Both the position numbers and the translations under genes were made by a program. Of a DNA stretch of 64,000 bases, positions 1-64,000 are shown piece by piece (position 1 is the stretch's first letter; each line of letters opens with the position of its first letter). The notes beneath the pieces were generated by a model. It was not told where the DNA came from. It did no database searches and saw only the letters and a program-made list of their open reading frames with translations. The DNA comes from Eledone cirrhosa (Eukaryota), in NCBI GenBank assembly GCA_964016885.1, contig OZ024743.1:98642001-98706000 (forward strand), given 5' to 3'.

Positions 1-3000
1 TCCTGGGAGTAACATCATACAGTGTCTTGAGGTGAGAGTGTTCCAAGGGGTAACATCATACAGTGTCTTGGGCTGAGAGTGTTCCAGGAAGTAACATCAT
101 ACAGTGTCTTGAGGTGAGAGTGTTTCAAGGAGTAACATACAGTGTCTTGAGCTGAGAGTGTTCCAGGGAGTAACATCATACAGTGTCTTGGGCTGAGAGT
201 GTTCCAGGGAGTAACATCATACAGTGTCTTGAGGTGAGAGTGTTTCAAGGAGTAACATACAGTGTCTTGAGCTGAGAGTGTTCCAGGGTGTAACATCATA
301 CAGTGTCTTGAGCTGAGAGTGTTCCAGGGAGTAACATCATACAGTGTCTTGAGGTGAGAGTGTTCCAGGGAGTAACATCATACAGTGTCTTGAGCTGAGA
401 GTGTTCCAGGGAGTAACATCATACAGTGTCTTGAGGTGAGAGTGTTCCAGGGAGTAACATCATACTGTGTCTTGGGCTGAGAGTGTTCCAGGGAGTAACA
501 TCATACAGTGTCTTGAGGTGAGAGTGTTTCAAGGAGTAACATACAGTGTCTTGAGCTGAGAGTGTTCCAGGGAGTAACATCATACAGTGTCTTGAGCTGA
601 GAGTGTTCCAAGGAGTAACATCATAAGTGTCTTGGGCTGAGAGTGTTCCAAGGAGTAACATCATACAATGTCTTGAGCTGAGAGTGTTCCAGGGTGTAAC
701 ATCATACAGTGCCTTGAGCTGAGAGTGTTCCAGGGAGTAACATCATACAGTGTCTTGATGTGAGAGTGTTCCAAGTAGTAACATCATACAGTGTCTTGAG
801 GTGAGAGTGTTCCAGGGAGTAACATCATACAGTGTCTTGGGCCGAGAGTGTTCCAAGGAGTAACATCATACAATGTCTTGAGCTGAGAGTGTTCCAGGGT
901 GTAACATCATACAGTGTCTTGGGCTGAGAGTGTTCCACGGATTAACATCATGCAGTGTCTTGAGCTGAGAGTGTTCCAGGGAGTAACATCATACAGTGCC
1001 TTGAGCTGAGAGTGTTCCAGGGAGTAACATCATACAGTGTCTTGATGTGAGAGTGTTCCAAGTAGTAACATCATACAATGTTTTGAGCTGAGAGTGTTCC
1101 AAGGAGTAACATCATACAGTGTCTTGAGGTCAGAGTGTTCCAAGGAGTAACATCATACAGTGTCTTGAGCTGAGAGTGTTCCAGGGAGTAACATCAAACT
1201 GTGTCTTGAGGTGAAAGTGTTCCAGGGAGTAACATCATACAGTGTCTTGGGCTGAGAGTGTGCCAAGTAGTAACATCATACAGTGTCTTGAGCTGAGAGT
1301 GTTCCAAGGAGTAACATCATACTGTGTCTTGAGCTGAGAGTGTTCCAGGGAGTAACATCATACAGTGTCTTGAGGTGAGAGTGTTCCAGGGAGTAACATC
1401 ATACAGTGTCTTGGGCTGAGAGTGTGCCAAGTAGTAACATCATACAGTGTCTTGAGCTGAGAGTGTTCCAAGGAGTAACATCATACTGTGTCTTGAGCTG
1501 AGAGTGTTCCTGGGAGTAACATCATACAGTGTCTTGAGGTGAGAGTGTTCCAAGGGGTAACATCATACAGTGTCTTGGGCTGAGAGTGTTCCAGGGAGTA
1601 ACATCATACAGTGTCTTGAGGTGAGAGTGTTTCAAGGAGTAACATACAGTGTCTTGAGCTGAGAGTGTTCCAGGGAGTAACATCATACAGTGTCTTGGGC
1701 TGAGAGTGTTCCAGGGAGTAACATCATACAGTGTCTTGAGGTGAGAGTGTTTCAAGGAGTAACATACAGTGTCTTGAGCTGAGAGTGTTCCAGGGAGTAA
1801 CATCATACAGTGTCTTGAGCTGAGAGTGTTCCAGGGAGTAACATCATACAGTGTCTTGAGGTGAGAGTGTTCCAGGGAGTAACATCATACAGTGTCTTGA
1901 GCTGAGAGTGTTCCAGGGAGTAACATCATACAGTGTCTTGAGGTGAGAGTGTTCCAGGGAGTAACATCATACTGTGTCTTGGGCTGAGAGTGTTCCAGGG
2001 AGTAACATCATACAGTGTCTTGAGGTGAGAGTGTTTTAAGGAGTAACATACAGTGTCTTGAGCTGAGAGTGTTCCAGGGAGTAACATCATACAGTGTCTT
2101 GAGGTGAGAGTGTTTTAAGGAGTAACATACAGTGTCTTGAGCTGAGAGTGTTCCAGGGAGTAACATCATACAGTGTCTTGAGCTGAGAGTGTTCCAAGGA
2201 GTAACATCATACAGTGTCTTGGGCTGAGAGTGTTCCAAGGAGTAACATCATACAATGTCTTGAGCTGAGAGTGTTCCAGGGTGTAACATCATACAGTGCC
2301 TTGAGCTGAGAGTGTTCCAGGGAGTAACATCATACAGTGTCTTGATGTGAGAGTGTTCCAAGTAGTAACATCATACAGTGTCTTGAGGTGAGAGTGTTCC
2401 AGGGAGTAACATCATACAGTGTCTTGGGCTGAGAGTGTTCCAAGGAGTAACATCATACAATGTCTTGAGCTGAGAGTGTTCCAGGGTGTAACATCATACA
2501 GTGTCTTGGGCTGAGAGTGTTCCACGGATTAACATCATGCAGTGTCTTGAGCTGAGAGTGTTCCAGGGAGTAACATCATACAGTGCCTTGAGCTGAGAGT
2601 GTTCCAGGGAGTAACATCATACAGTGTCTTGATGTGAGAGTGTTCCAAGTAGTAACATCATACAGTGTCTTGAGGTGAGAGTGTTCCAGGGAGTAACATC
2701 ATACAGTGTTTTGGGCTGAGAGTGTTCCAAGGAGTAACATCATACAATGTCTTGAGCTGAGAGTGTTCCAGGGTGTAACATCATACAGTGTCTTGGGCTG
2801 AGAGTGTTCCAGGGAGTAACATCATGCAGTGTCTTGAGCTGAGAGTGTTCCAGGGAGTAACATCATACAGTGCCTTGAGCTGAGAGTGTTCCAGGGAGTA
2901 ACATCATACAGTGTCTTGATGTGAGAGTGTTCCAAGTAGTAACATCATACAGTGTCTTGAGGTGAGAGTGTTCCAGGGAGTAACATCATACAGTGTCTTG

Positions 3001-6000
3001 GGCTGAGAGTGTTCCAAGGAGTGACATCATACAATGTCTTGAGCTGAGAGTGTTCCAGGGTGTAACATCATACAGTGTCTTGGGCTGTGAGTGTTCCAGG
3101 GATTAACATCATGCAGTGTCTTGAGCTGAGAGTGTTCCAGGGAGTAACATCATACAGTGCCTTGAGCTGAGAGTGTTCCAGGGAGTAACATCATACAGTG
3201 TCTTGATGTGAGAGTGTTCCAAGGAGTAACATCATACTGTGTCTTGAGCTGAGAGTGTTCCAGGGAGTAACATCATACAGTGCCTTGAGGTGAGAGTGTT
3301 CCAAGGGGTAACATACAGTGTCTTGAGCTGAGAGTGTTCCAGGGAGTAACATCATACAGTGTCTTGGGCTGAGAGTGTTCCAGGGAGTAACATCATACAG
3401 TGTCTTGAGGTGAGAGTGTTTCAAGGAGTAACATACAGTGTCTTGAGCTGAGAGTGTTCCAGGGAGTAACATCATACAGTGTCTTGAGCTGAGAGTGTTC
3501 CAGGGAGTAACATCATACAGTGTCTTGAGGTGAGAGTGTTCCAGGGAGTAACATCATACAGTGTCTTGAGCTGAGAGTGTTCCAGGGAGTAACATCATAC
3601 AGTGTCTTGAGCTGAGAGTGTTTCAGGGAGTAACATCATACAGTGTCTTGAGGTGAGAGTGTTCCAGGGAGTAACATCATACTGTGTCTTGGGCTGAGAG
3701 TGTTCCAGGGAGTAAAATCATACAGTGTCTTGAGGTGAGAGTCTTTCAAGGAGTAACATACAGTGTCTTGAGGTGAGAGTGTTCCAAGGAGTAACATCAT
3801 ACAGTGTCTTGGGCTGAGAGTGTTCCAAGCAGTAACATCATACAATGTCTTGAGCTGAGAGTGTTCCAGGGAGTAACATCATACAGTGTCTTGGGCTGAG
3901 AGTGTTCCAAGGAGTAACATCATACAATGTTTTGAGCTGAGAGTGTTCCATGGAGTAACATCATACAGTGTCTTGAGCGGAGAGTGTTTCAGGGAGTAAC
4001 ATCATACAGTGTCTTGAGCTGAGAGTGTTCCATGGAGTAACATCATACAATGTTTTGAGCTGAGAGTGTTCCAAGGAGTAACATCATACAGTGTCTTGAG
4101 GTCAGAGTGTTCCAGGGAGTAACATCATACAGTGTCTTGAGCTGAGAGTGTTCCAGGGAGTAACATCATACAGTGTCTTGAGGTCAGAGTGTTCCAGGGA
4201 GTAACATCATACAGTGTCTTGAGCTGAGAGTGTTCCAAGGAGTTACTCCCTGGAATGTTTTGAGCTGAGAGTGTTCCAAGGAGTAACATCATACAGTGTC
4301 TTGAGCTGAGAGTGTTCCAGGGAGTAACATCATACAGTGTCTTGAGCTGAGAGTGTTCCAGGGAGTAACATCAAACTATGTCTTGAGCTGAGAGTGTTCC
4401 ATGGAGTAACATCATACAATGTTTTGAGCTGAGAGTGTTCCAAGGAGTAACATCATACAGTGTCTTGAGGTCAGAGTGTTCCAAGGAGTAACATAATACA
4501 GTGTCTTGAGCTGAGAGTGTTCCAGGGAGTAACATCAAACTGTGTCTTGAGGTGAAAGTGTTCCAGGGAGTAACATCATACAGTGTCTTGGGCTGAGAGT
4601 GTGCCAAGTAGTAACATCATACAGTGTCTTGAGCTGAGAGTGTTCCAAGGAGTAACATCATACTGTGTCTTGAGCTGAGATTGTTCCAGGGAGTAACATC
4701 ATACAGTGTCTTGAGGTGAGAGTGTTCCAAGGGGTAACATCATACAGTGTCTTGGGCTGAGAGTGTTCCAGGGAGTAACATCATACAGTGTCTTGAGGTG
4801 AGAGTGTTTCAAGGAGTAACATACAGTGTCTTGAGGTGAGAGTGTTTCAAGGAGTAACATACAGTGTCTTGAACTGAGAGTGTTCCAGGGAGTAACATCA
4901 TACAGTGTCTTGAGGTGAGAGTGTTCCAGGGAGTAACATCATACAGTGTCTTGAGGTGAGAGTATTCCAGGGAGTAACATCATACAGTGTCTTGAGGTGA
5001 AAGTGTTCCAGGGAGTAACATCATACTGTGTCTTGGGCTGAGAGTGTTCCAGGGAGTAACATCATACAGTGTCTTGAGGTGAGAGTGTTCCAAGGAGTAA
5101 CATCATACAGTGTCTTGGGCTGAAGTGTTCCAAGGAGTAACATCATACAATGTCTTGAGCTGAGAGTGTTCCAGGGAGTAACATCATACAGTGTCTTGGG
5201 CTGAGAGTGTTCCAGGGAGTAACATCATGCAGTGTCTTGAGCTGAGAGTGTTCCAGGGAGTAACATCATACAGTGCCTTGAGCTGAGAGTGTTCCAGGGA
5301 GTAACATCATACAGTGTCTTGATGTGAGAGTGTTCCAAGTAGTAACATCATACAGTGTCTTGAGGTGAGAGTGTTCCAGGGAGTAACATCATACAGTGTC
5401 TTGGGCTGAGAGTGTGCCAAGTAGTAACATCATACAGTGTCTTGAGCTGAGAGTGTTCCAGGGAGTAACATCAAACTATGTCTTGAGCTGAGAGTGTTCC
5501 ATGGAGTAACATCATACAATGTTTTGAGCTGAGAGTGTTCCAAGGAGTAACATCATACAGTGTCTTGAGGTCAGAGTGTTCCAAGGAGTAACATCATACA
5601 GTGTCTTGAGCTGAGAGTGTTCCAGGGAGTAACATCAAACTGTGTCTTGAGGTGAAAGTGTTCCAGGGAGTAACATCATACAGTGTCTTGGGCTGAGAGT
5701 GTGCCAAGTAGTAACATCATACAGTGTCTTGAGCTGAGAGTGTTCCAAGGAGTAACATCATACTGTGTCTTGAGCTGAGAGTGTTCCAGGGAGTAACATC
5801 ATACAGTGTCTTGAGGTGAGAGTGTTCCAGGGAGTAACATCATACAGTGTCTTGGGCTGAGAGTGTGCCAAGTAGTAACATCATACAGTGTCTTGAGCTG
5901 AGAGTGTTCCAAGGAGTAACATCATACTGTGTCTTGAGCTGAGAGTGTTCCAGGGAGTAACATCATACAGTGTCTTGAGGTGAGAGTGTTCCAAGGGGTA

Positions 6001-9000
6001 ACATCATACAGTGTCTTGGGCTGAGAGTGTTCCAGGGAGTAACATCATACAGTGTCTTGAGGTGAGAGTGTTTCAAGGAGTAACATACAGTGTCTTGAGC
6101 TGAGAGTGTTCCAGGGAGTAACATCATACAGTGTCTTGGGCTGAGAGTGTTCCAGGGAGTAACATCATACAGTGTCTTGAGGTGAGAGTGTTTCAAGGAG
6201 TAACATACAGTGTCTTGAGCTGAGAGTGTTCCAGGGAGTAACATCATACAGTGTCTTGTGCTGAGAGTGTTCCAGGGAGTAACATCATACAGTGTCTTGA
6301 GGTGAGAGTGTTCCAGGGAGTAACATCATACAGTGTCTTGAGGTCAGAGTGTTCCAAGGAGTAACATCATACAGTGTCTTGAGCTGAGAGTGTTCCAGGG
6401 AGTAACATCAAACTGTGTCTTGAGGTGAAAGTGTTCCAGGGAGTAACATCATACAGTGTCTTGGGCTGAGAGTGTGCCAAGTAGTAACATCATACAGTGT
6501 CTTGAGCTGAGAGTGTTCCAAGGAGTAACATCATACTGTGTCTTGAGCTGAGAGTGTTCCAGGGAGTAACATCATACAATGTCTTGAGGTGAGAGTGTTC
6601 CAGGGAGTAACATCATACAGTGTCTTGGGCTGAGAGTGTGCCAAGTAGTAACATCATACAGTGTCTTGAGCTGAGAGTGTTCCAAGGAGTAACATCATAC
6701 TGTGTCTTGAGCTGAGAGTGTTCCAGGGAGTAACATCATACAGTGTCTTGAGGTGAGAGTGTTCCAAGGGGTAACATCATACAGTGTCTTGGGCTGAGAG
6801 TGTTCCAGGGAGTAACATCATACAGTGTCTTGAGGTGAGAGTGTTTCAAGGAGTAACATACAGTGTCTTGAGCTGAGAGTGTTCCAGGGAGTAACATCAT
6901 ACAGTGTCTTGTGCTGAGAGTGTTCCAGGGAGTAACATCATACAGTGTCTTGAGGTGAGAGTGTTCCAGGGAGTAACATCATACAGTGTCTTGAGCTGAG
7001 AGTGTTCCAGGGAGTAACATCATACAGTGTCTTGAGGTGAGAGTGTTCCAGGGAGTAACATCATACTGTGTCTTGGGCTGAGAGTGTTCCAGGGAGTAAC
7101 ATCATACAGTGTCTTGAGGTGAGAGTGTTTCAAGGAGTAACATACAGTGTCTTGAGCTGAGAGTGTTCCAGGGAGTAACATCATACAGTGTCTTGAGCTG
7201 AGAGTGTTCCAAGGAGTAACATCATACAGTGTCTTGGGATGAGAGTGTTCCAAGGAGTAACATCATACAAAGTCTTGAGCTGAGAGTGTTCCAGGGTGTA
7301 ACATCATACAGTGTCTTGGGCTGAGAGTGTTCCAGGGAGTAACATCATGCAGTGTCTTGAGCTGAGAGTGTTCCAGGGAGTAACATCATACAGTGCCTTG
7401 AGCTGAGAGTGTTCCAGGGAGTAACATCATACAGTGTCTTGATGTGAGAGTGTTCCAAGTAGTAACATCATACAGTGTCTTGAGGTGAGAGTGTTCCAGG
7501 GAGTAACATCATACAGTGTCTTGGGCTGAGAGTGTTCCAAGGAGTAACATCATACAATGTCTTGAGCTGAGTGTTCCAGGGTGTAACATCATACAGTGTC
7601 TTGGGCTGAGAGTGTTCCAGGGATTAACATCATGCAGTGTCTTGAGCTGAGAGTGTTCCAGGGAGTAACATCATACAGTGCCTTGAGCTGAGAGTGTTCC
7701 AGGGAGTAACATCATACAGTGTCTTGATGTGAGAGTGTTCCAAGTAGTAACATCATACAGTGTCTTGTGGTGAGAGTGTTCCAGGGAGTAACATCATACA
7801 GTGTCTTGGGCTGAGAGTGTGCCAAGTAGTAACATCATACAGTGTCTTGAGCTGAGAGTGTTCCAAGGAGTAACATCATACTGTGTCTTGGGCTGAGAGT
7901 GTTCCAGGGAGTAACATCATACAGTGTCTTGAGGTGAGAGTGTTTCAAGGAGTAACATACAGTGTCTTGAGCTGAGAGTGTTCCAGGGAGTAACATCATA
8001 CAGTGTCTTGGGCTGAGAGTGTTCCAGGGAGTAACATCATACAGTGTCTTGAGGTGAGAGTGTTTCAAGGAGTAACATACAGTGTCTTGAGCTGAGAGTG
8101 TTCCAGGGAGTAACATCATACAGTGTCTTGAGCTGAGAGTGTTCCAGGGAGTAACATCATACAGTGTCTTGAGGTGAGAGTGTTCCAGGGAGTAACATCA
8201 TACAGTGTCTTGAGCTGAGAGTGTTCCAGGGAGTAACATCATACAGTGTCTTGAGGTGAGAGTGTTCCAGGGAGTAACATCATACTGTGTCTTGGGCTGA
8301 GAGTGTTCCAGGGAGTAACATCATACAGTGTCTTGAGGTGAGAGTGTTTCAAGGAGTAACATACAGTGTCTGGAGCTGAGAGTGTTCCAGGGAGTAACAT
8401 CATACAGTGTCTCGAGGTGAGAGTGTTCCAAGGAGTAACATCATACAGTGTCTTGGGCTGAGAGTGTTCCAAGGAGTAACATCATACAATGTCTTGAGCT
8501 GAGAGTGTTCCAGGGAGTAACATCATACAGTGTCTTGGGCTGAGAGTGTTCCAAGGAGTAACATCATACAATGTCTTGAGCTGAGAGTGTTCCATGGAGT
8601 AACATCATACAGTGTCTTGAGCTGAGAGTGTTTCAGGGAGTAACATCATACAGTGTCTTGAGCTGAGAGTGTTCCATGGAGTAACATCATACAATGTTTT
8701 GAGCTGAGAGTGTTCCAAGGAGTAACATCATACAGTGTCTTGAGGTCAGAGTGTTCCAGGGAGTAACATCATACAGTGTCTTGAGCTGAGAGTGTTCCAG
8801 GGGGTAACATCATACAGTGTCTTGAGGTCAGAGTGTTCCAGGGAGTAACATCATACAGTGTCTTGAGCTGAGAGTGTTCCAAGGAGTGTTACTCCCTGGA
8901 ATGTTTTGAGCTGAGAGTGTTCCAAGGAGTAACATCATACAGTGTCTTGAGGTCAGAGTGTTCCAAGGATTAACATCATACAGTGTCTTGAGCTGAGAGT

Positions 9001-12000
9001 GTTCCAGGGAGTAACATCAAACTGTGTCTTGAGGTGAAAGTGTTCCAGGGAGTAACATCATACAGTGTCTTGGGCTGAGAGTGTGCCAAGTAGTAACATC
9101 ATACAGTGTCTTGAGCTGAGAGTGTTCCAAGGAGTAACATCATACTGTGTATTGAGCTGAGAGTGTTCCAGGGAGTAACATCATACAGTGTCTTGAGGTG
9201 AGAGTGTTCCAGGGAGTAACATCATACGGTGTCTTGGGCTGAGAGTGTGCCAAGTAGTAACATCATACAGTGTCTTGAGCTGAGAGTGTTCCAAGGAGTA
9301 ACATCATACTGTGTCTTGAGCTGAGATTGTTCCAGGGAGTAACATCATACAGTGTCTTGAGGTGAGAGTGTTCCAAGGGGTAACATCATACAGTGTCTTG
9401 GGCTGAGAGTGTTCCAGGGAGTAACATCATACAGTGTCTTGAGGTGAGAGTGTTTCAAGGAGTAACATACAGGGTCTTGAGGTGAGAGTGTTTCAAGGAG
9501 TAACATACAGTGTCTTGAGCTGAGAGTGTTCCAGGGAGTAACATCATACAGTGTCTTGAGGTGAGAGTGTTCCAGGGAGTAACATCATACTGTGTCTTAG
9601 GCTGAGAGTGTTCCAGGGAGTAACATCATACAGTGTCTTGAGGTGAGAGTGTTTCAAGGAGTAACATACAGTGTCTTGAGCTGAGAGTGTTCCAGGGAGT
9701 AACATCATACAGTGTCTTGAGGTGAGAGTGTTCCAAGGAGTAACATCATACAGTGTCTTGGGCTGAGAGTGTTCCAAGGAGTAACATCATACAATGTCTT
9801 GAGCTGAGAGTGTTCCAGGGAGTAACATCATACAGTGTCTTGGGCTGAGAGTGTTCCAGGGAGTAACATCATGCAGTGTCTTGAGCTGAGAGTGTTCCAG
9901 GGAGTAACATCATACAGTGCCTTGAGCTGAGAGTGTTCCAGGGAGTAACATCATACAGTGTCTTGATGTGAGAGTGTTCCAAGTAGTAACATCATACAGT
10001 GTCTTGAGGTGAGAGTGTTCCAGGGAGTAACATCATACAGTGTCTTGGGCTGAGAGTGTTCCAAGGAGTAACATCATACAATGTCTTGAGCTGAGAGTGT
10101 TCCAGGGTGTAACATCATACTGTGTCTTGGGCTGTGAGTGTTCCAGGGATTAACATCATGCAGTGTCTTGAGCTGAGAGTGTTCCAGGGAGTAACATCAT
10201 ACAGTGCCTTGAGCTGAGAGTGTTCCATGGAGTAACATCATACAGTGTCTTGATGTGAGAGTGTTCCAAGGAGTAACATCATACTGTGTCTTGAGCTGAG
10301 AGTGTTCCAGGGAGTAACATCATACAGTGTCTTGAGGTGAGAGTGTTCCAAGGGGTAACATACAGTGTCTTGAGCTGAGAGTGTTCCAGGGAGTAACATC
10401 ATACAGTGTCTTGGGCTGAGAGTGTTCCAGGGAGTAACATCATACAGTGTCTTGAGGTGAGAGTGTTTCAAGGAGTAACATACAGTGTCTTGAGCTGAGA
10501 GTGTTCCAGGGAGTAACATCATACAGTGTCTTGAGCTGAGAGTGTTCCAGGGAGTAACATCATACAGTGTCTTGAGGTGAGAGTGTTCCAGGGAGTAACA
10601 TCATACAGTGTCTTGAGCTGAGAGTGTTCCAGGGAGTAACATCATACAGTGTCTTGAGCTGAGAGTGTTTCAGGGAGTAACATCATACAGTGTCTTGAGG
10701 TGAGAGTGTTCCAGGGAGTAACATCATACTGTGTCTTGGGCTGAGAGTGTTCCAGGGAGTAAAATCATACAGTGTCTTGAGGTGAGAGTCTTTCAAGGAG
10801 TAACATACAGTGTCTTGAGGTGAGAGTGTTCCAAGGAGTAACATCATACAGTGTCTTGGGCTGAGAGTGTTCCAAGCAGTAACATCATACAATGTCTTGA
10901 GCTGAGAGTGTTCCAGGGAGTAACATCATACAGTGTCTTGGGCTGAGAGTGTTCCAAGGAGTAACATCATACAATGTTTTGAGCTGAGAGTGTTCCATGG
11001 AGTAACATCATACAGTGTCTTGAGCGGAGAGTGTTTCAGGGAGTAACATCATACAGTGTCTTGAGCTGAGAGTGTTCCATGGAGTAACATCATACAATGT
11101 TTTGAGCTGAGAGTGTTCCAAGGAGTAACATCATACAGTGTCTTGAGGTCAGAGTGTTCCAGGGAGTAACATCATACAGTGTCTTGAGCTGAGAGTGTTC
11201 CAGGGAGTAACATCATACAGTGTCTTGAGGTCAGAGTGTTCCAGGGAGTAACATCATACAGTGTCTTGAGCTGAGAGTGTTCCAAGGAGTTACTCCCTGG
11301 AATGTTTTGAGCTGAGAGTGTTCCAAGGAGTAACATCATACAGTGTCTTGAGCTGAGAGTGTTCCAGGGAGTAACATCATACAGTGTCTTGAGCTGAGAG
11401 TGTTCCAGGGAGTAACATCAAACTATGTCTTGAGCTGAGAGTGTTCCATGGAGTAACATCATACAATGTTTTGAGCTGAGAGTGTTCCAAGGAGTAACAT
11501 CATACAGTGTCTTGAGGTCAGAGTGTTCCAAGGAGTAACATAATACAGTGTCTTGAGCTGAGAGTGTTCCAGGGAGTAACATCAAACTGTGTCTTGAGGT
11601 GAAAGTGTTCCAGGGAGTAACATCATACAGTGTCTTGGGCTGAGAGTGTGCCAAGTAGTAACATCATACAGTGTCTTGAGCTGAGAGTGTTCCAAGGAGT
11701 AACATCATACTGTGTCTTGAGCTGAGATTGTTCCAGGGAGTAACATCATACAGTGTCTTGAGGTGAGAGTGTTCCAAGGGGTAACATCATACAGTGTCTT
11801 GGGCTGAGAGTGTTCCAGGGAGTAACATCATACAGTGTCTTGAGGTGAGAGTGTTTCAAGGAGTAACATACAGTGTCTTGAGGTGAGAGTGTTTCAAGGA
11901 GTAACATACAGTGTCTTGAACTGAGAGTGTTCCAGGGAGTAACATCATACAGTGTCTTGAGGTGAGAGTGTTCCAGGGAGTAACATCATACAGTGTCTTG

Positions 12001-15000
12001 AGGTGAGAGTGTTCCAGGGAGTAACATCATACAGTGTCTTGAGGTGAAAGTGTTCCAGGGAGTAACATCATACTGTGTCTTGGGCTGAGAGTGTTCCAGT
12101 GAGTAACATCATACAGTGTCTTGAGGTGAGAGTGTTCCAAGGAGTAACATCATACAGTGTCTTGGGCTGAAGTGTTCCAAGGAGTAACATCATACAATGT
12201 CTTGAGCTGAGAGTGTTCCAGGGAGTAACATCATACAGTGTCTTGGGCTGAGAGTGTTCCAGGGAGTAACATCATGCAGTGTCTTGAGCTGAGAGTGTTC
12301 CAGGGAGTAACATCATACAGTGCCTTGAGCTGAGAGTGTTCCAGGGAGTAACATCATACAGTGTCTTGATGTGAGAGTGTTCCAAGTAGTAACATCATAC
12401 AGTGTCTTGAGGTGAGAGTGTTCCAGGGAGTAACATCATACAGTGTCTTGGGCTGAGAGTGTGCCAAGTAGTAACATCATACAGTGTCTTGAGCTGAGAG
12501 TGTTCCAGGGAGTAACATCAAACTATGTCTTGAGCTGAGAGTGTTCCATGGAGTAACATCATACAATGTTTTGAGCTGAGAGTGTTCCAAGGAGTAACAT
12601 CATACAGTGTCTTGAGGTCAGAGTGTTCCAAGGAGTAACATCATACAGTGTCTTGAGCTGAGAGTGTTCCAGGGAGTAACATCAAACTGTGTCTTGAGGT
12701 GAAAGTGTTCCAGGGAGTAACATCATACAGTGTCTTGGGCTGAGAGTGTGCCAAGTAGTAACATCATACAGTGTCTTGAGCTGAGAGTGTTCCAAGGAGT
12801 AACATCATACTGTGTCTTGAGCTGAGAGTGTTCCAGGGAGTAACATCATACAGTGTCTTGAGGTGAGAGTGTTCCAGGGAGTAACATCATACAGTGTCTT
12901 GGGCTGAGAGTGTGCCAAGTAGTAACATCATACAGTGTCTTGAGCTGAGAGTGTTCCAAGGAGTAACATCATACTGTGTCTTGAGCTGAGAGTGTTCCAG
13001 GGAGTAACATCATACAGTGTCTTGAGGTGAGAGTGTTCCAAGGGGTAACATCATACAGTGTCTTGGGCTGAGAGTGTTCCAGGGAGTAACATCATACAGT
13101 GTCTTTAGGTGAGAGTGTTTCAAGGAGTAACATACAGTGTCTTGAGCTGAGAGTGTTCCAGGGAGTAACATCATACAGTGTCTTGGGCTGAGAGTGTTCC
13201 AGGGAGTAACATCATACAGTGTCTTGAGGTGAGAGTGTTTCAAGGAGTAACATACAGTGTCTTGAGCTGAGAGTGTTCCAGGGAGTAACATCATACAGTG
13301 TCTTGTGCTGAGAGTGTTCCAGGGAGTAACATCATACAGTGTCTTGAGGTGAGAGTGTTCCAGGGAGTAACATCATACAGTGTCTTGAGGTCAGAGTGTT
13401 CCAAGGAGTAACATCATACAGTGTCTTGAGCTGAGAGTGTTCCAGGGAGTAACATCAAACTGTGTCTTGAGGTGAAAGTGTTCCAGGGAGTAACATCATA
13501 CAGTGTCTTGGGCTGAGAGTGTGCCAAGTAGTAACATCATACAGTGTCTTGATCTGAGAGTGTTCCAAGGAGTAACATCATACTGTGTCTTGCGCTGAGA
13601 GTGTTCCAGGGAGTAACATCATACAATGTCTTGAGGTGAGAGTGTTCCAGGGAGTAACATCATACAGTGTCTTGGGCTGAGAGTGTGCCAAGTAGTAACA
13701 TCATACAGTGTCTTGAGCTGAGAGTGTTCCAAGGAGTAACATCATACTGTGTCTTGAGCTGAGAGTGTTCCAGGGAGTAACATCATACAGTGTCTTGAGG
13801 TGAGAGTGTTCCAAGGGGTAACATCATACAGTGTCTTGGGCTGAGAGTGTTCCAGGGAGTAACATCATACAGTGTCTTGAGGTGAGAGTGTTTCAAGGAG
13901 TAACATACAGTGTCTTGAGCTGAGAGTGTTCCAGGGAGTAACATCATACAGTGTCTTGTGCTGAGAGTGTTCCAGGGAGTAACATCATACAGTGTCTTGA
14001 GGTGAGAGTGTTCCAGGGAGTAACATCATACAGTGTCTTGAGCTGAGAGTGTTCCAGGGAGTAACATCATACAGTGTCTTGAGGTGAGAGTGTTCCAGGG
14101 AGTAACATCATACTGTGTCTTGGGCTGAGAGTGTTCCAGGGAGTAACATCATACAGTGTCTTGAGGTGAGAGTGTTTCAAGGAGTAACATACAGTGTCTT
14201 GAGCTGAGAGTGTTCCAGGGAGTAACATCATACAGTGTCTTGAGCTGAGAGTGTTCCAAGGAGTAACATCATACAGTGTCTTGGGCTGAGAGTGTTCCAA
14301 GGAGTAACATCATACAAAGTCTTGAGCTGAGAGTGTTCCAGGGTGTAACATCATACAGTGTCTTGGGCTGAGAGTGTTCCAGGGAGTAACATCATGCAGT
14401 GTCTTGAGCTGAGAGTGTTCCAGGGAGTAACATCATACAGTGCCTTGAGCTGAGAGTGTTCCAGGGAGTAACATCATACAGTGTCTTGAGGTGAGAGTGT
14501 TCCAGGGAGTAACATCATACAGTGTCTTGGGCTGAGAGTGTTCCAAGGAGTAACATCATACAATGTCTTGAGCTGAGTGTTCCAGGGTGTAACATCATAC
14601 AGTGTCTTGGGCTGAGAGTGTTCCAGGGATTAACATCATGCAGTGTCTTGAGCTGAGAGTGTTCCAGGGAGTAACATCATACAGTGCCTTGAGCTGAGAG
14701 TGTTCCAGGGAGTAACATCATACAGTGTCTTGGGCTGAGAGTGTGCCAAGTAGTAACATCATACAGTGTCTTGAGCTGAGAGTGTTCCAAGGAGTAACAT
14801 CATACTGTGTCTTGGGCTGAGAGTGTTCCAGGGAGTAACATCATACAGTGTCTTGAGGTGAGAGTGTTTCAAGGAGTAACATACAGTGTCTTGAGCTGAG
14901 AGTGTTCCAGGGAGTAACATCATACAGTGTCTTGGGCTGAGAGTGTTCCAGGGAGTAACATCATACAGTGTCTTGAGGTGAGAGTGTTTCAAGGAGTAAC

Positions 15001-18000
15001 ATACAGTGTCTTGAGCTGAGAGTGTTCCAGGGAGTAACATCATACAGTGTCTTGAGCTGAGAGTGTTCCAGGGAGTAACATCATACAGTGTCTTGAGGTG
15101 AGAGTGTTCCAGGGAGTAACATCATACAGTGTCTTGAGCTGAGAGTGTTCCAGGGAGTAACATCATACAGTGTCTTGAGGTGAGAGTGTTCCAGGGAGTA
15201 ACATCATACTGTGTCTTGGGCTGAGAGTGTTCCAGGGAGTAACATCATACAGTGTCTTGAGGTGAGAGTGTTTCAAGGAGTAACATACAGTGTCTGGAGC
15301 TGAGAGTGTTCCAGGGAGTAACATCATACAGTGTCTCGAGGTGAGAGTGTTCCAAGGAGTAACATCATACAGTGTCTTGGGCTGAGAGTGTTCCAAGGAG
15401 TAACATCATACAATGTCTTGAGCTGAGAGTGTTCCAGGGAGTAACATCATACAGTGTCTTGGGCTGAGAGTGTTCCAAGGAGTAACATCATACAATGTCT
15501 TGAGCTGAGAGTGTTCCATGGAGTAACATCATACAGTGTCTTGAGCTGAGAGTGTTTCAGGGAGTAACATCATACAGTGTCTTGAGCTGAGAGTGTTCCA
15601 TGGAGTAACATCATACAATGTTTTGAGCTGAGAGTGTTCCAAGGAGTAACATCATACAGTGTCTTGAGGTCAGAGTGTTCCAGGGAGTAACATCATACAG
15701 TGTCTTGAGCTGAGAGTGTTCCAGGGGGTAACATCATACAGTGTCTTGAGGTCAGAGTGTTCCAGGGAGTAACATCATACAGTGTCTTGAGCTGAGAGTG
15801 TTCCAAGGAGTGTTACTCCCTGGAATGTTTTGAGCTGAGAGTGTTCCAAGGAGTAACATCATACAGTGTCTTGAGGTCAGAGTGTTCCAAGGATTAACAT
15901 CATACAGTGTCTTGAGCTGAGAGTGTTCCAGGGAGTAACATCAAACTGTGTCTTGAGGTGAAAGTGTTCCAGGGAGTAACATCATACAGTGTCTTGGGCT
16001 GAGAGTGTGCCAAGTAGTAACATCATACAGTGTCTTGAGCTGAGAGTGTTCCAAGGAGTAACATCATACTGTGTCTTGAGCTGAGAGTGTTCCAGGGAGT
16101 AACATCATACAGTGTCTTGAGGTGAGAGTGTTCCAGGGAGTAACATCATACGGTGTCTTGGGCTGAGAGTGTGCCAAGTAGTAACATCATACAGTGTCTT
16201 GAGCTGAGAGTGTTCCAAGGAGTAACATCATACTGTGTCTTGAGCTGAGATTGTTCCAGGGAGTAACATCATACAGTGTCTTGAGGTGAGAGTGTTCCAA
16301 GGGGTAACATCATACAGTGTCTTGGGCTGAGAGTGTTCCAGGGAGTAACATCATACAGTGTCTTGAGGTGAGAGTGTTTCAAGGAGTAACATACAGGGTC
16401 TTGAGGTGAGAGTGTTTCAAGGAGTAACATACAGTGTCTTGAGCTGAGAGTGTTCCAGGGAGTAACATCATACAGTGTCTTGAGGTGAGAGTGTTCCAGG
16501 GAGTAACATCATACTGTGTCTTAGGCTGAGAGTGTTCCAGGGAGTAACATCATACAGTGTCTTGAGGTGAGAGTGTTTCAAGGAGTAACATACAGTGTCT
16601 TGAGCTGAGAGTGTTCCAGGGAGTAACATCATACAGTGTCTTGAGGTGAGAGTGTTCCAAGGAGTAACATCATGCAGTGTCTTGGGCTGAGAGTGTTCCA
16701 AGGAGTAACATCATACAATGTCTTGAGCTGAGAGTGTTCCAGGGAGTAACATCATACAGTGTCTTGGGCTGAGAGTGTTCCAGGGAGTAACATCATGCAG
16801 TGTCTTGAGCTGAGAGTGTTCCAGGGAGTAACATCATACAGTGCCTTGAGCTGAGAGTGTTCCAGGGAGTAACATCATACAGTGTCTTGATGTGAGAGTG
16901 TTCCAAGTAGTAACATCATACAGTGTCTTGAGGTGAGAGTGTTCCAGGGAGTAACATCATACAGTGTCTTGGGCTGAGAGTGTGCCAAGTAGTAACATCA
17001 TACAGTGTCTTGAGCTGAGAGTGTTCCAAGGAGTAACATCATACTGTGTCTTGAGCTGAGAGTGTTCCAGGGAGTAACATCATACAGTGTCTTGAGGTGA
17101 GAGTGTTCCAAGGGGTAACATCATACAGTGTCTTGGGCTGAGAGTGTTCCAGGGAGTAACATCATACAGTGTCTTGAGGTGAGAGTGTTTCAAGGAGTAA
17201 CATACAGTGTCTTGAGCTGAGAGTGTTCCAGGGAGTAACATCATACAGTGTCTTGGGCTAAGAGTGTTCCAGGGAGTAACATCATACAGTGTCTTGAGGT
17301 GAGAGTGTTTCAAGGAGTAACATACAGTGTCTTGAGCTGAGAGTGTTCGAGGGAGTAACATCATACAGTGTCTTGAGCTGAGTGTGTTCCAGGGAGTAAC
17401 ATCATACAGTGTCTTGAGGTGAGAGTGTTCCAGGGAGTAACATCATACAGTGTCTTGAGCTGAGAGTGTTCCAGGGAGTAACATCATACAGTGTCTTGAG
17501 GTGAGAGTGTTCCATGGAGTAACATCATACTGTGTCTTGGGCTGAGAGTGTTCCAGGGAGTAACATCATACAGTGTCTTGAGGTGAGAGTGTTTCAAGGA
17601 GTAACATACAGTGTCTTGAGCTGAGAGTGTTCCAGGGAGTAACATCATACAGTGTCTTGAGGTGAGAGTGTTCCAAGGAGTAACATCATACAGTGTCTTG
17701 GGCTGAGAGTGTTCCAAGGAGTAACATCATACAATGTCTTGAGCTGAGAGTGTTCCAGGGAGTAACATCATACAGTGTCTTGGGCTGAGAGTGTTCCAGG
17801 GAGTAACATCATGCAGTGTCTTGAGCTGAGAGTGTTCCAGGGAGTAACATCATACAGTGCCTTGAGCTGAGAGTGTTCCAGGGAGTAACATCATACAGTG
17901 TCTTGATGTGAGAGTGTTCCAAGTAGTAACATCATACAGTGTCTTGAGGTGAGAGTGTTCCAGGGAGTAACATCATACAGTGTCTTGGGCTGAGAGTGTG

Positions 18001-21000
18001 CCAAGTAGTAACATCATACAGTGTCTTGAGGTCAGAGTGTTCCAAGGATTAACATCATACAGTGTCTTGAGCTGAGAGTGTTCCAGGGAGTAACATCAAA
18101 CTGTGTCTTGAGGTGAAAGTGTTCCAGGGAGTAACATCATACAGTGTCTTGGGCTGAGAGTGTGCCAAGTAGTAACATCATACAGTGTCTTGAGCTGAGA
18201 GTGTTCCAAGGAGTAACATCATACTGTGTCTTGAGCTGAGAGTGTTCCAGGGAGTAACATCATACAGTGTCTTGAGGTGAGAGTGTTCCAGGGAGTAACA
18301 TCATACGGTGTCTTGGGCTGAGAGTGTGCCAAGTAGTAACATCATACAGTGTCTTGAGCTGAGAGTGTTCCAAGGAGTAACATCATACTGTGTCTTGAGC
18401 TGAGATTGTTCCAGGGAGTAACATCATACAGTGTCTTGAGGTGAGAGTGTTCCAAGGGGTAACATCATACAGTGTCTTGGGCTGAGAGTGTTCCAGGGAG
18501 TAACATCATACAGTGTCTTGAGGTGAGAGTGTTTCAAGGAGTAACATACAGGGTCTTGAGGTGAGAGTGTTTCAAGGAGTAACATACAGTGTCTTGAGCT
18601 GAGAGTGTTCCAGGGAGTAACATCATACAGTGTCTTGAGGTGAGAGTGTTCCAGGGAGTAACATCATACTGTGTCTTAGGCTGAGAGTGTTCCAGGGAGT
18701 AACATCATACAGTGTCTTGAGGTGAGAGTGTTTCAAGGAGTAACATACAGTGTCTTGAGCTGAGAGTGTTCCAGGGAGTAACATCATACAGTGTCTTGAG
18801 GTGAGAGTGTTCCAAGGAGTAACATCATACAGTGTCTTGGGCTGAGAGTGTTCCAAGGAGTAACATCATACAATGTCTTGAGCTGAGAGTGTTCCAGGGA
18901 GTAACATCATACAGTGTCTTGGGCTGAGAGTGTTCCAGGGAGTAACATCATGCAGTGTCTTGAGCTGAGAGTGTTCCAGGGAGTAACATCATACAGTGCC
19001 TTGAGCTGAGAGTGTTCCAGGGAGTAACATCATACAGTGTCTTGATGTGAGAGTGTTCCAAGTAGTAACATCATACAGTGTCTTGAGGTGAGAGTGTTCC
19101 AGGGAGTAACATCATACAGTGTCTTGGGCTGAGAGTGTGCCAAGTAGTAACATCATACAGTGTCTTGAGCTGAGAGTGTTCCAAGGAGTAACATCATACT
19201 GTGTCTTGAGCTGAGAGTGTTCCAGGGAGTAACATCATACAGTGTCTTGAGGTGAGAGTGTTCCAAGGGGTAACATCATACAGTGTCTTGGGCTGAGAGT
19301 GTTCCAGGGAGTAACATCATACAGTGTCTTGAGGTGAGAGTGTTTCAAGGAGTAACATACAGTGTCTTGAGCTGAGAGTGTTCCAGGGAGTAACATCATA
19401 CAGTGTCTTGGGCTAAGAGTGTTCCAGGGAGTAACATCATACAGTGTCTTGAGGTGAGAGTGTTTCAAGGAGTAACATACAGTGTCTTGAGCTGAGAGTG
19501 TTCGAGGGAGTAACATCATACAGTGTCTTGAGCTGAGAGTGTTCCAGGGAGTAACATCATACAGTGTCTTGAGGTGAGAGTGTTCCAGGGAGTAACATCA
19601 TACAGTGTCTTGAGCTGAGAGTGTTCCAGGGAGTAACATCATACAGTGTCTTGAGGTGAGAGTGTTCCATGGAGTAACATCATACTGTGTCTTGGGCTGA
19701 GAGTGTTCCAGGGAGTAACATCATACAGTGTCTTGAGGTGAGAGTGTTTCAAGGAGTAACATACAGTGTCTTGAGCTGAGAGTGTTCCAGGGAGTAACAT
19801 CATACAGTGTCTTGAGGTGAGAGTGTTCCAAGGAGTAACATCATACTGTGTCTTGGGGTGAGAGTGTTCCAAGGAGTAACATCATACAATGTCTTGAGCT
19901 GAGAGTGTTCCAGGGAGTAACATCATACAATGTCTTGGGCTGAGAGTGTTCCAGGGAGTAACATCATGCAGTGTCTTGGGCTGAGAGTGTTCCAAGGAGT
20001 AACATCATACAGTGTCTTGGGCTGAGAGTGTTCCAGGGAGTAACATCATGCAGTGTCTTGAGCTGAGAGTGTTCCAGGGAGTAACATCATACAGTGCCTT
20101 GAGCTGAGAGTGTTCCAGGGAGTAACATCATACAGTGTCTTGATGTGAGAGTGTTCCAAGTAGTAACATCATACAGTGTCTTGAGGTGAGAGTGTTCCAG
20201 GGAGTAACATCATACAGTGTCTTGGGCTGAGAGTGTGCCAAGTAGTAACATCATACAGTGTCTTGGGCTGAGAGTGTTCCAAGGAGTAACATCATACAAT
20301 GTCTTGAGCTGAGAGTGTTCCAGGGAGTAACATCATACAGTGTCTTGGGCTGAGAGTGTTCCAGGGAGTAACATCATGCAGTGTCTTGAGCTGAGAGTGT
20401 TCCAGGGAGTAACATCATACAGTGCCTTGAGCTGAGAGTGTTCCAGGGAGTAACATCATACAGTGTCTTGATGTGAGAGTGTTCCAAGTAGTAACATCAT
20501 ACAGTGTCTTGAGGTGAGAGTGTTCCAGGGAGTAACATCATACAGTGTCTTGGGCTGAGAGTGTGCCAAGTAGTAACATCATACAGTGTCTTGAGCTGAG
20601 AGTGTTCCAAGGAGTAACATCATACTGTGTCTTGAGCTGAGAGTGTTCCAGGGAGTAACATCAAACTGTGTCTTGAGGTGAAAGTGTTCCAGGGAGTAAC
20701 ATCATACAGTGTCTTGGGCTGAGAGTGTGCCAAGTAGTAACATCATACAGTGTCTTGAGCTGAGAGTGTTCCAAGGAGTAACATCATACTGTGTCTTGAG
20801 CTGAGAGTGTTCCAGGGAGTAACATCATACAGTGTCTTGAGGTGAGAGTGTTCCAGGGAGTAACATCATACGGTGTCTTGGGCTGAGAGTGTGCCAAGTA
20901 GTAACATCATACAGTGTCTTGAGCTGAGAGTGTTCCAAGGAGTAACATCATACTGTGTCTTGAGCTGAGATTGTTCCAGGGAGTAACATCATACAGTGTC

Positions 21001-24000
21001 TTGAGGTGAGAGTGTTCCAAGGGGTAACATCATACAGTGTCTTGGGCTGAGAGTGTTCCAGGGAGTAACATCATACAGTGTCTTGAGGTGAGAGTGTTTC
21101 AAGGAGTAACATACAGGGTCTTGAGGTGAGAGTGTTTCAAGGAGTAACATACAGTGTCTTGAGCTGAGAGTGTTCCAGGGAGTAACATCATACAGTGTCT
21201 TGAGGTGAGAGTGTTCCAGGGAGTAACATCATACTGTGTCTTAGGCTGAGAGTGTTCCAGGGAGTAACATCATACAGTGTCTTGAGGTGAGAGTGTTTCA
21301 AGGAGTAACATACAGTGTCTTGAGCTGAGAGTGTTCCAGGGAGTAACATCATACAGTGTCTTGAGGTGAGAGTGTTCCAAGGAGTAACATCATACAGTGT
21401 CTTGGGCTGAGAGTGTTCCAAGGAGTAACATCATACAATGTCTTGAGCTGAGAGTGTTCCAGGGAGTAACATCATACAGTGTCTTGGGCTGAGAGTGTTC
21501 CAGGGAGTAACATCATGCAGTGTCTTGAGCTGAGAGTGTTCCAGGGAGTAACATCATACAGTGCCTTGAGCTGAGAGTGTTCCAGGGAGTAACATCATAC
21601 AGTGTCTTGATGTGAGAGTGTTCCAAGTAGTAACATCATACAGTGTCTTGAGGTGAGAGTGTTCCAGGGAGTAACATCATACAGTGTCTTGGGCTGAGAG
21701 TGTGCCAAGTAGTAACATCATACTGTGTCTTGATCTGAGAGTGTTCCAGGGAGTAACATCATACAGTGTCTTGAGGTGAGAGTGTTACAAGGGGTAACAT
21801 CATACAGTGTCTTGGGCTGAGAGTGTTCCAGGGAGTAACATCATACAGTGTCTTGAGGTGAGAGTGTTTCAAGGAGTAACATACAGTGTCTTGAGCTGAG
21901 AGTGTTCCAGGGAGTAACATCATACAGTGTCTTGGGCTAAGAGTGTTCCAGGGAGTAACATCATACAGTGTCTTGAGGTGAGAGTGTTTCAAGGTGTAAC
22001 ATACAGTGTCTTGAGCTGAGAGTGTTCCAGGGAGTAACATCATACAGTGTCTTGAGCTGAGAGTGTTCCAGGGAGTAACATCATACAGTGTCTTGAGGTG
22101 AGAGGGTTCCAGGGAGTAACATCATACAGTGTCTTGAGCTGAGAGTGTTCCAGGGAGTAACATCATACAGTGTCTTGAGGTGAGAGTGTTCCATGGAGTA
22201 ACATCATACTGTGTCTTGGGCTGAGAGTGTTCCAGGGAGTAACATCATACAGTGTCTTGAGGTGAGAGTGTTTCAAGGAGTAACATACAGTGTCTTGAGC
22301 TGAGAGTGTTCCAGGGAGTAACATCATACAGTGTCTTGAGGTGAGAGTGTTCCAAGGAGTAACATCATACAGTGTCTTGGGCTGAGAGTGTTCCAAGGAG
22401 TAACATCATACAATGTCTTGAGCTGAGAGTGTTCCAGGGAGTAACATCATACAGTGTCTTGGGCTGAGAGTGTTCCAGGGAGTAACATCATGCAGTGTCT
22501 TGAGCTGAGAGTGTTCCAGGGAGTAACATCATACAGTGCCTTGAGCTGAGAGTGTTCCAGGTAGTAACATCATACAGTGTCTTGATGTGAGAGTGTTCCA
22601 AGTAGTAACATCATACAGTGTCTTAAGGTGAGAGTGTTCCAGGGAGTAACATCATACAGTGTCTTGGGCTGAGAGTGTGCCAAGTAGTAACATCATACAG
22701 TGTCTTGAGCTGAGAGTGTTCCAAGGAGTAACATCATACTGTGTCTTGAGCTGAGAGTGTTCCAGGGAGTAACATCATACAGTGTCTTGAGGTGAGAGTG
22801 TTCCAAGGAGTAACATCATACAGTGTCTTGGGCTGAGAGTGTTCCAGGGAGTAACATCATACAGTGTCTTGAGGTGAGAGTGTTTCAAGGAGTAACATAC
22901 AGTGTCTTGAGCTGAGAGTGTTCCAGGGAGTAACATCATACAGTGTCTTGGGCTGAGAGTGTTCCAGGGAGTAACATCATACAGTGTCTTGAGGTGAGAG
23001 TGTTTCAAGGAGTAACATACAGTGTCTTGAGCTGAGAGTGTTCCAGGGAGTAACATCATACAGTGTCTTGAGCTGAGAGTGTTCCAGGGAGTAACATCAT
23101 ACAGTGTCTTGAGGTGAGAGTGTTCCAGGGAGTAACATCATACAGTGTCTTGAGCTGAGAGTGTTCCAGAGAGTAACATCATACAGTGTCTTGAGGTGAG
23201 AGTGTTCCAGGGAGTAACATCATACTGTGTCTTGGGCTGAGAGTGTTCCAGGGAGTAACATCATACAGTGTCTTGAGGTGAGAGTGTTTCAAGGAGTAAC
23301 ATACAGTGTCTTGAGCTGAGAGTGTTCCAGGGAGTAACATCATACAGTGTCTTGAGGTGAGAGTGTTCCAAGGAGTAACATCATACAGTGTCTTGGGCTG
23401 AGAGTGTTCCAAGGAGTAACATCATACAATGTCTTGAGCTGAGAGTGTTCCAGGGAGTAACATCATACAGTGTCTTGGGCTGAGAGTGTTCCAGGGAGTA
23501 ACATCATGCAGTGTCTTGAGCTGAGAGTGTTCCAGGGAGTAACATCATACAGTGCTTTGAGCTGAGAGTGTTCCAGGGAGTAACATCATACAGTGTCTTG
23601 ATGTGAGAGTGTTCCAAGTAGTAACATCATACAGTGTCTTGAGGTGAGTGTTCTAGGGAGTAACATCATGCAGTGTCTTTGGCTGAGAGTGTTCCAAGTA
23701 GTAACATCATGCAGTGTCTTGGGCTGAGAGTGTTCCAGGGAGTAACATCATGCAGTGTCTTGAGCTGAGAGTGTTCCAGGGAGTAACATCATGCAGTGTC
23801 TTGGGCTGAGAGTGTTCCAAGTAGTAATATTATACAGTCTCTTGAGTTGAGAGTGTTCCAGGGAGTAACATCATACAATGTCTTGGGCTGAGAGTGTTCT
23901 AGGGAGTAACATCATACAGTGTCTTGAGCTGAGAGTGTTCCATGGAGTAACATCATACAGTGTCTTGAGCTGAGAGTGTTCCAGGGAGTAACATCATACA

Positions 24001-24739
24001 GTGTCTTGAGGTGAGAGTGTTCCAAGGAGTAACATCATACAGTGTCTTGGGCTGAGAGTGTTCCAGGGAGTAACATCATACAATGTCTTGAGCTGAGAGT
24101 GTTCCATGGAGTAACATCATACAGTGTCTTGAGCTGAGAGTGTTCCAGGGAGTAACATCATACAGTGTCTTGAGCTGAGAGTGTTCCATGGAGTAACATC
24201 ATACAGTGTCTTGAGCTGAGAGTGTTCCAGGGAGTAACATCATACAGTGTCTTGAGGTGAGAGTGTTCCATGGAGTAACATCATACAGTGTCTTGAGCTG
24301 AGAGTGTTCCAGGGAGTAACATCATACAGTGTCTTGAGCTGAGAGTGTTCCAGGGAGTAACATCATACATTGTCTTGAGCTGAGAGTGTTCCATGGAGTA
24401 ACATCATACAATGTTTTGAGCTGAGAGTGTTCCAGGGAGTAACATCATACAGTGTCTTGAGGTCAGAGTGTTCCAGGGAGTAACATCATACAGTGTCTTG
24501 AGCTGAGAGTGTTCCAGGGAGTAACATCATACAGTGTCCTGAGGTCAGAGTGTTCCAGGGAGTAACATCATACAGTATCTTGGGCTGAGAGTGTTCCAAG
24601 GAGTAACATCATACAGTGTCTTGAGGTGAGAGTGTTACAGGGAGTAACATCATACAGTGTCTTGATGTGAGAGTGTTCCATGGAGTAACATCATACAGTA
24701 TCTTGAGGTGAGAGTGTTCCAGGGAGTAACATCATACAA
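1..24739. repeat. 41-bp satellite array (consensus GGGAGTAACATCATACAGTGTCTTGAGCTGAGAGTGTTCCA), about 600 monomers, runs off the left edge
   Basis: Continuous tandem 41-mers with a recurrent 38-bp variant (CAT deletion, usually ...TTTCAAGGAGTAACATACAG). The array ends abruptly at ...ATCATACAACGACTTG near 24740. Confidence 0.99.
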
Positions 24740-24885
24740 CGACTTGATAAAGCAAGTGACAAATTGCAAGTTTCATATATGGTTGATGAACAATATGCAG
24801 ATATCTGCAAGCAACATTTTATCTGCTCAAATGTTCATTGAATTTCTGTGTTATGTATACACCCAGTTTTTTTATAACGCTTTCT

Positions 24886-25356
24886 GATTTAGGCATAAGG
24901 CCAACAGTTTTGGACAGGGGAGAGTTGAATAAATTGATGTGTGGTGTGACAGCTCACACCTATGTAGGTTTAGCTGGCCTCCTCCAAGGTATATATCATT
25001 GGAGGTGTCTTGGGTGATTTAATGATAGGGACTCCAGTCCTATCATCTCATTTCTACAGCTGAGTAAACTGGTGCAATATGAAATAAAGTGTCTTGCTCA
25101 AGGAAACAACACATCACCCGGTCCGAGAATTGAACTCACAACTTTTTGATTGCAAGGCCAATGCTCTAACCACTAAGCCATGCACCTTCACAAATAATTG
25201 ATCCTATTGCATCACTCATACTTTATTTTATTGACCCTGTAAGGATGAAAGGCAAAGCTAACCTCAGTGGGATTTGAACTCAGAACGTAAAGGGGTGTAA
25301 CTGTATGCCACAAAGCATGTTTTCCAATGCTCTACCAATACTGCTAATTCACTGCC
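24886..25356 (-). mobile_element. Degraded tRNA-derived SINE (family 2, Meta-like domain), interrupted by a family-1 SINE fragment at ~24939-25192
   Basis: Minus strand reads GGCAGTGAATTAGCAGTATTGG (A box), GAGTTCAAATCC (B box), TTTGCCTTTCATCCTTACAGGGTCAATAAAATAAAGTA. The tail GGCCTTATGCCTAAATCA lies near 24890. AATTGAT occurs on both sides of the insert. Confidence 0.65.
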
Positions 25357-25359
25357 CTA

Positions 25360-25701
25360 TCGTCATCATCATCATCATCATTTTACGTCCCCTTTTCCCT
25401 GCTTGCAAGGGTGGGACGGGAACTGATTCTGGCTTGATTTCTACAGCTGGATGCCCTTCCTAACACCAACCTCATTTACAGTGAGTGCTGGGTGCTTTTT
25501 GCCGTGGCACCTCCATGACCACTTTGCAGTGGAATGATAAGGACCCCAGTCCCTATCATCTCATTTCTACAGCTGAGTATCTGGAGCAATGTGAAATAAA
25601 GTGTCTTGCTCAAGGAAACAACACATCACCCGGTCTGAGAATTGAACTCACAACCTTTTGATTGCAAGGCCAATGCTCTAACCACTAAGCCATGTGCCTC
25701 C
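25360..25701 (-). mobile_element. tRNA-derived SINE family 1 (CORE-like middle, RTE-derived tail)
   Basis: Head GGAGGCACATGGCTTAGTGGTTAGAGC...GAGTTCAATTC carries A and B boxes. The middle CCTTGAGCAAGACACTT resembles the CORE domain. The 3' part matches the RTE 3'UTR at 33829-34094 and ends in (GAT)n. Confidence 0.85.
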
Positions 25702-25884
25702 ATAAATATATATTCTGGAAATGGTTTGTCTCAATTCAGTCGAAAAGTGAGTGAAATTATCAATAAGGTCACAATAAAGATGTAGAACCCTGCCTCATAG
25801 CCAACAAATGCCAAAGTTGGCTGTCACTGTTGTTGCTATTGGCACTTCTGTGATATCAGCAAAATAAGAAGAAAAGAGAAAAAC

Positions 25885-26170
25885 TTGGCAGTGACATCTT
25901 CTCTAGCAGCAGCCTGATATATTTGCGGAACAGACCCAGGTTTTGTTGCCTGATAAGCTGAAATATTGGCCACAGTCTTATAGGTTTGTTACTGGACCTA
26001 CAGCAGTGGAGACTTTTGGTATTCTTAGTCTCTGAACCACCTCACTACCTACTGCCATTAGGATTGAGTTGGCCATGCCAGGTGTAAGTCCCACAAGCTG
26101 AAATGGCCATTTCTATGTGTCTCCCTCACTATCCTCTGGAGAAATGCTTTCTCCATTCTGTCCACTGCGT
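25885..26170 (+). pseudogene. Fossil C-terminal restriction-like endonuclease segment of a CRE-like non-LTR retrotransposon
   Basis: Joined across frameshifts it reads SDIFSSSSLI / GTDPGFVA**AE / KY...YRF...AVETFGI / VSLTILWRNAFSIL. This resembles the CRE pattern DTF..S....PG.AA..AE..K..KY...F.P.AVET.G...SIAI.RGNA.SIL. Confidence 0.45.
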
Positions 26171-27078
26171 TCATAAAGTGGTTTGTGCCTAGGGTACTGC
26201 ATGTCAGTGAGCAATCTTCCACATGTATCCCCGGGGTAACAGTCGTATAGGTCACTGATATTTATGCTTACACACACATTTAACTACATGCTTCAACCCT
26301 GGTTGAATTCCTTCCTTTTACTGTCTGTGATGTTGTAAGTAGATTCTTTAGGACAGGAAAGATCAAGTATGTTCTATTACTGATCAAACATGAGTGCTAC
26401 ATGTTTTTCATGAGTTTGGTACATCTTTTGTCCTATCTGACAACATGGTTTCCTGTTTAGCAATGGGTTAGTGGGGTAATAACTGCAATAAACAAAACAA
26501 AATTTAGAAGATTGTAATGAGATGAAGATCACAAAAACATTTCACTGAAAAGAATGAAAAAAAATTACATTTTACTTTAAAAAAATTAGTTTAAAACTTC
26601 ATTATTAAAAGCTCATCAATAACAAACAAGAGACAGCAACAACAAAATAACAACAAAATAAAATAAAATAACCCATTAAACAATTTAAATGAAATCTTCC
26701 ACATTTTATTTTTTGGGTCTGTCAGTAAATAAAGATGATGATCACCATTGCTAAAATTTTGTTTCCCCAAAACATTTATCAAATTAAAAGTCAATCAATA
26801 AGTAGTTTTTAAAGTTGTTTTCTTTTCTCTATCAGAATTTCTTCTAAGCTCATGTTTCAACACCGATCTTTTCTTAATGATTTCCTTTTTAATTTTAATC
26901 TTTTATTTTATTACAACAGTAATACTTCTATTTGTTTTGAGTGTTTATGTATATATAGACATACATTCATACATACATACATCTGTCTGCATGTACATAC
27001 ATATACGCACACACATATACACACTCATGCACTCACCACACATATATTTATGCATGAATGTTATATATATATATATAT

Positions 27079-27430
27079 TCCACACTGTAAACATTGTTGG
27101 TGTTAGGAAGGGCATCCAGCTGTAGAACACCTGCCAGATAGTCCTATATGAGTGAGACATGGTCACTCGGCCAATCTTGCCTCAAGTAGAACAATTCCCG
27201 TCTAAACCCATGCTAGTTTAGTGAATTGGTCACAGGGTTATTTACTTTGGTAAACGCCACTGCAGGCCAACCACTAATTTAATTCGATACAGATATAATA
27301 AGGTTAACAAACTCGCTCGTGAGTGAACTGTCCGAGAGCCGGTCGCCAAATAAGCGTTTACCAAAGTAAATAACCCTGTGATCAATTCACTAAACTAGCA
27401 TGGAAGATAGACGTTAAACGAAGATGATAT
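27079..27430 (+). mobile_element. RTE LINE 3' tail fragment, interrupted by a MITE
   Basis: CACACTGTAAA...GGTGTTAGGAAGGGCATCCAGCTGTAGAA...CCCATGCTAG[insert]CATGGAAGATAGACGTTAAACGAAGATGAT matches the other RTE 3' ends in the window. Confidence 0.8.
27217..27394. mobile_element. MITE, 178 bp, 41-bp terminal inverted repeats, CTAG (or TA) TSD
   Basis: TTTAGTGAATTGGTCACAGGGTTATTTACTTTGGTAAACGC and its inverted copy (1 mismatch). CTAG lies at 27213-27216 and 27395-27398. The other RTE tails show the empty site CCCATGCTAGC. Confidence 0.88.
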
Positions 27431-27886
27431 CATCATCATCATCATCATCTTCGTTTAATGTCCATTTTCCACGCTAGCATGGGTTAGACGGGAGTTGTCC
27501 CACTTGAGGCAAGGCTGGTTGGGTGACCATGTCTCGCTCATATAGGACTATTTGGCAGGTTTTCTATGGCTGGATGCCCTTCCTAACACCAACCACATTT
27601 ACAGAGTAGAACTGGGAACTTTTTACTGTTTTACCTACAAGGCCACATTACAGCGTGGACTGTGTGTGTTTTTTTGTCATGAAACCTACATGATCTCGAT
27701 CTCATTTTGTCGTGCTGTTGGTGGGAGTGGGAGGATAGGGTAGGGGTAGTGGATTGGGGTGTATATTTGGTTAAGAGGTGCCTACTGACTGTAGGTTTTG
27801 CTTTGTACATAGGTAAGGCGGGTCTTCTGTATTACTGCGTCGCGCCAAAGATCTCGGTCCAGAGACACTGTCTTAGAGAGATGTAA
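27430..27886 (-). mobile_element. RTE LINE (family B-like) 3' fragment
   Basis: Reverse complement matches the 3' coding end and UTR of the RTE copies at 36320-36773 and 58860-59330, with an (ATC)n tail on the plus strand. Confidence 0.85.
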
Positions 27887-28414
27887 GTGTGTATATATGT
27901 ATATATATATAATAATAATAATAAAATGTGGAGAAGGAGCACACGAGTTAGGATATATATATATATATGAAAACAGGGAGAAAAAGACGATTATTAGGAA
28001 GAAAAAATTTTTTTTTCCTTTTTTTTTTTTCCTCTTTTTTCTGGGTTAGAAAATGATTAAAAGAAAATATTTTACTTTGTGTGAAGTGTTGAGGTATTAA
28101 TTAATTTATTTATTAATTAACAATGGCATTTATTTATTTATTTATATATTTAATAATTGTCTATTACCGGTTTCAGCATTTTAATATGATAATAATATGT
28201 ATTGGTGTAGAATGGTGGTGTTGAACATGTTAAGGAAATGGTGCAGAAAGAATAATGTTATTTACAAACAAGGTTTATGAAGTGAAAAGAAAAAAGAAAA
28301 AAAAGGGGCGTAATGTGGAGCATAATAGGGTAATGGGAAATAAAAAATAATGTTATTTACAGGCATATTTCTTGAAGATAAGCAGCTGAAAATGTGTTAA
28401 TATAGCATGAGTGC

Positions 28415-28548
28415 GGAGTTGATCCTTTTCATAATATATTTGGTTTTCTAGAGTTGAGAGTACTAGAGTCATGTAGTAATCTGTCCTCATAAGGATTACT
28501 GCACTCCCTTTATCTGCCTCTTTGATTGTTAGGGTTTTGTCATTTTGA
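28415..28548 (-). pseudogene. Inverted N-terminal PLE RT fragment
   Basis: Minus strand reads QNDKTLTIKEADKGSAVILMRTDYYMTLVLSTLENQIYYEK, which contains the PLE RT IxxADKGxxVVxM motif. Confidence 0.8.
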
Positions 28549-30325
28549 AAAGGCCAAACACTACACACTCCCTAATAACCCTTTACAAAGAAGGCCTTAC
28601 CGACAAGGAATACAACTACATCACCAATTTCAAAAGCAGAACCAGCCTCTTCTATGGTATCCCAAAGACACACAAAAGTGAAGTAATAGGCAAGGGCTGC
28701 AAGCAAGCCACAGACATTTACATCAATATACCCCCTCCTGATGACCTTAAATTAAGACCCATAATAGCAGGTACCACTTGTGAAACCCACCGCCTAAGCA
28801 ATTTCCTAGATATTCTGCTTAAACCTTTCCTAAAACACATAAAAAGTTTCATAAGGGACGACCTTGACATGCTCAACCACCTCCCAACAACACTTAATAA
28901 TGAACTTACCCTACTAGTAACCTTTGATGTCATCAATCTATATTCCAATATCCCACACAACCTCGGTGTAGAGGCAATACAATTCTGGCTTGAAAATTTC
29001 CCTAGTGAACTTCCACAGCGCATCCTTAAAGAATTTGTGTTGGAGAGACTCAAATTCATCTTGGAAAACAATTTCTTCGAATTCGATGCCAAATACTACA
29101 GACAGAAATCTGGGACTGCCATGGGCACGAAAGTAGCCCCTCATACGCCAACCTTGTCATGGGATATTTAGAAACCACTCTCTACCGCAAAGTTCTAGAC
29201 AAATACGGCAACCACTTCTACCAACACATAGAAAAGAACTGGAAGAGATATCTGGACGACTGCTTCATCCTCTGGCATGAAAGTATAGATAGACTGATTG
29301 AGTTTAAAACCCTTCTGAATGGACTCAACACAAACTTACACTTCACAATGGATTACAGCCATGAACAACTCCCTTTCCTCGACATCCTCATCAAGAAAAC
29401 AAACAACAAAATAGAAACAGACATATACTACACACCCACAGACTCCAAACAATACCTCCCATTCAACTCGTGCCACCCTTGACATACCAAAATGGCAATT
29501 CCTTATAACCTAGCCAGAACGATCTGCACATTAGTTTCAGATAAATACACATGCTATACATGACTAGAAGAATTAAAAAACACACTTATCAGCAGAAACT
29601 ACCCACTATCCCTAATCAACAATGGATTCCAACGTGCCCTAAAACTCGACATCCAGGAACTCAGACACCCCAAACCCAGGAATGAACCGCAACAGAAAAC
29701 TCTACCATACATCTCCACACACAACCCCCTCAACAATGAGGCATTCGACACCATCCTCCAGAACATTCCTTTACTAAAAAGAGACCCAAGAATAAACAAA
29801 ATCCTCCAAACACACAACATCATAAAGAGCAAAAGACAACCTAAATCCATAAAAAACATCCTCACACAAGCCAAAATCCAACCAACCCTCACAATGAACC
29901 CTACAGTAAAAAAATGCAGAAGGATAAACTGTGGCATATGCATAAATCTAATAGAAGGTTCAACATTCCATTTTAAACAAGGACAACATTTCACAGTTAA
30001 ACACAACTTTACATGTGCATCTGAAAACCTAATCTATGTTTTGACCTGCTCAGGTTGTCAAGAGCACTACATAGGACAGACATAAAACAGTCTCCGACAA
30101 CGTATGACCGTCCATAAATCACAAATCAAAATACAGGAATACAGAAAAATTGCGTTTAGTGAACATATCGCCAATTGTGCACCCAACCAACATCCAAACT
30201 TTAAAATTTCCCCCATTTACAAATTCATAGACAACGCTACTTTCATCCATCGTACCTATAAGGAAACGTATTACATTAACAAATTCCAACCTCTACTTAA
30301 TGCACTAAACTTCGGACTAAACTAA
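28545..30325 (+). pseudogene. PLE reverse transcriptase + Cys-rich linker + GIY-YIG endonuclease, disrupted
   Basis: Motifs: FYGIPKTHK, LRPIIAG, FDVINLYSNIP, YYRQKSGTAMGTKVAP, RYLDDCF, LPFLDI, CRRINCGIC, NLIYVLTCSGCQEHYIGQT. There is a frameshift near 29140 and stops at 29480, 29561 and 30083. Confidence 0.93.
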
Positions 30326-30894
30326 AACTGGAACAAACAATGAACCAAATCAAAATACATGTCTCTCTAAAGAGTTACCTCCCTAACACCCTACCTAATC
30401 CTTTTTCTTATATAAATTAAATACCATCCATCATTTCTCTCCCACCCTGAATTACCTCCCCCTGCATATTAAGTCTCTAAAAAGGGAAATCATATCAAAC
30501 CCCAGACTACTATTTGCCTCCATCATGGATCAACTAAGCACCCTTGCTATATTAACACATTTTGATCTGCTTATCTTCAAGAAATATGCCTGTAAATAAT
30601 ATAATTTTTTCTTTCACATTGCCTTATTATGTTCCACATTATGCTCCTTTTTGTCTTTTTTCTTTTCACTTCATAAACCTTGTTTGTAAATAACATTATT
30701 CTTTCTGCACCATTTCCTTAACATGTTCAACACCACCATTCTACACCAATACATATTATTATCATCTTAAAATGCTGAAACCGGTAATAGACAATTATTA
30801 AATATATAAATAAATAAATAAATGCCATTGTTAATTAATAAATAAATTAACTAATACCTCAACACTTCACACAAAGTAAAATATTTTCTTTTAA

Positions 30895-33800
30895 GGAGAG
30901 TCTGCTAGAGTCCTTGTAGGAAAAAGTCGGTGCTACAAATTTTTCTGGGTGGGAAATGACGATGGGGTGGATGGTGTAGGTATACTACTAGCTGACAAGT
31001 GGGTAGATAAAGTAATCTCAGTGTACAGGGTAAATGCAAGAATCATTAAACTCAGACTAGTCGTGAATAAAACAATTACCACAATAATATCAACTTACGC
31101 ACCCCAATCGGGGCTGTCAGACGAACTTAAGGATAGGTTTTACGAGTCCCTAATGCACTCTACTGCTCTAACAGACGACAATAATTTCCTAATCATCGCA
31201 GGAGATTTTAATGGACACGTAGGTAAACATTGCGACGGCTTCAATAGAGTACATGGAGGCCATGGGGTTGGCACAAGAAATGAGGAAGGATTCAGACTTC
31301 TAGAATTCTGCGACGCCAATGACATGTCGATATGTAACACAAACTTTAAAAAACCCGACAACCACCTGATCACCTATAGATCAGGAGAGCACTCTAGTCA
31401 GATAGATTTTATCCTCATCAGAGGACGTGACAGATGGACGGTCGTAAACACAAAAGCCTTCCCTAGTGAGGAATGTACATCCCAACATAGCTTAGTTGTC
31501 AGCGACCTCACAGTCAGAACTAGACGAACCTGGAAACAGAGGCCAACCTGGAGAAGAAAGATCTGGAAGCTGAAAGACCCCTCAACCAGTAACAGATTTA
31601 AAGATATTTTGCTCAATGCCTACGACAGTAAAGAAGAACAGATAGAGACATTCAATGTAGAAGAGAACTGGGAGTTCCTAAAAAATAACTTACTAGAGGC
31701 GATGGATGAGGTCTGTGGCTGGAGTAAGACCTCAAGCAGGAGGAGAGTGACTTGGTGGTGGAACAATAAGGTAGATGAGGCAGTTAAGGGTAAGAGACAG
31801 GCATGGAAAGAATGGAAGAACGGGGGAAGCAGGGTACATTACATAGAGACCAAGAGGGAAGCTAGGCGACAAGTATACTTAGCTAGGAGGGAAGCAGAGG
31901 ATAGAAAATTCAAGCATGTTTTGCAACGTGAGGACCAGAAACAGGAGGTGTTCAAGATTGCGAGGAAGTGTGTCAGAGAGAATTGTGATGTCATTGGAGA
32001 GAAGTGTATCCGGAATGATAAAGGTGAGCTTGCCCTCACAAGTGCTGAGAAGAAAGATGCATGGAAGAGTCATTATGATAGATTACTAAATGAGGAGAAT
32101 GCATGGGAAGAAGAGACCCTACCCCAAGTAGACCCTATAGAGGGGCCAGCAGTACAATTCAGCAGCAACGTAGTAAGTAAGGCAATCAAAGATATGAAGA
32201 TGGGGAAGGCAACCGGTCCATCGGGTATAGCTGCCGAGATGCTGAAGGCATCTGGATCTGTAGGTCACACTATAACCACATGTATTGTTAACCAGGTAAT
32301 ACTAGAAGGTGTCATACCAAAAGATTGGTGCAGTAGCATCATTGTCAACTGCTACAAAGGTAAAGGTGATGCACTAGATAGAGGAAACTATAGAGGTATA
32401 AAGCTGATGGACCAGGTCATGAAAGTAACAGAAAGAGTTATAGCAAAGTTGATTAGGGACCGGGTGAAACTAGACGAGATGCAATTTGGGTTTGTACCAG
32501 GAAGAGGCACCACTAATGCCCTCTTCCTTGTCAGGCAGTTACAGGAAAAGTACCTAGCTAAAAGTAAGCCACTCTATCTGGCATTTGTCGACCCTGAGAA
32601 AGCCTTTGACAGAGTTCCATGTGCTGTAATCTGGTGGGCTCTCAGAAAACTAGGAGTAGATGAATGGCTTGTGAAAGCGGTACAAGCCATGTATAGGGGA
32701 GCAGTCAGCAAAGTTAGGATTAGCAATAAGTATAGCGAGGAATTTAGCGTACAGGTTGGGGTCCACCAGGGCTCTGTTCTTAGCCCCCTCCTGTTCATCA
32801 TAGTCCTGCAGGCAATAACGGAGGAGTTTAAGACCGGATGCCCATGGGAACTCCTGTATGCTGTTGACATCGCACTTATAACTGAATCTATGGTAGAACT
32901 AGAGAAGAAATTCCAAACTTGGAAGCAGGGACTAGAAAGAAAGGGTCTCAAAGTCAACATGACAAAGACTAAGGTCCTTGTAAGTAGGCGAGAAAACAGA
33001 ACCCAGATCCCCTCAGGGAAATGGCCTTGCTCAGTATGTAGGAAAGGTGTAGGTAGGAACTCCATTCTCTGCCCTAAATGCAAACAATCGGTACACAAGA
33101 GATGTAGCGGGATCTCAGGAAGCTTAATTAAGAATGTAGGCTTCACATGCAGCAGCTGTGCTAGGACAGCAAGCAGCAAACAGCCACAGGAAACAAGTAC
33201 CACCAATCTCTGGGAGGGCTCTGTAGAAACAGTAGACAGCTTCTGCTACCTAGGTGACCTAATTAGCAGCGGAGGTGGGTGTTCAGAAAGTACAATAACT
33301 AGGGTAAGAACGGGATGGAAGAAGTTTAGGGAACTACTACCACTGCTAGCTGCAAAAGGCTTCTCCCTCAAAATGAAAGGCAGACTGTATGATGCATATA
33401 TCCGAACAGTGATGTTACATGGTAGTGAGACCTGGGCGCAGAAGGTGGAAGAATTACGTAGATTAGAGAGAAACAAAGCCTGCATGCTCCGATGGATGTG
33501 TAATAGTAATATACGCGAACGACAAAGCATAAATGAATTGAGAGAGAGACTGAGCATAAGAGGAATCAAATGCTGTGTGCAGGAGAGGCGGCTGCGTTGG
33601 TATGACAGCTGCATAAAAAGGTGCAGAGCACTAGAAGTCGATGGAAACCGCGGAGTGGGGAGACCTAAGATGACCTGGGATGAGGTGATAAAAGCCGACC
33701 TTACCCAATTACACCTCTCAAAGGCGATGACACACGATCATGACCTCTGGCGTCACGCAGTAATACAGAGTACCCGACCTCCCATGGGTACAAGCTGAAG

Positions 33801-34094
33801 CATATAGACAATATGCCCCCACACCCTCCCACTGCAAGGTGGTCGTGGAGGTGCCACAGCAAAAAAAGCACCCAGCCCACACTGTAAAGTGGACGTGTAG
33901 GCGCCACGAAAAAGCACCCAGCACTCACTGTAAATGAGGTTGGTGTTAGGAAGGGCATCCAGCTGTAGAAATCAAGCCAAATCAGTTCCTGTATGAGCAA
34001 GGCATGGTCAGCCGACCAGACACTGCCCACAACAGGACAACCCGTCTAACCCATGCTAGCGTGGAAGAACGGACGTAAAACGGTGATGATGATG
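30895..34094 (+). mobile_element. RTE-clade LINE, family A, 5'-truncated within the APE domain
   Basis: Single long APE-RT ORF, 3'UTR and (GAT)n tail. It splits the PLE pseudo-LTR at TTTTAA|TCATTT. Confidence 0.93.
30949..33798 (+). CDS. RTE polyprotein (APE endonuclease, RT, PHD-like Cys cluster); open frame but probably inactive
   Basis: 949-aa ORF with IAGDFNGH, QIDFIL, QFGFVPGRGT, GVHQGSVLSPLLF. The catalytic YADD reads YAVD, and an 8-aa segment (GHVMRMKD in the other copies) is missing after RLRWY. No true start codon. Confidence 0.8.
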   Translation: MGNDDGVDGVGILLADKWVDKVISVYRVNARIIKLRLVVNKTITTIISTYAPQSGLSDELKDRFYESLMHSTALTDDNNFLIIAGDFNGHVGKHCDGFNRVHGGHGVGTRNEEGFRLLEFCDANDMSICNTNFKKPDNHLITYRSGEHSSQIDFILIRGRDRWTVVNTKAFPSEECTSQHSLVVSDLTVRTRRTWKQRPTWRRKIWKLKDPSTSNRFKDILLNAYDSKEEQIETFNVEENWEFLKNNLLEAMDEVCGWSKTSSRRRVTWWWNNKVDEAVKGKRQAWKEWKNGGSRVHYIETKREARRQVYLARREAEDRKFKHVLQREDQKQEVFKIARKCVRENCDVIGEKCIRNDKGELALTSAEKKDAWKSHYDRLLNEENAWEEETLPQVDPIEGPAVQFSSNVVSKAIKDMKMGKATGPSGIAAEMLKASGSVGHTITTCIVNQVILEGVIPKDWCSSIIVNCYKGKGDALDRGNYRGIKLMDQVMKVTERVIAKLIRDRVKLDEMQFGFVPGRGTTNALFLVRQLQEKYLAKSKPLYLAFVDPEKAFDRVPCAVIWWALRKLGVDEWLVKAVQAMYRGAVSKVRISNKYSEEFSVQVGVHQGSVLSPLLFIIVLQAITEEFKTGCPWELLYAVDIALITESMVELEKKFQTWKQGLERKGLKVNMTKTKVLVSRRENRTQIPSGKWPCSVCRKGVGRNSILCPKCKQSVHKRCSGISGSLIKNVGFTCSSCARTASSKQPQETSTTNLWEGSVETVDSFCYLGDLISSGGGCSESTITRVRTGWKKFRELLPLLAAKGFSLKMKGRLYDAYIRTVMLHGSETWAQKVEELRRLERNKACMLRWMCNSNIRERQSINELRERLSIRGIKCCVQERRLRWYDSCIKRCRALEVDGNRGVGRPKMTWDEVIKADLTQLHLSKAMTHDHDLWRHAVIQSTRPPMGTS

Positions 34095-34384
34095 AATCAT
34101 TTCCTAACCCCAAAAAAGAGAAAAAAATAAAAAGGAAAAAAAAAATTTTTCTTCTTAATAATCATCTTTTTCTGCCTGTTTTCATATATATATATATATA
34201 TGTATAAATAAATTTCAAAAGTCAATAATGGAGTAACTGAACTGATAATATGTTTTTTCTCCACAATTGACGAAATACTCTAGCCTCTTTAAAACAACCG
34301 TAGATGAATAAATAAATAATAATAATAATAATCCTTAGTCTTATTGAATTTTGAATTATAAATTCTCTGCTACTATAACTGTTT

Positions 34385-34452
34385 GTTCCTGAAGAATGAA
34401 GGGTAAAAATATGTATTGAGCTTAACTCATCTTACCAATGAAAATAGTGAAC
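34385..34452 (+). ncRNA. Degenerate type-I hammerhead ribozyme motif (PLE remnant)
   Basis: GTTC-CTGAAGA-[GGTAA...TTACC stem II]-GAAA-ATAGT-GAAC. Stem I pairs, but stem III and the cleavage site are eroded. Confidence 0.4.
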
Positions 34453-34466
34453 TATTACACTATAAC

Positions 34467-34506
<40 letters not shown>

Positions 34507-34513
<7 letters not shown>

Positions 34514-34908
34514 GTTTGAATTTGTAAAGCCAAAACAATGCAGGTATGGACATAGAATAAAAAATGCAAATGCAAAAGATATTGTTGACAATTAGTCTTT
34601 TACCTTAGATTTATTTAAATGCCCTTAATTTTCGAGATAATATCTCTTCTTCGGAGGGAAGTAAAGTGGTTAAACCAGTGTTCTAAATTTAGAACACTGG
34701 TTTAACCGCTTTACTTCCCTCCGAAGAAGAGATATTATCTCGAAAATTAAGGGCATTTAAATAAATCTAAGGTAAAAGACTAATTGTCAACAATATCTTT
34801 TGCATTTGCATTTTTTATTCTATGTCCATACCTGCATTGTTTTGGCTTTACAAATTCAAACGTTTATACCTCATTACACAATGCTTCAAGTGAACTATAA
34901 TTTCCTCC
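34507..34908. mobile_element. 362-bp near-perfect palindrome plus a 40-bp unpaired tail (PLE pseudo-LTR remnant) in (TA)n
   Basis: Arms of 181 bp, centre at AAA|TTT 34687/34688, no spacer, one mismatch seen. The tail runs 34869-34908. Confidence 0.85.
34717..34753 (+). ncRNA. Minimal type-I hammerhead ribozyme motif, mirrored on the minus strand at 34622-34658
   Basis: CCCT-CCGAAGA-A-GAGAT/ATT/ATCTC-GAAA-AT-TA-AGGG. Stem I is CCCT/AGGG, stem II is GAGAT/ATCTC, and a palindromic AATT replaces stem III. Confidence 0.65.
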
Positions 34909-34921
34909 TATATATATATAT

Positions 34922-35712
34922 AAGAAAGTAAGTCCATAGAATCATTTGATAAAATATATACAGTATTTCTTCTCCCAATCAGCATAATCAACCACATAAA
35001 AAAATCATTTAAACGAGGTTATAAGTTTAAAATGTACCTATGAAGAAATAATAGATAAATAAATGATAGCTTTCCATTCGCGATCAACAGCAACAGATTT
35101 AGTATTTCTGAAAGCCTATAGAAATTGACTAGACATATAGTTAACCATACATAATTAGGTACAAAATCAAAGTTAGAAGAAAAAAATGTACATAAACATA
35201 CCAAAATCATATCTCTACCTCCGAGGATTTCATTTGCTTTTTGGAAATATCCGATCATCGATTAATTAATGAGTTTCGAAATCATCAGGAGACAAACTCA
35301 ATTGGACAAAGATTTTTCTTAAATGATCCCCGCCAGAAACAAATTCAAAATGGCTAAGAATTGTCACATAGCCAGTGGTCAAGTCAGAAAGCTTGTGATT
35401 GGTGCCTGACAGCGAGTAGGCTGGTTGCTAGAAAGCACAGCCGAATACTGCCTAAAGTTTTACTCAACCTTACGGGAGTATATAAGATATAGAAGTTTAA
35501 TACACATAAACTAGACAGAGCCATAGATATATATATATATATGTTTTTGGCAACCATTTGATTTTGTATCTAATTATGTATGGTTAACTATATGTCTAGT
35601 CAATTTCTACAGGATATCAGAAATACTAGGTAAATCTTCTGTGGCTGTTGATCGCAAATGGAAAGCTATCATTTATTTATCTATTATTTCTTCATAGGTA
35701 CATTTTAAATGA
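34922..35712. mobile_element. Element with ~150-bp inverted repeats (35027-35172 / 35556-35709), unclassified, possibly PLE-derived
   Basis: The arms are diverged reverse complements, with an extra unpaired segment on the left and (TA)n flanks. Confidence 0.55.
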
Positions 35713-35726
35713 TTATATATATATAG

Positions 35727-36773
35727 ATTTTATATGTGGCCGGTGCTCTGGTGCAATAAGTAGCAGCAAGTGCCCACAGAATACTAGCTCATTCCATTGG
35801 ACAGATGGTTCTATAGAAATAGTGGACAGCTTCCGTTACCTGGGTGACAAAATCAGCAGTGGGGGAGGGTGCTCTGAAAATACAGTAGCTAGAGTCAGAA
35901 CGGGATGGAAAAAGTTCAGAGAGCTTATACCACTATTGGCCGCTAAAGGGTTCTCTCTAAAAATGAAAGGCAGGCTGTATGATGCCTGCATACGAACAGC
36001 AATGTTACATGGCAGTGAGACCTGGGCATTGTGTGCAGAGGATATACGCAGACTGGAGAGAAACGAAGCTTGCATTCTCCGCTGGATGTGTAATAGTAAT
36101 ATACGTGAACGGCAAAGCATAAACGAACTAAGGGAGAAATTAGGAATAAGAGGGATTAGATGTTGTTTACTCAAGAGAAGACTACGTTGGTATGGTCACG
36201 TGATGCGCATGAAAGACGACAGCTGTATAAAAAAGTGCAGGGCGATAAAAATAGACGGTAGCCACAGAGTAGGCAGACCCAGAAAAACCTGGGACGACTT
36301 GATAAATTCCGACCTCACACACTTGCACCTCTCCAAGACAATGTCACTGGACCGAGATCTTTGGCGCTACACAGTTATACTGAAGACCCGTCTTGCCTAA
36401 GTACAAAGCGAAACCTACAGTCAGTAGGCACCTCTAACAAAATAAACCCCCGTCCCACTACCCCCACCCCATTCACACCACCCCCTTAAATGTGAAGTTA
36501 TGTTGGTACCACAACATCCACTCCGAAACAAATGAGGTTGTGTAGGTGTCACGACAAAAAACACACAGTCCACGCTGTAATGTGGCCGTGTAGGTAACAT
36601 GGTAAAAACCTCCCAGTACACACTGTAAACATGGTTGGTGTTAGGAAGGGCATCTAACCGTAGAAAACCCGCCAGACAGTCCTGAGTAAGACAACCAATC
36701 TTGCCTCAAGTGGGACAATTCCCGTCCAGACCCATGCTAGCGCGGAAAATGAACGTTAAACGATGATGATGAT
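35727..36773 (+). mobile_element. RTE LINE family B, 5'-truncated
   Basis: Encodes VDSFRYLGD...MLHGSETW...RLRWYGHVMRM...GRPRKTW, followed by a 3'UTR and (GAT)n tail. It is highly similar to 58860-59880 on the minus strand. Confidence 0.92.
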
Positions 36774-36804
36774 AATATATATATATATATATATGGAGGC
36801 AGAT

Positions 36805-37139
36805 GGAGGCACATGGCTTAGTGGTTAGAGCATTGGCCTTGCAATCGAAAGGTTGTGAGTTCAATTCTCAGACTGGGTGATGTGTTGTTTCCTTGAGCAA
36901 GACACTTTATTTCACATTGCTCCAGTTTACTCAGCTGTAGAAATGAGATGATAGTGCCTGGGGTCCATATCATTCCACTGCAAAGTGGTTGTGTAGGTGC
37001 CACGGCAAAAAAAGCCAGCACTCACTGTAAATGAGGTTGGTGTTAGGAAGGGCATCCAGCTGTAGAAATCAAGCCAAAATCAGTTCCCGTCCCACCTTTG
37101 CAAGCAGGGAAAAAGCGGACGTAAAAATGAAATGATGAT
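36805..37139 (+). mobile_element. tRNA-derived SINE family 1
   Basis: Same A box, B box, CORE-like middle and RTE tail as 25360-25701. Confidence 0.87.
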
Positions 37140-37380
37140 ATATATGAAAATAGGGCAACAAGTGAATATGGTGCCACACCACTATGTCAGAATTTGTGGT
37201 AGAATATGAGAAGGAATCAAGATAATATTCAACCACTCTCAGACATGAGTCTACATGTTAAAACATATCTGATTGACTTCCAATTCCAGAGTCAGGTTCG
37301 ATCATTAATAGATTGTTCCTCGAGCTGATTGACAGTGAAACATATGATGCAATACTGATTCTTTATTCCTTTATATCATT

Positions 37381-37722
37381 TCATCATCATTTCATTTTAC
37401 ATCTGCTTTTTCCCTGCTTGCAAGGGTGGGACGGGAACTGATTCTGGCTTGATTTCTACAGCTGGATGCCCTTCCTAACACCAACCTCATTTACAGTGAG
37501 TGCTGGGTGCTTTTTTGCCGTGGCACCTACATGTCTACTTTGCAACGGAATGATAGGGACCCCAGTCCTATCATCTCATTTCTACAGCTGAGTAAACTGG
37601 AGCAATGTGAAATAAAGTGTCTTGCTCTGCTCAAGGAAACAACACATCACCTGGTCTGAGACTTGAACTCACAACCATTCGATTGCAAGGCCAATGCTCT
37701 AACCACTAAGCCATGTGCCTCC
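37381..37722 (-). mobile_element. tRNA-derived SINE family 1
   Basis: Reverse complement of the copy at 36805-37139. Confidence 0.87.
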
Positions 37723-38522
37723 ATATATATGTCAATATTGTTAATTTTCATCTAAACAAATCAAATCCTGATACAAGACAAACTTCTATTTCTGCTCCAT
37801 TTCTGTCAAACAAATTCCTAAAAATATTACAAAATTTGTTTAGCATATTTGTCTGATCTTGTCTGGTTGTATTTGATATTTTGGTGAACAATCTCAAATT
37901 CTTCTACTTCCTTTATGTGTCTTCTACTTAAACTCTTTTAATAATTATTTTAATCCTCTTGTTTTTTAAAAAGTTTAATATTCGATGGGCTTCTTCTTGT
38001 CTTTGACATTTGTGTATTTTGATTTTATAGTTTCTTTATTACCTTTCCTTGTGTTTACGTTGTTGTGTATATTTTCTTTGTCGCCATGATACTACAAAAC
38101 AATGATGGAAAGACACACATTTGTGGTATGTATGTGTGCATGTAATGTATGTAGGTAGGTAGGTAGGTAGGTAGGTGTGTATGTATGTACATATGTATGT
38201 ATGTGTTGAAAGAAACCTTATATCACATGACATTCTAATGAATTTGAATTTGTAATCAAACATGTAAAATAAAATATATAAATAAAATTCTGAAGAGATT
38301 GACACAAATGTCAAAAATAATCAAACATGAAATCTCAGGAAATTATATGTTGCCAAAAATGAAATAAATAACATAAAAAAGTTATAACTCAAGTTGAAAT
38401 ATAGTTAAAAAGTGATCTATGAAATAATGTAATACATCACTTTTCAGTTGGTATGGTGATAAAAATTATTTTATTACTGACAGCAGGACTCACAGACATT
38501 TATCTTTATATATATATATATA

Positions 38523-38785
38523 ACGGGTACAAGCTGAAGCTTAAGCATATAGACAATATACCCCCACCCTTCCCACTGTAAAGTGGACATGTAGGTGCCA
38601 CGGGAAAAAAGCACCCAGCACTCACTGTAAATGAGGTTGGTGTTAGGACGGGCATCCAGCTGTAGAAATCAGGTCCCGTATGAGCAAGACAAGGTCAGCC
38701 GACCGGGCACTGCCCACAACAGGACAACCGTCTAACCCATGCTAGCGTGGAAGAACGGATGTAAAACGGTGATGATGATGATGAT
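38523..38785 (+). mobile_element. RTE family A 3'UTR fragment
   Basis: Matches 33786-34094 and ends in (GAT)n, with (TA)n flanks. Confidence 0.85.
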
Positions 38786-38798
38786 ATATATACATATA

Positions 38799-39060
38799 TA
38801 TAGTAAAATAAAATAAAACAAGGACGAGTGGTTACTCCTTCATTACGGTTATTGGTTGGTGACGCGCGTTTCGCGACTGATCAGCTCAAGGTTTGATCTG
38901 TATCGATCTAGCCCAACTCTGTAATCCACCACTCGTCCTTGTTTTATTTTATTTTACTATAATATACTCTGTCTAGCTCTACACCTCGACACTGAAGTGA
39001 ACCTAAACATCGAGTGGTCACCCGGGTGAACTTTCAGTAACTCCAAGTTACACACCTAGA
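38799..39060. mobile_element. Short PLE-like remnant: 34-bp inverted repeat, half hammerhead motif, unpaired tail
   Basis: 38799-38832 and 38928-38961 are inverted. The minus strand between them has GAAA-CGCGCG-TC. (TA)n flanks. Confidence 0.55.
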
Positions 39061-39070
39061 TATATATATA

Positions 39071-40119
39071 GAGAGAGAACTCAACAACGCTGACAATAAA
39101 ATCTGGCAGCTTAAGGACACAAACCAGGAATATGGGATTAGCTGGTTGAAATTATCGGGAGCCTACAACAATGGAATGTCCCACTGCGGACTTTGCAATA
39201 TGGAGCTATTCCATATTTTAAAGTATGATAAGATGCTGCTTAACAACAAAATAGAAAGATCAGTGTTCTGTAGGCACAAAGCATCTACCAAGTTCACAAA
39301 TTTCAAACCAACATGATTCGACCCAGCGATCTCAAAATTTGAGCTGAACCACCCGGATTTTAATGTACTGACTACATACCACCCCACTGTTATTAGCTGT
39401 CAACTGACCAACTAGTCACTAGATCAATATCATAAATCTCCTAAGCTTTCTTTCACTCTCTCTCCCTAAAGCCACATCACCTCCATTAAGATAAGACAAT
39501 CAACATGTGAGACATTTACCACACATATATCAAAACTCTCCTTCCCCGTCCTTAGCCCTACCCTTTATGTCTCATCCTCGTATTGCCACCTCTACTCTCT
39601 GTCTCTTGTCCTGTATCTCTTCCCCTCTCACTTAATTTTTAATTTATTATTTTTTATCTGTCATTTATTACTATTTTTTATTCCCTACTTCTAACCCTCT
39701 GAGATTTGACCACCGCATATGTATGTATCTAATGTTGCTTTTCATGTTAGTATTACCTCCACCCTCACTACGTCTTTACACATACACTTACCCACTACCA
39801 CCACTATTATCAGCAATCGTATTCGGTACTTATATTTTTTTAATGTATTTTTTACATCTGTAACTTCTTTACCTCTTTATCATTATATTTTATTATTGAT
39901 GTTATTGTTTTGATTCTCTGTTGTATCTATACCAATGCCATATGTAAAACCTCCAGTATTCCGATGATTTGATCAGAGGTAAACACAGTATTTAAGGTCG
40001 AGTGACGCAACTTCGAGTGATTAGTGGCTTTTAGACTCACCTGATCAATGATACAATTGTTAATACTTGAAATAAAAGCCTTTTTGTACAGCCGACCATA
40101 TTATTCTTCACTCTTTCAC
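39071..40119 (+). mobile_element. 3' end of a Naiad/Chlamys-type PLE (endonuclease C-terminus, UTR, hammerhead)
   Basis: 39071-39316 reads NKIWQLKDTNQEYGISW...AYNNGMSHCGLCNME...LLNNKIERSVFCRHK, with NSTTL just upstream in an adjacent frame. A hammerhead motif and AATAAA follow, with (TA)n flanks. Confidence 0.75.
39955..40067 (+). ncRNA. Type-I hammerhead ribozyme motif with variant core
   Basis: AGTATT-CCGATGA-TTTGATCAG...CTGATCAAT-GATA-CAATTG-TT-AATACT. It has a 6-bp stem I, an 8-bp stem II and a palindromic stem III. GAAA reads GATA. Confidence 0.7.
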
Positions 40120-40424
40120 TATATATATATATCTTTGGTTGTGTCAAGGATTGTTTTATGATCTGATGGAGTGAAGAGGGCTTATATGTCTAAAGTGTCC
40201 CCACCTAACCACACAAGTCACTGAATATCATGTTGGTGCTCACCAAAAGTGACTCAAGTCAGGAATCATTGTTGTCTCTGATACCAATTAATGGGAACTA
40301 GTTGATGGGCAAGTGTATAAGGAACCATAAGATCAGGTGCTCTTGTTCAGCTATCAGTTCTGAAAACATATTGTACTATATGCTTTGCCCCTCTAATATT
40401 ATTCACACCTCCAATATTATGTGT

Positions 40425-40660
40425 ATGTGGTTAGAATCTCTCAGGAAAGAATCGCTGGACAGTTTTTATGGGCAAAACCAACTGGCAAGAGACCCAGGGG
40501 TAGACCCTGATCAAGATGATTGGACAATATCCATGAGCTTGGCTGGTCTTCCTTGGGGATCCAGCTGGATTGATTGGAAACAGTTCCTTCTGACTGAACC
40601 TGCTGGAAGGAGAGTTTGAGGATTCTGCCCTCATGACACTCCCAGGAATAAGTGAGCAAA
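40425..40660 (+). pseudogene. Old RTE-type LINE C-terminal fragment (third family)
   Basis: Reads RISQERIAGQF / AKPTGKRPRGRP*SR*LDNIHELGWSSLGIQ across a frameshift, matching the RTE GxRxRGRPxxRW motif. Confidence 0.6.
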
Positions 40661-41197
40661 GAAGGTGTTATGTTATTTTTTTTTTTATTTCCTGCAAATT
40701 AGAAAGTGTGTGTGCTTAACCCTTTTGATTTGAAACTGCTTGAAACCACCCCTGGTTCTCTGATATAAAACTGTTTTCCATGCTGGCATGGGTTAGACAA
40801 GTCATCACAGTATGCGACAAGACTAGCTTAAACAATACAACATAATTTTATGTAAGAAGCATTGTTAGTTATGCTCCAAACACCAGTTTAATAATGAGAC
40901 AATTAATTATATTACTAAATCTCCACAAATTGTTGAATATTTTCTAAGTAAATTGGAAATCAAAAGTAATATTTATCATCAGAAATATGGTAATGAAAAG
41001 ATTTATATAATTCATTCTTGCTTTTACTCTTTTTCTCTTTAGGAACTGTCTAGATCTCTTCAATGTTATTTCTGTTATTATTATAATGATGATGGACTGA
41101 ACTTATTGTTCGCGGTTTCCACCAGAGATGTATTCTATGAAGGTTACCTCCCTTTCTTGGATGTCTGAATAACCCCCCCCCCCCAAAAAAAAAATAC

Positions 41198-41392
41198 GGC
41201 GGTAGATTGGCAGTATCGGTAGAGGGTTGGACGCCATGCTTTGACGCATAGAGTTACAGCCCTTTACAGTCTGAGTTCAAATCCCGCCAAGGTTAACTTT
41301 GCCTTTCATCGGTACAGAGTCGATAAAATAAAGTACCAGTAATGTACTTGGTGATTGCTGGCCTTGTGCCAAAAGTAGAAACAATTATTATT
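41198..41392 (+). mobile_element. tRNA-derived SINE family 2 (Meta-like domain)
   Basis: TGGCAGTATCGG (A box), GAGTTCAAATCC (B box), TTTGCCTTTCATC...GTCGATAAAATAAAGTACCAG, and tail GGCCTTGTGCCAAAAGTAGAAAC(AAT/TAT)n. Confidence 0.82.
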
Positions 41393-41582
41393 TTCATTTA
41401 CTAGCCACAAGGGTTTACACACAGAATACAATAAATCTGTGAGTTGCAGGTGGGGATGGACAAAACAAAGGTCTATAAAAATGGGGTTTAAAGCAAGGAT
41501 GTATACAATTTATAACATTGGATAAAAACAGGAAATAAGTATAAAATATCATAAAAACAAAACAATAAAAATAATAACAACA

Positions 41583-41767
41583 GTAATAATTGTTTCTACT
41601 TTTGGCACAAGGCCAACAAATACCCAGTGCATTACTGGTACTTTATTTTATCGACCCCGTAAGGATGAAAAGCAAAGTTAACCTAGGCGCGATTTGAACT
41701 CAGAATGGCAAGGGTCAAAGCATCTCTATGCGTCAAAGCATGACATCCGGCCCTCTACCGATACTAC
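41583..41767 (-). mobile_element. tRNA-derived SINE family 2; its head continues into a minisatellite
   Basis: Reverse complement of 41198-41392. Confidence 0.82.
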
Positions 41768-41788
41768 CCCCCCCCCCCCCCCCCCCCC

Positions 41789-43060
41789 CATGACATCCCA
41801 CCCTCTACCGATACTACCAACCCCCCACCCATGACATCCGACCCTCTACCGATACTACCAACCTCCCACCCATGACATCCGACCCTCTACCGATACTACC
41901 AACCCCCCACCCATGACATCCGACCCTCTACCCATACTACCAACCCCCCACCCATGACATCCGACCCTCTACCGATACTACCAACCCCCCACCCATGACA
42001 TCCGACCCTCTACCCATACTACCAACCCCCCACCCATGACATCTGACCCTCTACCGATACTACCAACCCCCCACCCATGACATCCGACCTTCTACCCATA
42101 CTACCAACCCCCCACCCATGACATCTGACCCTCTACCGATACTACCAACCTCCCACCCATGACATCCGACCCTCTACCGATACTACCAACCCCCCACCCA
42201 TGACATCCGACCCACTACCCATACCACCAACCCCCCACCCATGACATCTGACCCTCTACCGATACTACCAACCCCCCACCCATGACATCCGACCCACTAC
42301 CCATACCACCAACCCCCCACCCATGACATCTGACCCTCTACCGATACTACCAACCCCCCACCCATGACATCCCACCCTCTACCGATACTACCAACCCCCC
42401 ACCCATGACATCCGACCCTCTACCGATACTACCAACCTCCCACCCATGACATCCGACCCTCTACCGATACTACCAACCCCCCACCCATGACATCCGACCC
42501 TCTACCCATACTACCAACCCCCCACCCATGACATCCGACCCTCTACCGATACTACCAACCCCCCACCCATGACATCCGACCCTCTACCCATACTACCAAC
42601 CCCCCACCCATGACATCTGACCCTCTACCGATACTACCAACCCCCCACCCATGACATCCGACCTTCTACCCATACTACCAACCCCCCACCCATGACATCT
42701 GACCCTCTACCGATACTACCAACCTCCCACCCATGACATCCGAACCTCTACCGATACTACCAACCCCCCACCCATGACATCCGACCCACTACCCATACCA
42801 CCAACCCCCCACCCATGACATCTGACCCTCTACCGATACTACCAACCCCCCACCCATGACATCCGACCCACTACCCATACCACCAACCCCCCACCCATGA
42901 CATCTGACCCTCTACCGATACTACCAACCCCCCACCCATGACATCCGACCCTCTACCCATACTACCAACACCCCACCCATGACATTCGACCCTCTACCCA
43001 TACTACCAACCCCCCACCCATGACATCCGACCCTCTACCCATACTACCAACCCCCCACCC
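41789..43060. repeat. 41-bp minisatellite CATGACATCCGACCCTCTACCGATACTACCAACCCCCCACC, about 31 copies, derived from the SINE head
   Basis: Direct tandem units whose reverse complement aligns to the first ~41 nt of SINE family 2. Confidence 0.95.
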
Positions 43061-43137
43061 TCAACAGTAATAATGGTAATTTGTAATTTAGACATAAGGC
43101 CAGAAATCTAAGGAAAGAAAGTCAATTAAATTGACGT

Positions 43138-43407
43138 CATTACGTGACTGGTACTTTATTTTATAGACCCCAGTACGTGACTGGTACTTTATTTTATAGA
43201 CCCCAGTACGTGACTGGTACTTTATTTTATAGACCAGACCCCAGTACGTGACTGGTACTTTATTTTATAGACTCCATTACGTGACTGGTACTTTATTTTA
43301 TAGGAACCAGTACGTGACTGGTACTTTATTTTATAGACCCCAGTACGTGACTGGTACTTTATTTTATAGACCCCAGTACGTGACTGGTACTTTATTTTAT
43401 AGACCCC
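43138..43407. repeat. 33-bp minisatellite CCCCAGTACGTGACTGGTACTTTATTTTATAGA, about 8 copies, inside a minus-strand family-2 SINE (~43085-43455)
   Basis: Tandem units flanked by the SINE tail on the left and by GGATGAGAGGTAAAGTTGAC...GATTTGAACTCAG on the right. Confidence 0.9.
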
Positions 43408-43576
43408 AGGAGGATGAGAGGTAAAGTTGACTTTGGATTTGAACTCAGAATGTAAAGAATTGGAATAAATGCCAAAGTCAACAATAACAACAACAACAAC
43501 AACAGCCATCTATTACTATAAACATATCAGCAACAGTAGCATCATTAGTATTAGCAACAGTAGCACTAAACATATG

Positions 43577-44797
43577 GGTGGTGGTGGTGGTGGTGGTGGT
43601 GGTGGTGGTGGTGGTGGTGGTGGTGGTGGTGGTGGTGGTGGTGGTGGTGGTGGTGGTGGTGGTGGTGGTGGTGGTGGTGGTGGTGGTGGTGGTGATGATG
43701 GTTGTGGTGGTGGTGGTGGTGATGGTGGTGGTGATGTTTGTGGTGGTGGTGGTGGTGGTGATGGTTGTGGTGATGGTGGTGATGATGGTTGTGCTGGTGG
43801 TGGTGGTGGTGATGGTGGTGGTGATGGTTGTGGTGGTGGTGGTGGTGGTGGTGGTGATGGTTGTGGTGGTGGTGGTGATGGTGGTGGTGGTACTGGTGAT
43901 GGTTGTGGTGGTGGTGGTGATGGTTGTGGTGGTGGTGATGGTGGTGGTGATGGTTGTGATGGTGGTGGTGGTGGTGGTGGTGATGGTTTGGTGGTGGTGG
44001 TGGTGGTGGTGATAGTGGTGGTGGTGATGGTGGTGGTGATGGTTGTGGTGGTGGTGGTGATGGTTGTGGTGGTGGTGGTGATGGTGGTGATGATGGTTGT
44101 GCTGGTGGTGGTGGTGGTGGTGGTGGTGGTGGTGGTGGTGATGATGATGATGGTTGTGGTGGTGATGGTGGTGGTGATGGTTGTGGTGGTGGTGGTGATG
44201 GTGGTGGTGATGGTGGTGGTGATGATGGTGATGGTGGTGATGATAATGGTTGTGGTGGTGATGGTGGTGGTGATGGTGGTGGTGGTGATGGTGATGTTGA
44301 TGATGATGGTAGTGGTGGTGGTGGTGGTGATGGTGGTGGTGGTGGTGATGATGGTTGTGGTGGTGGTGGCGGTGATGATGGTGATGATGGTTGTGGTGGT
44401 GGTTGTGGTGGCGATGTTGGTGGTGGTTGCGGCGGTGTTGGTGGTAGTGGTGATGGTGGTGATGGTGGTGGTGATGGTGATGGTGGTGGTGGTTGTGGTG
44501 GTGATGGTGGTGGTGGTGGTGATGATGGTGATGGTGGTGATGATGGTTGTGGTGGTGATGATGGTGATGGTGGTGATGATATTTGTGGTGGGCGGTGTTG
44601 CTGGTGGTGTTGGTGATGATGGTGATGGTGGCATTGGTGGTGGTGGTGGCGGTGGTGGTGGTGGTGGTGGTGGTGGTGGTGGCAGTGGTGGTGGTGGTGG
44701 TAGTGGTGGTGGTGGCAGTGGTGGTGGTGGTGGTGGCAGTGGTGGTGGTAGTGGTGGCAGTGGTGGTGGCAGTGGTGGTGGTGGTGGTGGTGGTGGT
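43577..44797. repeat. (GGT)n-based compound trinucleotide tract, ~1.2 kb
   Basis: Pure GGT at 43577-43693, then GGT/GAT/TGT mixtures, then GGT/GGC/AGT. Confidence 0.97.
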
Positions 44798-44956
44798 GAC
44801 AATGACACCGCCACCGATGATGATGATTCTTTAGTAGTAGTAGTAGTAGCAGTGATTACAATATATTTACAGCTAGATGTGTTTCATTATGCAGAAAGCC
44901 ATCCTGGTTGGTTTAACAGCGAGCATATGTATGTAGATTATTTTGTGACAAGATAC

Positions 44957-47138
44957 AGTGCTGTGTAGTCTGATATAATGCTGTGTAGTCTGATATAATG
45001 CTGTGTAGTCTGATATAATGCTGTGTAGTCTCATATAATGCTGTGTAGTCTGATATAATGCTCTGTAGTCTGATATAATGCTGTGTAGTCTGATATAAGA
45101 CTGTGTAGTCTGATATAGTGCTGTGTAGTCTGATACAGTGCTGTGTAGTCTGATATAATGCTGTGTAGTCCGATACAGTTCTGTGTAGTCTGATATAATG
45201 TTGTGTAGTCTGATATAATGCTGTGTAGTCTGATATAATGCTGTGTAGTCTGATATAATGCTCTGTAGTCTGATATAATGCTCTGTAGTCTGATACAGTG
45301 CTGTGTAGTCTGATATAAGACTGTGTAGTCTGATATAAGACTGTGTAGTCTGATATAATGCTGTGTAGTCTGATACTGTGCTGTGTAGTCTGATATAATG
45401 CTGTGTAGTCTGATATAATGCTGTGTAGTCTGATATAATGCTGTGTAGCCTGATATAATGCTGTGTAGTTTGATATAATGCTCTGTAGTCTGATATAATG
45501 CTGTGTAGTCTGATATAATGCTGTGTAGTCTGATATAATGCTGTGTAGTCTGATATAATGCTGTGTAGTCTGATATAATGCTGTGTAGTCTGATACAGTG
45601 CTGTGTAGTCTGATACAGTGCTGTGTAGTCTGATATAATGCTGTGTAGTCTGATATAATGCTGTGTAGTCTGATATAATGCAGTGTAGTCTGATATAGTG
45701 CTGTGTAGTCTGATACAGTGCTGTGTAGTCTGATAGAGTGCTGTGTAGTCTGATATAATGCTGTGTAGTCTGATACAGTGCTGTGTAGTCTGATATAATG
45801 CTGTGTAGTCTGATATAATGCTGTGTAGTCTGATATAATGCTGTGTAGTCTGATATAATGCTGTGTAGTCTGATACAGTGCTGTGTAGTCTGATACAATG
45901 CTCTGTAGTCTACTATAATGCTGTGTAGTCTGATATAAGACTGTGTAGTCTGATATAATGCTGTGTAGTCTGATATAATGCTGTGTAGTCTGATACAGTG
46001 CTGTGTAGTCTGATATAATGCTGTGTAGTCTGATATAATTGTTTCTACTTTAGGCACAAGGCCAGCAATTACCCAGTGCATTACTGGTACTTTATTTTAT
46101 CGACCCCGTAAGGATGAAAGGCAAAGTCAACCTCGGCGGGATTTGAACTCAGATCGTAAAGGGACGTAACTATGCTGGAAAGCATGGCGTCCGACCCTCT
46201 ACCGATACTGCCAATCCACCACCCTTCTGTAGTCTGATATAATGCTGTGTAGTCTGATATAATGCTGTGTAGCCTGATATAATGCTGTGTAGTCTGATAT
46301 AATGCTCTGTAGTCTGATATAATGCTCTGTAGTCTGATATAATGCTGTGTAGTCTGATATAATGCTGTGTAGTCTGATATAATGCTGTGTAGTCTGATAT
46401 AATGCTGTGTAGTCTGATACAGTGCTGTGTAGTCTCATACAGTGCTGTGTAGTCTGATATAATGCTGTGTAGTCTGATACAGTGCTGTGTAGTCTGATAT
46501 AATGCTGTGTAGTCTGATATAATGCTGTGTAGTCTGATATAATGCTGTGTAGTCTGATACAGTGCTGTGTAGTCTGATACAATGCTCTGTAGTCTAATAT
46601 AATGCTGTGTAGTCTGATATAAGACTGTGTAGTCTGATATAATGCTGTGTAGTCTGATATAATGCTGTGTAGTCTGATACAGTGCTGTGTAGTCTGATAC
46701 AGTGCTGTGTAGCCTGATACAGTGCTGTGTAGTCTGATATAATGCTGTGTAGTCTGATATAATGCTGTGTAGTCTGATATAATGCTGTGTAGTCTGATAC
46801 AGTGCTGTGTAGTCTGATGTAGTGCTGTGTAGTCTGATATAATGCTCTGTAGTCTGATATAATGCTGTGTAGTCTGATATAATGTTGTGTAGTCTGATAT
46901 AATGCTGTGTAATCTGATACAATGCTGTGTAGTCTGATACAATGCTGTGTAGTCTGATATAATGCTGTGTAGTCTGATATAATGCTGTGTAGTCTGATAC
47001 AGTGCTGTGTAGTCTGATACAATGCTCTGTAGTCTGATATAATGCTGTGTAGTCCGATACAGTTCTGTGTAGTCTGATATAATGCTGTGTAGTCTGATAC
47101 AGTTCTGTGTAGTCTGATATAATGCTGTGTAGTCTGAT
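44957..47138. repeat. 20-bp minisatellite GCTGTGTAGTCTGATATAAT, about 100 copies, split by a SINE
   Basis: Two blocks, ~44957-46039 and ~46227-47138, in the same orientation. Confidence 0.97.
46036..46220 (-). mobile_element. tRNA-derived SINE family 2 inserted in the 20-bp minisatellite
   Basis: Full-length match to 41198-41392 in reverse orientation. Confidence 0.87.
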
Positions 47139-47801
47139 GCCATATATATACATAGGTTTCTTTTGACTAGACATAAAGTCAATAAATTTGCAAAGTAGGA
47201 ATATAGTTTAAATAAGTCTGATATATTATTGGGGACTGAAATAGGATAAGCTGAAGATTATTACAAAATAAGCTTCAGTACTGTTTATTAAGTAAATATT
47301 AAGTGTTTAAATGATAAAAGTTTACTATGTTTATAAAAATAAGAGTAGAAAATATGTGAAATATATGAGAAATAGTTGCAAGTTGTGTGGTTTAACCCTT
47401 TAGCATTACTTTATATATACTATTGTATTTTCACAGTAAAGGCTTTATTTCTGAAAACTATCTAACATAATATCGAATCTATTAGATTTTGATATTATTT
47501 ATTTTGAGAACAATACCTTAACATTAGTATGAATAGCTGGTCACAGCTGTTTTGAACAGAAAGATGTGAGAGAATTCTGGCCGGATATGGCTGGTTTGAA
47601 TGCTAAAGAGTTAAAAGTTTGTTTTGTGATACACTGAGCAAGTTATTTTCTACTATAGCTGAAAATTGAGCAATGACAAGTGAGTATCTATCTATCTATC
47701 TATATATATAAAACTGTAATATCAAAACAGTACTCGCAGAAGTACTGAATGAAACAACTTTCATAAGAAAAGACAGACTGTATGGAAGCCTAGCAATTAT
47801 C

Positions 47802-49085
47802 ATGAAGAACGAATCGGCGGCAAAAAAATGTGCTTTGTCACCGATTCGTTCGAAAAATTTCACCTTTTATCCATCTTATATGGGAAAAAAAACTCAACGC
47901 ATATGGCTGGATGCAATGATGCCAGATGTGGACTACTGCTGGCTCATAGCTGGCTTCATCGATCCAGTGAATGACAACGTGATTTCCATTGGGAAAACCA
48001 CAGGCAATGCGTTCAGTGGAACAGGTATAGAGCTGGTAGTACAAATGAAGCCTGAACGCATCGCCCAAATACCCGACAGAATCCTATTAGAGGACCACGG
48101 GTATATAAACATTAGCGTGGAGGGGAGAAGGCCGTCCTGCCATATCTGTGCAGGCAGAGGGCACCTGAAGGCCGCTTGTCCCCAACTCAACAAAAAGAAA
48201 ACCCTGCTACCAACACCAGCTCCACCACCACCACCACAACAGATAAACAAACAACAAAACTCAGTCCCACCCAACCCGTCCCTCAGTAACACCACAACAC
48301 CACCACAACACAAACAGTCACAACACATTACCCCAAAACAAAATACAGGCCCACCCAACCTCTCACTCAATAAAACAACACAACCACCGCAGACACAACA
48401 CACAACACAGTCTAACATAGTGACATCCATCTCCCCCACAAAGAAAACCAACACGGAAACATTACCAGCAAACATACCTCTTCCCTCCAACACTGAAGAT
48501 AACCCAACGAATTCGGAGGAAGAAACGGAGTCCTTCAGACAGATTAAAAGGAAAAAAAGAAAACATGTGCAAAACACACAAGGACAAACAACCCCCACCC
48601 AAATCGCAACACAATCTAACAAAACAGAAAACACCCCTCCAGCAACAAACAAAACCAAACCTGCCCCTCCCCTCTTCGAAACACTCACACCATCGGAAAA
48701 AAAGACATTACACTATACTTACATCAACAGAAACAATAATAAATTAAATGAACTCATATACAATAATCCTTCGGTACAAACCGAAGGTGTAAACTTTGTT
48801 TCGTCAGAAAACCACCCACATTTAAAACTAATAAAAATCCCAATGAACCTCTACCAAAAACTAAAAAAGGATTTTAAGGAGGACGTAGGACCACCCTCTG
48901 TCAAACCCATAAACCGCGTCCTACTAAAAAGCTTTCCCCCTCCCCTTCCCCTCCCCAACACAACTCCAAACACCCCAACCCCACCACACACTGACGACCC
49001 CACACCACCACAAGACACCCCTTCACCCAACACCCCCGACCCCATGGAAGTCGTGCAACCCGAACCCCGGGAAGCGGAAAGGTAG
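47802..49085 (+). CDS. LINE ORF1 protein (gag-like, CCHC zinc knuckle, Pro/Thr/Gln-rich tail)
   Basis: Contains CHICAGRGHLKAAC (CX2CX4HX4C). The frame is open for 28 more codons back to the 5' junction at 47718, so the true N-terminus is probably missing. Confidence 0.85.
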   Translation: MKNESAAKKCALSPIRSKNFTFYPSYMGKKTQRIWLDAMMPDVDYCWLIAGFIDPVNDNVISIGKTTGNAFSGTGIELVVQMKPERIAQIPDRILLEDHGYINISVEGRRPSCHICAGRGHLKAACPQLNKKKTLLPTPAPPPPPQQINKQQNSVPPNPSLSNTTTPPQHKQSQHITPKQNTGPPNLSLNKTTQPPQTQHTTQSNIVTSISPTKKTNTETLPANIPLPSNTEDNPTNSEEETESFRQIKRKKRKHVQNTQGQTTPTQIATQSNKTENTPPATNKTKPAPPLFETLTPSEKKTLHYTYINRNNNKLNELIYNNPSVQTEGVNFVSSENHPHLKLIKIPMNLYQKLKKDFKEDVGPPSVKPINRVLLKSFPPPLPLPNTTPNTPTPPHTDDPTPPQDTPSPNTPDPMEVVQPEPREAER

Positions 49086-49118
49086 GTCTCTACACTCTCC
49101 TTTGGCTCTACCGCCCAC

Positions 49119-52100
49119 ATGGATGTGTTAAGAGTAGGATGTTTGAATGCACGTGGCCTGGGCTCAACTTGGAAGCAAGCAAAGCTTCTAAATGACCTCA
49201 GGTCATGTAGTATAAATGTAATGGTTATCTGTGAGACTCGAATCAGCGTCATGCGGCAGCTGGCCTCCACCTTCGATGACTTTGAGGTGCATGCATCTCT
49301 CTGTCAACCTGGAGGTGGGGGTGGGGTTGTCGTGCTGCTGCAAAAACACCTGGGTCTTGCCGTACAGGTTGTGCACTCGGACCCGGAGGGTCGTTTGTTG
49401 GTGCTAGACGTTGGCAGTAGTGAAAGTGCGGCCTTGAGACTGGTCGCCGTCTACTCCCCTTTCGGAGCTGAACGGCCCGACTTCTTCCAGCGTTTGGAGA
49501 CTTTTCTGGGAACGTCGCGTTCCCTGCTTCTAACGGGGGATTGGAATGACATCCTGGATGCACGTTGGGACTATGCAGGAGCATGTCCTAATAGAGGGGG
49601 GTGTAACAGCCTCAAGGGGTTACTCGACCGTTTTAACTTGGTCGATAGATATCGACTAGATTTTCCAACTGTGCCTACCTGGACTTGGAGAAACCACAGT
49701 GGTCAATCTAGATCGTACTTAGATAGATTCTTAGTTAGAAGTAAGGATAGGGACATATTAAGCTGTCCAGAAATGCGCACGGTTGGCTACACGGATCACA
49801 AATTAGTGACCTGCGTGGTCAATCTCGAGAAAACACATAGACAGGGTCCCGGTTACTGGAAACTTAATTTGTCTTTACCGGCAAAAGAGACTTACAGAAA
49901 CCGGATTAGCAGATTAGTTAAGGAGAGGTTGACGGGTGCAATCGTCAATAACCGATGGTGGGCATCTCTCAAAAGAGAGATTAGAACAGAATCAATAAGT
50001 TATAGCAAGATGTTAGCTGCCAATAGGAATAGAAACGAGAAAGAATTAACAGGTAAATTAGAAGAGGCAATCAAGAGCGAAAATGTGGCCAGAGTGCTGG
50101 CATCGAGGACGGCCTTGAACCAGTTTTTCGATGCAAAGCATGAAGGCTGCGTCATTCGAAGTAAAATACGTGCTCTAGGTAATGAGGGGGCCAAAGCCGT
50201 TGGATGGGCCCGCGTGACAGAAGCTAAAAGTGGAAATCGATCCACCATCCGGTCGTTGCAAGACGAAGATGGACGAGTGATCCGGGAGCCTAAGCAGATG
50301 TGCGAGGCCTTTCAAAAGCACTTTGCCCGATTGTTCGGGGGAGGCGAGGGTCCGGGCCGGGGCGTGGATTTCGGTCCATACCTCGACGGCCTGCCGCGTC
50401 TCTCGAACAAAGAGGCAGAGTCCTGCGAGGGACCAATCTCGGCTGATGAGATCGGAGATGCGCTGAGCCAATGCAGCAGACGCAAATCTCCAGGTCTCGA
50501 TGGTATACCTTACGAACTTTATTTAGCAATGCCGGTCTTCTTCTCCGAACTCCTCGAAGCGGTCTACTGCAATTGGCAGCAGAACGGGAGAATTCCTTGT
50601 TCTGTAGCCAAGGGCGTAGTCACGCTGGTGAGGAAGGACGAGAACAAGGGGGATAGTATAAATAATTTTCGGCCCATAACCCTGCTAAACACAGAGTTAA
50701 AGATTTTGGCCAAGGTGTTAGCAAAGAGGTTGGCGCTTGTCGTGGGTAGCCTGGTGGGAGATGCGCAGACATGTGCTATCCCATCCAGGTCCATTCACGA
50801 TAACCTCCACCTCATGCGATACATCATAGAGAGGGTTGGCAACAAACCCGGCTTCGGTGGGGCCCTGATCAACTTGGATCAGTCTAAGGCCTTCGATAGG
50901 GTCGACCATGGTTACCTGGATGCGGTGCTAGCGGCGGCTGGGTTCGGTCCTGTTTTCAGAGGCTGGATCACTGCCCTACATAGCAACCACATCTGTTCTA
51001 GGATCAAGGTGAACGGCTACCTTTCGAAGCCGTTCGAAATCACACGATCCATTCGACAGGGGTGCCCTCTCTCCTCCCTTCTGTACGTATTGACTCTCGA
51101 GCCTTTACTGAGGAAGTTGGAGTTGTTGCAGGGTATCCCCCTGGAACCAGGATTGAGCAAAGCGGTGTCGGCCTACGCCGATGACGTAACAGTAATGGTA
51201 TCAACCGACTCGGAGATCGAGGCGATCGGTACCTTACTGGAGGAGTACGAAAGGTTGTCAGGAGCGAAACTGAACCGGGAAAAATCCATCGGGCTGCAAC
51301 TCGGAACGTGGAGAGGCAAACCGATGCCTCCTGACGGTGTCGTCGGACACTGGACGGAGGGCCCGGTAAAGTTGCTTGGGGTCTGGTTTGGACCGGACCT
51401 CCAGGTGGAAAAGAACTGGAACGAGGTTACGAACAAGGTGTTTGCACTAACCCAGAAATGGGCCAAGTGTAAGCTGTCCCTAAAAGGCCGGGCGGAGGTG
51501 GCGAACATTTACATAGCGTCCGTCACTTACTACCGCCTGACTGTCGTGCCTTGCCCTAAGGAAACACTCACCACCATGGAACGCATGCTCTTCCAATTTC
51601 TTTGGAAGAAGCGTCCTCCTATGGTGAGAAGATCCATCTGCTGCCAACAACCTTCGAAAGGAGGGCTGGGGACGCCGTGGTTGATGATGCGTAGGCACGC
51701 ATTAAGGCTACGGCACCTACAGGTATTCCTCACTGGTCAACCGGTGTGGGCTCCGTTCGTGAAACGAGCCTTTCCGAGACTCGTCTCGCTCACCGAGCTA
51801 CAGTCCTGGGTCAAGCAAAGATCCGGAAAACTGGGAGACTGGCACACTGAGTGTGCTCAGGCGCTCAGGGCTCTCTGGCAAGCGGGCCGGGCCATCGGTG
51901 GAGAATCCACCTCATCATTCTATAGAGGGCTGGTGGCTAGCAGGGGCGATGACACCCTTGGAGAGTCGCTGGACATGGAAGAAGACGAACTGGCCAGCCT
52001 GTTCGGTAGGACTTTCGGCCCAGGACCAATGGACAACTTCCAGAAGTCACTGGCCTGGCAGTGCTACCGAGGGGCTCTACCCGTTCGAGAGAGGCTCTAC

Positions 52101-52556
52101 AGACACGGGCGCCCGGGCAGGGATCCCTCGAAAAAGATTTGCCCTAGATGCGTGCGTCACGAAGAAACCGTAGCGCACGCATTGGTGCAATGTCCGGGCG
52201 TGGCTGATCTGTGGGGCTACGCCGAACAACTGCTGTCGCGGGTGGCGCCGATTAAATTGACCGCCGAGTCCGTGATGACAATCAAACCGCCTCCCCTCTT
52301 CACAAAGGAAGCAAAGGCGGTTTTTCTGTGCGTAATAGCCATGTTGAAAGAGGTTGTTTGGTGGACACGATTGAAAGGTCTGAGGTCAGGCAACTTCCTC
52401 TCTGGCCATAGTCTGGTCTACTTCTTCCGATATCACTTCGGAAGAAGGATAAGAATGGAGAGAGAGGTGCTTGGCCACAGGCAGTTTTATGAAAGGTGGG
52501 TGATAGTGGCGAGAATGGCTCGTGTAAATGGGCCTTCTCTGTATACCATCCTGTAG
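49119..52556 (+). CDS. LINE ORF2 protein: APE endonuclease + reverse transcriptase + C-terminal CCHC finger, intact
   Basis: 1145 aa with LNARGL, CETR, GDWN, LDRF, TDH, GPGYWKLN, SPGLDG, FRPITLLN, LDQSKAFDRV, RQGCPLS, AYADD and CPRC...ETVAHALVQC. Confidence 0.95.
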   Translation: MDVLRVGCLNARGLGSTWKQAKLLNDLRSCSINVMVICETRISVMRQLASTFDDFEVHASLCQPGGGGGVVVLLQKHLGLAVQVVHSDPEGRLLVLDVGSSESAALRLVAVYSPFGAERPDFFQRLETFLGTSRSLLLTGDWNDILDARWDYAGACPNRGGCNSLKGLLDRFNLVDRYRLDFPTVPTWTWRNHSGQSRSYLDRFLVRSKDRDILSCPEMRTVGYTDHKLVTCVVNLEKTHRQGPGYWKLNLSLPAKETYRNRISRLVKERLTGAIVNNRWWASLKREIRTESISYSKMLAANRNRNEKELTGKLEEAIKSENVARVLASRTALNQFFDAKHEGCVIRSKIRALGNEGAKAVGWARVTEAKSGNRSTIRSLQDEDGRVIREPKQMCEAFQKHFARLFGGGEGPGRGVDFGPYLDGLPRLSNKEAESCEGPISADEIGDALSQCSRRKSPGLDGIPYELYLAMPVFFSELLEAVYCNWQQNGRIPCSVAKGVVTLVRKDENKGDSINNFRPITLLNTELKILAKVLAKRLALVVGSLVGDAQTCAIPSRSIHDNLHLMRYIIERVGNKPGFGGALINLDQSKAFDRVDHGYLDAVLAAAGFGPVFRGWITALHSNHICSRIKVNGYLSKPFEITRSIRQGCPLSSLLYVLTLEPLLRKLELLQGIPLEPGLSKAVSAYADDVTVMVSTDSEIEAIGTLLEEYERLSGAKLNREKSIGLQLGTWRGKPMPPDGVVGHWTEGPVKLLGVWFGPDLQVEKNWNEVTNKVFALTQKWAKCKLSLKGRAEVANIYIASVTYYRLTVVPCPKETLTTMERMLFQFLWKKRPPMVRRSICCQQPSKGGLGTPWLMMRRHALRLRHLQVFLTGQPVWAPFVKRAFPRLVSLTELQSWVKQRSGKLGDWHTECAQALRALWQAGRAIGGESTSSFYRGLVASRGDDTLGESLDMEEDELASLFGRTFGPGPMDNFQKSLAWQCYRGALPVRERLYRHGRPGRDPSKKICPRCVRHEETVAHALVQCPGVADLWGYAEQLLSRVAPIKLTAESVMTIKPPPLFTKEAKAVFLCVIAMLKEVVWWTRLKGLRSGNFLSGHSLVYFFRYHFGRRIRMEREVLGHRQFYERWVIVARMARVNGPSLYTIL

Positions 52557-52771
52557 GTAAAGAAGTAAAGGAGAGGGGAGCACCTTCTCCATGTGCTCCC
52601 CGGGCAAAGGATTGCACACTTTTTCGGGGGTGTGTGCAACCCCCATCACGTCCCCTCCCTTTTGAGGTTATTTTCGATTATTTTCATGTTACACCCTTTT
52701 TACTCGATTATATGTAAACTCCCCCTTTGTATTTGTCCCTTCTTTTTATGCCTTTATGGTAAATAAAGAAA

Positions 52772-53123
52772 TCTATATATATAAAACTGTGGTTGTCTGT
52801 CTGTCTATCGATTTTTGGCACACATCTCCTCTTAGAATCTCTCACGGAATTGCACCGAAATTGCTATACTTGTACATTGAGCCCTAGCGAAGACATCGGA
52901 AAAAAAAGAATTTCAAATTGACCCACCCTATGTGACGAAATCGAATATAATGTATCGATTTTTGAGCGTAAGTGATCAGTTATTTCCCTTTGTTCTGTTT
53001 ACATTGAGCGTCTGCGTGCAAAAATTAAAAAAATTACGCTGGCTTTCTCAGCGTTTAAAATGACATTAACACAATACACGATTTAAAGACTACGTAAAAC
53101 AAGCCTTTTAAAACAATATTTTT
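52772..53123 (+). mobile_element. Partial copy (5' ~350 bp) of a non-autonomous Helitron
   Basis: Near-identical to the first ~350 bp of the copy starting at 53125 (two substitutions seen). Confidence 0.85.
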
Positions 53124-53124
53124 A

Positions 53125-54018
53125 TCTATATATATAAAACTGTGGTTGTCTGTCTGTCTATCGATTTTTGGCACACATCTCCTCTTAGAATCTCTCACGG
53201 AATTGCACCGAAATTGCTATACTTGTACATTGAGCCCTAGCGAAGACATCGGAAAAAAAAGAATTTCAAATTGACCCACCCTATGTGACGAAATCGAATA
53301 TAATGTATCGATTTTTGAGCGTAAGCGATCAGTTATTTCCCTTTGTTCTGTTTACATTGAGCGTCTGCGTGCAAAAATTAAAAAAATTACGCTGGCTTTC
53401 TCAGCGTTTAAAGTGACATTAACACAATACACGATTTAAAGACTACGTAAAACAAGCCTTTTAAAACAATATTTTTACTTGAAAACAAGTCTATTTAAAA
53501 ACTACTTAAAACAAACAAATATTTCGTAAAAAAAAGCAAAAATTATATAAGTTTATATAAAATATATGTATCTGTAAATTTCGTTAGGCGTGCAGACAGA
53601 CAGTCGTGCAGAGAGGTGATATAGGCGTGCAGACAGACAGTCGTGCAGAGAGGTGATATAGGCGTGCAGACAGATAGTCGTGCAGAGAGGTGATATAGGC
53701 GTGCAGACAGACATAACTGATAATTTGGTTACGCTAATGTTTTTCTCTGCGTTGCAGTGTTTACATTTTCGATCTTTGTTAATAAATAACCAGTGCAGTT
53801 TCTATCCCCAGCATCCTCTTTTGTTATAACATTCGGGTTATCGTTATGTTTTCTTAACTTCATAAGGCATATTGTTGATTGAGGGAATATTAATCAAAAA
53901 CACCACATGCAAGTCTGCAGAGTAAACACTACAGTTTTTAAGCCAAGAAAGAAACTTAACATTGTAACTTTAACACAGCTACTGAGCGACCCCGAGCAAC
54001 GCCGGGCTTTACTGCTAG
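53125..54018 (+). mobile_element. Non-autonomous Helitron, complete
   Basis: Starts A|TCTATATATATAAAA, has (GTCT)n near the 5' end, a subterminal hairpin CCCG-AGCAACGC-CGGG and a CTAG|T end. An internal 37-bp repeat occurs three times plus a partial at 53585-53714. Confidence 0.88.
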
Positions 54019-54801
54019 TATATATATATATATATATAAAACTGTGGTTGTCTGTCTGTCTATCGAATTTTGGCACACATCTCCTCTTAGAATCTCTCAC
54101 GGAATTGCACCGAAATTGCTATACTTGTACATTGAGCCCTAGCGAAGACATCGGAAAAAAAAGAATTTCAAATTGACCCACCCTATGTGACGAAATCGAA
54201 TATAATGTATCGATTTTTGAGCGTAAGTTATCAGTTATTTCCCTTTGTTCTGTTTACATTGAGCATCTTACGTAAAAAATTACGCTGGCTTTCTCAGCGT
54301 TTAAAATGACATTAACACAATACACGAACATTCGAACACTAAGCTTCCGTTTTGCTTCATTTCCATTTAAAAGCATTTTAAAACAATATTTTTACTTGAA
54401 AACAAGTCTATTTAAAGACTACGTAAAACAAGCAAATATTTCAGGCGTGCAGACAGATAGTCGTGCAGAGAGGTGATATAGGCGTGCAGACAGACATAAC
54501 TGATAATTTGGTTACGCTAATGTTTTTCTCTGCGTTGCAGTGTTTACATTTTCGATCTTTGTTAATAAATAACCAGTGCAGTTTTTATCCCCAGCATCCT
54601 CTTTTGTTATAACATTCGGGTTATCGTTATGTTTTCTTAACTTCATAAGGCATATTGTTGGTTGAGGGAATATTAATCAAAAACACCACATGCAAGTCTG
54701 CACAGTAGACACTACAGTTTTTAAGCCAAAAAAGAAACTTAACATTGTAACTTTAACACAGCTACTGAGCGACCCCGAGCAACGCCGGGCTTTACTGCTA
54801 G
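54019..54801 (+). mobile_element. Non-autonomous Helitron, second complete copy, head-to-tail
   Basis: Same body, hairpin and CTAG|T end. The 5' TC is replaced by (TA)n and there are fewer 37-bp units. Confidence 0.88.
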
Positions 54802-55338
54802 TATTTGATAAATGGATATGTATGCAAAAAGTAAACAGAAAGAACACAACCATCACAGTACAATGTGATGAGCCAAGAATTTGATATACCTCTTCACAAA
54901 TAATATTGCGAAACGGTTCCATCAAAAACCGTCCGGGTCAATGGTAGTTACCACAATACTGGTTTGTATTTATTTTTCTTGCTTTATTCTTAAATTGAGT
55001 CTAGCAAACCCTATTGTCTGTAGTTAGTATTTTTTTCCCCTTAGCATTTCTGGTCCATTACGATTTGAATGCATACATGTATATGTCTGTGTTCGTTTTT
55101 CTTTTTTGTTCAATTATACTATACGGCTCAGAAAAACCTTTTTCCTAGAGCTAATTTTACTGTAATGAGACTATTTTGAGTTTCTAACTCAATACATGCT
55201 TTTGATATCATATATATATATATACACAAGCAAGACATGGTCACTGGTCACCTGACCTGGCATTGCTCACAACAGAATAACTCATCTAACCCATGCCAGC
55301 ATGAAAAAATGGACATAAACGAACATAAGATGATGGTG

Positions 55339-55388
<50 letters not shown>

Positions 55389-55540
55389 TATATATATATA
55401 ATTGTTTCTACTTTTGGCACAAGGCCAGCAATTACCCAGTACATTACTGGTACTTTATTTTATCGACCCCGATATATAATGAGAGGTACACACACATATG
55501 TGCATACATACATACACATGTATATATACACATATATTTT

Positions 55541-56120
55541 CTCAAGTATGTGAGATTGTGTGTTGTCGACCTTAGCCAGTGTTGCTCTATGATTATGAGA
55601 GACAAGATAATGGGAATAATTAAATTGACTCAATATCAGAGCTATGTAACAAATTATAAAGTAAGAAGAAATAATAGACACAGATATATACCTATTTTTT
55701 CTTCAATGTCCCGACTGTACAGTTTCACTGGTCACTATGCTTTCAAGCAAACACTATATACACTTTCAGTCAACCTTACCACCCCTCTGTAGCCTCTGTA
55801 TCATACTAATATCCCCTTCTGCCTTCTGAGATATTTTTCACTGCTACAAGGGATTTAGGTCCCTTTTTTTGACCGGTGTATCACGTGATAGTATCTCCCT
55901 CCGCCTTTTTGAGATTTTCTTGCCTGCTACAGACGTGTCTTGAAGCTCTCTTTCCCTGAGGTGTTCCCTTGAAAAGCTGGCTTACCTCACAATAATGTTA
56001 CATCTCTATGATATAAGATGTTTGCATAGTGACCAATGAAACTGTACAGTCGGGACATTGAAGAGAAAATAGGTATATATCTGTATCTACTATTTCATCT
56101 TACTTTATAATATGTTATAT
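55541..56120. mobile_element. PLE pseudo-LTR remnant with ~98-bp inverted repeats and a hammerhead
   Basis: 55643-55740 and 56024-56120 are inverted, with an unpaired extension on the left. Confidence 0.75.
55962..56057 (+). ncRNA. Type-I hammerhead ribozyme motif, U3-A8 core variant
   Basis: TGTTCCC-TTGAAAA-GCTGG...CCAAT-GAAA-CTGTACAG-TC-GGGACA. The inverted copy preserves CCAGT, which restores stem II pairing. Confidence 0.72.
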
Positions 56121-56121
56121 A

Positions 56122-56625
56122 TATGAAGGATGACAGCTGCATAAAAAGGTGCAGAGCACTAGTAGTCAATGGAAACCGCGGAGTGAGGAGATCCAAGAAG
56201 ACCTGGGATGAGGGGATAAAAGCCGACCTTACCCAATTACACCTCTCAAAGGCGATGTGACACACGACCGTGACCTCTGGCGTCACGCAATAATACAGAG
56301 TACCCGACCTCCCATGGGTACAAGCTGAAGCATATAGACAATATGCCCCCACACCCTCCCACTGCAAAGTGGTCGTGGAGGTGCCACGGCAAAAAAGCAC
56401 CCAGCCCACACTGTAAAGTGGACGTGTAGGCGCCACGGAAAAAAGCACCCACTGTAAATGAGGTTGGTGTTAGGAAGGGCATCCAGCTGTAGAAATCAAG
56501 CCAAAATCAGTTCCTGTATGAGCAAGGCAAGGTCAGCCGACCAGACATTGCCCACAACAGGACAACCCGGCTAACTCATGCTAGCATGGAAGAACGGACG
56601 TAAAACGGTGATGATGATGATGATA
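56122..56625 (+). mobile_element. RTE family A 3' fragment
   Basis: Near-identical to 33603-34094, with a (GAT)n tail. Confidence 0.9.
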
Positions 56626-56920
56626 TATTTACCTTTGGAATTTGTTGTTATTATTATCTGTAACTGGCAACCATGCAGTCAAACTTTTAGTCATGCTGTT
56701 TACCTTTAATATCCTAATTGGGTCCACTCTGAGGCCAAGAATTTATTTCTTGCATCATTGAGTGTTTAGACCTTACCTCAAATAATTCGAATTGTGTTGC
56801 CTATGTGCAAATATAATTCCAATGTACTACTATAAATATGTATATAACCCTTGCTAGCAGGGAAAGTGGACATTAAATGATGAGGATGATATATATATAT
56901 TTATATATATATATATATAT

Positions 56921-57210
56921 CATTATCATCATCATTTTACGTCCGCTTTTCCCTGATTGCAAAGGTGGGACGGGAACTGGTTCTGGCTTGATTTCTACAG
57001 CTGGATGCCCTTCCTAACACCAACCTCATTTACAGTGAGTGCTGGGTGCTTTTTTGCCGTGGCACCTCCACGACCACTTTGAAGTGGAATGATAGGGACC
57101 CCAGCCCCTATCATCTCATTTCTACAGCTGAGTAAACTGGAGCAATGTGAAATAAAGTGTCTTGCTCAAGGAAACAACACATCACCTGCTCAAGGAAACA
57201 ACACATCACC
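56921..57210 (-). mobile_element. SINE family 1, head missing, with a 24-bp duplication at the break
   Basis: Matches 37381-37650. TGCTCAAGGAAACAACACATCACC is present twice. Confidence 0.82.
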
Positions 57211-57227
57211 ATATATATATATATGTT

Positions 57228-57394
57228 GGAACAAGTATGACCCCGAGTATTCTGCAGTCCAGAATTATCCGTCGAAACGGCTTGAGCTCTGCCGTCGGGG
57301 TCATACTTGTTCCTATTACCCACTCTACTACCCTAAGTATTGAGTACTTTGGTGCGTTATGGTCCATCTGGTTCTTTACCACATTTCCTTCGTT
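57228..57394 (+). mobile_element. Short PLE-like remnant: 19-bp inverted repeat, half hammerhead, ~80-bp tail
   Basis: 57228-57246 and 57295-57313 are inverted. The interior reads GAAA-CGGC-TTGAGCTCT-GCCG-TC-GGGGTC. (TA)n flanks. Confidence 0.6.
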
Positions 57395-57644
57395 ATATAT
57401 ATGTATATATATATATATATATATCATACTCTGCTCTGTAGGAGCATAGAGTGCTCAACCGGCAAACCACCTATGGACACATCTTAGCTACCATAAGACA
57501 TATATATATATAAATGTATAAAAGGATAAAGATGCCATAACTCCTTGTGGAGCCATAGAGACACCATTATACGGCGTGTTTAGAACAAATTTAAACCTGG
57601 CGGAGCCCAACCTTCTTCTGATCTGAACACACACAATTTTTTCT

Positions 57645-57812
57645 ATAAAGGTAGCATCGACTCCAGTACAGAACTGGTACTTTTTTTATCGACCTCGAAA
57701 GGATGAAAGGCAAAGTTGATTATAGTGGGATTTGAACTCAGAATGCATAATGTGGTAGGACGAGTACCATAAAGCATTCTAGCCAACGTCTTAACAACTC
57801 TGCCAATTGGCC
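57645..57812 (-). mobile_element. Degraded SINE family 2
   Basis: CTGGTACTT...TATCGACCTCGAAAGGATGAAAGGCAAAGTTGA...GGGATTTGAACTCAG...CTCTGCCAATT. Confidence 0.7.
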
Positions 57813-58645
57813 TTTTATATGTGTGTGTGTGTATGTATATGTGTGCACGTATGAGCATGTGTGTGTATGTGTGCGAGTGTTTGTGTGTATGTGTATGAGT
57901 GTGTGTATGTGTGTGAGTGTGTGTGTGTGTGTCTGATTGTTTGTGTGTGAATGTTTGTGTGTGATTATAATTACTTAATTAAGTACCAGATCTGGAAAAA
58001 ACAAAGTCATGATCTTGATATGATCAACTAAACCCCTTCAATGCCCCAGCATGACCGTACTCCCATGACTGAAACCAAGAAACATATTTACAATGTACTT
58101 TGACTAGATGTCCTTCAAATATATCAGTTTATCTTTCCCAAACAATCAAATGTTTAACAATCAAATATTCTTCTTTGATATCAGTGAATTTCAAAAAGCC
58201 AAAAAAACTCTTACATTGCTTGTAATCTTCTGTTTCTTGTAATCTTATTTCTATCCCTAGAGAAAAAACTCTCAATATTTGATTCTGATAAACAAAATAT
58301 ATCTTTGTAGTAAGATTTCTGCCTCATGACTGTCATTTGAGTACACAAACGTTGTTTTTTTTTTCTATCTATCTCAAATTTTTTCCCTTGTAACCAAAAT
58401 TTTTTAATTTATATAATTTGAAGTGTATTTATCTATCTTGGTTGAAGTTTTCTTTCTAGTTTTATATATACACAAATACGAATGTTTATACATGCACTTC
58501 TATCTTTATATGCATATAGTATAGGCAATTATGTATACATGTCTAGTGAACATTAATAGGGAAGAGGTTAATATATTCATATACATATATATAATTATAT
58601 ATCATCATCATCATCATCATCATTTTACGTCCGCTTTTCCCTGCT

Positions 58646-58680
<35 letters not shown>

Positions 58681-58729
58681 ATATATATGTATATATATGT
58701 ATATATATATATATATATGTATATATGAC

Positions 58730-58855
58730 ATAACAGATTAAAGTTTAAGCAAAGAATTGCTGCTTTCACCCAGAAGATCCCGTTAAGAGTGAAAGCAGTG
58801 ATTCTTTGCTTAAACTTTAATCTGTTATTTTAATAAATATTTGCTCTACGGTTCT
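58730..58855. repeat. 40-bp inverted repeat with 19-bp spacer and short tail (possible PLE remnant)
   Basis: 58730-58769 and 58789-58828, 2 mismatches, next to (TA)n. Confidence 0.6.
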
Positions 58856-58859
58856 TATA

Positions 58860-61800
58860 TCATCATCATCATCATCGTTTAACATCCATCTTCCACGCTA
58901 GCATGGGTTTGGACGGGAATTTTCTCACTTGAGGCAAGATTGGTTGTCTTGCTCGTATAGGACTGTCTGGCGGGTTTTCTACGGCTGGATGCCCTTCCTA
59001 ACAGCAACCACGTTTACAGTGGGGACTGGGAGGTTTTTACCGTGTTACCTACACGGCCACATTACAGCGTGGACTGTGTGTTTTTTTGTCGTGACACCTA
59101 CACGACCTCATTTATTTAGGACTGGATGTTGTGGTACCAACATAACTTTACATCGAAAGGGGTGGTGTGGATGGGGTGGGGGTAGTGGGACGGGGTGTAT
59201 TTTGGTTAAGAGGTGCCTACTGACTGTAGGTTTCGCTTTGTACTTAGGCAAGGCGGGTTTTCTGTATTACTGCGTAGCTCCAAAGATCTCAGTCCAGTGA
59301 CATTGTCTTGGAGAGGTGTAAGTGTGTGAGGTCGGAATTTATCAAGTCGTCCCAGGTTTTTCTGGGTCTGCCTACTCTGTGGCTACCGTCTATTTTGATC
59401 GCCCTGCACTTTTTTATACAGATGTCATCTTTCATCCGCATCACGTGACCATACCATCGTAGTCTTCTCTCGAGTAAACAGCATCTGATCCCTCTTATTC
59501 CTAATTTCTCCCTTAGTTCGTTTATGCTTTGCCGTTCACGTATATTACTATTACACATCCAGCGGAGCATGCAAGCTTCGTTCTTCTCCAGTCTGCATAG
59601 ATCCTCTGCACACAATGCCCAAGTCTCACTGCCATGTAACATTGCTGTTCGTATGCAGGCATCATACAGCCTGCCTTACATTTTTAGAGACAACCCTTTA
59701 GCGGCCAATAGTGGTATAAGCTCTCTGAACTTTTTCCATCCCGTTCTGACTCTAGCTTCTGTACTTTCAGAGCTGTCCACTATTTCTATAGAACCATCTG
59801 TTCAATGGAATGAGCTAGTATTCTGTGGGCACTTGCTGCTACTTAGTGCACCTGAGCACCGGCCACTTATAAAATCTATATTCTTAGTTAGCTTACCTGT
59901 GATCCCACTACATCTTTTATGCACCCATACTTTGCATTTGGGACATAAAATGGAGTTTCTGCCTACTCCTTTCCTACACACTGAGCATGGCCATTTCCCA
60001 GATGGGACCAGTGCCCTATTTTCCTTCCTACATACTAGAACTTTAGTCTTAGACAGGTTAATTTTAAGGCCTTTTGATTCTAGGCCATGCTTCCATGTTT
60101 GGAATTTCTTCTCTAGTTCAGCCATTGATTCAGCTATGAACGTTAGATCATCTGCATATAGGAGTTCCCATGGGCAGCCGGTCTTGAACTCCTCTGTTAT
60201 AACCTGAAGGGCAATAATAAATAGGAGGGGGCTAAGAACGGAGCCCTGATAAACACCAACTTTTACACTAAATTCTTCACTATATTCGTTGTTAATTCTA
60301 AGCTTGCTGACTGTTTCTTTATACATGGCTTGTATAGCTCTCACAAGCCATTCATCAACACTTAGTTTTCTGAGAGCCCACCAGATAATGGGGCGTGGGA
60401 CTCTGTCAAAGGCTTTCTCCAAGTCAACAAAAGCTAAGTATAGGGGTTTACTTTTAGCTAGATACTTCTCCTGTAGTTGTCGTACAATGAAAAGAGCGTC
60501 AGTGGTACTTTTACCTGACACAAACCCGAACTGCATTTCATCTAGATTAATTCGCTCTCTGATTAGTTGCGCTATTACTTTTTCTGTGACCTTCATTACC
60601 TGGTCAATTAATATAATACCTCTATAGTTTCCCTTATCTAGGGCAACTCCTTTACCCTTGTAGCAGTTAATGATGATGCTGCTACGCCAGACCTTTGGTA
60701 CGACCTCATTCTGTATGACTTGGTTTACTATCCGGGTGACCATAGTGTGTCCCACCATTCCAGATGCTTTCAGCATTTCAGCAACTATTTCCGAAGGCCC
60801 AGCCACCTTGCCTGTCTTCATATATTTGATTGCCTTACTTATTATACTACCTTCAACTTGCACTGCTGGTCCCTCTATTGGATCGATGTGGGGGAGACTG
60901 TCTTTCTCCCATTTATTCTCCTCATTTAGTAGCCTTTCGTAGTGACACTTCCAAGCTACCTTCTTATCAGCGTCAGTGATGGCATGTACACCATCATCAT
61001 TATGGACAAACTTCTCCCCGACAATATCACGGTTTTGCCTAGCAATCCTGAACACCTCATGTTTTTGGTCCTCACATTGTAGAACATGCTTGAACTTTCT
61101 TTCCTCTGCTTCCCTTCTTGTGAAGTACACTTGTCTCCTAGCTTCCCTCCTGGCCACTTGATAGTCTTCTCTACTTCCCCCATCCTGCCATGCTTTCCAA
61201 GCCTGCTTTTTGGCCTTGATTGACTCCTCCACCTTACTGTTCCACCATCATGTTACTCTCATCCTGCCTATAGGCCTGCTCCAGCCACAGATTTCATCTG
61301 TCGCCTTCAGCAGGTTAGTTTCAGTAATTCCCACTGTTCCTCTATATTGTACGACTCTAAATGCTCTTCCTTACTGTCGAAAGCATCAAGTAATATGCTT
61401 TTAAATTTATTACTGGTTGTGGGGTCCTTTAGCTTCCATATTTTTCTCCTGAGGATAGTCCTCCTCTGTTGTCGAGTACGTCTTTTCCTGATTATGAGGT
61501 CGCTGACTATGAGTATGTTGGGAGGTGCATTCTTCATGGGGGAGGGATTTAGTGTTTACAACAGACACTTTGTCACATCTTCTGGCAAGGATATAATCTA
61601 TCTGACTGGCGTGTTCCCCTGATCTATAGGTGATCAAGTGATTGTCTTGTTTTTTGAAGTTAGTGTTACAGATAGTTAGGTAATTTGCGTCACAGAATTC
61701 CAGGATTCTGGAGCCTTCCTCATTTCTAGTACCAAACCCATAGCCTCTATGGATTTCGTCATAGCCGTCACAATGTTGTCCAACGTGACCATTTAGGTCA

Positions 61801-62328
61801 CCAGCGATAATTATGTAGTCACTGTCAGTTATTTGGGAGGTAGTGAGCATTAACGACTCATAGAATCTGTCTTTTAAATGCCAGGCAGTCCAGATTGGGG
61901 TGCATACGCAGATATTATTGTCACAGTAGTTCTATTTAGGACAAGTCTTATTTTAATTATTCTGTCGTTCACTCTATTTACGTCTATTACCTGATCTACC
62001 CATTTTTCTGCTAGCATGATTCCTACTCCACCCAGCCCATTGTCATTTCCCACCCAGAAAAGCTTATAGCATCGTTTTTTACCCACAATGAATCTAGCAG
62101 ACCCACCCCTCCACCTGGTCTCTTGAATACAGCAAACATCAACCTCCTTACGTTCAAGCATTTCTACAACCTCGTTAGAGCGACCTTTTAAGGTGCCTAC
62201 ATTCATGGTACTAACTCTGAAGTTTTGGATTGCGTTTGGTGGGTGGGAATGGTGGGGCACAGGGAGGGGTGAGGGAGATGGGGTTAAGTTAGCCATCCGC
62301 GGCCGAAATAAAGAAGAGGAGTCCTTGC
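58860..62328 (-). mobile_element. RTE LINE family B, near full-length, frameshifted
   Basis: ORF pieces 62296-61874 (MNVGTL, CIQETRW), 61850-61410 (AGDLNGH), 61232-59802 (RT, LLYADDL, Cys cluster) and 59642-59289, followed by a 3'UTR and (GAT)n tail. Confidence 0.94.
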
Positions 62329-62347
62329 ATATATATATATAAATATG

Positions 62348-63623
62348 TAGGGTGAGTCATAAGTAACTAGGCAGTCAAACATTTATATTTCAAATGAAAA
62401 TATTTACTAAAATTCTGGTCATACAGTCGTCATCATCATCATCACCGTTTTACATCCGTTCTTTCACGCTAGCATGGGTTAGACGGTCAGTAGGAAATTA
62501 TAATTACATCAAACAAAAGTAGTTAAAAAAATATAATTAAAAGCTGACTCGATTCCTCAATATATTTTGAAGCTCTGTCTAGAACAGAATAACATACATG
62601 TTGACACATGTTCACATTGATTCCTGCACAAGAATTCACTATCCTTGCTTTAAGCTGCTGAACACTTCTTGGGTTTTCAGAATAGACTGAATTCTTCAGT
62701 ATACCTAAAAAAAAAAGTCAACAGGTGTCAGATCAGGAGAACAGGGAAGAGATTTGATAGGACCTTGGCATCTGATCCATCTGCATGGGAACTGTTCATG
62801 AAGCCAGTTGCATGCAAGAATGCTGTAATGAGGAGGTGCACCATCTTCCTGGAATCACATCTCATGAGAGCATGTGACCATTTCATAAAACTTGATAGTA
62901 AATCATTGTTGAGCATTGCTAAACAGTTGTTACCCATCACAGTTCCTGATCAGACCTGAAGTATAAATCCTGATTGACACCGATAGTGTTGACTTCCTTC
63001 TTGAGGATTAGATGTGGATTTTCACTTGCCCAGTAAATAGAATTATGTTAGTTGACTTGGCCATTCAATTTAAAAGTTGCCTCATTACACCAAATGATCT
63101 TTTCTGGGACAGTGACATCCTCCATACAGAGTTGCTGGAATACCTGACAAAACTCCATACGGCAGTCATAATCATCTTCATTCAACGAGTGGAGTGCAGA
63201 CGATACGGTCTTAGCATTGTGTAACATTTTTATAATTGATCTTTGTGAGATACCAATTTCTTGTGAAGCTCGTCTAGTTGACTTTCATGGACTACAAGCA
63301 AAAGTAACTTTAAAAATCTGCTTGTTTTCAAAGGTACAAACATACCTTGGTCTTCCTGTTCTTAGAAGATCTTCACATGCACCTGTTGATTCAAAGCACT
63401 GAATGAGACTGGATATTTTACAGACTGTTCAAAGTTTCTTGGAATTGACGACATGTCTCACTCTTATTGAACATTTGGTAAAAATCTTTTTACAATGAAA
63501 ACATGGAATAGAAAATGTACAAAGTATTACTGATCATACAAATAAGTGGATGTTGAAAATGTTATCTGTGGACCTTGCAATAAAAATGCACTCATGGCTC
63601 AGTTACTCATGACTCATCCCATG
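62348..63623 (-). mobile_element. Fossil Tc1/mariner transposon of the DD41D (rosa-type) group
   Basis: Degenerate terminal inverted repeats (TAGGGTGAGTCATAAGTAACT / AGTTACTCATGACTCATCCCATG-TA). Minus strand reads [28 protein letters not shown] and FQEDGAPPHY...SPDLTPVDFF, with 41 residues between the last two catalytic Asp. An RTE tail scrap sits at ~62425-62487. Confidence 0.85.
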
Positions 63624-63625
63624 TA

Positions 63626-63766
<141 letters not shown>

Positions 63767-64000
63767 ATATATAAGAAAAGTCAACAAAAAAATAACACAG
63801 GAGATGACATTAGTTTAATGCTTGATAAATATAGTAGGATAAGACCCTAAACATTTGAGATGCTAGTCCTTCATCAGAAAAAGAATGAGAGAAGAGAGAC
63901 TGTTTGGGAGAGAGAAGAAGAAATAGGAAGACAGACAAGAATAAGAAATGAAAGATAAGGAAAAGATAGGAGAGAAAGAACATATGGTTAATTAGCTATC

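Follow-up and report, generated by a model that had tools for sequence, protein, structure and literature searches.

The Eight Inserts and Their Common Features

The window, that is, the whole stretch of 64,000 nucleotides analysed here, carries eight inserts (I1-I8), whose features are collected in Table 1. I1 and I4 contain coding sequence of Penelope-like elements (PLEs), and the other six are only 125-790 nt long and ORF-less. Pairwise comparison revealed no sequence common to any two of the eight, in agreement with the sequence-only reading, which had called them unrelated; the six palindromes that it named were all located at the respective inserts. It had also proposed that the inserts share a five-part plan of (TA)n, inverted repeat, hammerhead motif, unpaired tail, and (TA)n. 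The arms and the tail bore this out: inverted arms were present in seven of the eight inserts, I4 being the exception, and a one-sided tail in six, on the right side in I2, I3, I6, and I8 and on the left side (~100-105 nt) in I5 and I7. I1 has no tail, and I4 has no arms by which one could be defined. The hammerhead fared less well, since a near-complete minimal motif was found in only three inserts (I2, I4, and I5), whereas three kept only the 3' half and two had no motif; the whole plan was complete in only 2/8. An inverted truncated copy with a one-sided tail was common to all six ORF-less inserts (I2, I3, and I5-I8).

Table 1. Features of the eight inserts, with positions in the window
Feature	Coordinates	Strand	Remarks
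I1, whole insert	27969-34184		arms ~470 nt, split by a LINE
I1 left arm, inverted 3' untranslated end	27969-28425	-	repeat comparison
I1 left-arm 3' half hammerhead	28165-28174	-	
I1 inverted PLE ORF piece with DKG motif	28425-28559	-	tblastn E 4e-8, 49%
I1 5'-truncated, broken PLE ORF	28557-30322	+	RT, linker, GIY-YIG
I1 3' untranslated region	30323-30894	+	
I1 half hammerhead GAAA-CCGG-TA	30777-30786	+	
LINE (non-LTR) insertion in I1 right arm	30895-34094	+	AP endonuclease, RT, PHD finger
I1 right arm, outer end	34095-34184	+	flush with (TA)9, no tail
I2 head-to-head palindrome	34507-34908	.	two 181-nt arms, 99% identical, no loop; 40-nt tail (34869-34908)
I2 predicted minimal type I hammerhead	34717-34753	+	mirrored at 34622-34658 (-)
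I7	34922-35712	.	~150-nt inverted arms, ~104-nt left tail, internal (TA)8; multi-copy
I3	38799-39060	.	34-nt arms, 95-nt loop, ~98-nt right tail
I3 half motif GAAA-CGCGCG-TC	38861-38872	-	decayed 5' box near 38903-38911
I4, whole insert	39071-40119		no inverted arms
I4 Hydra-type endonuclease end, last 81 codons	39071-39316	+	CxxC, E, N, CxH
I4 predicted type I hammerhead	39955-40067	+	6-bp stem I, box CCGATGA (U4C)
I5	55541-56120	.	~95-nt arms (55647-55740 and 56024-56117), ~105-nt left tail, 283-nt loop
I5 predicted hammerhead	55965-56055	+	U3-A8 core variant (TTGAAAA), 4-bp stem I
I6	57228-57394	.	19-nt arms, ~80-nt right tail
I6 3' half motif	57274-57296		4-bp stem III, palindrome as loop of stem III
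I8	58730-58855	.	40-nt arms, 19-nt loop, ~27-nt right tail

Most insert ends adjoin (TA)n, with weak runs to the left of I5 and to the right of I8. The region from 24 to 64 kb contains 43 TA runs of at least 8 nt, and its LINE, SINE, and Helitron-like inserts adjoin TA runs too, indicating that TA flanks are not specific to PLE inserts but common to non-PLE repeats; the proposed microsatellite association holds for the inserts. They represent several unrelated families and amount to ~6.4 kb in two patches rather than to all of the 31 kb for which a high density had been claimed.

Two Inserts with PLE Coding Sequence

The LINE within I1 was inserted later than I1 itself, splitting its right arm. 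We take it to be RTE-like; its protein search gave only matches of 44-53% identity. The left arm of I1 matches 30527-30894 with 95% identity (369 nt) and 34095-34184 with 92%. The inverted ORF piece corresponds to residues 121-165 of the homologue P0004, an RT/GIY-YIG protein, and abuts the inverted 3' end directly. The forward ORF, which is damaged by a frameshift near 29130 and by in-frame stops, shares 58-66% identity with P0004, and the best named matches to its RT came from Octopus sinensis (68%) and Mytilus (65%). A CX4CxxC linker at 29915-29941, before the endonuclease, fits the CX2-5CxxC pattern. Pfam GIY-YIG matched 30086-30319 with an E value of 0.0011, below the cut-off, at a position collinear with the homologue ends; in the homologue P0006 the domain had an E value of 1.1e-5. 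The 3' half hammerhead is intact in both arms, and the 5' box is a weak, two-deviation match ~95 nt upstream of the GAAA-CCGG-TA half. Judged by its sequence, I1 is a broken EN+ PLE of the Neptune/Nematis type. Compared with Neptune/Nematis-clade PLEs, it is broken, and of the hammerhead no more than the 3' half is retained.

Genome contigs were scanned for related loci, and four (L003-L006; 38-47% identical to P0004) were evaluated, the count excluding L001 and L002, which are short RT-only metagenome contigs without usable 3' ends. All four carry a 3' minimal hammerhead, each with a different palindrome (ACGT, TATA, CATG, and TGCA), and a TA run follows the hammerhead after 52-55 nt in two of them. 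The corresponding scan of viral contigs returned nothing for two queries.

The endonuclease end of I4 was compared by eye with section 11 and the Fig. S7 text of Craig 2021. CxxC and CxH lie on either side of a conserved E and N, as in the Hydra clade, and W, W, C, L, C, E, N, E, C, and H are invariant across 13 aligned sequences. Exhaustive search with the I4 peptide gave 175 matches, whereas a word-index search gave none. Most of the longer homologues have a CxC..CP linker; in I4 the part that would hold the CxCX5C linker and the RWK and DKT motifs of the Hydra clade has been lost by truncation. The predicted hammerhead, with an 8-bp stem II, a long loop, a GATA box, and a CAATTG palindrome, lies ~640 nt downstream of the endonuclease end and 58 nt from (TA)6; TA runs flank the insert at 39060-39070 and 40120-40132. 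The damaged GAAA box is restored in other copies of the family: at position 40052, A (GAAA) accounted for 136,801 of 136,861 contig depth in run X1 (113 contigs), and GAAA for 37.9/37.9 depth in run X5 and 180/408 raw reads in run X20. With Hydra-clade PLEs, including Hydra-1_Obim of Octopus bimaculoides (Craig 2021 Files S1, S2, and S7), I4 shares the CxxC-E-N-CxH end, TA flanks, and a 3' hammerhead in which an unpaired T adjoins stem II on each side. It is nevertheless a different family from Hydra-1_Obim, as its endonuclease end and hammerhead differ by eye and as it is set off by the ~640-nt spacer, the long stem II loop, and the U4C core.

The ORF-Less Inserts

I2 sits between (TA)20 and (TA)7, and its arm and tail were found contiguous in one sequencing record from another organism. 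Its predicted hammerhead has a 4-bp stem I, a CCGAAGA box (U4C), an extra base, and a 5-bp stem II closed by G-C, followed by GAAA-AT-TA. At its mirror positions 34622 and 34753, I2 departs from every X1 contig; because this private variant is present in both arms, both derive from one template. The base typical of the family at 34753 would disrupt the outer pair of stem I unless its partner co-varies, and no partner change was seen among the 40 of 612 variants listed. Across copies, stem covariation was at most partial.

In other copies of I3 the tail is joined to the arm that bears the motif (38807/38966). The 3' part of the predicted I5 hammerhead reads GAAA-CTGTACAG-TC, and its stem II contains one mismatch, at which the base of the inverted arm would pair. 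The 5' box is absent from I6, whose inverted arm begins 2 nt ahead of the predicted cleavage site. I7 and I8 had been named as possible members; they share the arms and the tail but contain no motif passing the descriptor. In I7 both core boxes lie 4 nt apart (35278-35288, minus strand) without a stem II. GAAA-GC-TA in the I7 arms was considered as a motif and rejected, as other copies vary at 35660-35663. Among the read matches listed, none connected an ORF-less insert with the 3' end of a PLE that carries an ORF.

Hammerhead Motif Statistics and Folding

A descriptor was built from published features, in which any core base may deviate. At one deviation it matched I2 and I5, which have both core boxes, stems I and II, and a palindrome before UH; at two deviations it matched four of the eight inserts, adding I4, in which one of the two deviations is private, and the weak I1 motif. 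None of 1000 shuffles reached 2/8 at one or 4/8 at two deviations. By this descriptor, I3, I6, I7, and I8 lack a minimal type I hammerhead. The 3' half motif was present in four of eight inserts (null mean 0.78, P=0.002) and also 12 times in the remaining 32.9 kb. A looser first descriptor matched at least once in 14% and 27.5% of 200 shuffles, and single motifs are therefore insecure alone. A further descriptor, tailored post hoc to the motifs seen, matched 3/8 against 0/600 null sequences and was not relied on. An Rfam scan of the window gave no hammerhead among 31 matches at E<=5, and the isolated motifs did not stand out in their fold-energy z-scores. The stems of I4 had probabilities of 0.55-0.99 in a 123-nt fold and 0 in 190- and 220-nt folds, and stem I of I2 and I5 remained at <=0.002 even for a single arm. 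The U4C core change, common to the unrelated motifs of I2 and I4, is absent from the 34-row table of Craig 2021. Outside the named inserts, a motif-like stretch at 34389-34460 was rejected, its stem I being unpaired.

These controls bear on whether the plan might be an artefact, produced when a repeat-dense region is divided at its TA runs and palindromic pieces are chosen. The number of TA runs in these 40 kb, SINE and LINE tails that likewise make inverted pairs between such runs, and the matches of the loose descriptor in shuffles would all fit this view; it is opposed by the 92-100% identity of arms that measure 34-470 nt, by the PLE ORFs, by the GAAA restored at family level, and by the 0/1000 nulls. 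We regard an artefact as very improbable for the plan as a whole and as largely refuted for I1, I2, I4, and I5, although it may apply to the ribozyme reading of I7 and I8.

Another explanation is that the palindromic ORF-less inserts are TA-targeting MITEs or fold-back DNA transposons with hammerhead-like motifs by chance. A tail-less, motif-less element with 42-bp TIRs and a target duplication lies at 27216-27395 in the same region, showing that the MITE class exists here, and the 12 background half motifs and the lack of a motif in I7 and I8 would also agree with it. However, MITEs end in flush TIRs with a target duplication, whereas all six ORF-less inserts have one-sided tails of 27-105 nt; one arm always continues into the tail, so the insert ends are not flush TIRs. 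The tail directly follows the arm in other copies as well, the private variant is common to both I2 arms, and the complete motifs in I2 and I5 are above chance. Taken together, a MITE origin seems improbable.

Copy Abundance

I2, I3, I4, and I7 were compared with sequencing reads. In run X1, the summed contig depth, which is not equal to copy number, was 10.8 for unique contigs, 161,393 for I2, 16,074 for I7, 189,673 for I3, and 136,861 for the I4 motif. All four tested inserts are thus high-copy repeats, at 10^3-10^4 times single-copy depth. The body of I4 reached only 1,002-4,691, far below its motif, indicating that the I4 family is strongly 3'-biased.

The ORF-less inserts might instead be fixed-length non-autonomous families (solo pseudo-LTRs or retrozyme-like, 150-400 nt) on which PLE enzymes act in trans. 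I4 depth rises ~50-fold from 39825 (2,554) to 40052, close to the 5' limit of the hammerhead; a single contig representing a different copy of I3 runs through arm, loop, arm, and tail (38807-39023) with 38 differences; and non-autonomous PLE derivatives are on record in the literature. On the other hand, a tandem hammerhead array, the hallmark of non-LTR retrozymes, is lacking, a steep 3' bias is equally expected from heavy 5' truncation, and depth bins of 190 nt are too coarse for a sharp 5' boundary. We consider such families possible but rather doubtful.

Origin of the Inserts

Our preferred explanation, to which we assign a probability of about 0.8, is that the inserts are dead, 5'-truncated insertions of several endonuclease-bearing PLE families, an origin that we infer for the six ORF-less ones. 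The proposed PLE identity is borne out by the two inserts with PLE coding sequence and by the high copy of all four tested inserts, and for I2, I3, and I5-I8 a PLE origin is likely.

Under truncated PLE insertion, the GIY-YIG endonuclease would nick the (TA)n tract, and the RT would start copying at the 3' end of the RNA and mostly break off before completion. By fold-back or template switch, the same molecule would presumably then yield another, shorter copy in inverted orientation, so that two 3' ends meet head to head; extra 3' sequence retained on one copy only would make up the tail. The hammerhead would be carried along because it is located in the 3' pseudo-LTR, and the truncation point and later decay would determine whether it is whole, half, or absent. 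In active tandem elements, the palindrome is predicted to allow dimer cleavage of multimeric RNA; in head-to-head copies, read-through RNA is predicted to form a long hairpin hiding the hammerhead. Only in I6 does the inverted copy begin about where the ribozyme would cut (2 nt away); the junctions of I1, I2, I3, and I5 lie ~28-250 nt from the predicted cut site, and a general rule that such copies start there was therefore rejected.

Comparison with Published Systems

EN+ PLE insertions with an inverted 5'-truncated copy, a 30-40 bp tail, a hammerhead, and a (TA)n target have been described (PMC8557442, PMC3846280), (TA)n-targeting, hammerhead-bearing octopus PLE families have been catalogued (Craig 2021, PMC8557442), and thousands of solo minimal hammerheads per genome have been reported (Cervera and De la Pena 2014, PMC4209133). 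As something hidden or new, the suggested community is thus not supported: the plan, the solo minimal hammerheads, and the (TA)n-targeting octopus PLEs are all published. The inserts represent unnamed PLE families, in a class of already known structure, ribozyme, and TA preference.

The inserts resemble complex EN+ PLE insertions (Craig 2021 Fig. 2 legend; Arkhipova 2013) in the head-to-head inverted truncated copy, the tail at one end, junction palindromes, the 3' hammerhead, and (TA)n. They differ in that none of the eight has a direct-repeat (tandem) pseudo-LTR and that six are short and ORF-less. Four tails, of 80-105 nt, are also longer than the published 30-40 bp. As in the minimal hammerheads of metazoan PLEs (PMC4209133), stem I is short, an extra base follows A9, and 15.2-16.2 is palindromic; the U3-A8 variant of I5 is known there as well. 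In contrast to these, position 4 is C in both I2 and I4, and G10.1-C11.1 occurs only in I2. Non-LTR retrozymes (PMC7229834; bioRxiv 10.64898/2026.07.22.740005) are likewise short, non-coding, and PLE-derived, with a type I hammerhead, but they form head-to-tail tandem arrays, whereas the inserts occur singly or head to head; the comparison of 24.7-64 kb revealed no insert that is directly repeated, and hence no tandem units of the retrozyme kind.

Annotation can easily place short palindromic PLE ends among MITEs, unclassified repeats, or spurious microRNA hairpins. Should U4C prove fixed and active, broader descriptors would be needed to find hammerheads, and the abundant short ends could serve well as substrates in tests of how PLE inverted copies form. 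More tentatively, several very abundant (~10^4-copy) non-autonomous PLE families consisting of scarcely more than a terminus with a hammerhead might exist here, at least two unrelated ones having fixed U4C (CCGANGA), a core that is missed by standard descriptors and Rfam. If this were true, the hammerhead load of this eukaryotic genome would be far above annotation, and U4C would be a working retroelement variant.

Anatomy of the TA-flanked inserts

The window is AT-rich and densely packed with repeats. The sequence-only reading had proposed that at least six of its inserts (I1-I6), and possibly I7 and I8 too, share most of a plan of TA run, inverted repeat, hammerhead motif, unpaired tail and TA run, and had taken them as signs of a large community of microsatellite-targeting, ribozyme-bearing Penelope-like elements (PLEs). 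When I1-I8 were compared with one another, no sequence similarity was found, as that reading had held, and the six palindromes that it named were all recovered. Inverted arms were present in seven of the eight inserts, the exception being I4, and a one-sided tail in six (I1 has none); the complete plan of arms, tail, hammerhead and TA runs was confined to I2 and I5. The TA runs are genuine insert flanks, yet unspecific, as 43 of them lie in 40 kb and they also adjoin inserts that are presumably LINE, SINE and Helitron-like.

The I1 arms (28057-28425 and 30527-30894) are 99% identical over the outer 247 nt and just 86% over the inner 140 nt, which suggests later homogenisation or two templates. 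In I6 (57228-57313), the 19-nt inverted arm begins 2 nt ahead of the predicted ribozyme cut site, an arrangement absent from all the other inserts. Between TA runs at 36795-37730, a pair of oppositely oriented tRNA-derived SINE/LINE-tail composites makes up a long inverted repeat, which shows that PLEs are not needed for TA-flanked inverted repeats to form.

Coordinates and hammerhead motifs of the eight inserts (core deviations as counted by the main descriptor)
Insert	Position	Hammerhead match
I1	27969-34184	two core deviations, weak
I2	34507-34908	one core deviation
I7	34922-35712	none
I3	38799-39060	3' half motif only
I4	39071-40119	two core deviations
I5	55541-56120	one core deviation
I6	57228-57394	3' half motif only
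I8	58730-58855	none

Coding remains

Coding remains in I1 and I4 supported the proposed PLE link, whereas the six ORF-less inserts were tied to no partner. The I1 protein is a 5'-truncated, broken reverse transcriptase (RT) with GIY-YIG, showing 58-66% identity to full-length homologues; the best named match of its PLE RT was an Octopus sinensis protein (68%), with Mytilus at 65%. It contains the CX4CxxC linker, a type assigned to Neptune and Nematis by Craig et al. 2021 (PMC8557442). A DKG-motif ORF piece of I1 (28425-28559) is inverted and fused to an inverted 3'-end copy, and the right arm is interrupted by a later LINE. Four more distant relatives of I1 come from contigs within bacterial genome bins, probably through contamination by host DNA. 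Each has a minimal hammerhead 187-318 nt 3' of the ORF, with a 4-nt palindrome of its own, and in two of them a TA run 52-55 nt beyond the hammerhead forms the end. Because all four have this 3' hammerhead, the GAAA-CCGG-TA of I1 is likely a hammerhead remnant. One relative, L005 (2161-2193, + strand), has the U3-A8 core variant, as does I5.

The 81 codons at the start of I4 have 175 homologues, which end in CxxC-E-N-CxH (12 aligned and 9 read of the 175 matches); judged by eye against the supplement text of Craig et al. 2021 (PMC8557442), this is the end that defines Hydra-clade endonucleases.

Hammerhead motifs

The main descriptor used published minimal-hammerhead features and permitted deviation at any core base. 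None of 1000 dinucleotide-preserving shuffles of the identical 3,268 nt reached two inserts with one deviation or four inserts with two. The 3' half motif occurred in four of the eight inserts (null mean 0.78, P=0.002, 1000 shuffles) and 12 times across the other 32.9 kb. A plan born of pure pattern-picking fits poorly and is very improbable. With a looser earlier descriptor, at least one match turned up in a sizeable share of shuffled sets (14% and 27.5%, of 200), so that no single motif is secure by pattern alone. Rfam returned no hammerhead match in the window.

When both arms were folded together, every ribozyme pair of I2 and I5 fell to probability 0, and in single-arm folds their stem I had a probability of ≤0.002. 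The I4 stems reached 0.55-0.99 in a 123-nt fold and were not formed in 190- or 220-nt folds. By these folds, the window copies are unlikely to work as ribozymes in place.

Other copies in sequencing data

Four sequencing runs (X1, X5, X8 and X20) were compared over 34440-40140, which takes in I2, I7, I3 and I4 only. In X1, unique contigs had a depth of 10.8, versus 161,393 at 34753 (I2), 16,074 at 35614 (I7) and 189,673 at 38848 (I3); summed contig depth is not copy number, and the excess for the four inserts should be read no more finely than 10^3- to 10^4-fold. The I4 body had a depth of 1,002-4,691 versus 136,861 at 40052, indicating strong 3' bias. At this position, which lies outside the coverage of X8, the damaged window box GATA is matched by GAAA in other copies: X1 has it in 136,801 of the 136,861 depth, from 113 contigs, X5 throughout its depth, from 4 contigs, and X20 in 180 of its 408 raw reads.

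At both mirror positions of I2, 34622 and 34753, the window departs from every X1 contig compared, so a single molecule served as template for the two arms. The family base at 34753 would cut stem I to 3 pairs unless its partner co-varies, and no co-varying partner appeared among 40 of the 612 variant rows, which counts against a hammerhead-bearing PLE. The I2 arm and tail (34761-34911) are contiguous in one record from another organism. For I3, three contigs contain the strand-switch joint 38807/38966, by which the tail follows the motif-side arm in other copies.

Although unrelated in sequence, I2 and I4 both have C instead of U at core position 4 (U4C). No reversion to U at 34722 (I2) or 39962 (I4) was found among 40 of the 612 variant rows, hinting that C is the majority base in both families. 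None of the 34 rows of File S2 of Craig et al. 2021 (PMC8557442) has C at this position, and the one relevant paper that a literature search for natural U4C/CCGA variants brought up mentions U4C only for a viroid, with much reduced activity in vitro (PMC3088659). U4C may be new in PLE hammerheads, though it may already stand in the supplements of Cervera 2014 or the text of Lunse et al. 2017.

Other features of the window

A U14/SNORD14 snoRNA-like match at 41081-41172 (+) scored 48.6 bits (E 3.7e-7), short of the gathering threshold of 64 bits; its alignment takes in both antisense elements as well as boxes C and D. An apparently intact two-ORF non-LTR element (47712-52773, +; 457 and 1156 aa), with endonuclease, RT and zf-RVT domains and TA runs on both sides, is one we take to be L1/Tx1-like. 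It is followed by three tandem, partly truncated copies (52774-54800) of a presumably Helitron-like repeat, which begins within a TA run and has CTAGT at its end. Long tandem arrays were read in the sequence at 1-24730, 41770-43060, 43580-44780 and 44960-47140 (units of ~39, 41, 3 and 20 nt). A MITE-like element with ~42-bp terminal inverted repeats and neither tail nor hammerhead (27216-27395) sits in a palindromic LINE 3' end, with CTAG (or TA) duplicated.

Origin of the inserts

We consider it probable (about 0.8) that each insert arose by target-primed insertion at (TA)n, was shortened at its 5' side and was finished by an inverted second copy of the same template. From the literature we infer nicking at (TA)n, fold-back of the second copy and cleavage by the hammerhead, which would be a passenger within the 3' pseudo-LTR; the tail would be additional 3' sequence borne by one copy. 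In the insertions described by Craig et al. 2021 (PMC8557442), an inverted 5'-truncated copy creates flanking inverted repeats, either end can bear a tail of 30-40 bp, the hammerheads are 3' and the target is (TA)n; the families that they list include the hammerhead-bearing Hydra-1_Obim and three Octopus Naiads, all at (TA)n. Arkhipova et al. 2013 (PMC3846280) found pseudo-LTRs in inverted orientation and palindromes at junctions, with a 31-bp tail as an optional part. According to Cervera and De la Pena 2014 (PMC4209133), minimal hammerheads number thousands per genome and are mostly solo; opposite-strand pairs are spaced 100-700 bp apart, a U3-A8 variant occurs, 15.2-16.2 is palindromic and dimer activity is low.

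The main rival, in which fixed non-autonomous families account for the short ends, is compatible with a PLE origin and seems a lesser possibility; MITEs fit poorly and are improbable. Retrozymes were rejected, since known ones are tandem (Li et al., bioRxiv 10.64898/2026.07.22.740005; PMC7229834) and the window inserts are not.

Among cephalopods, 235 hammerhead matches are given for the giant squid (PMC6962438), and the O. vulgaris annotation (PMC13282606) lists 31 recently active PLE families, its main text nowhere mentioning ribozymes. The observation of a shared plan is partly confirmed and its PLE interpretation partly supported; the inserts add members to an already described class of PLE insertions.
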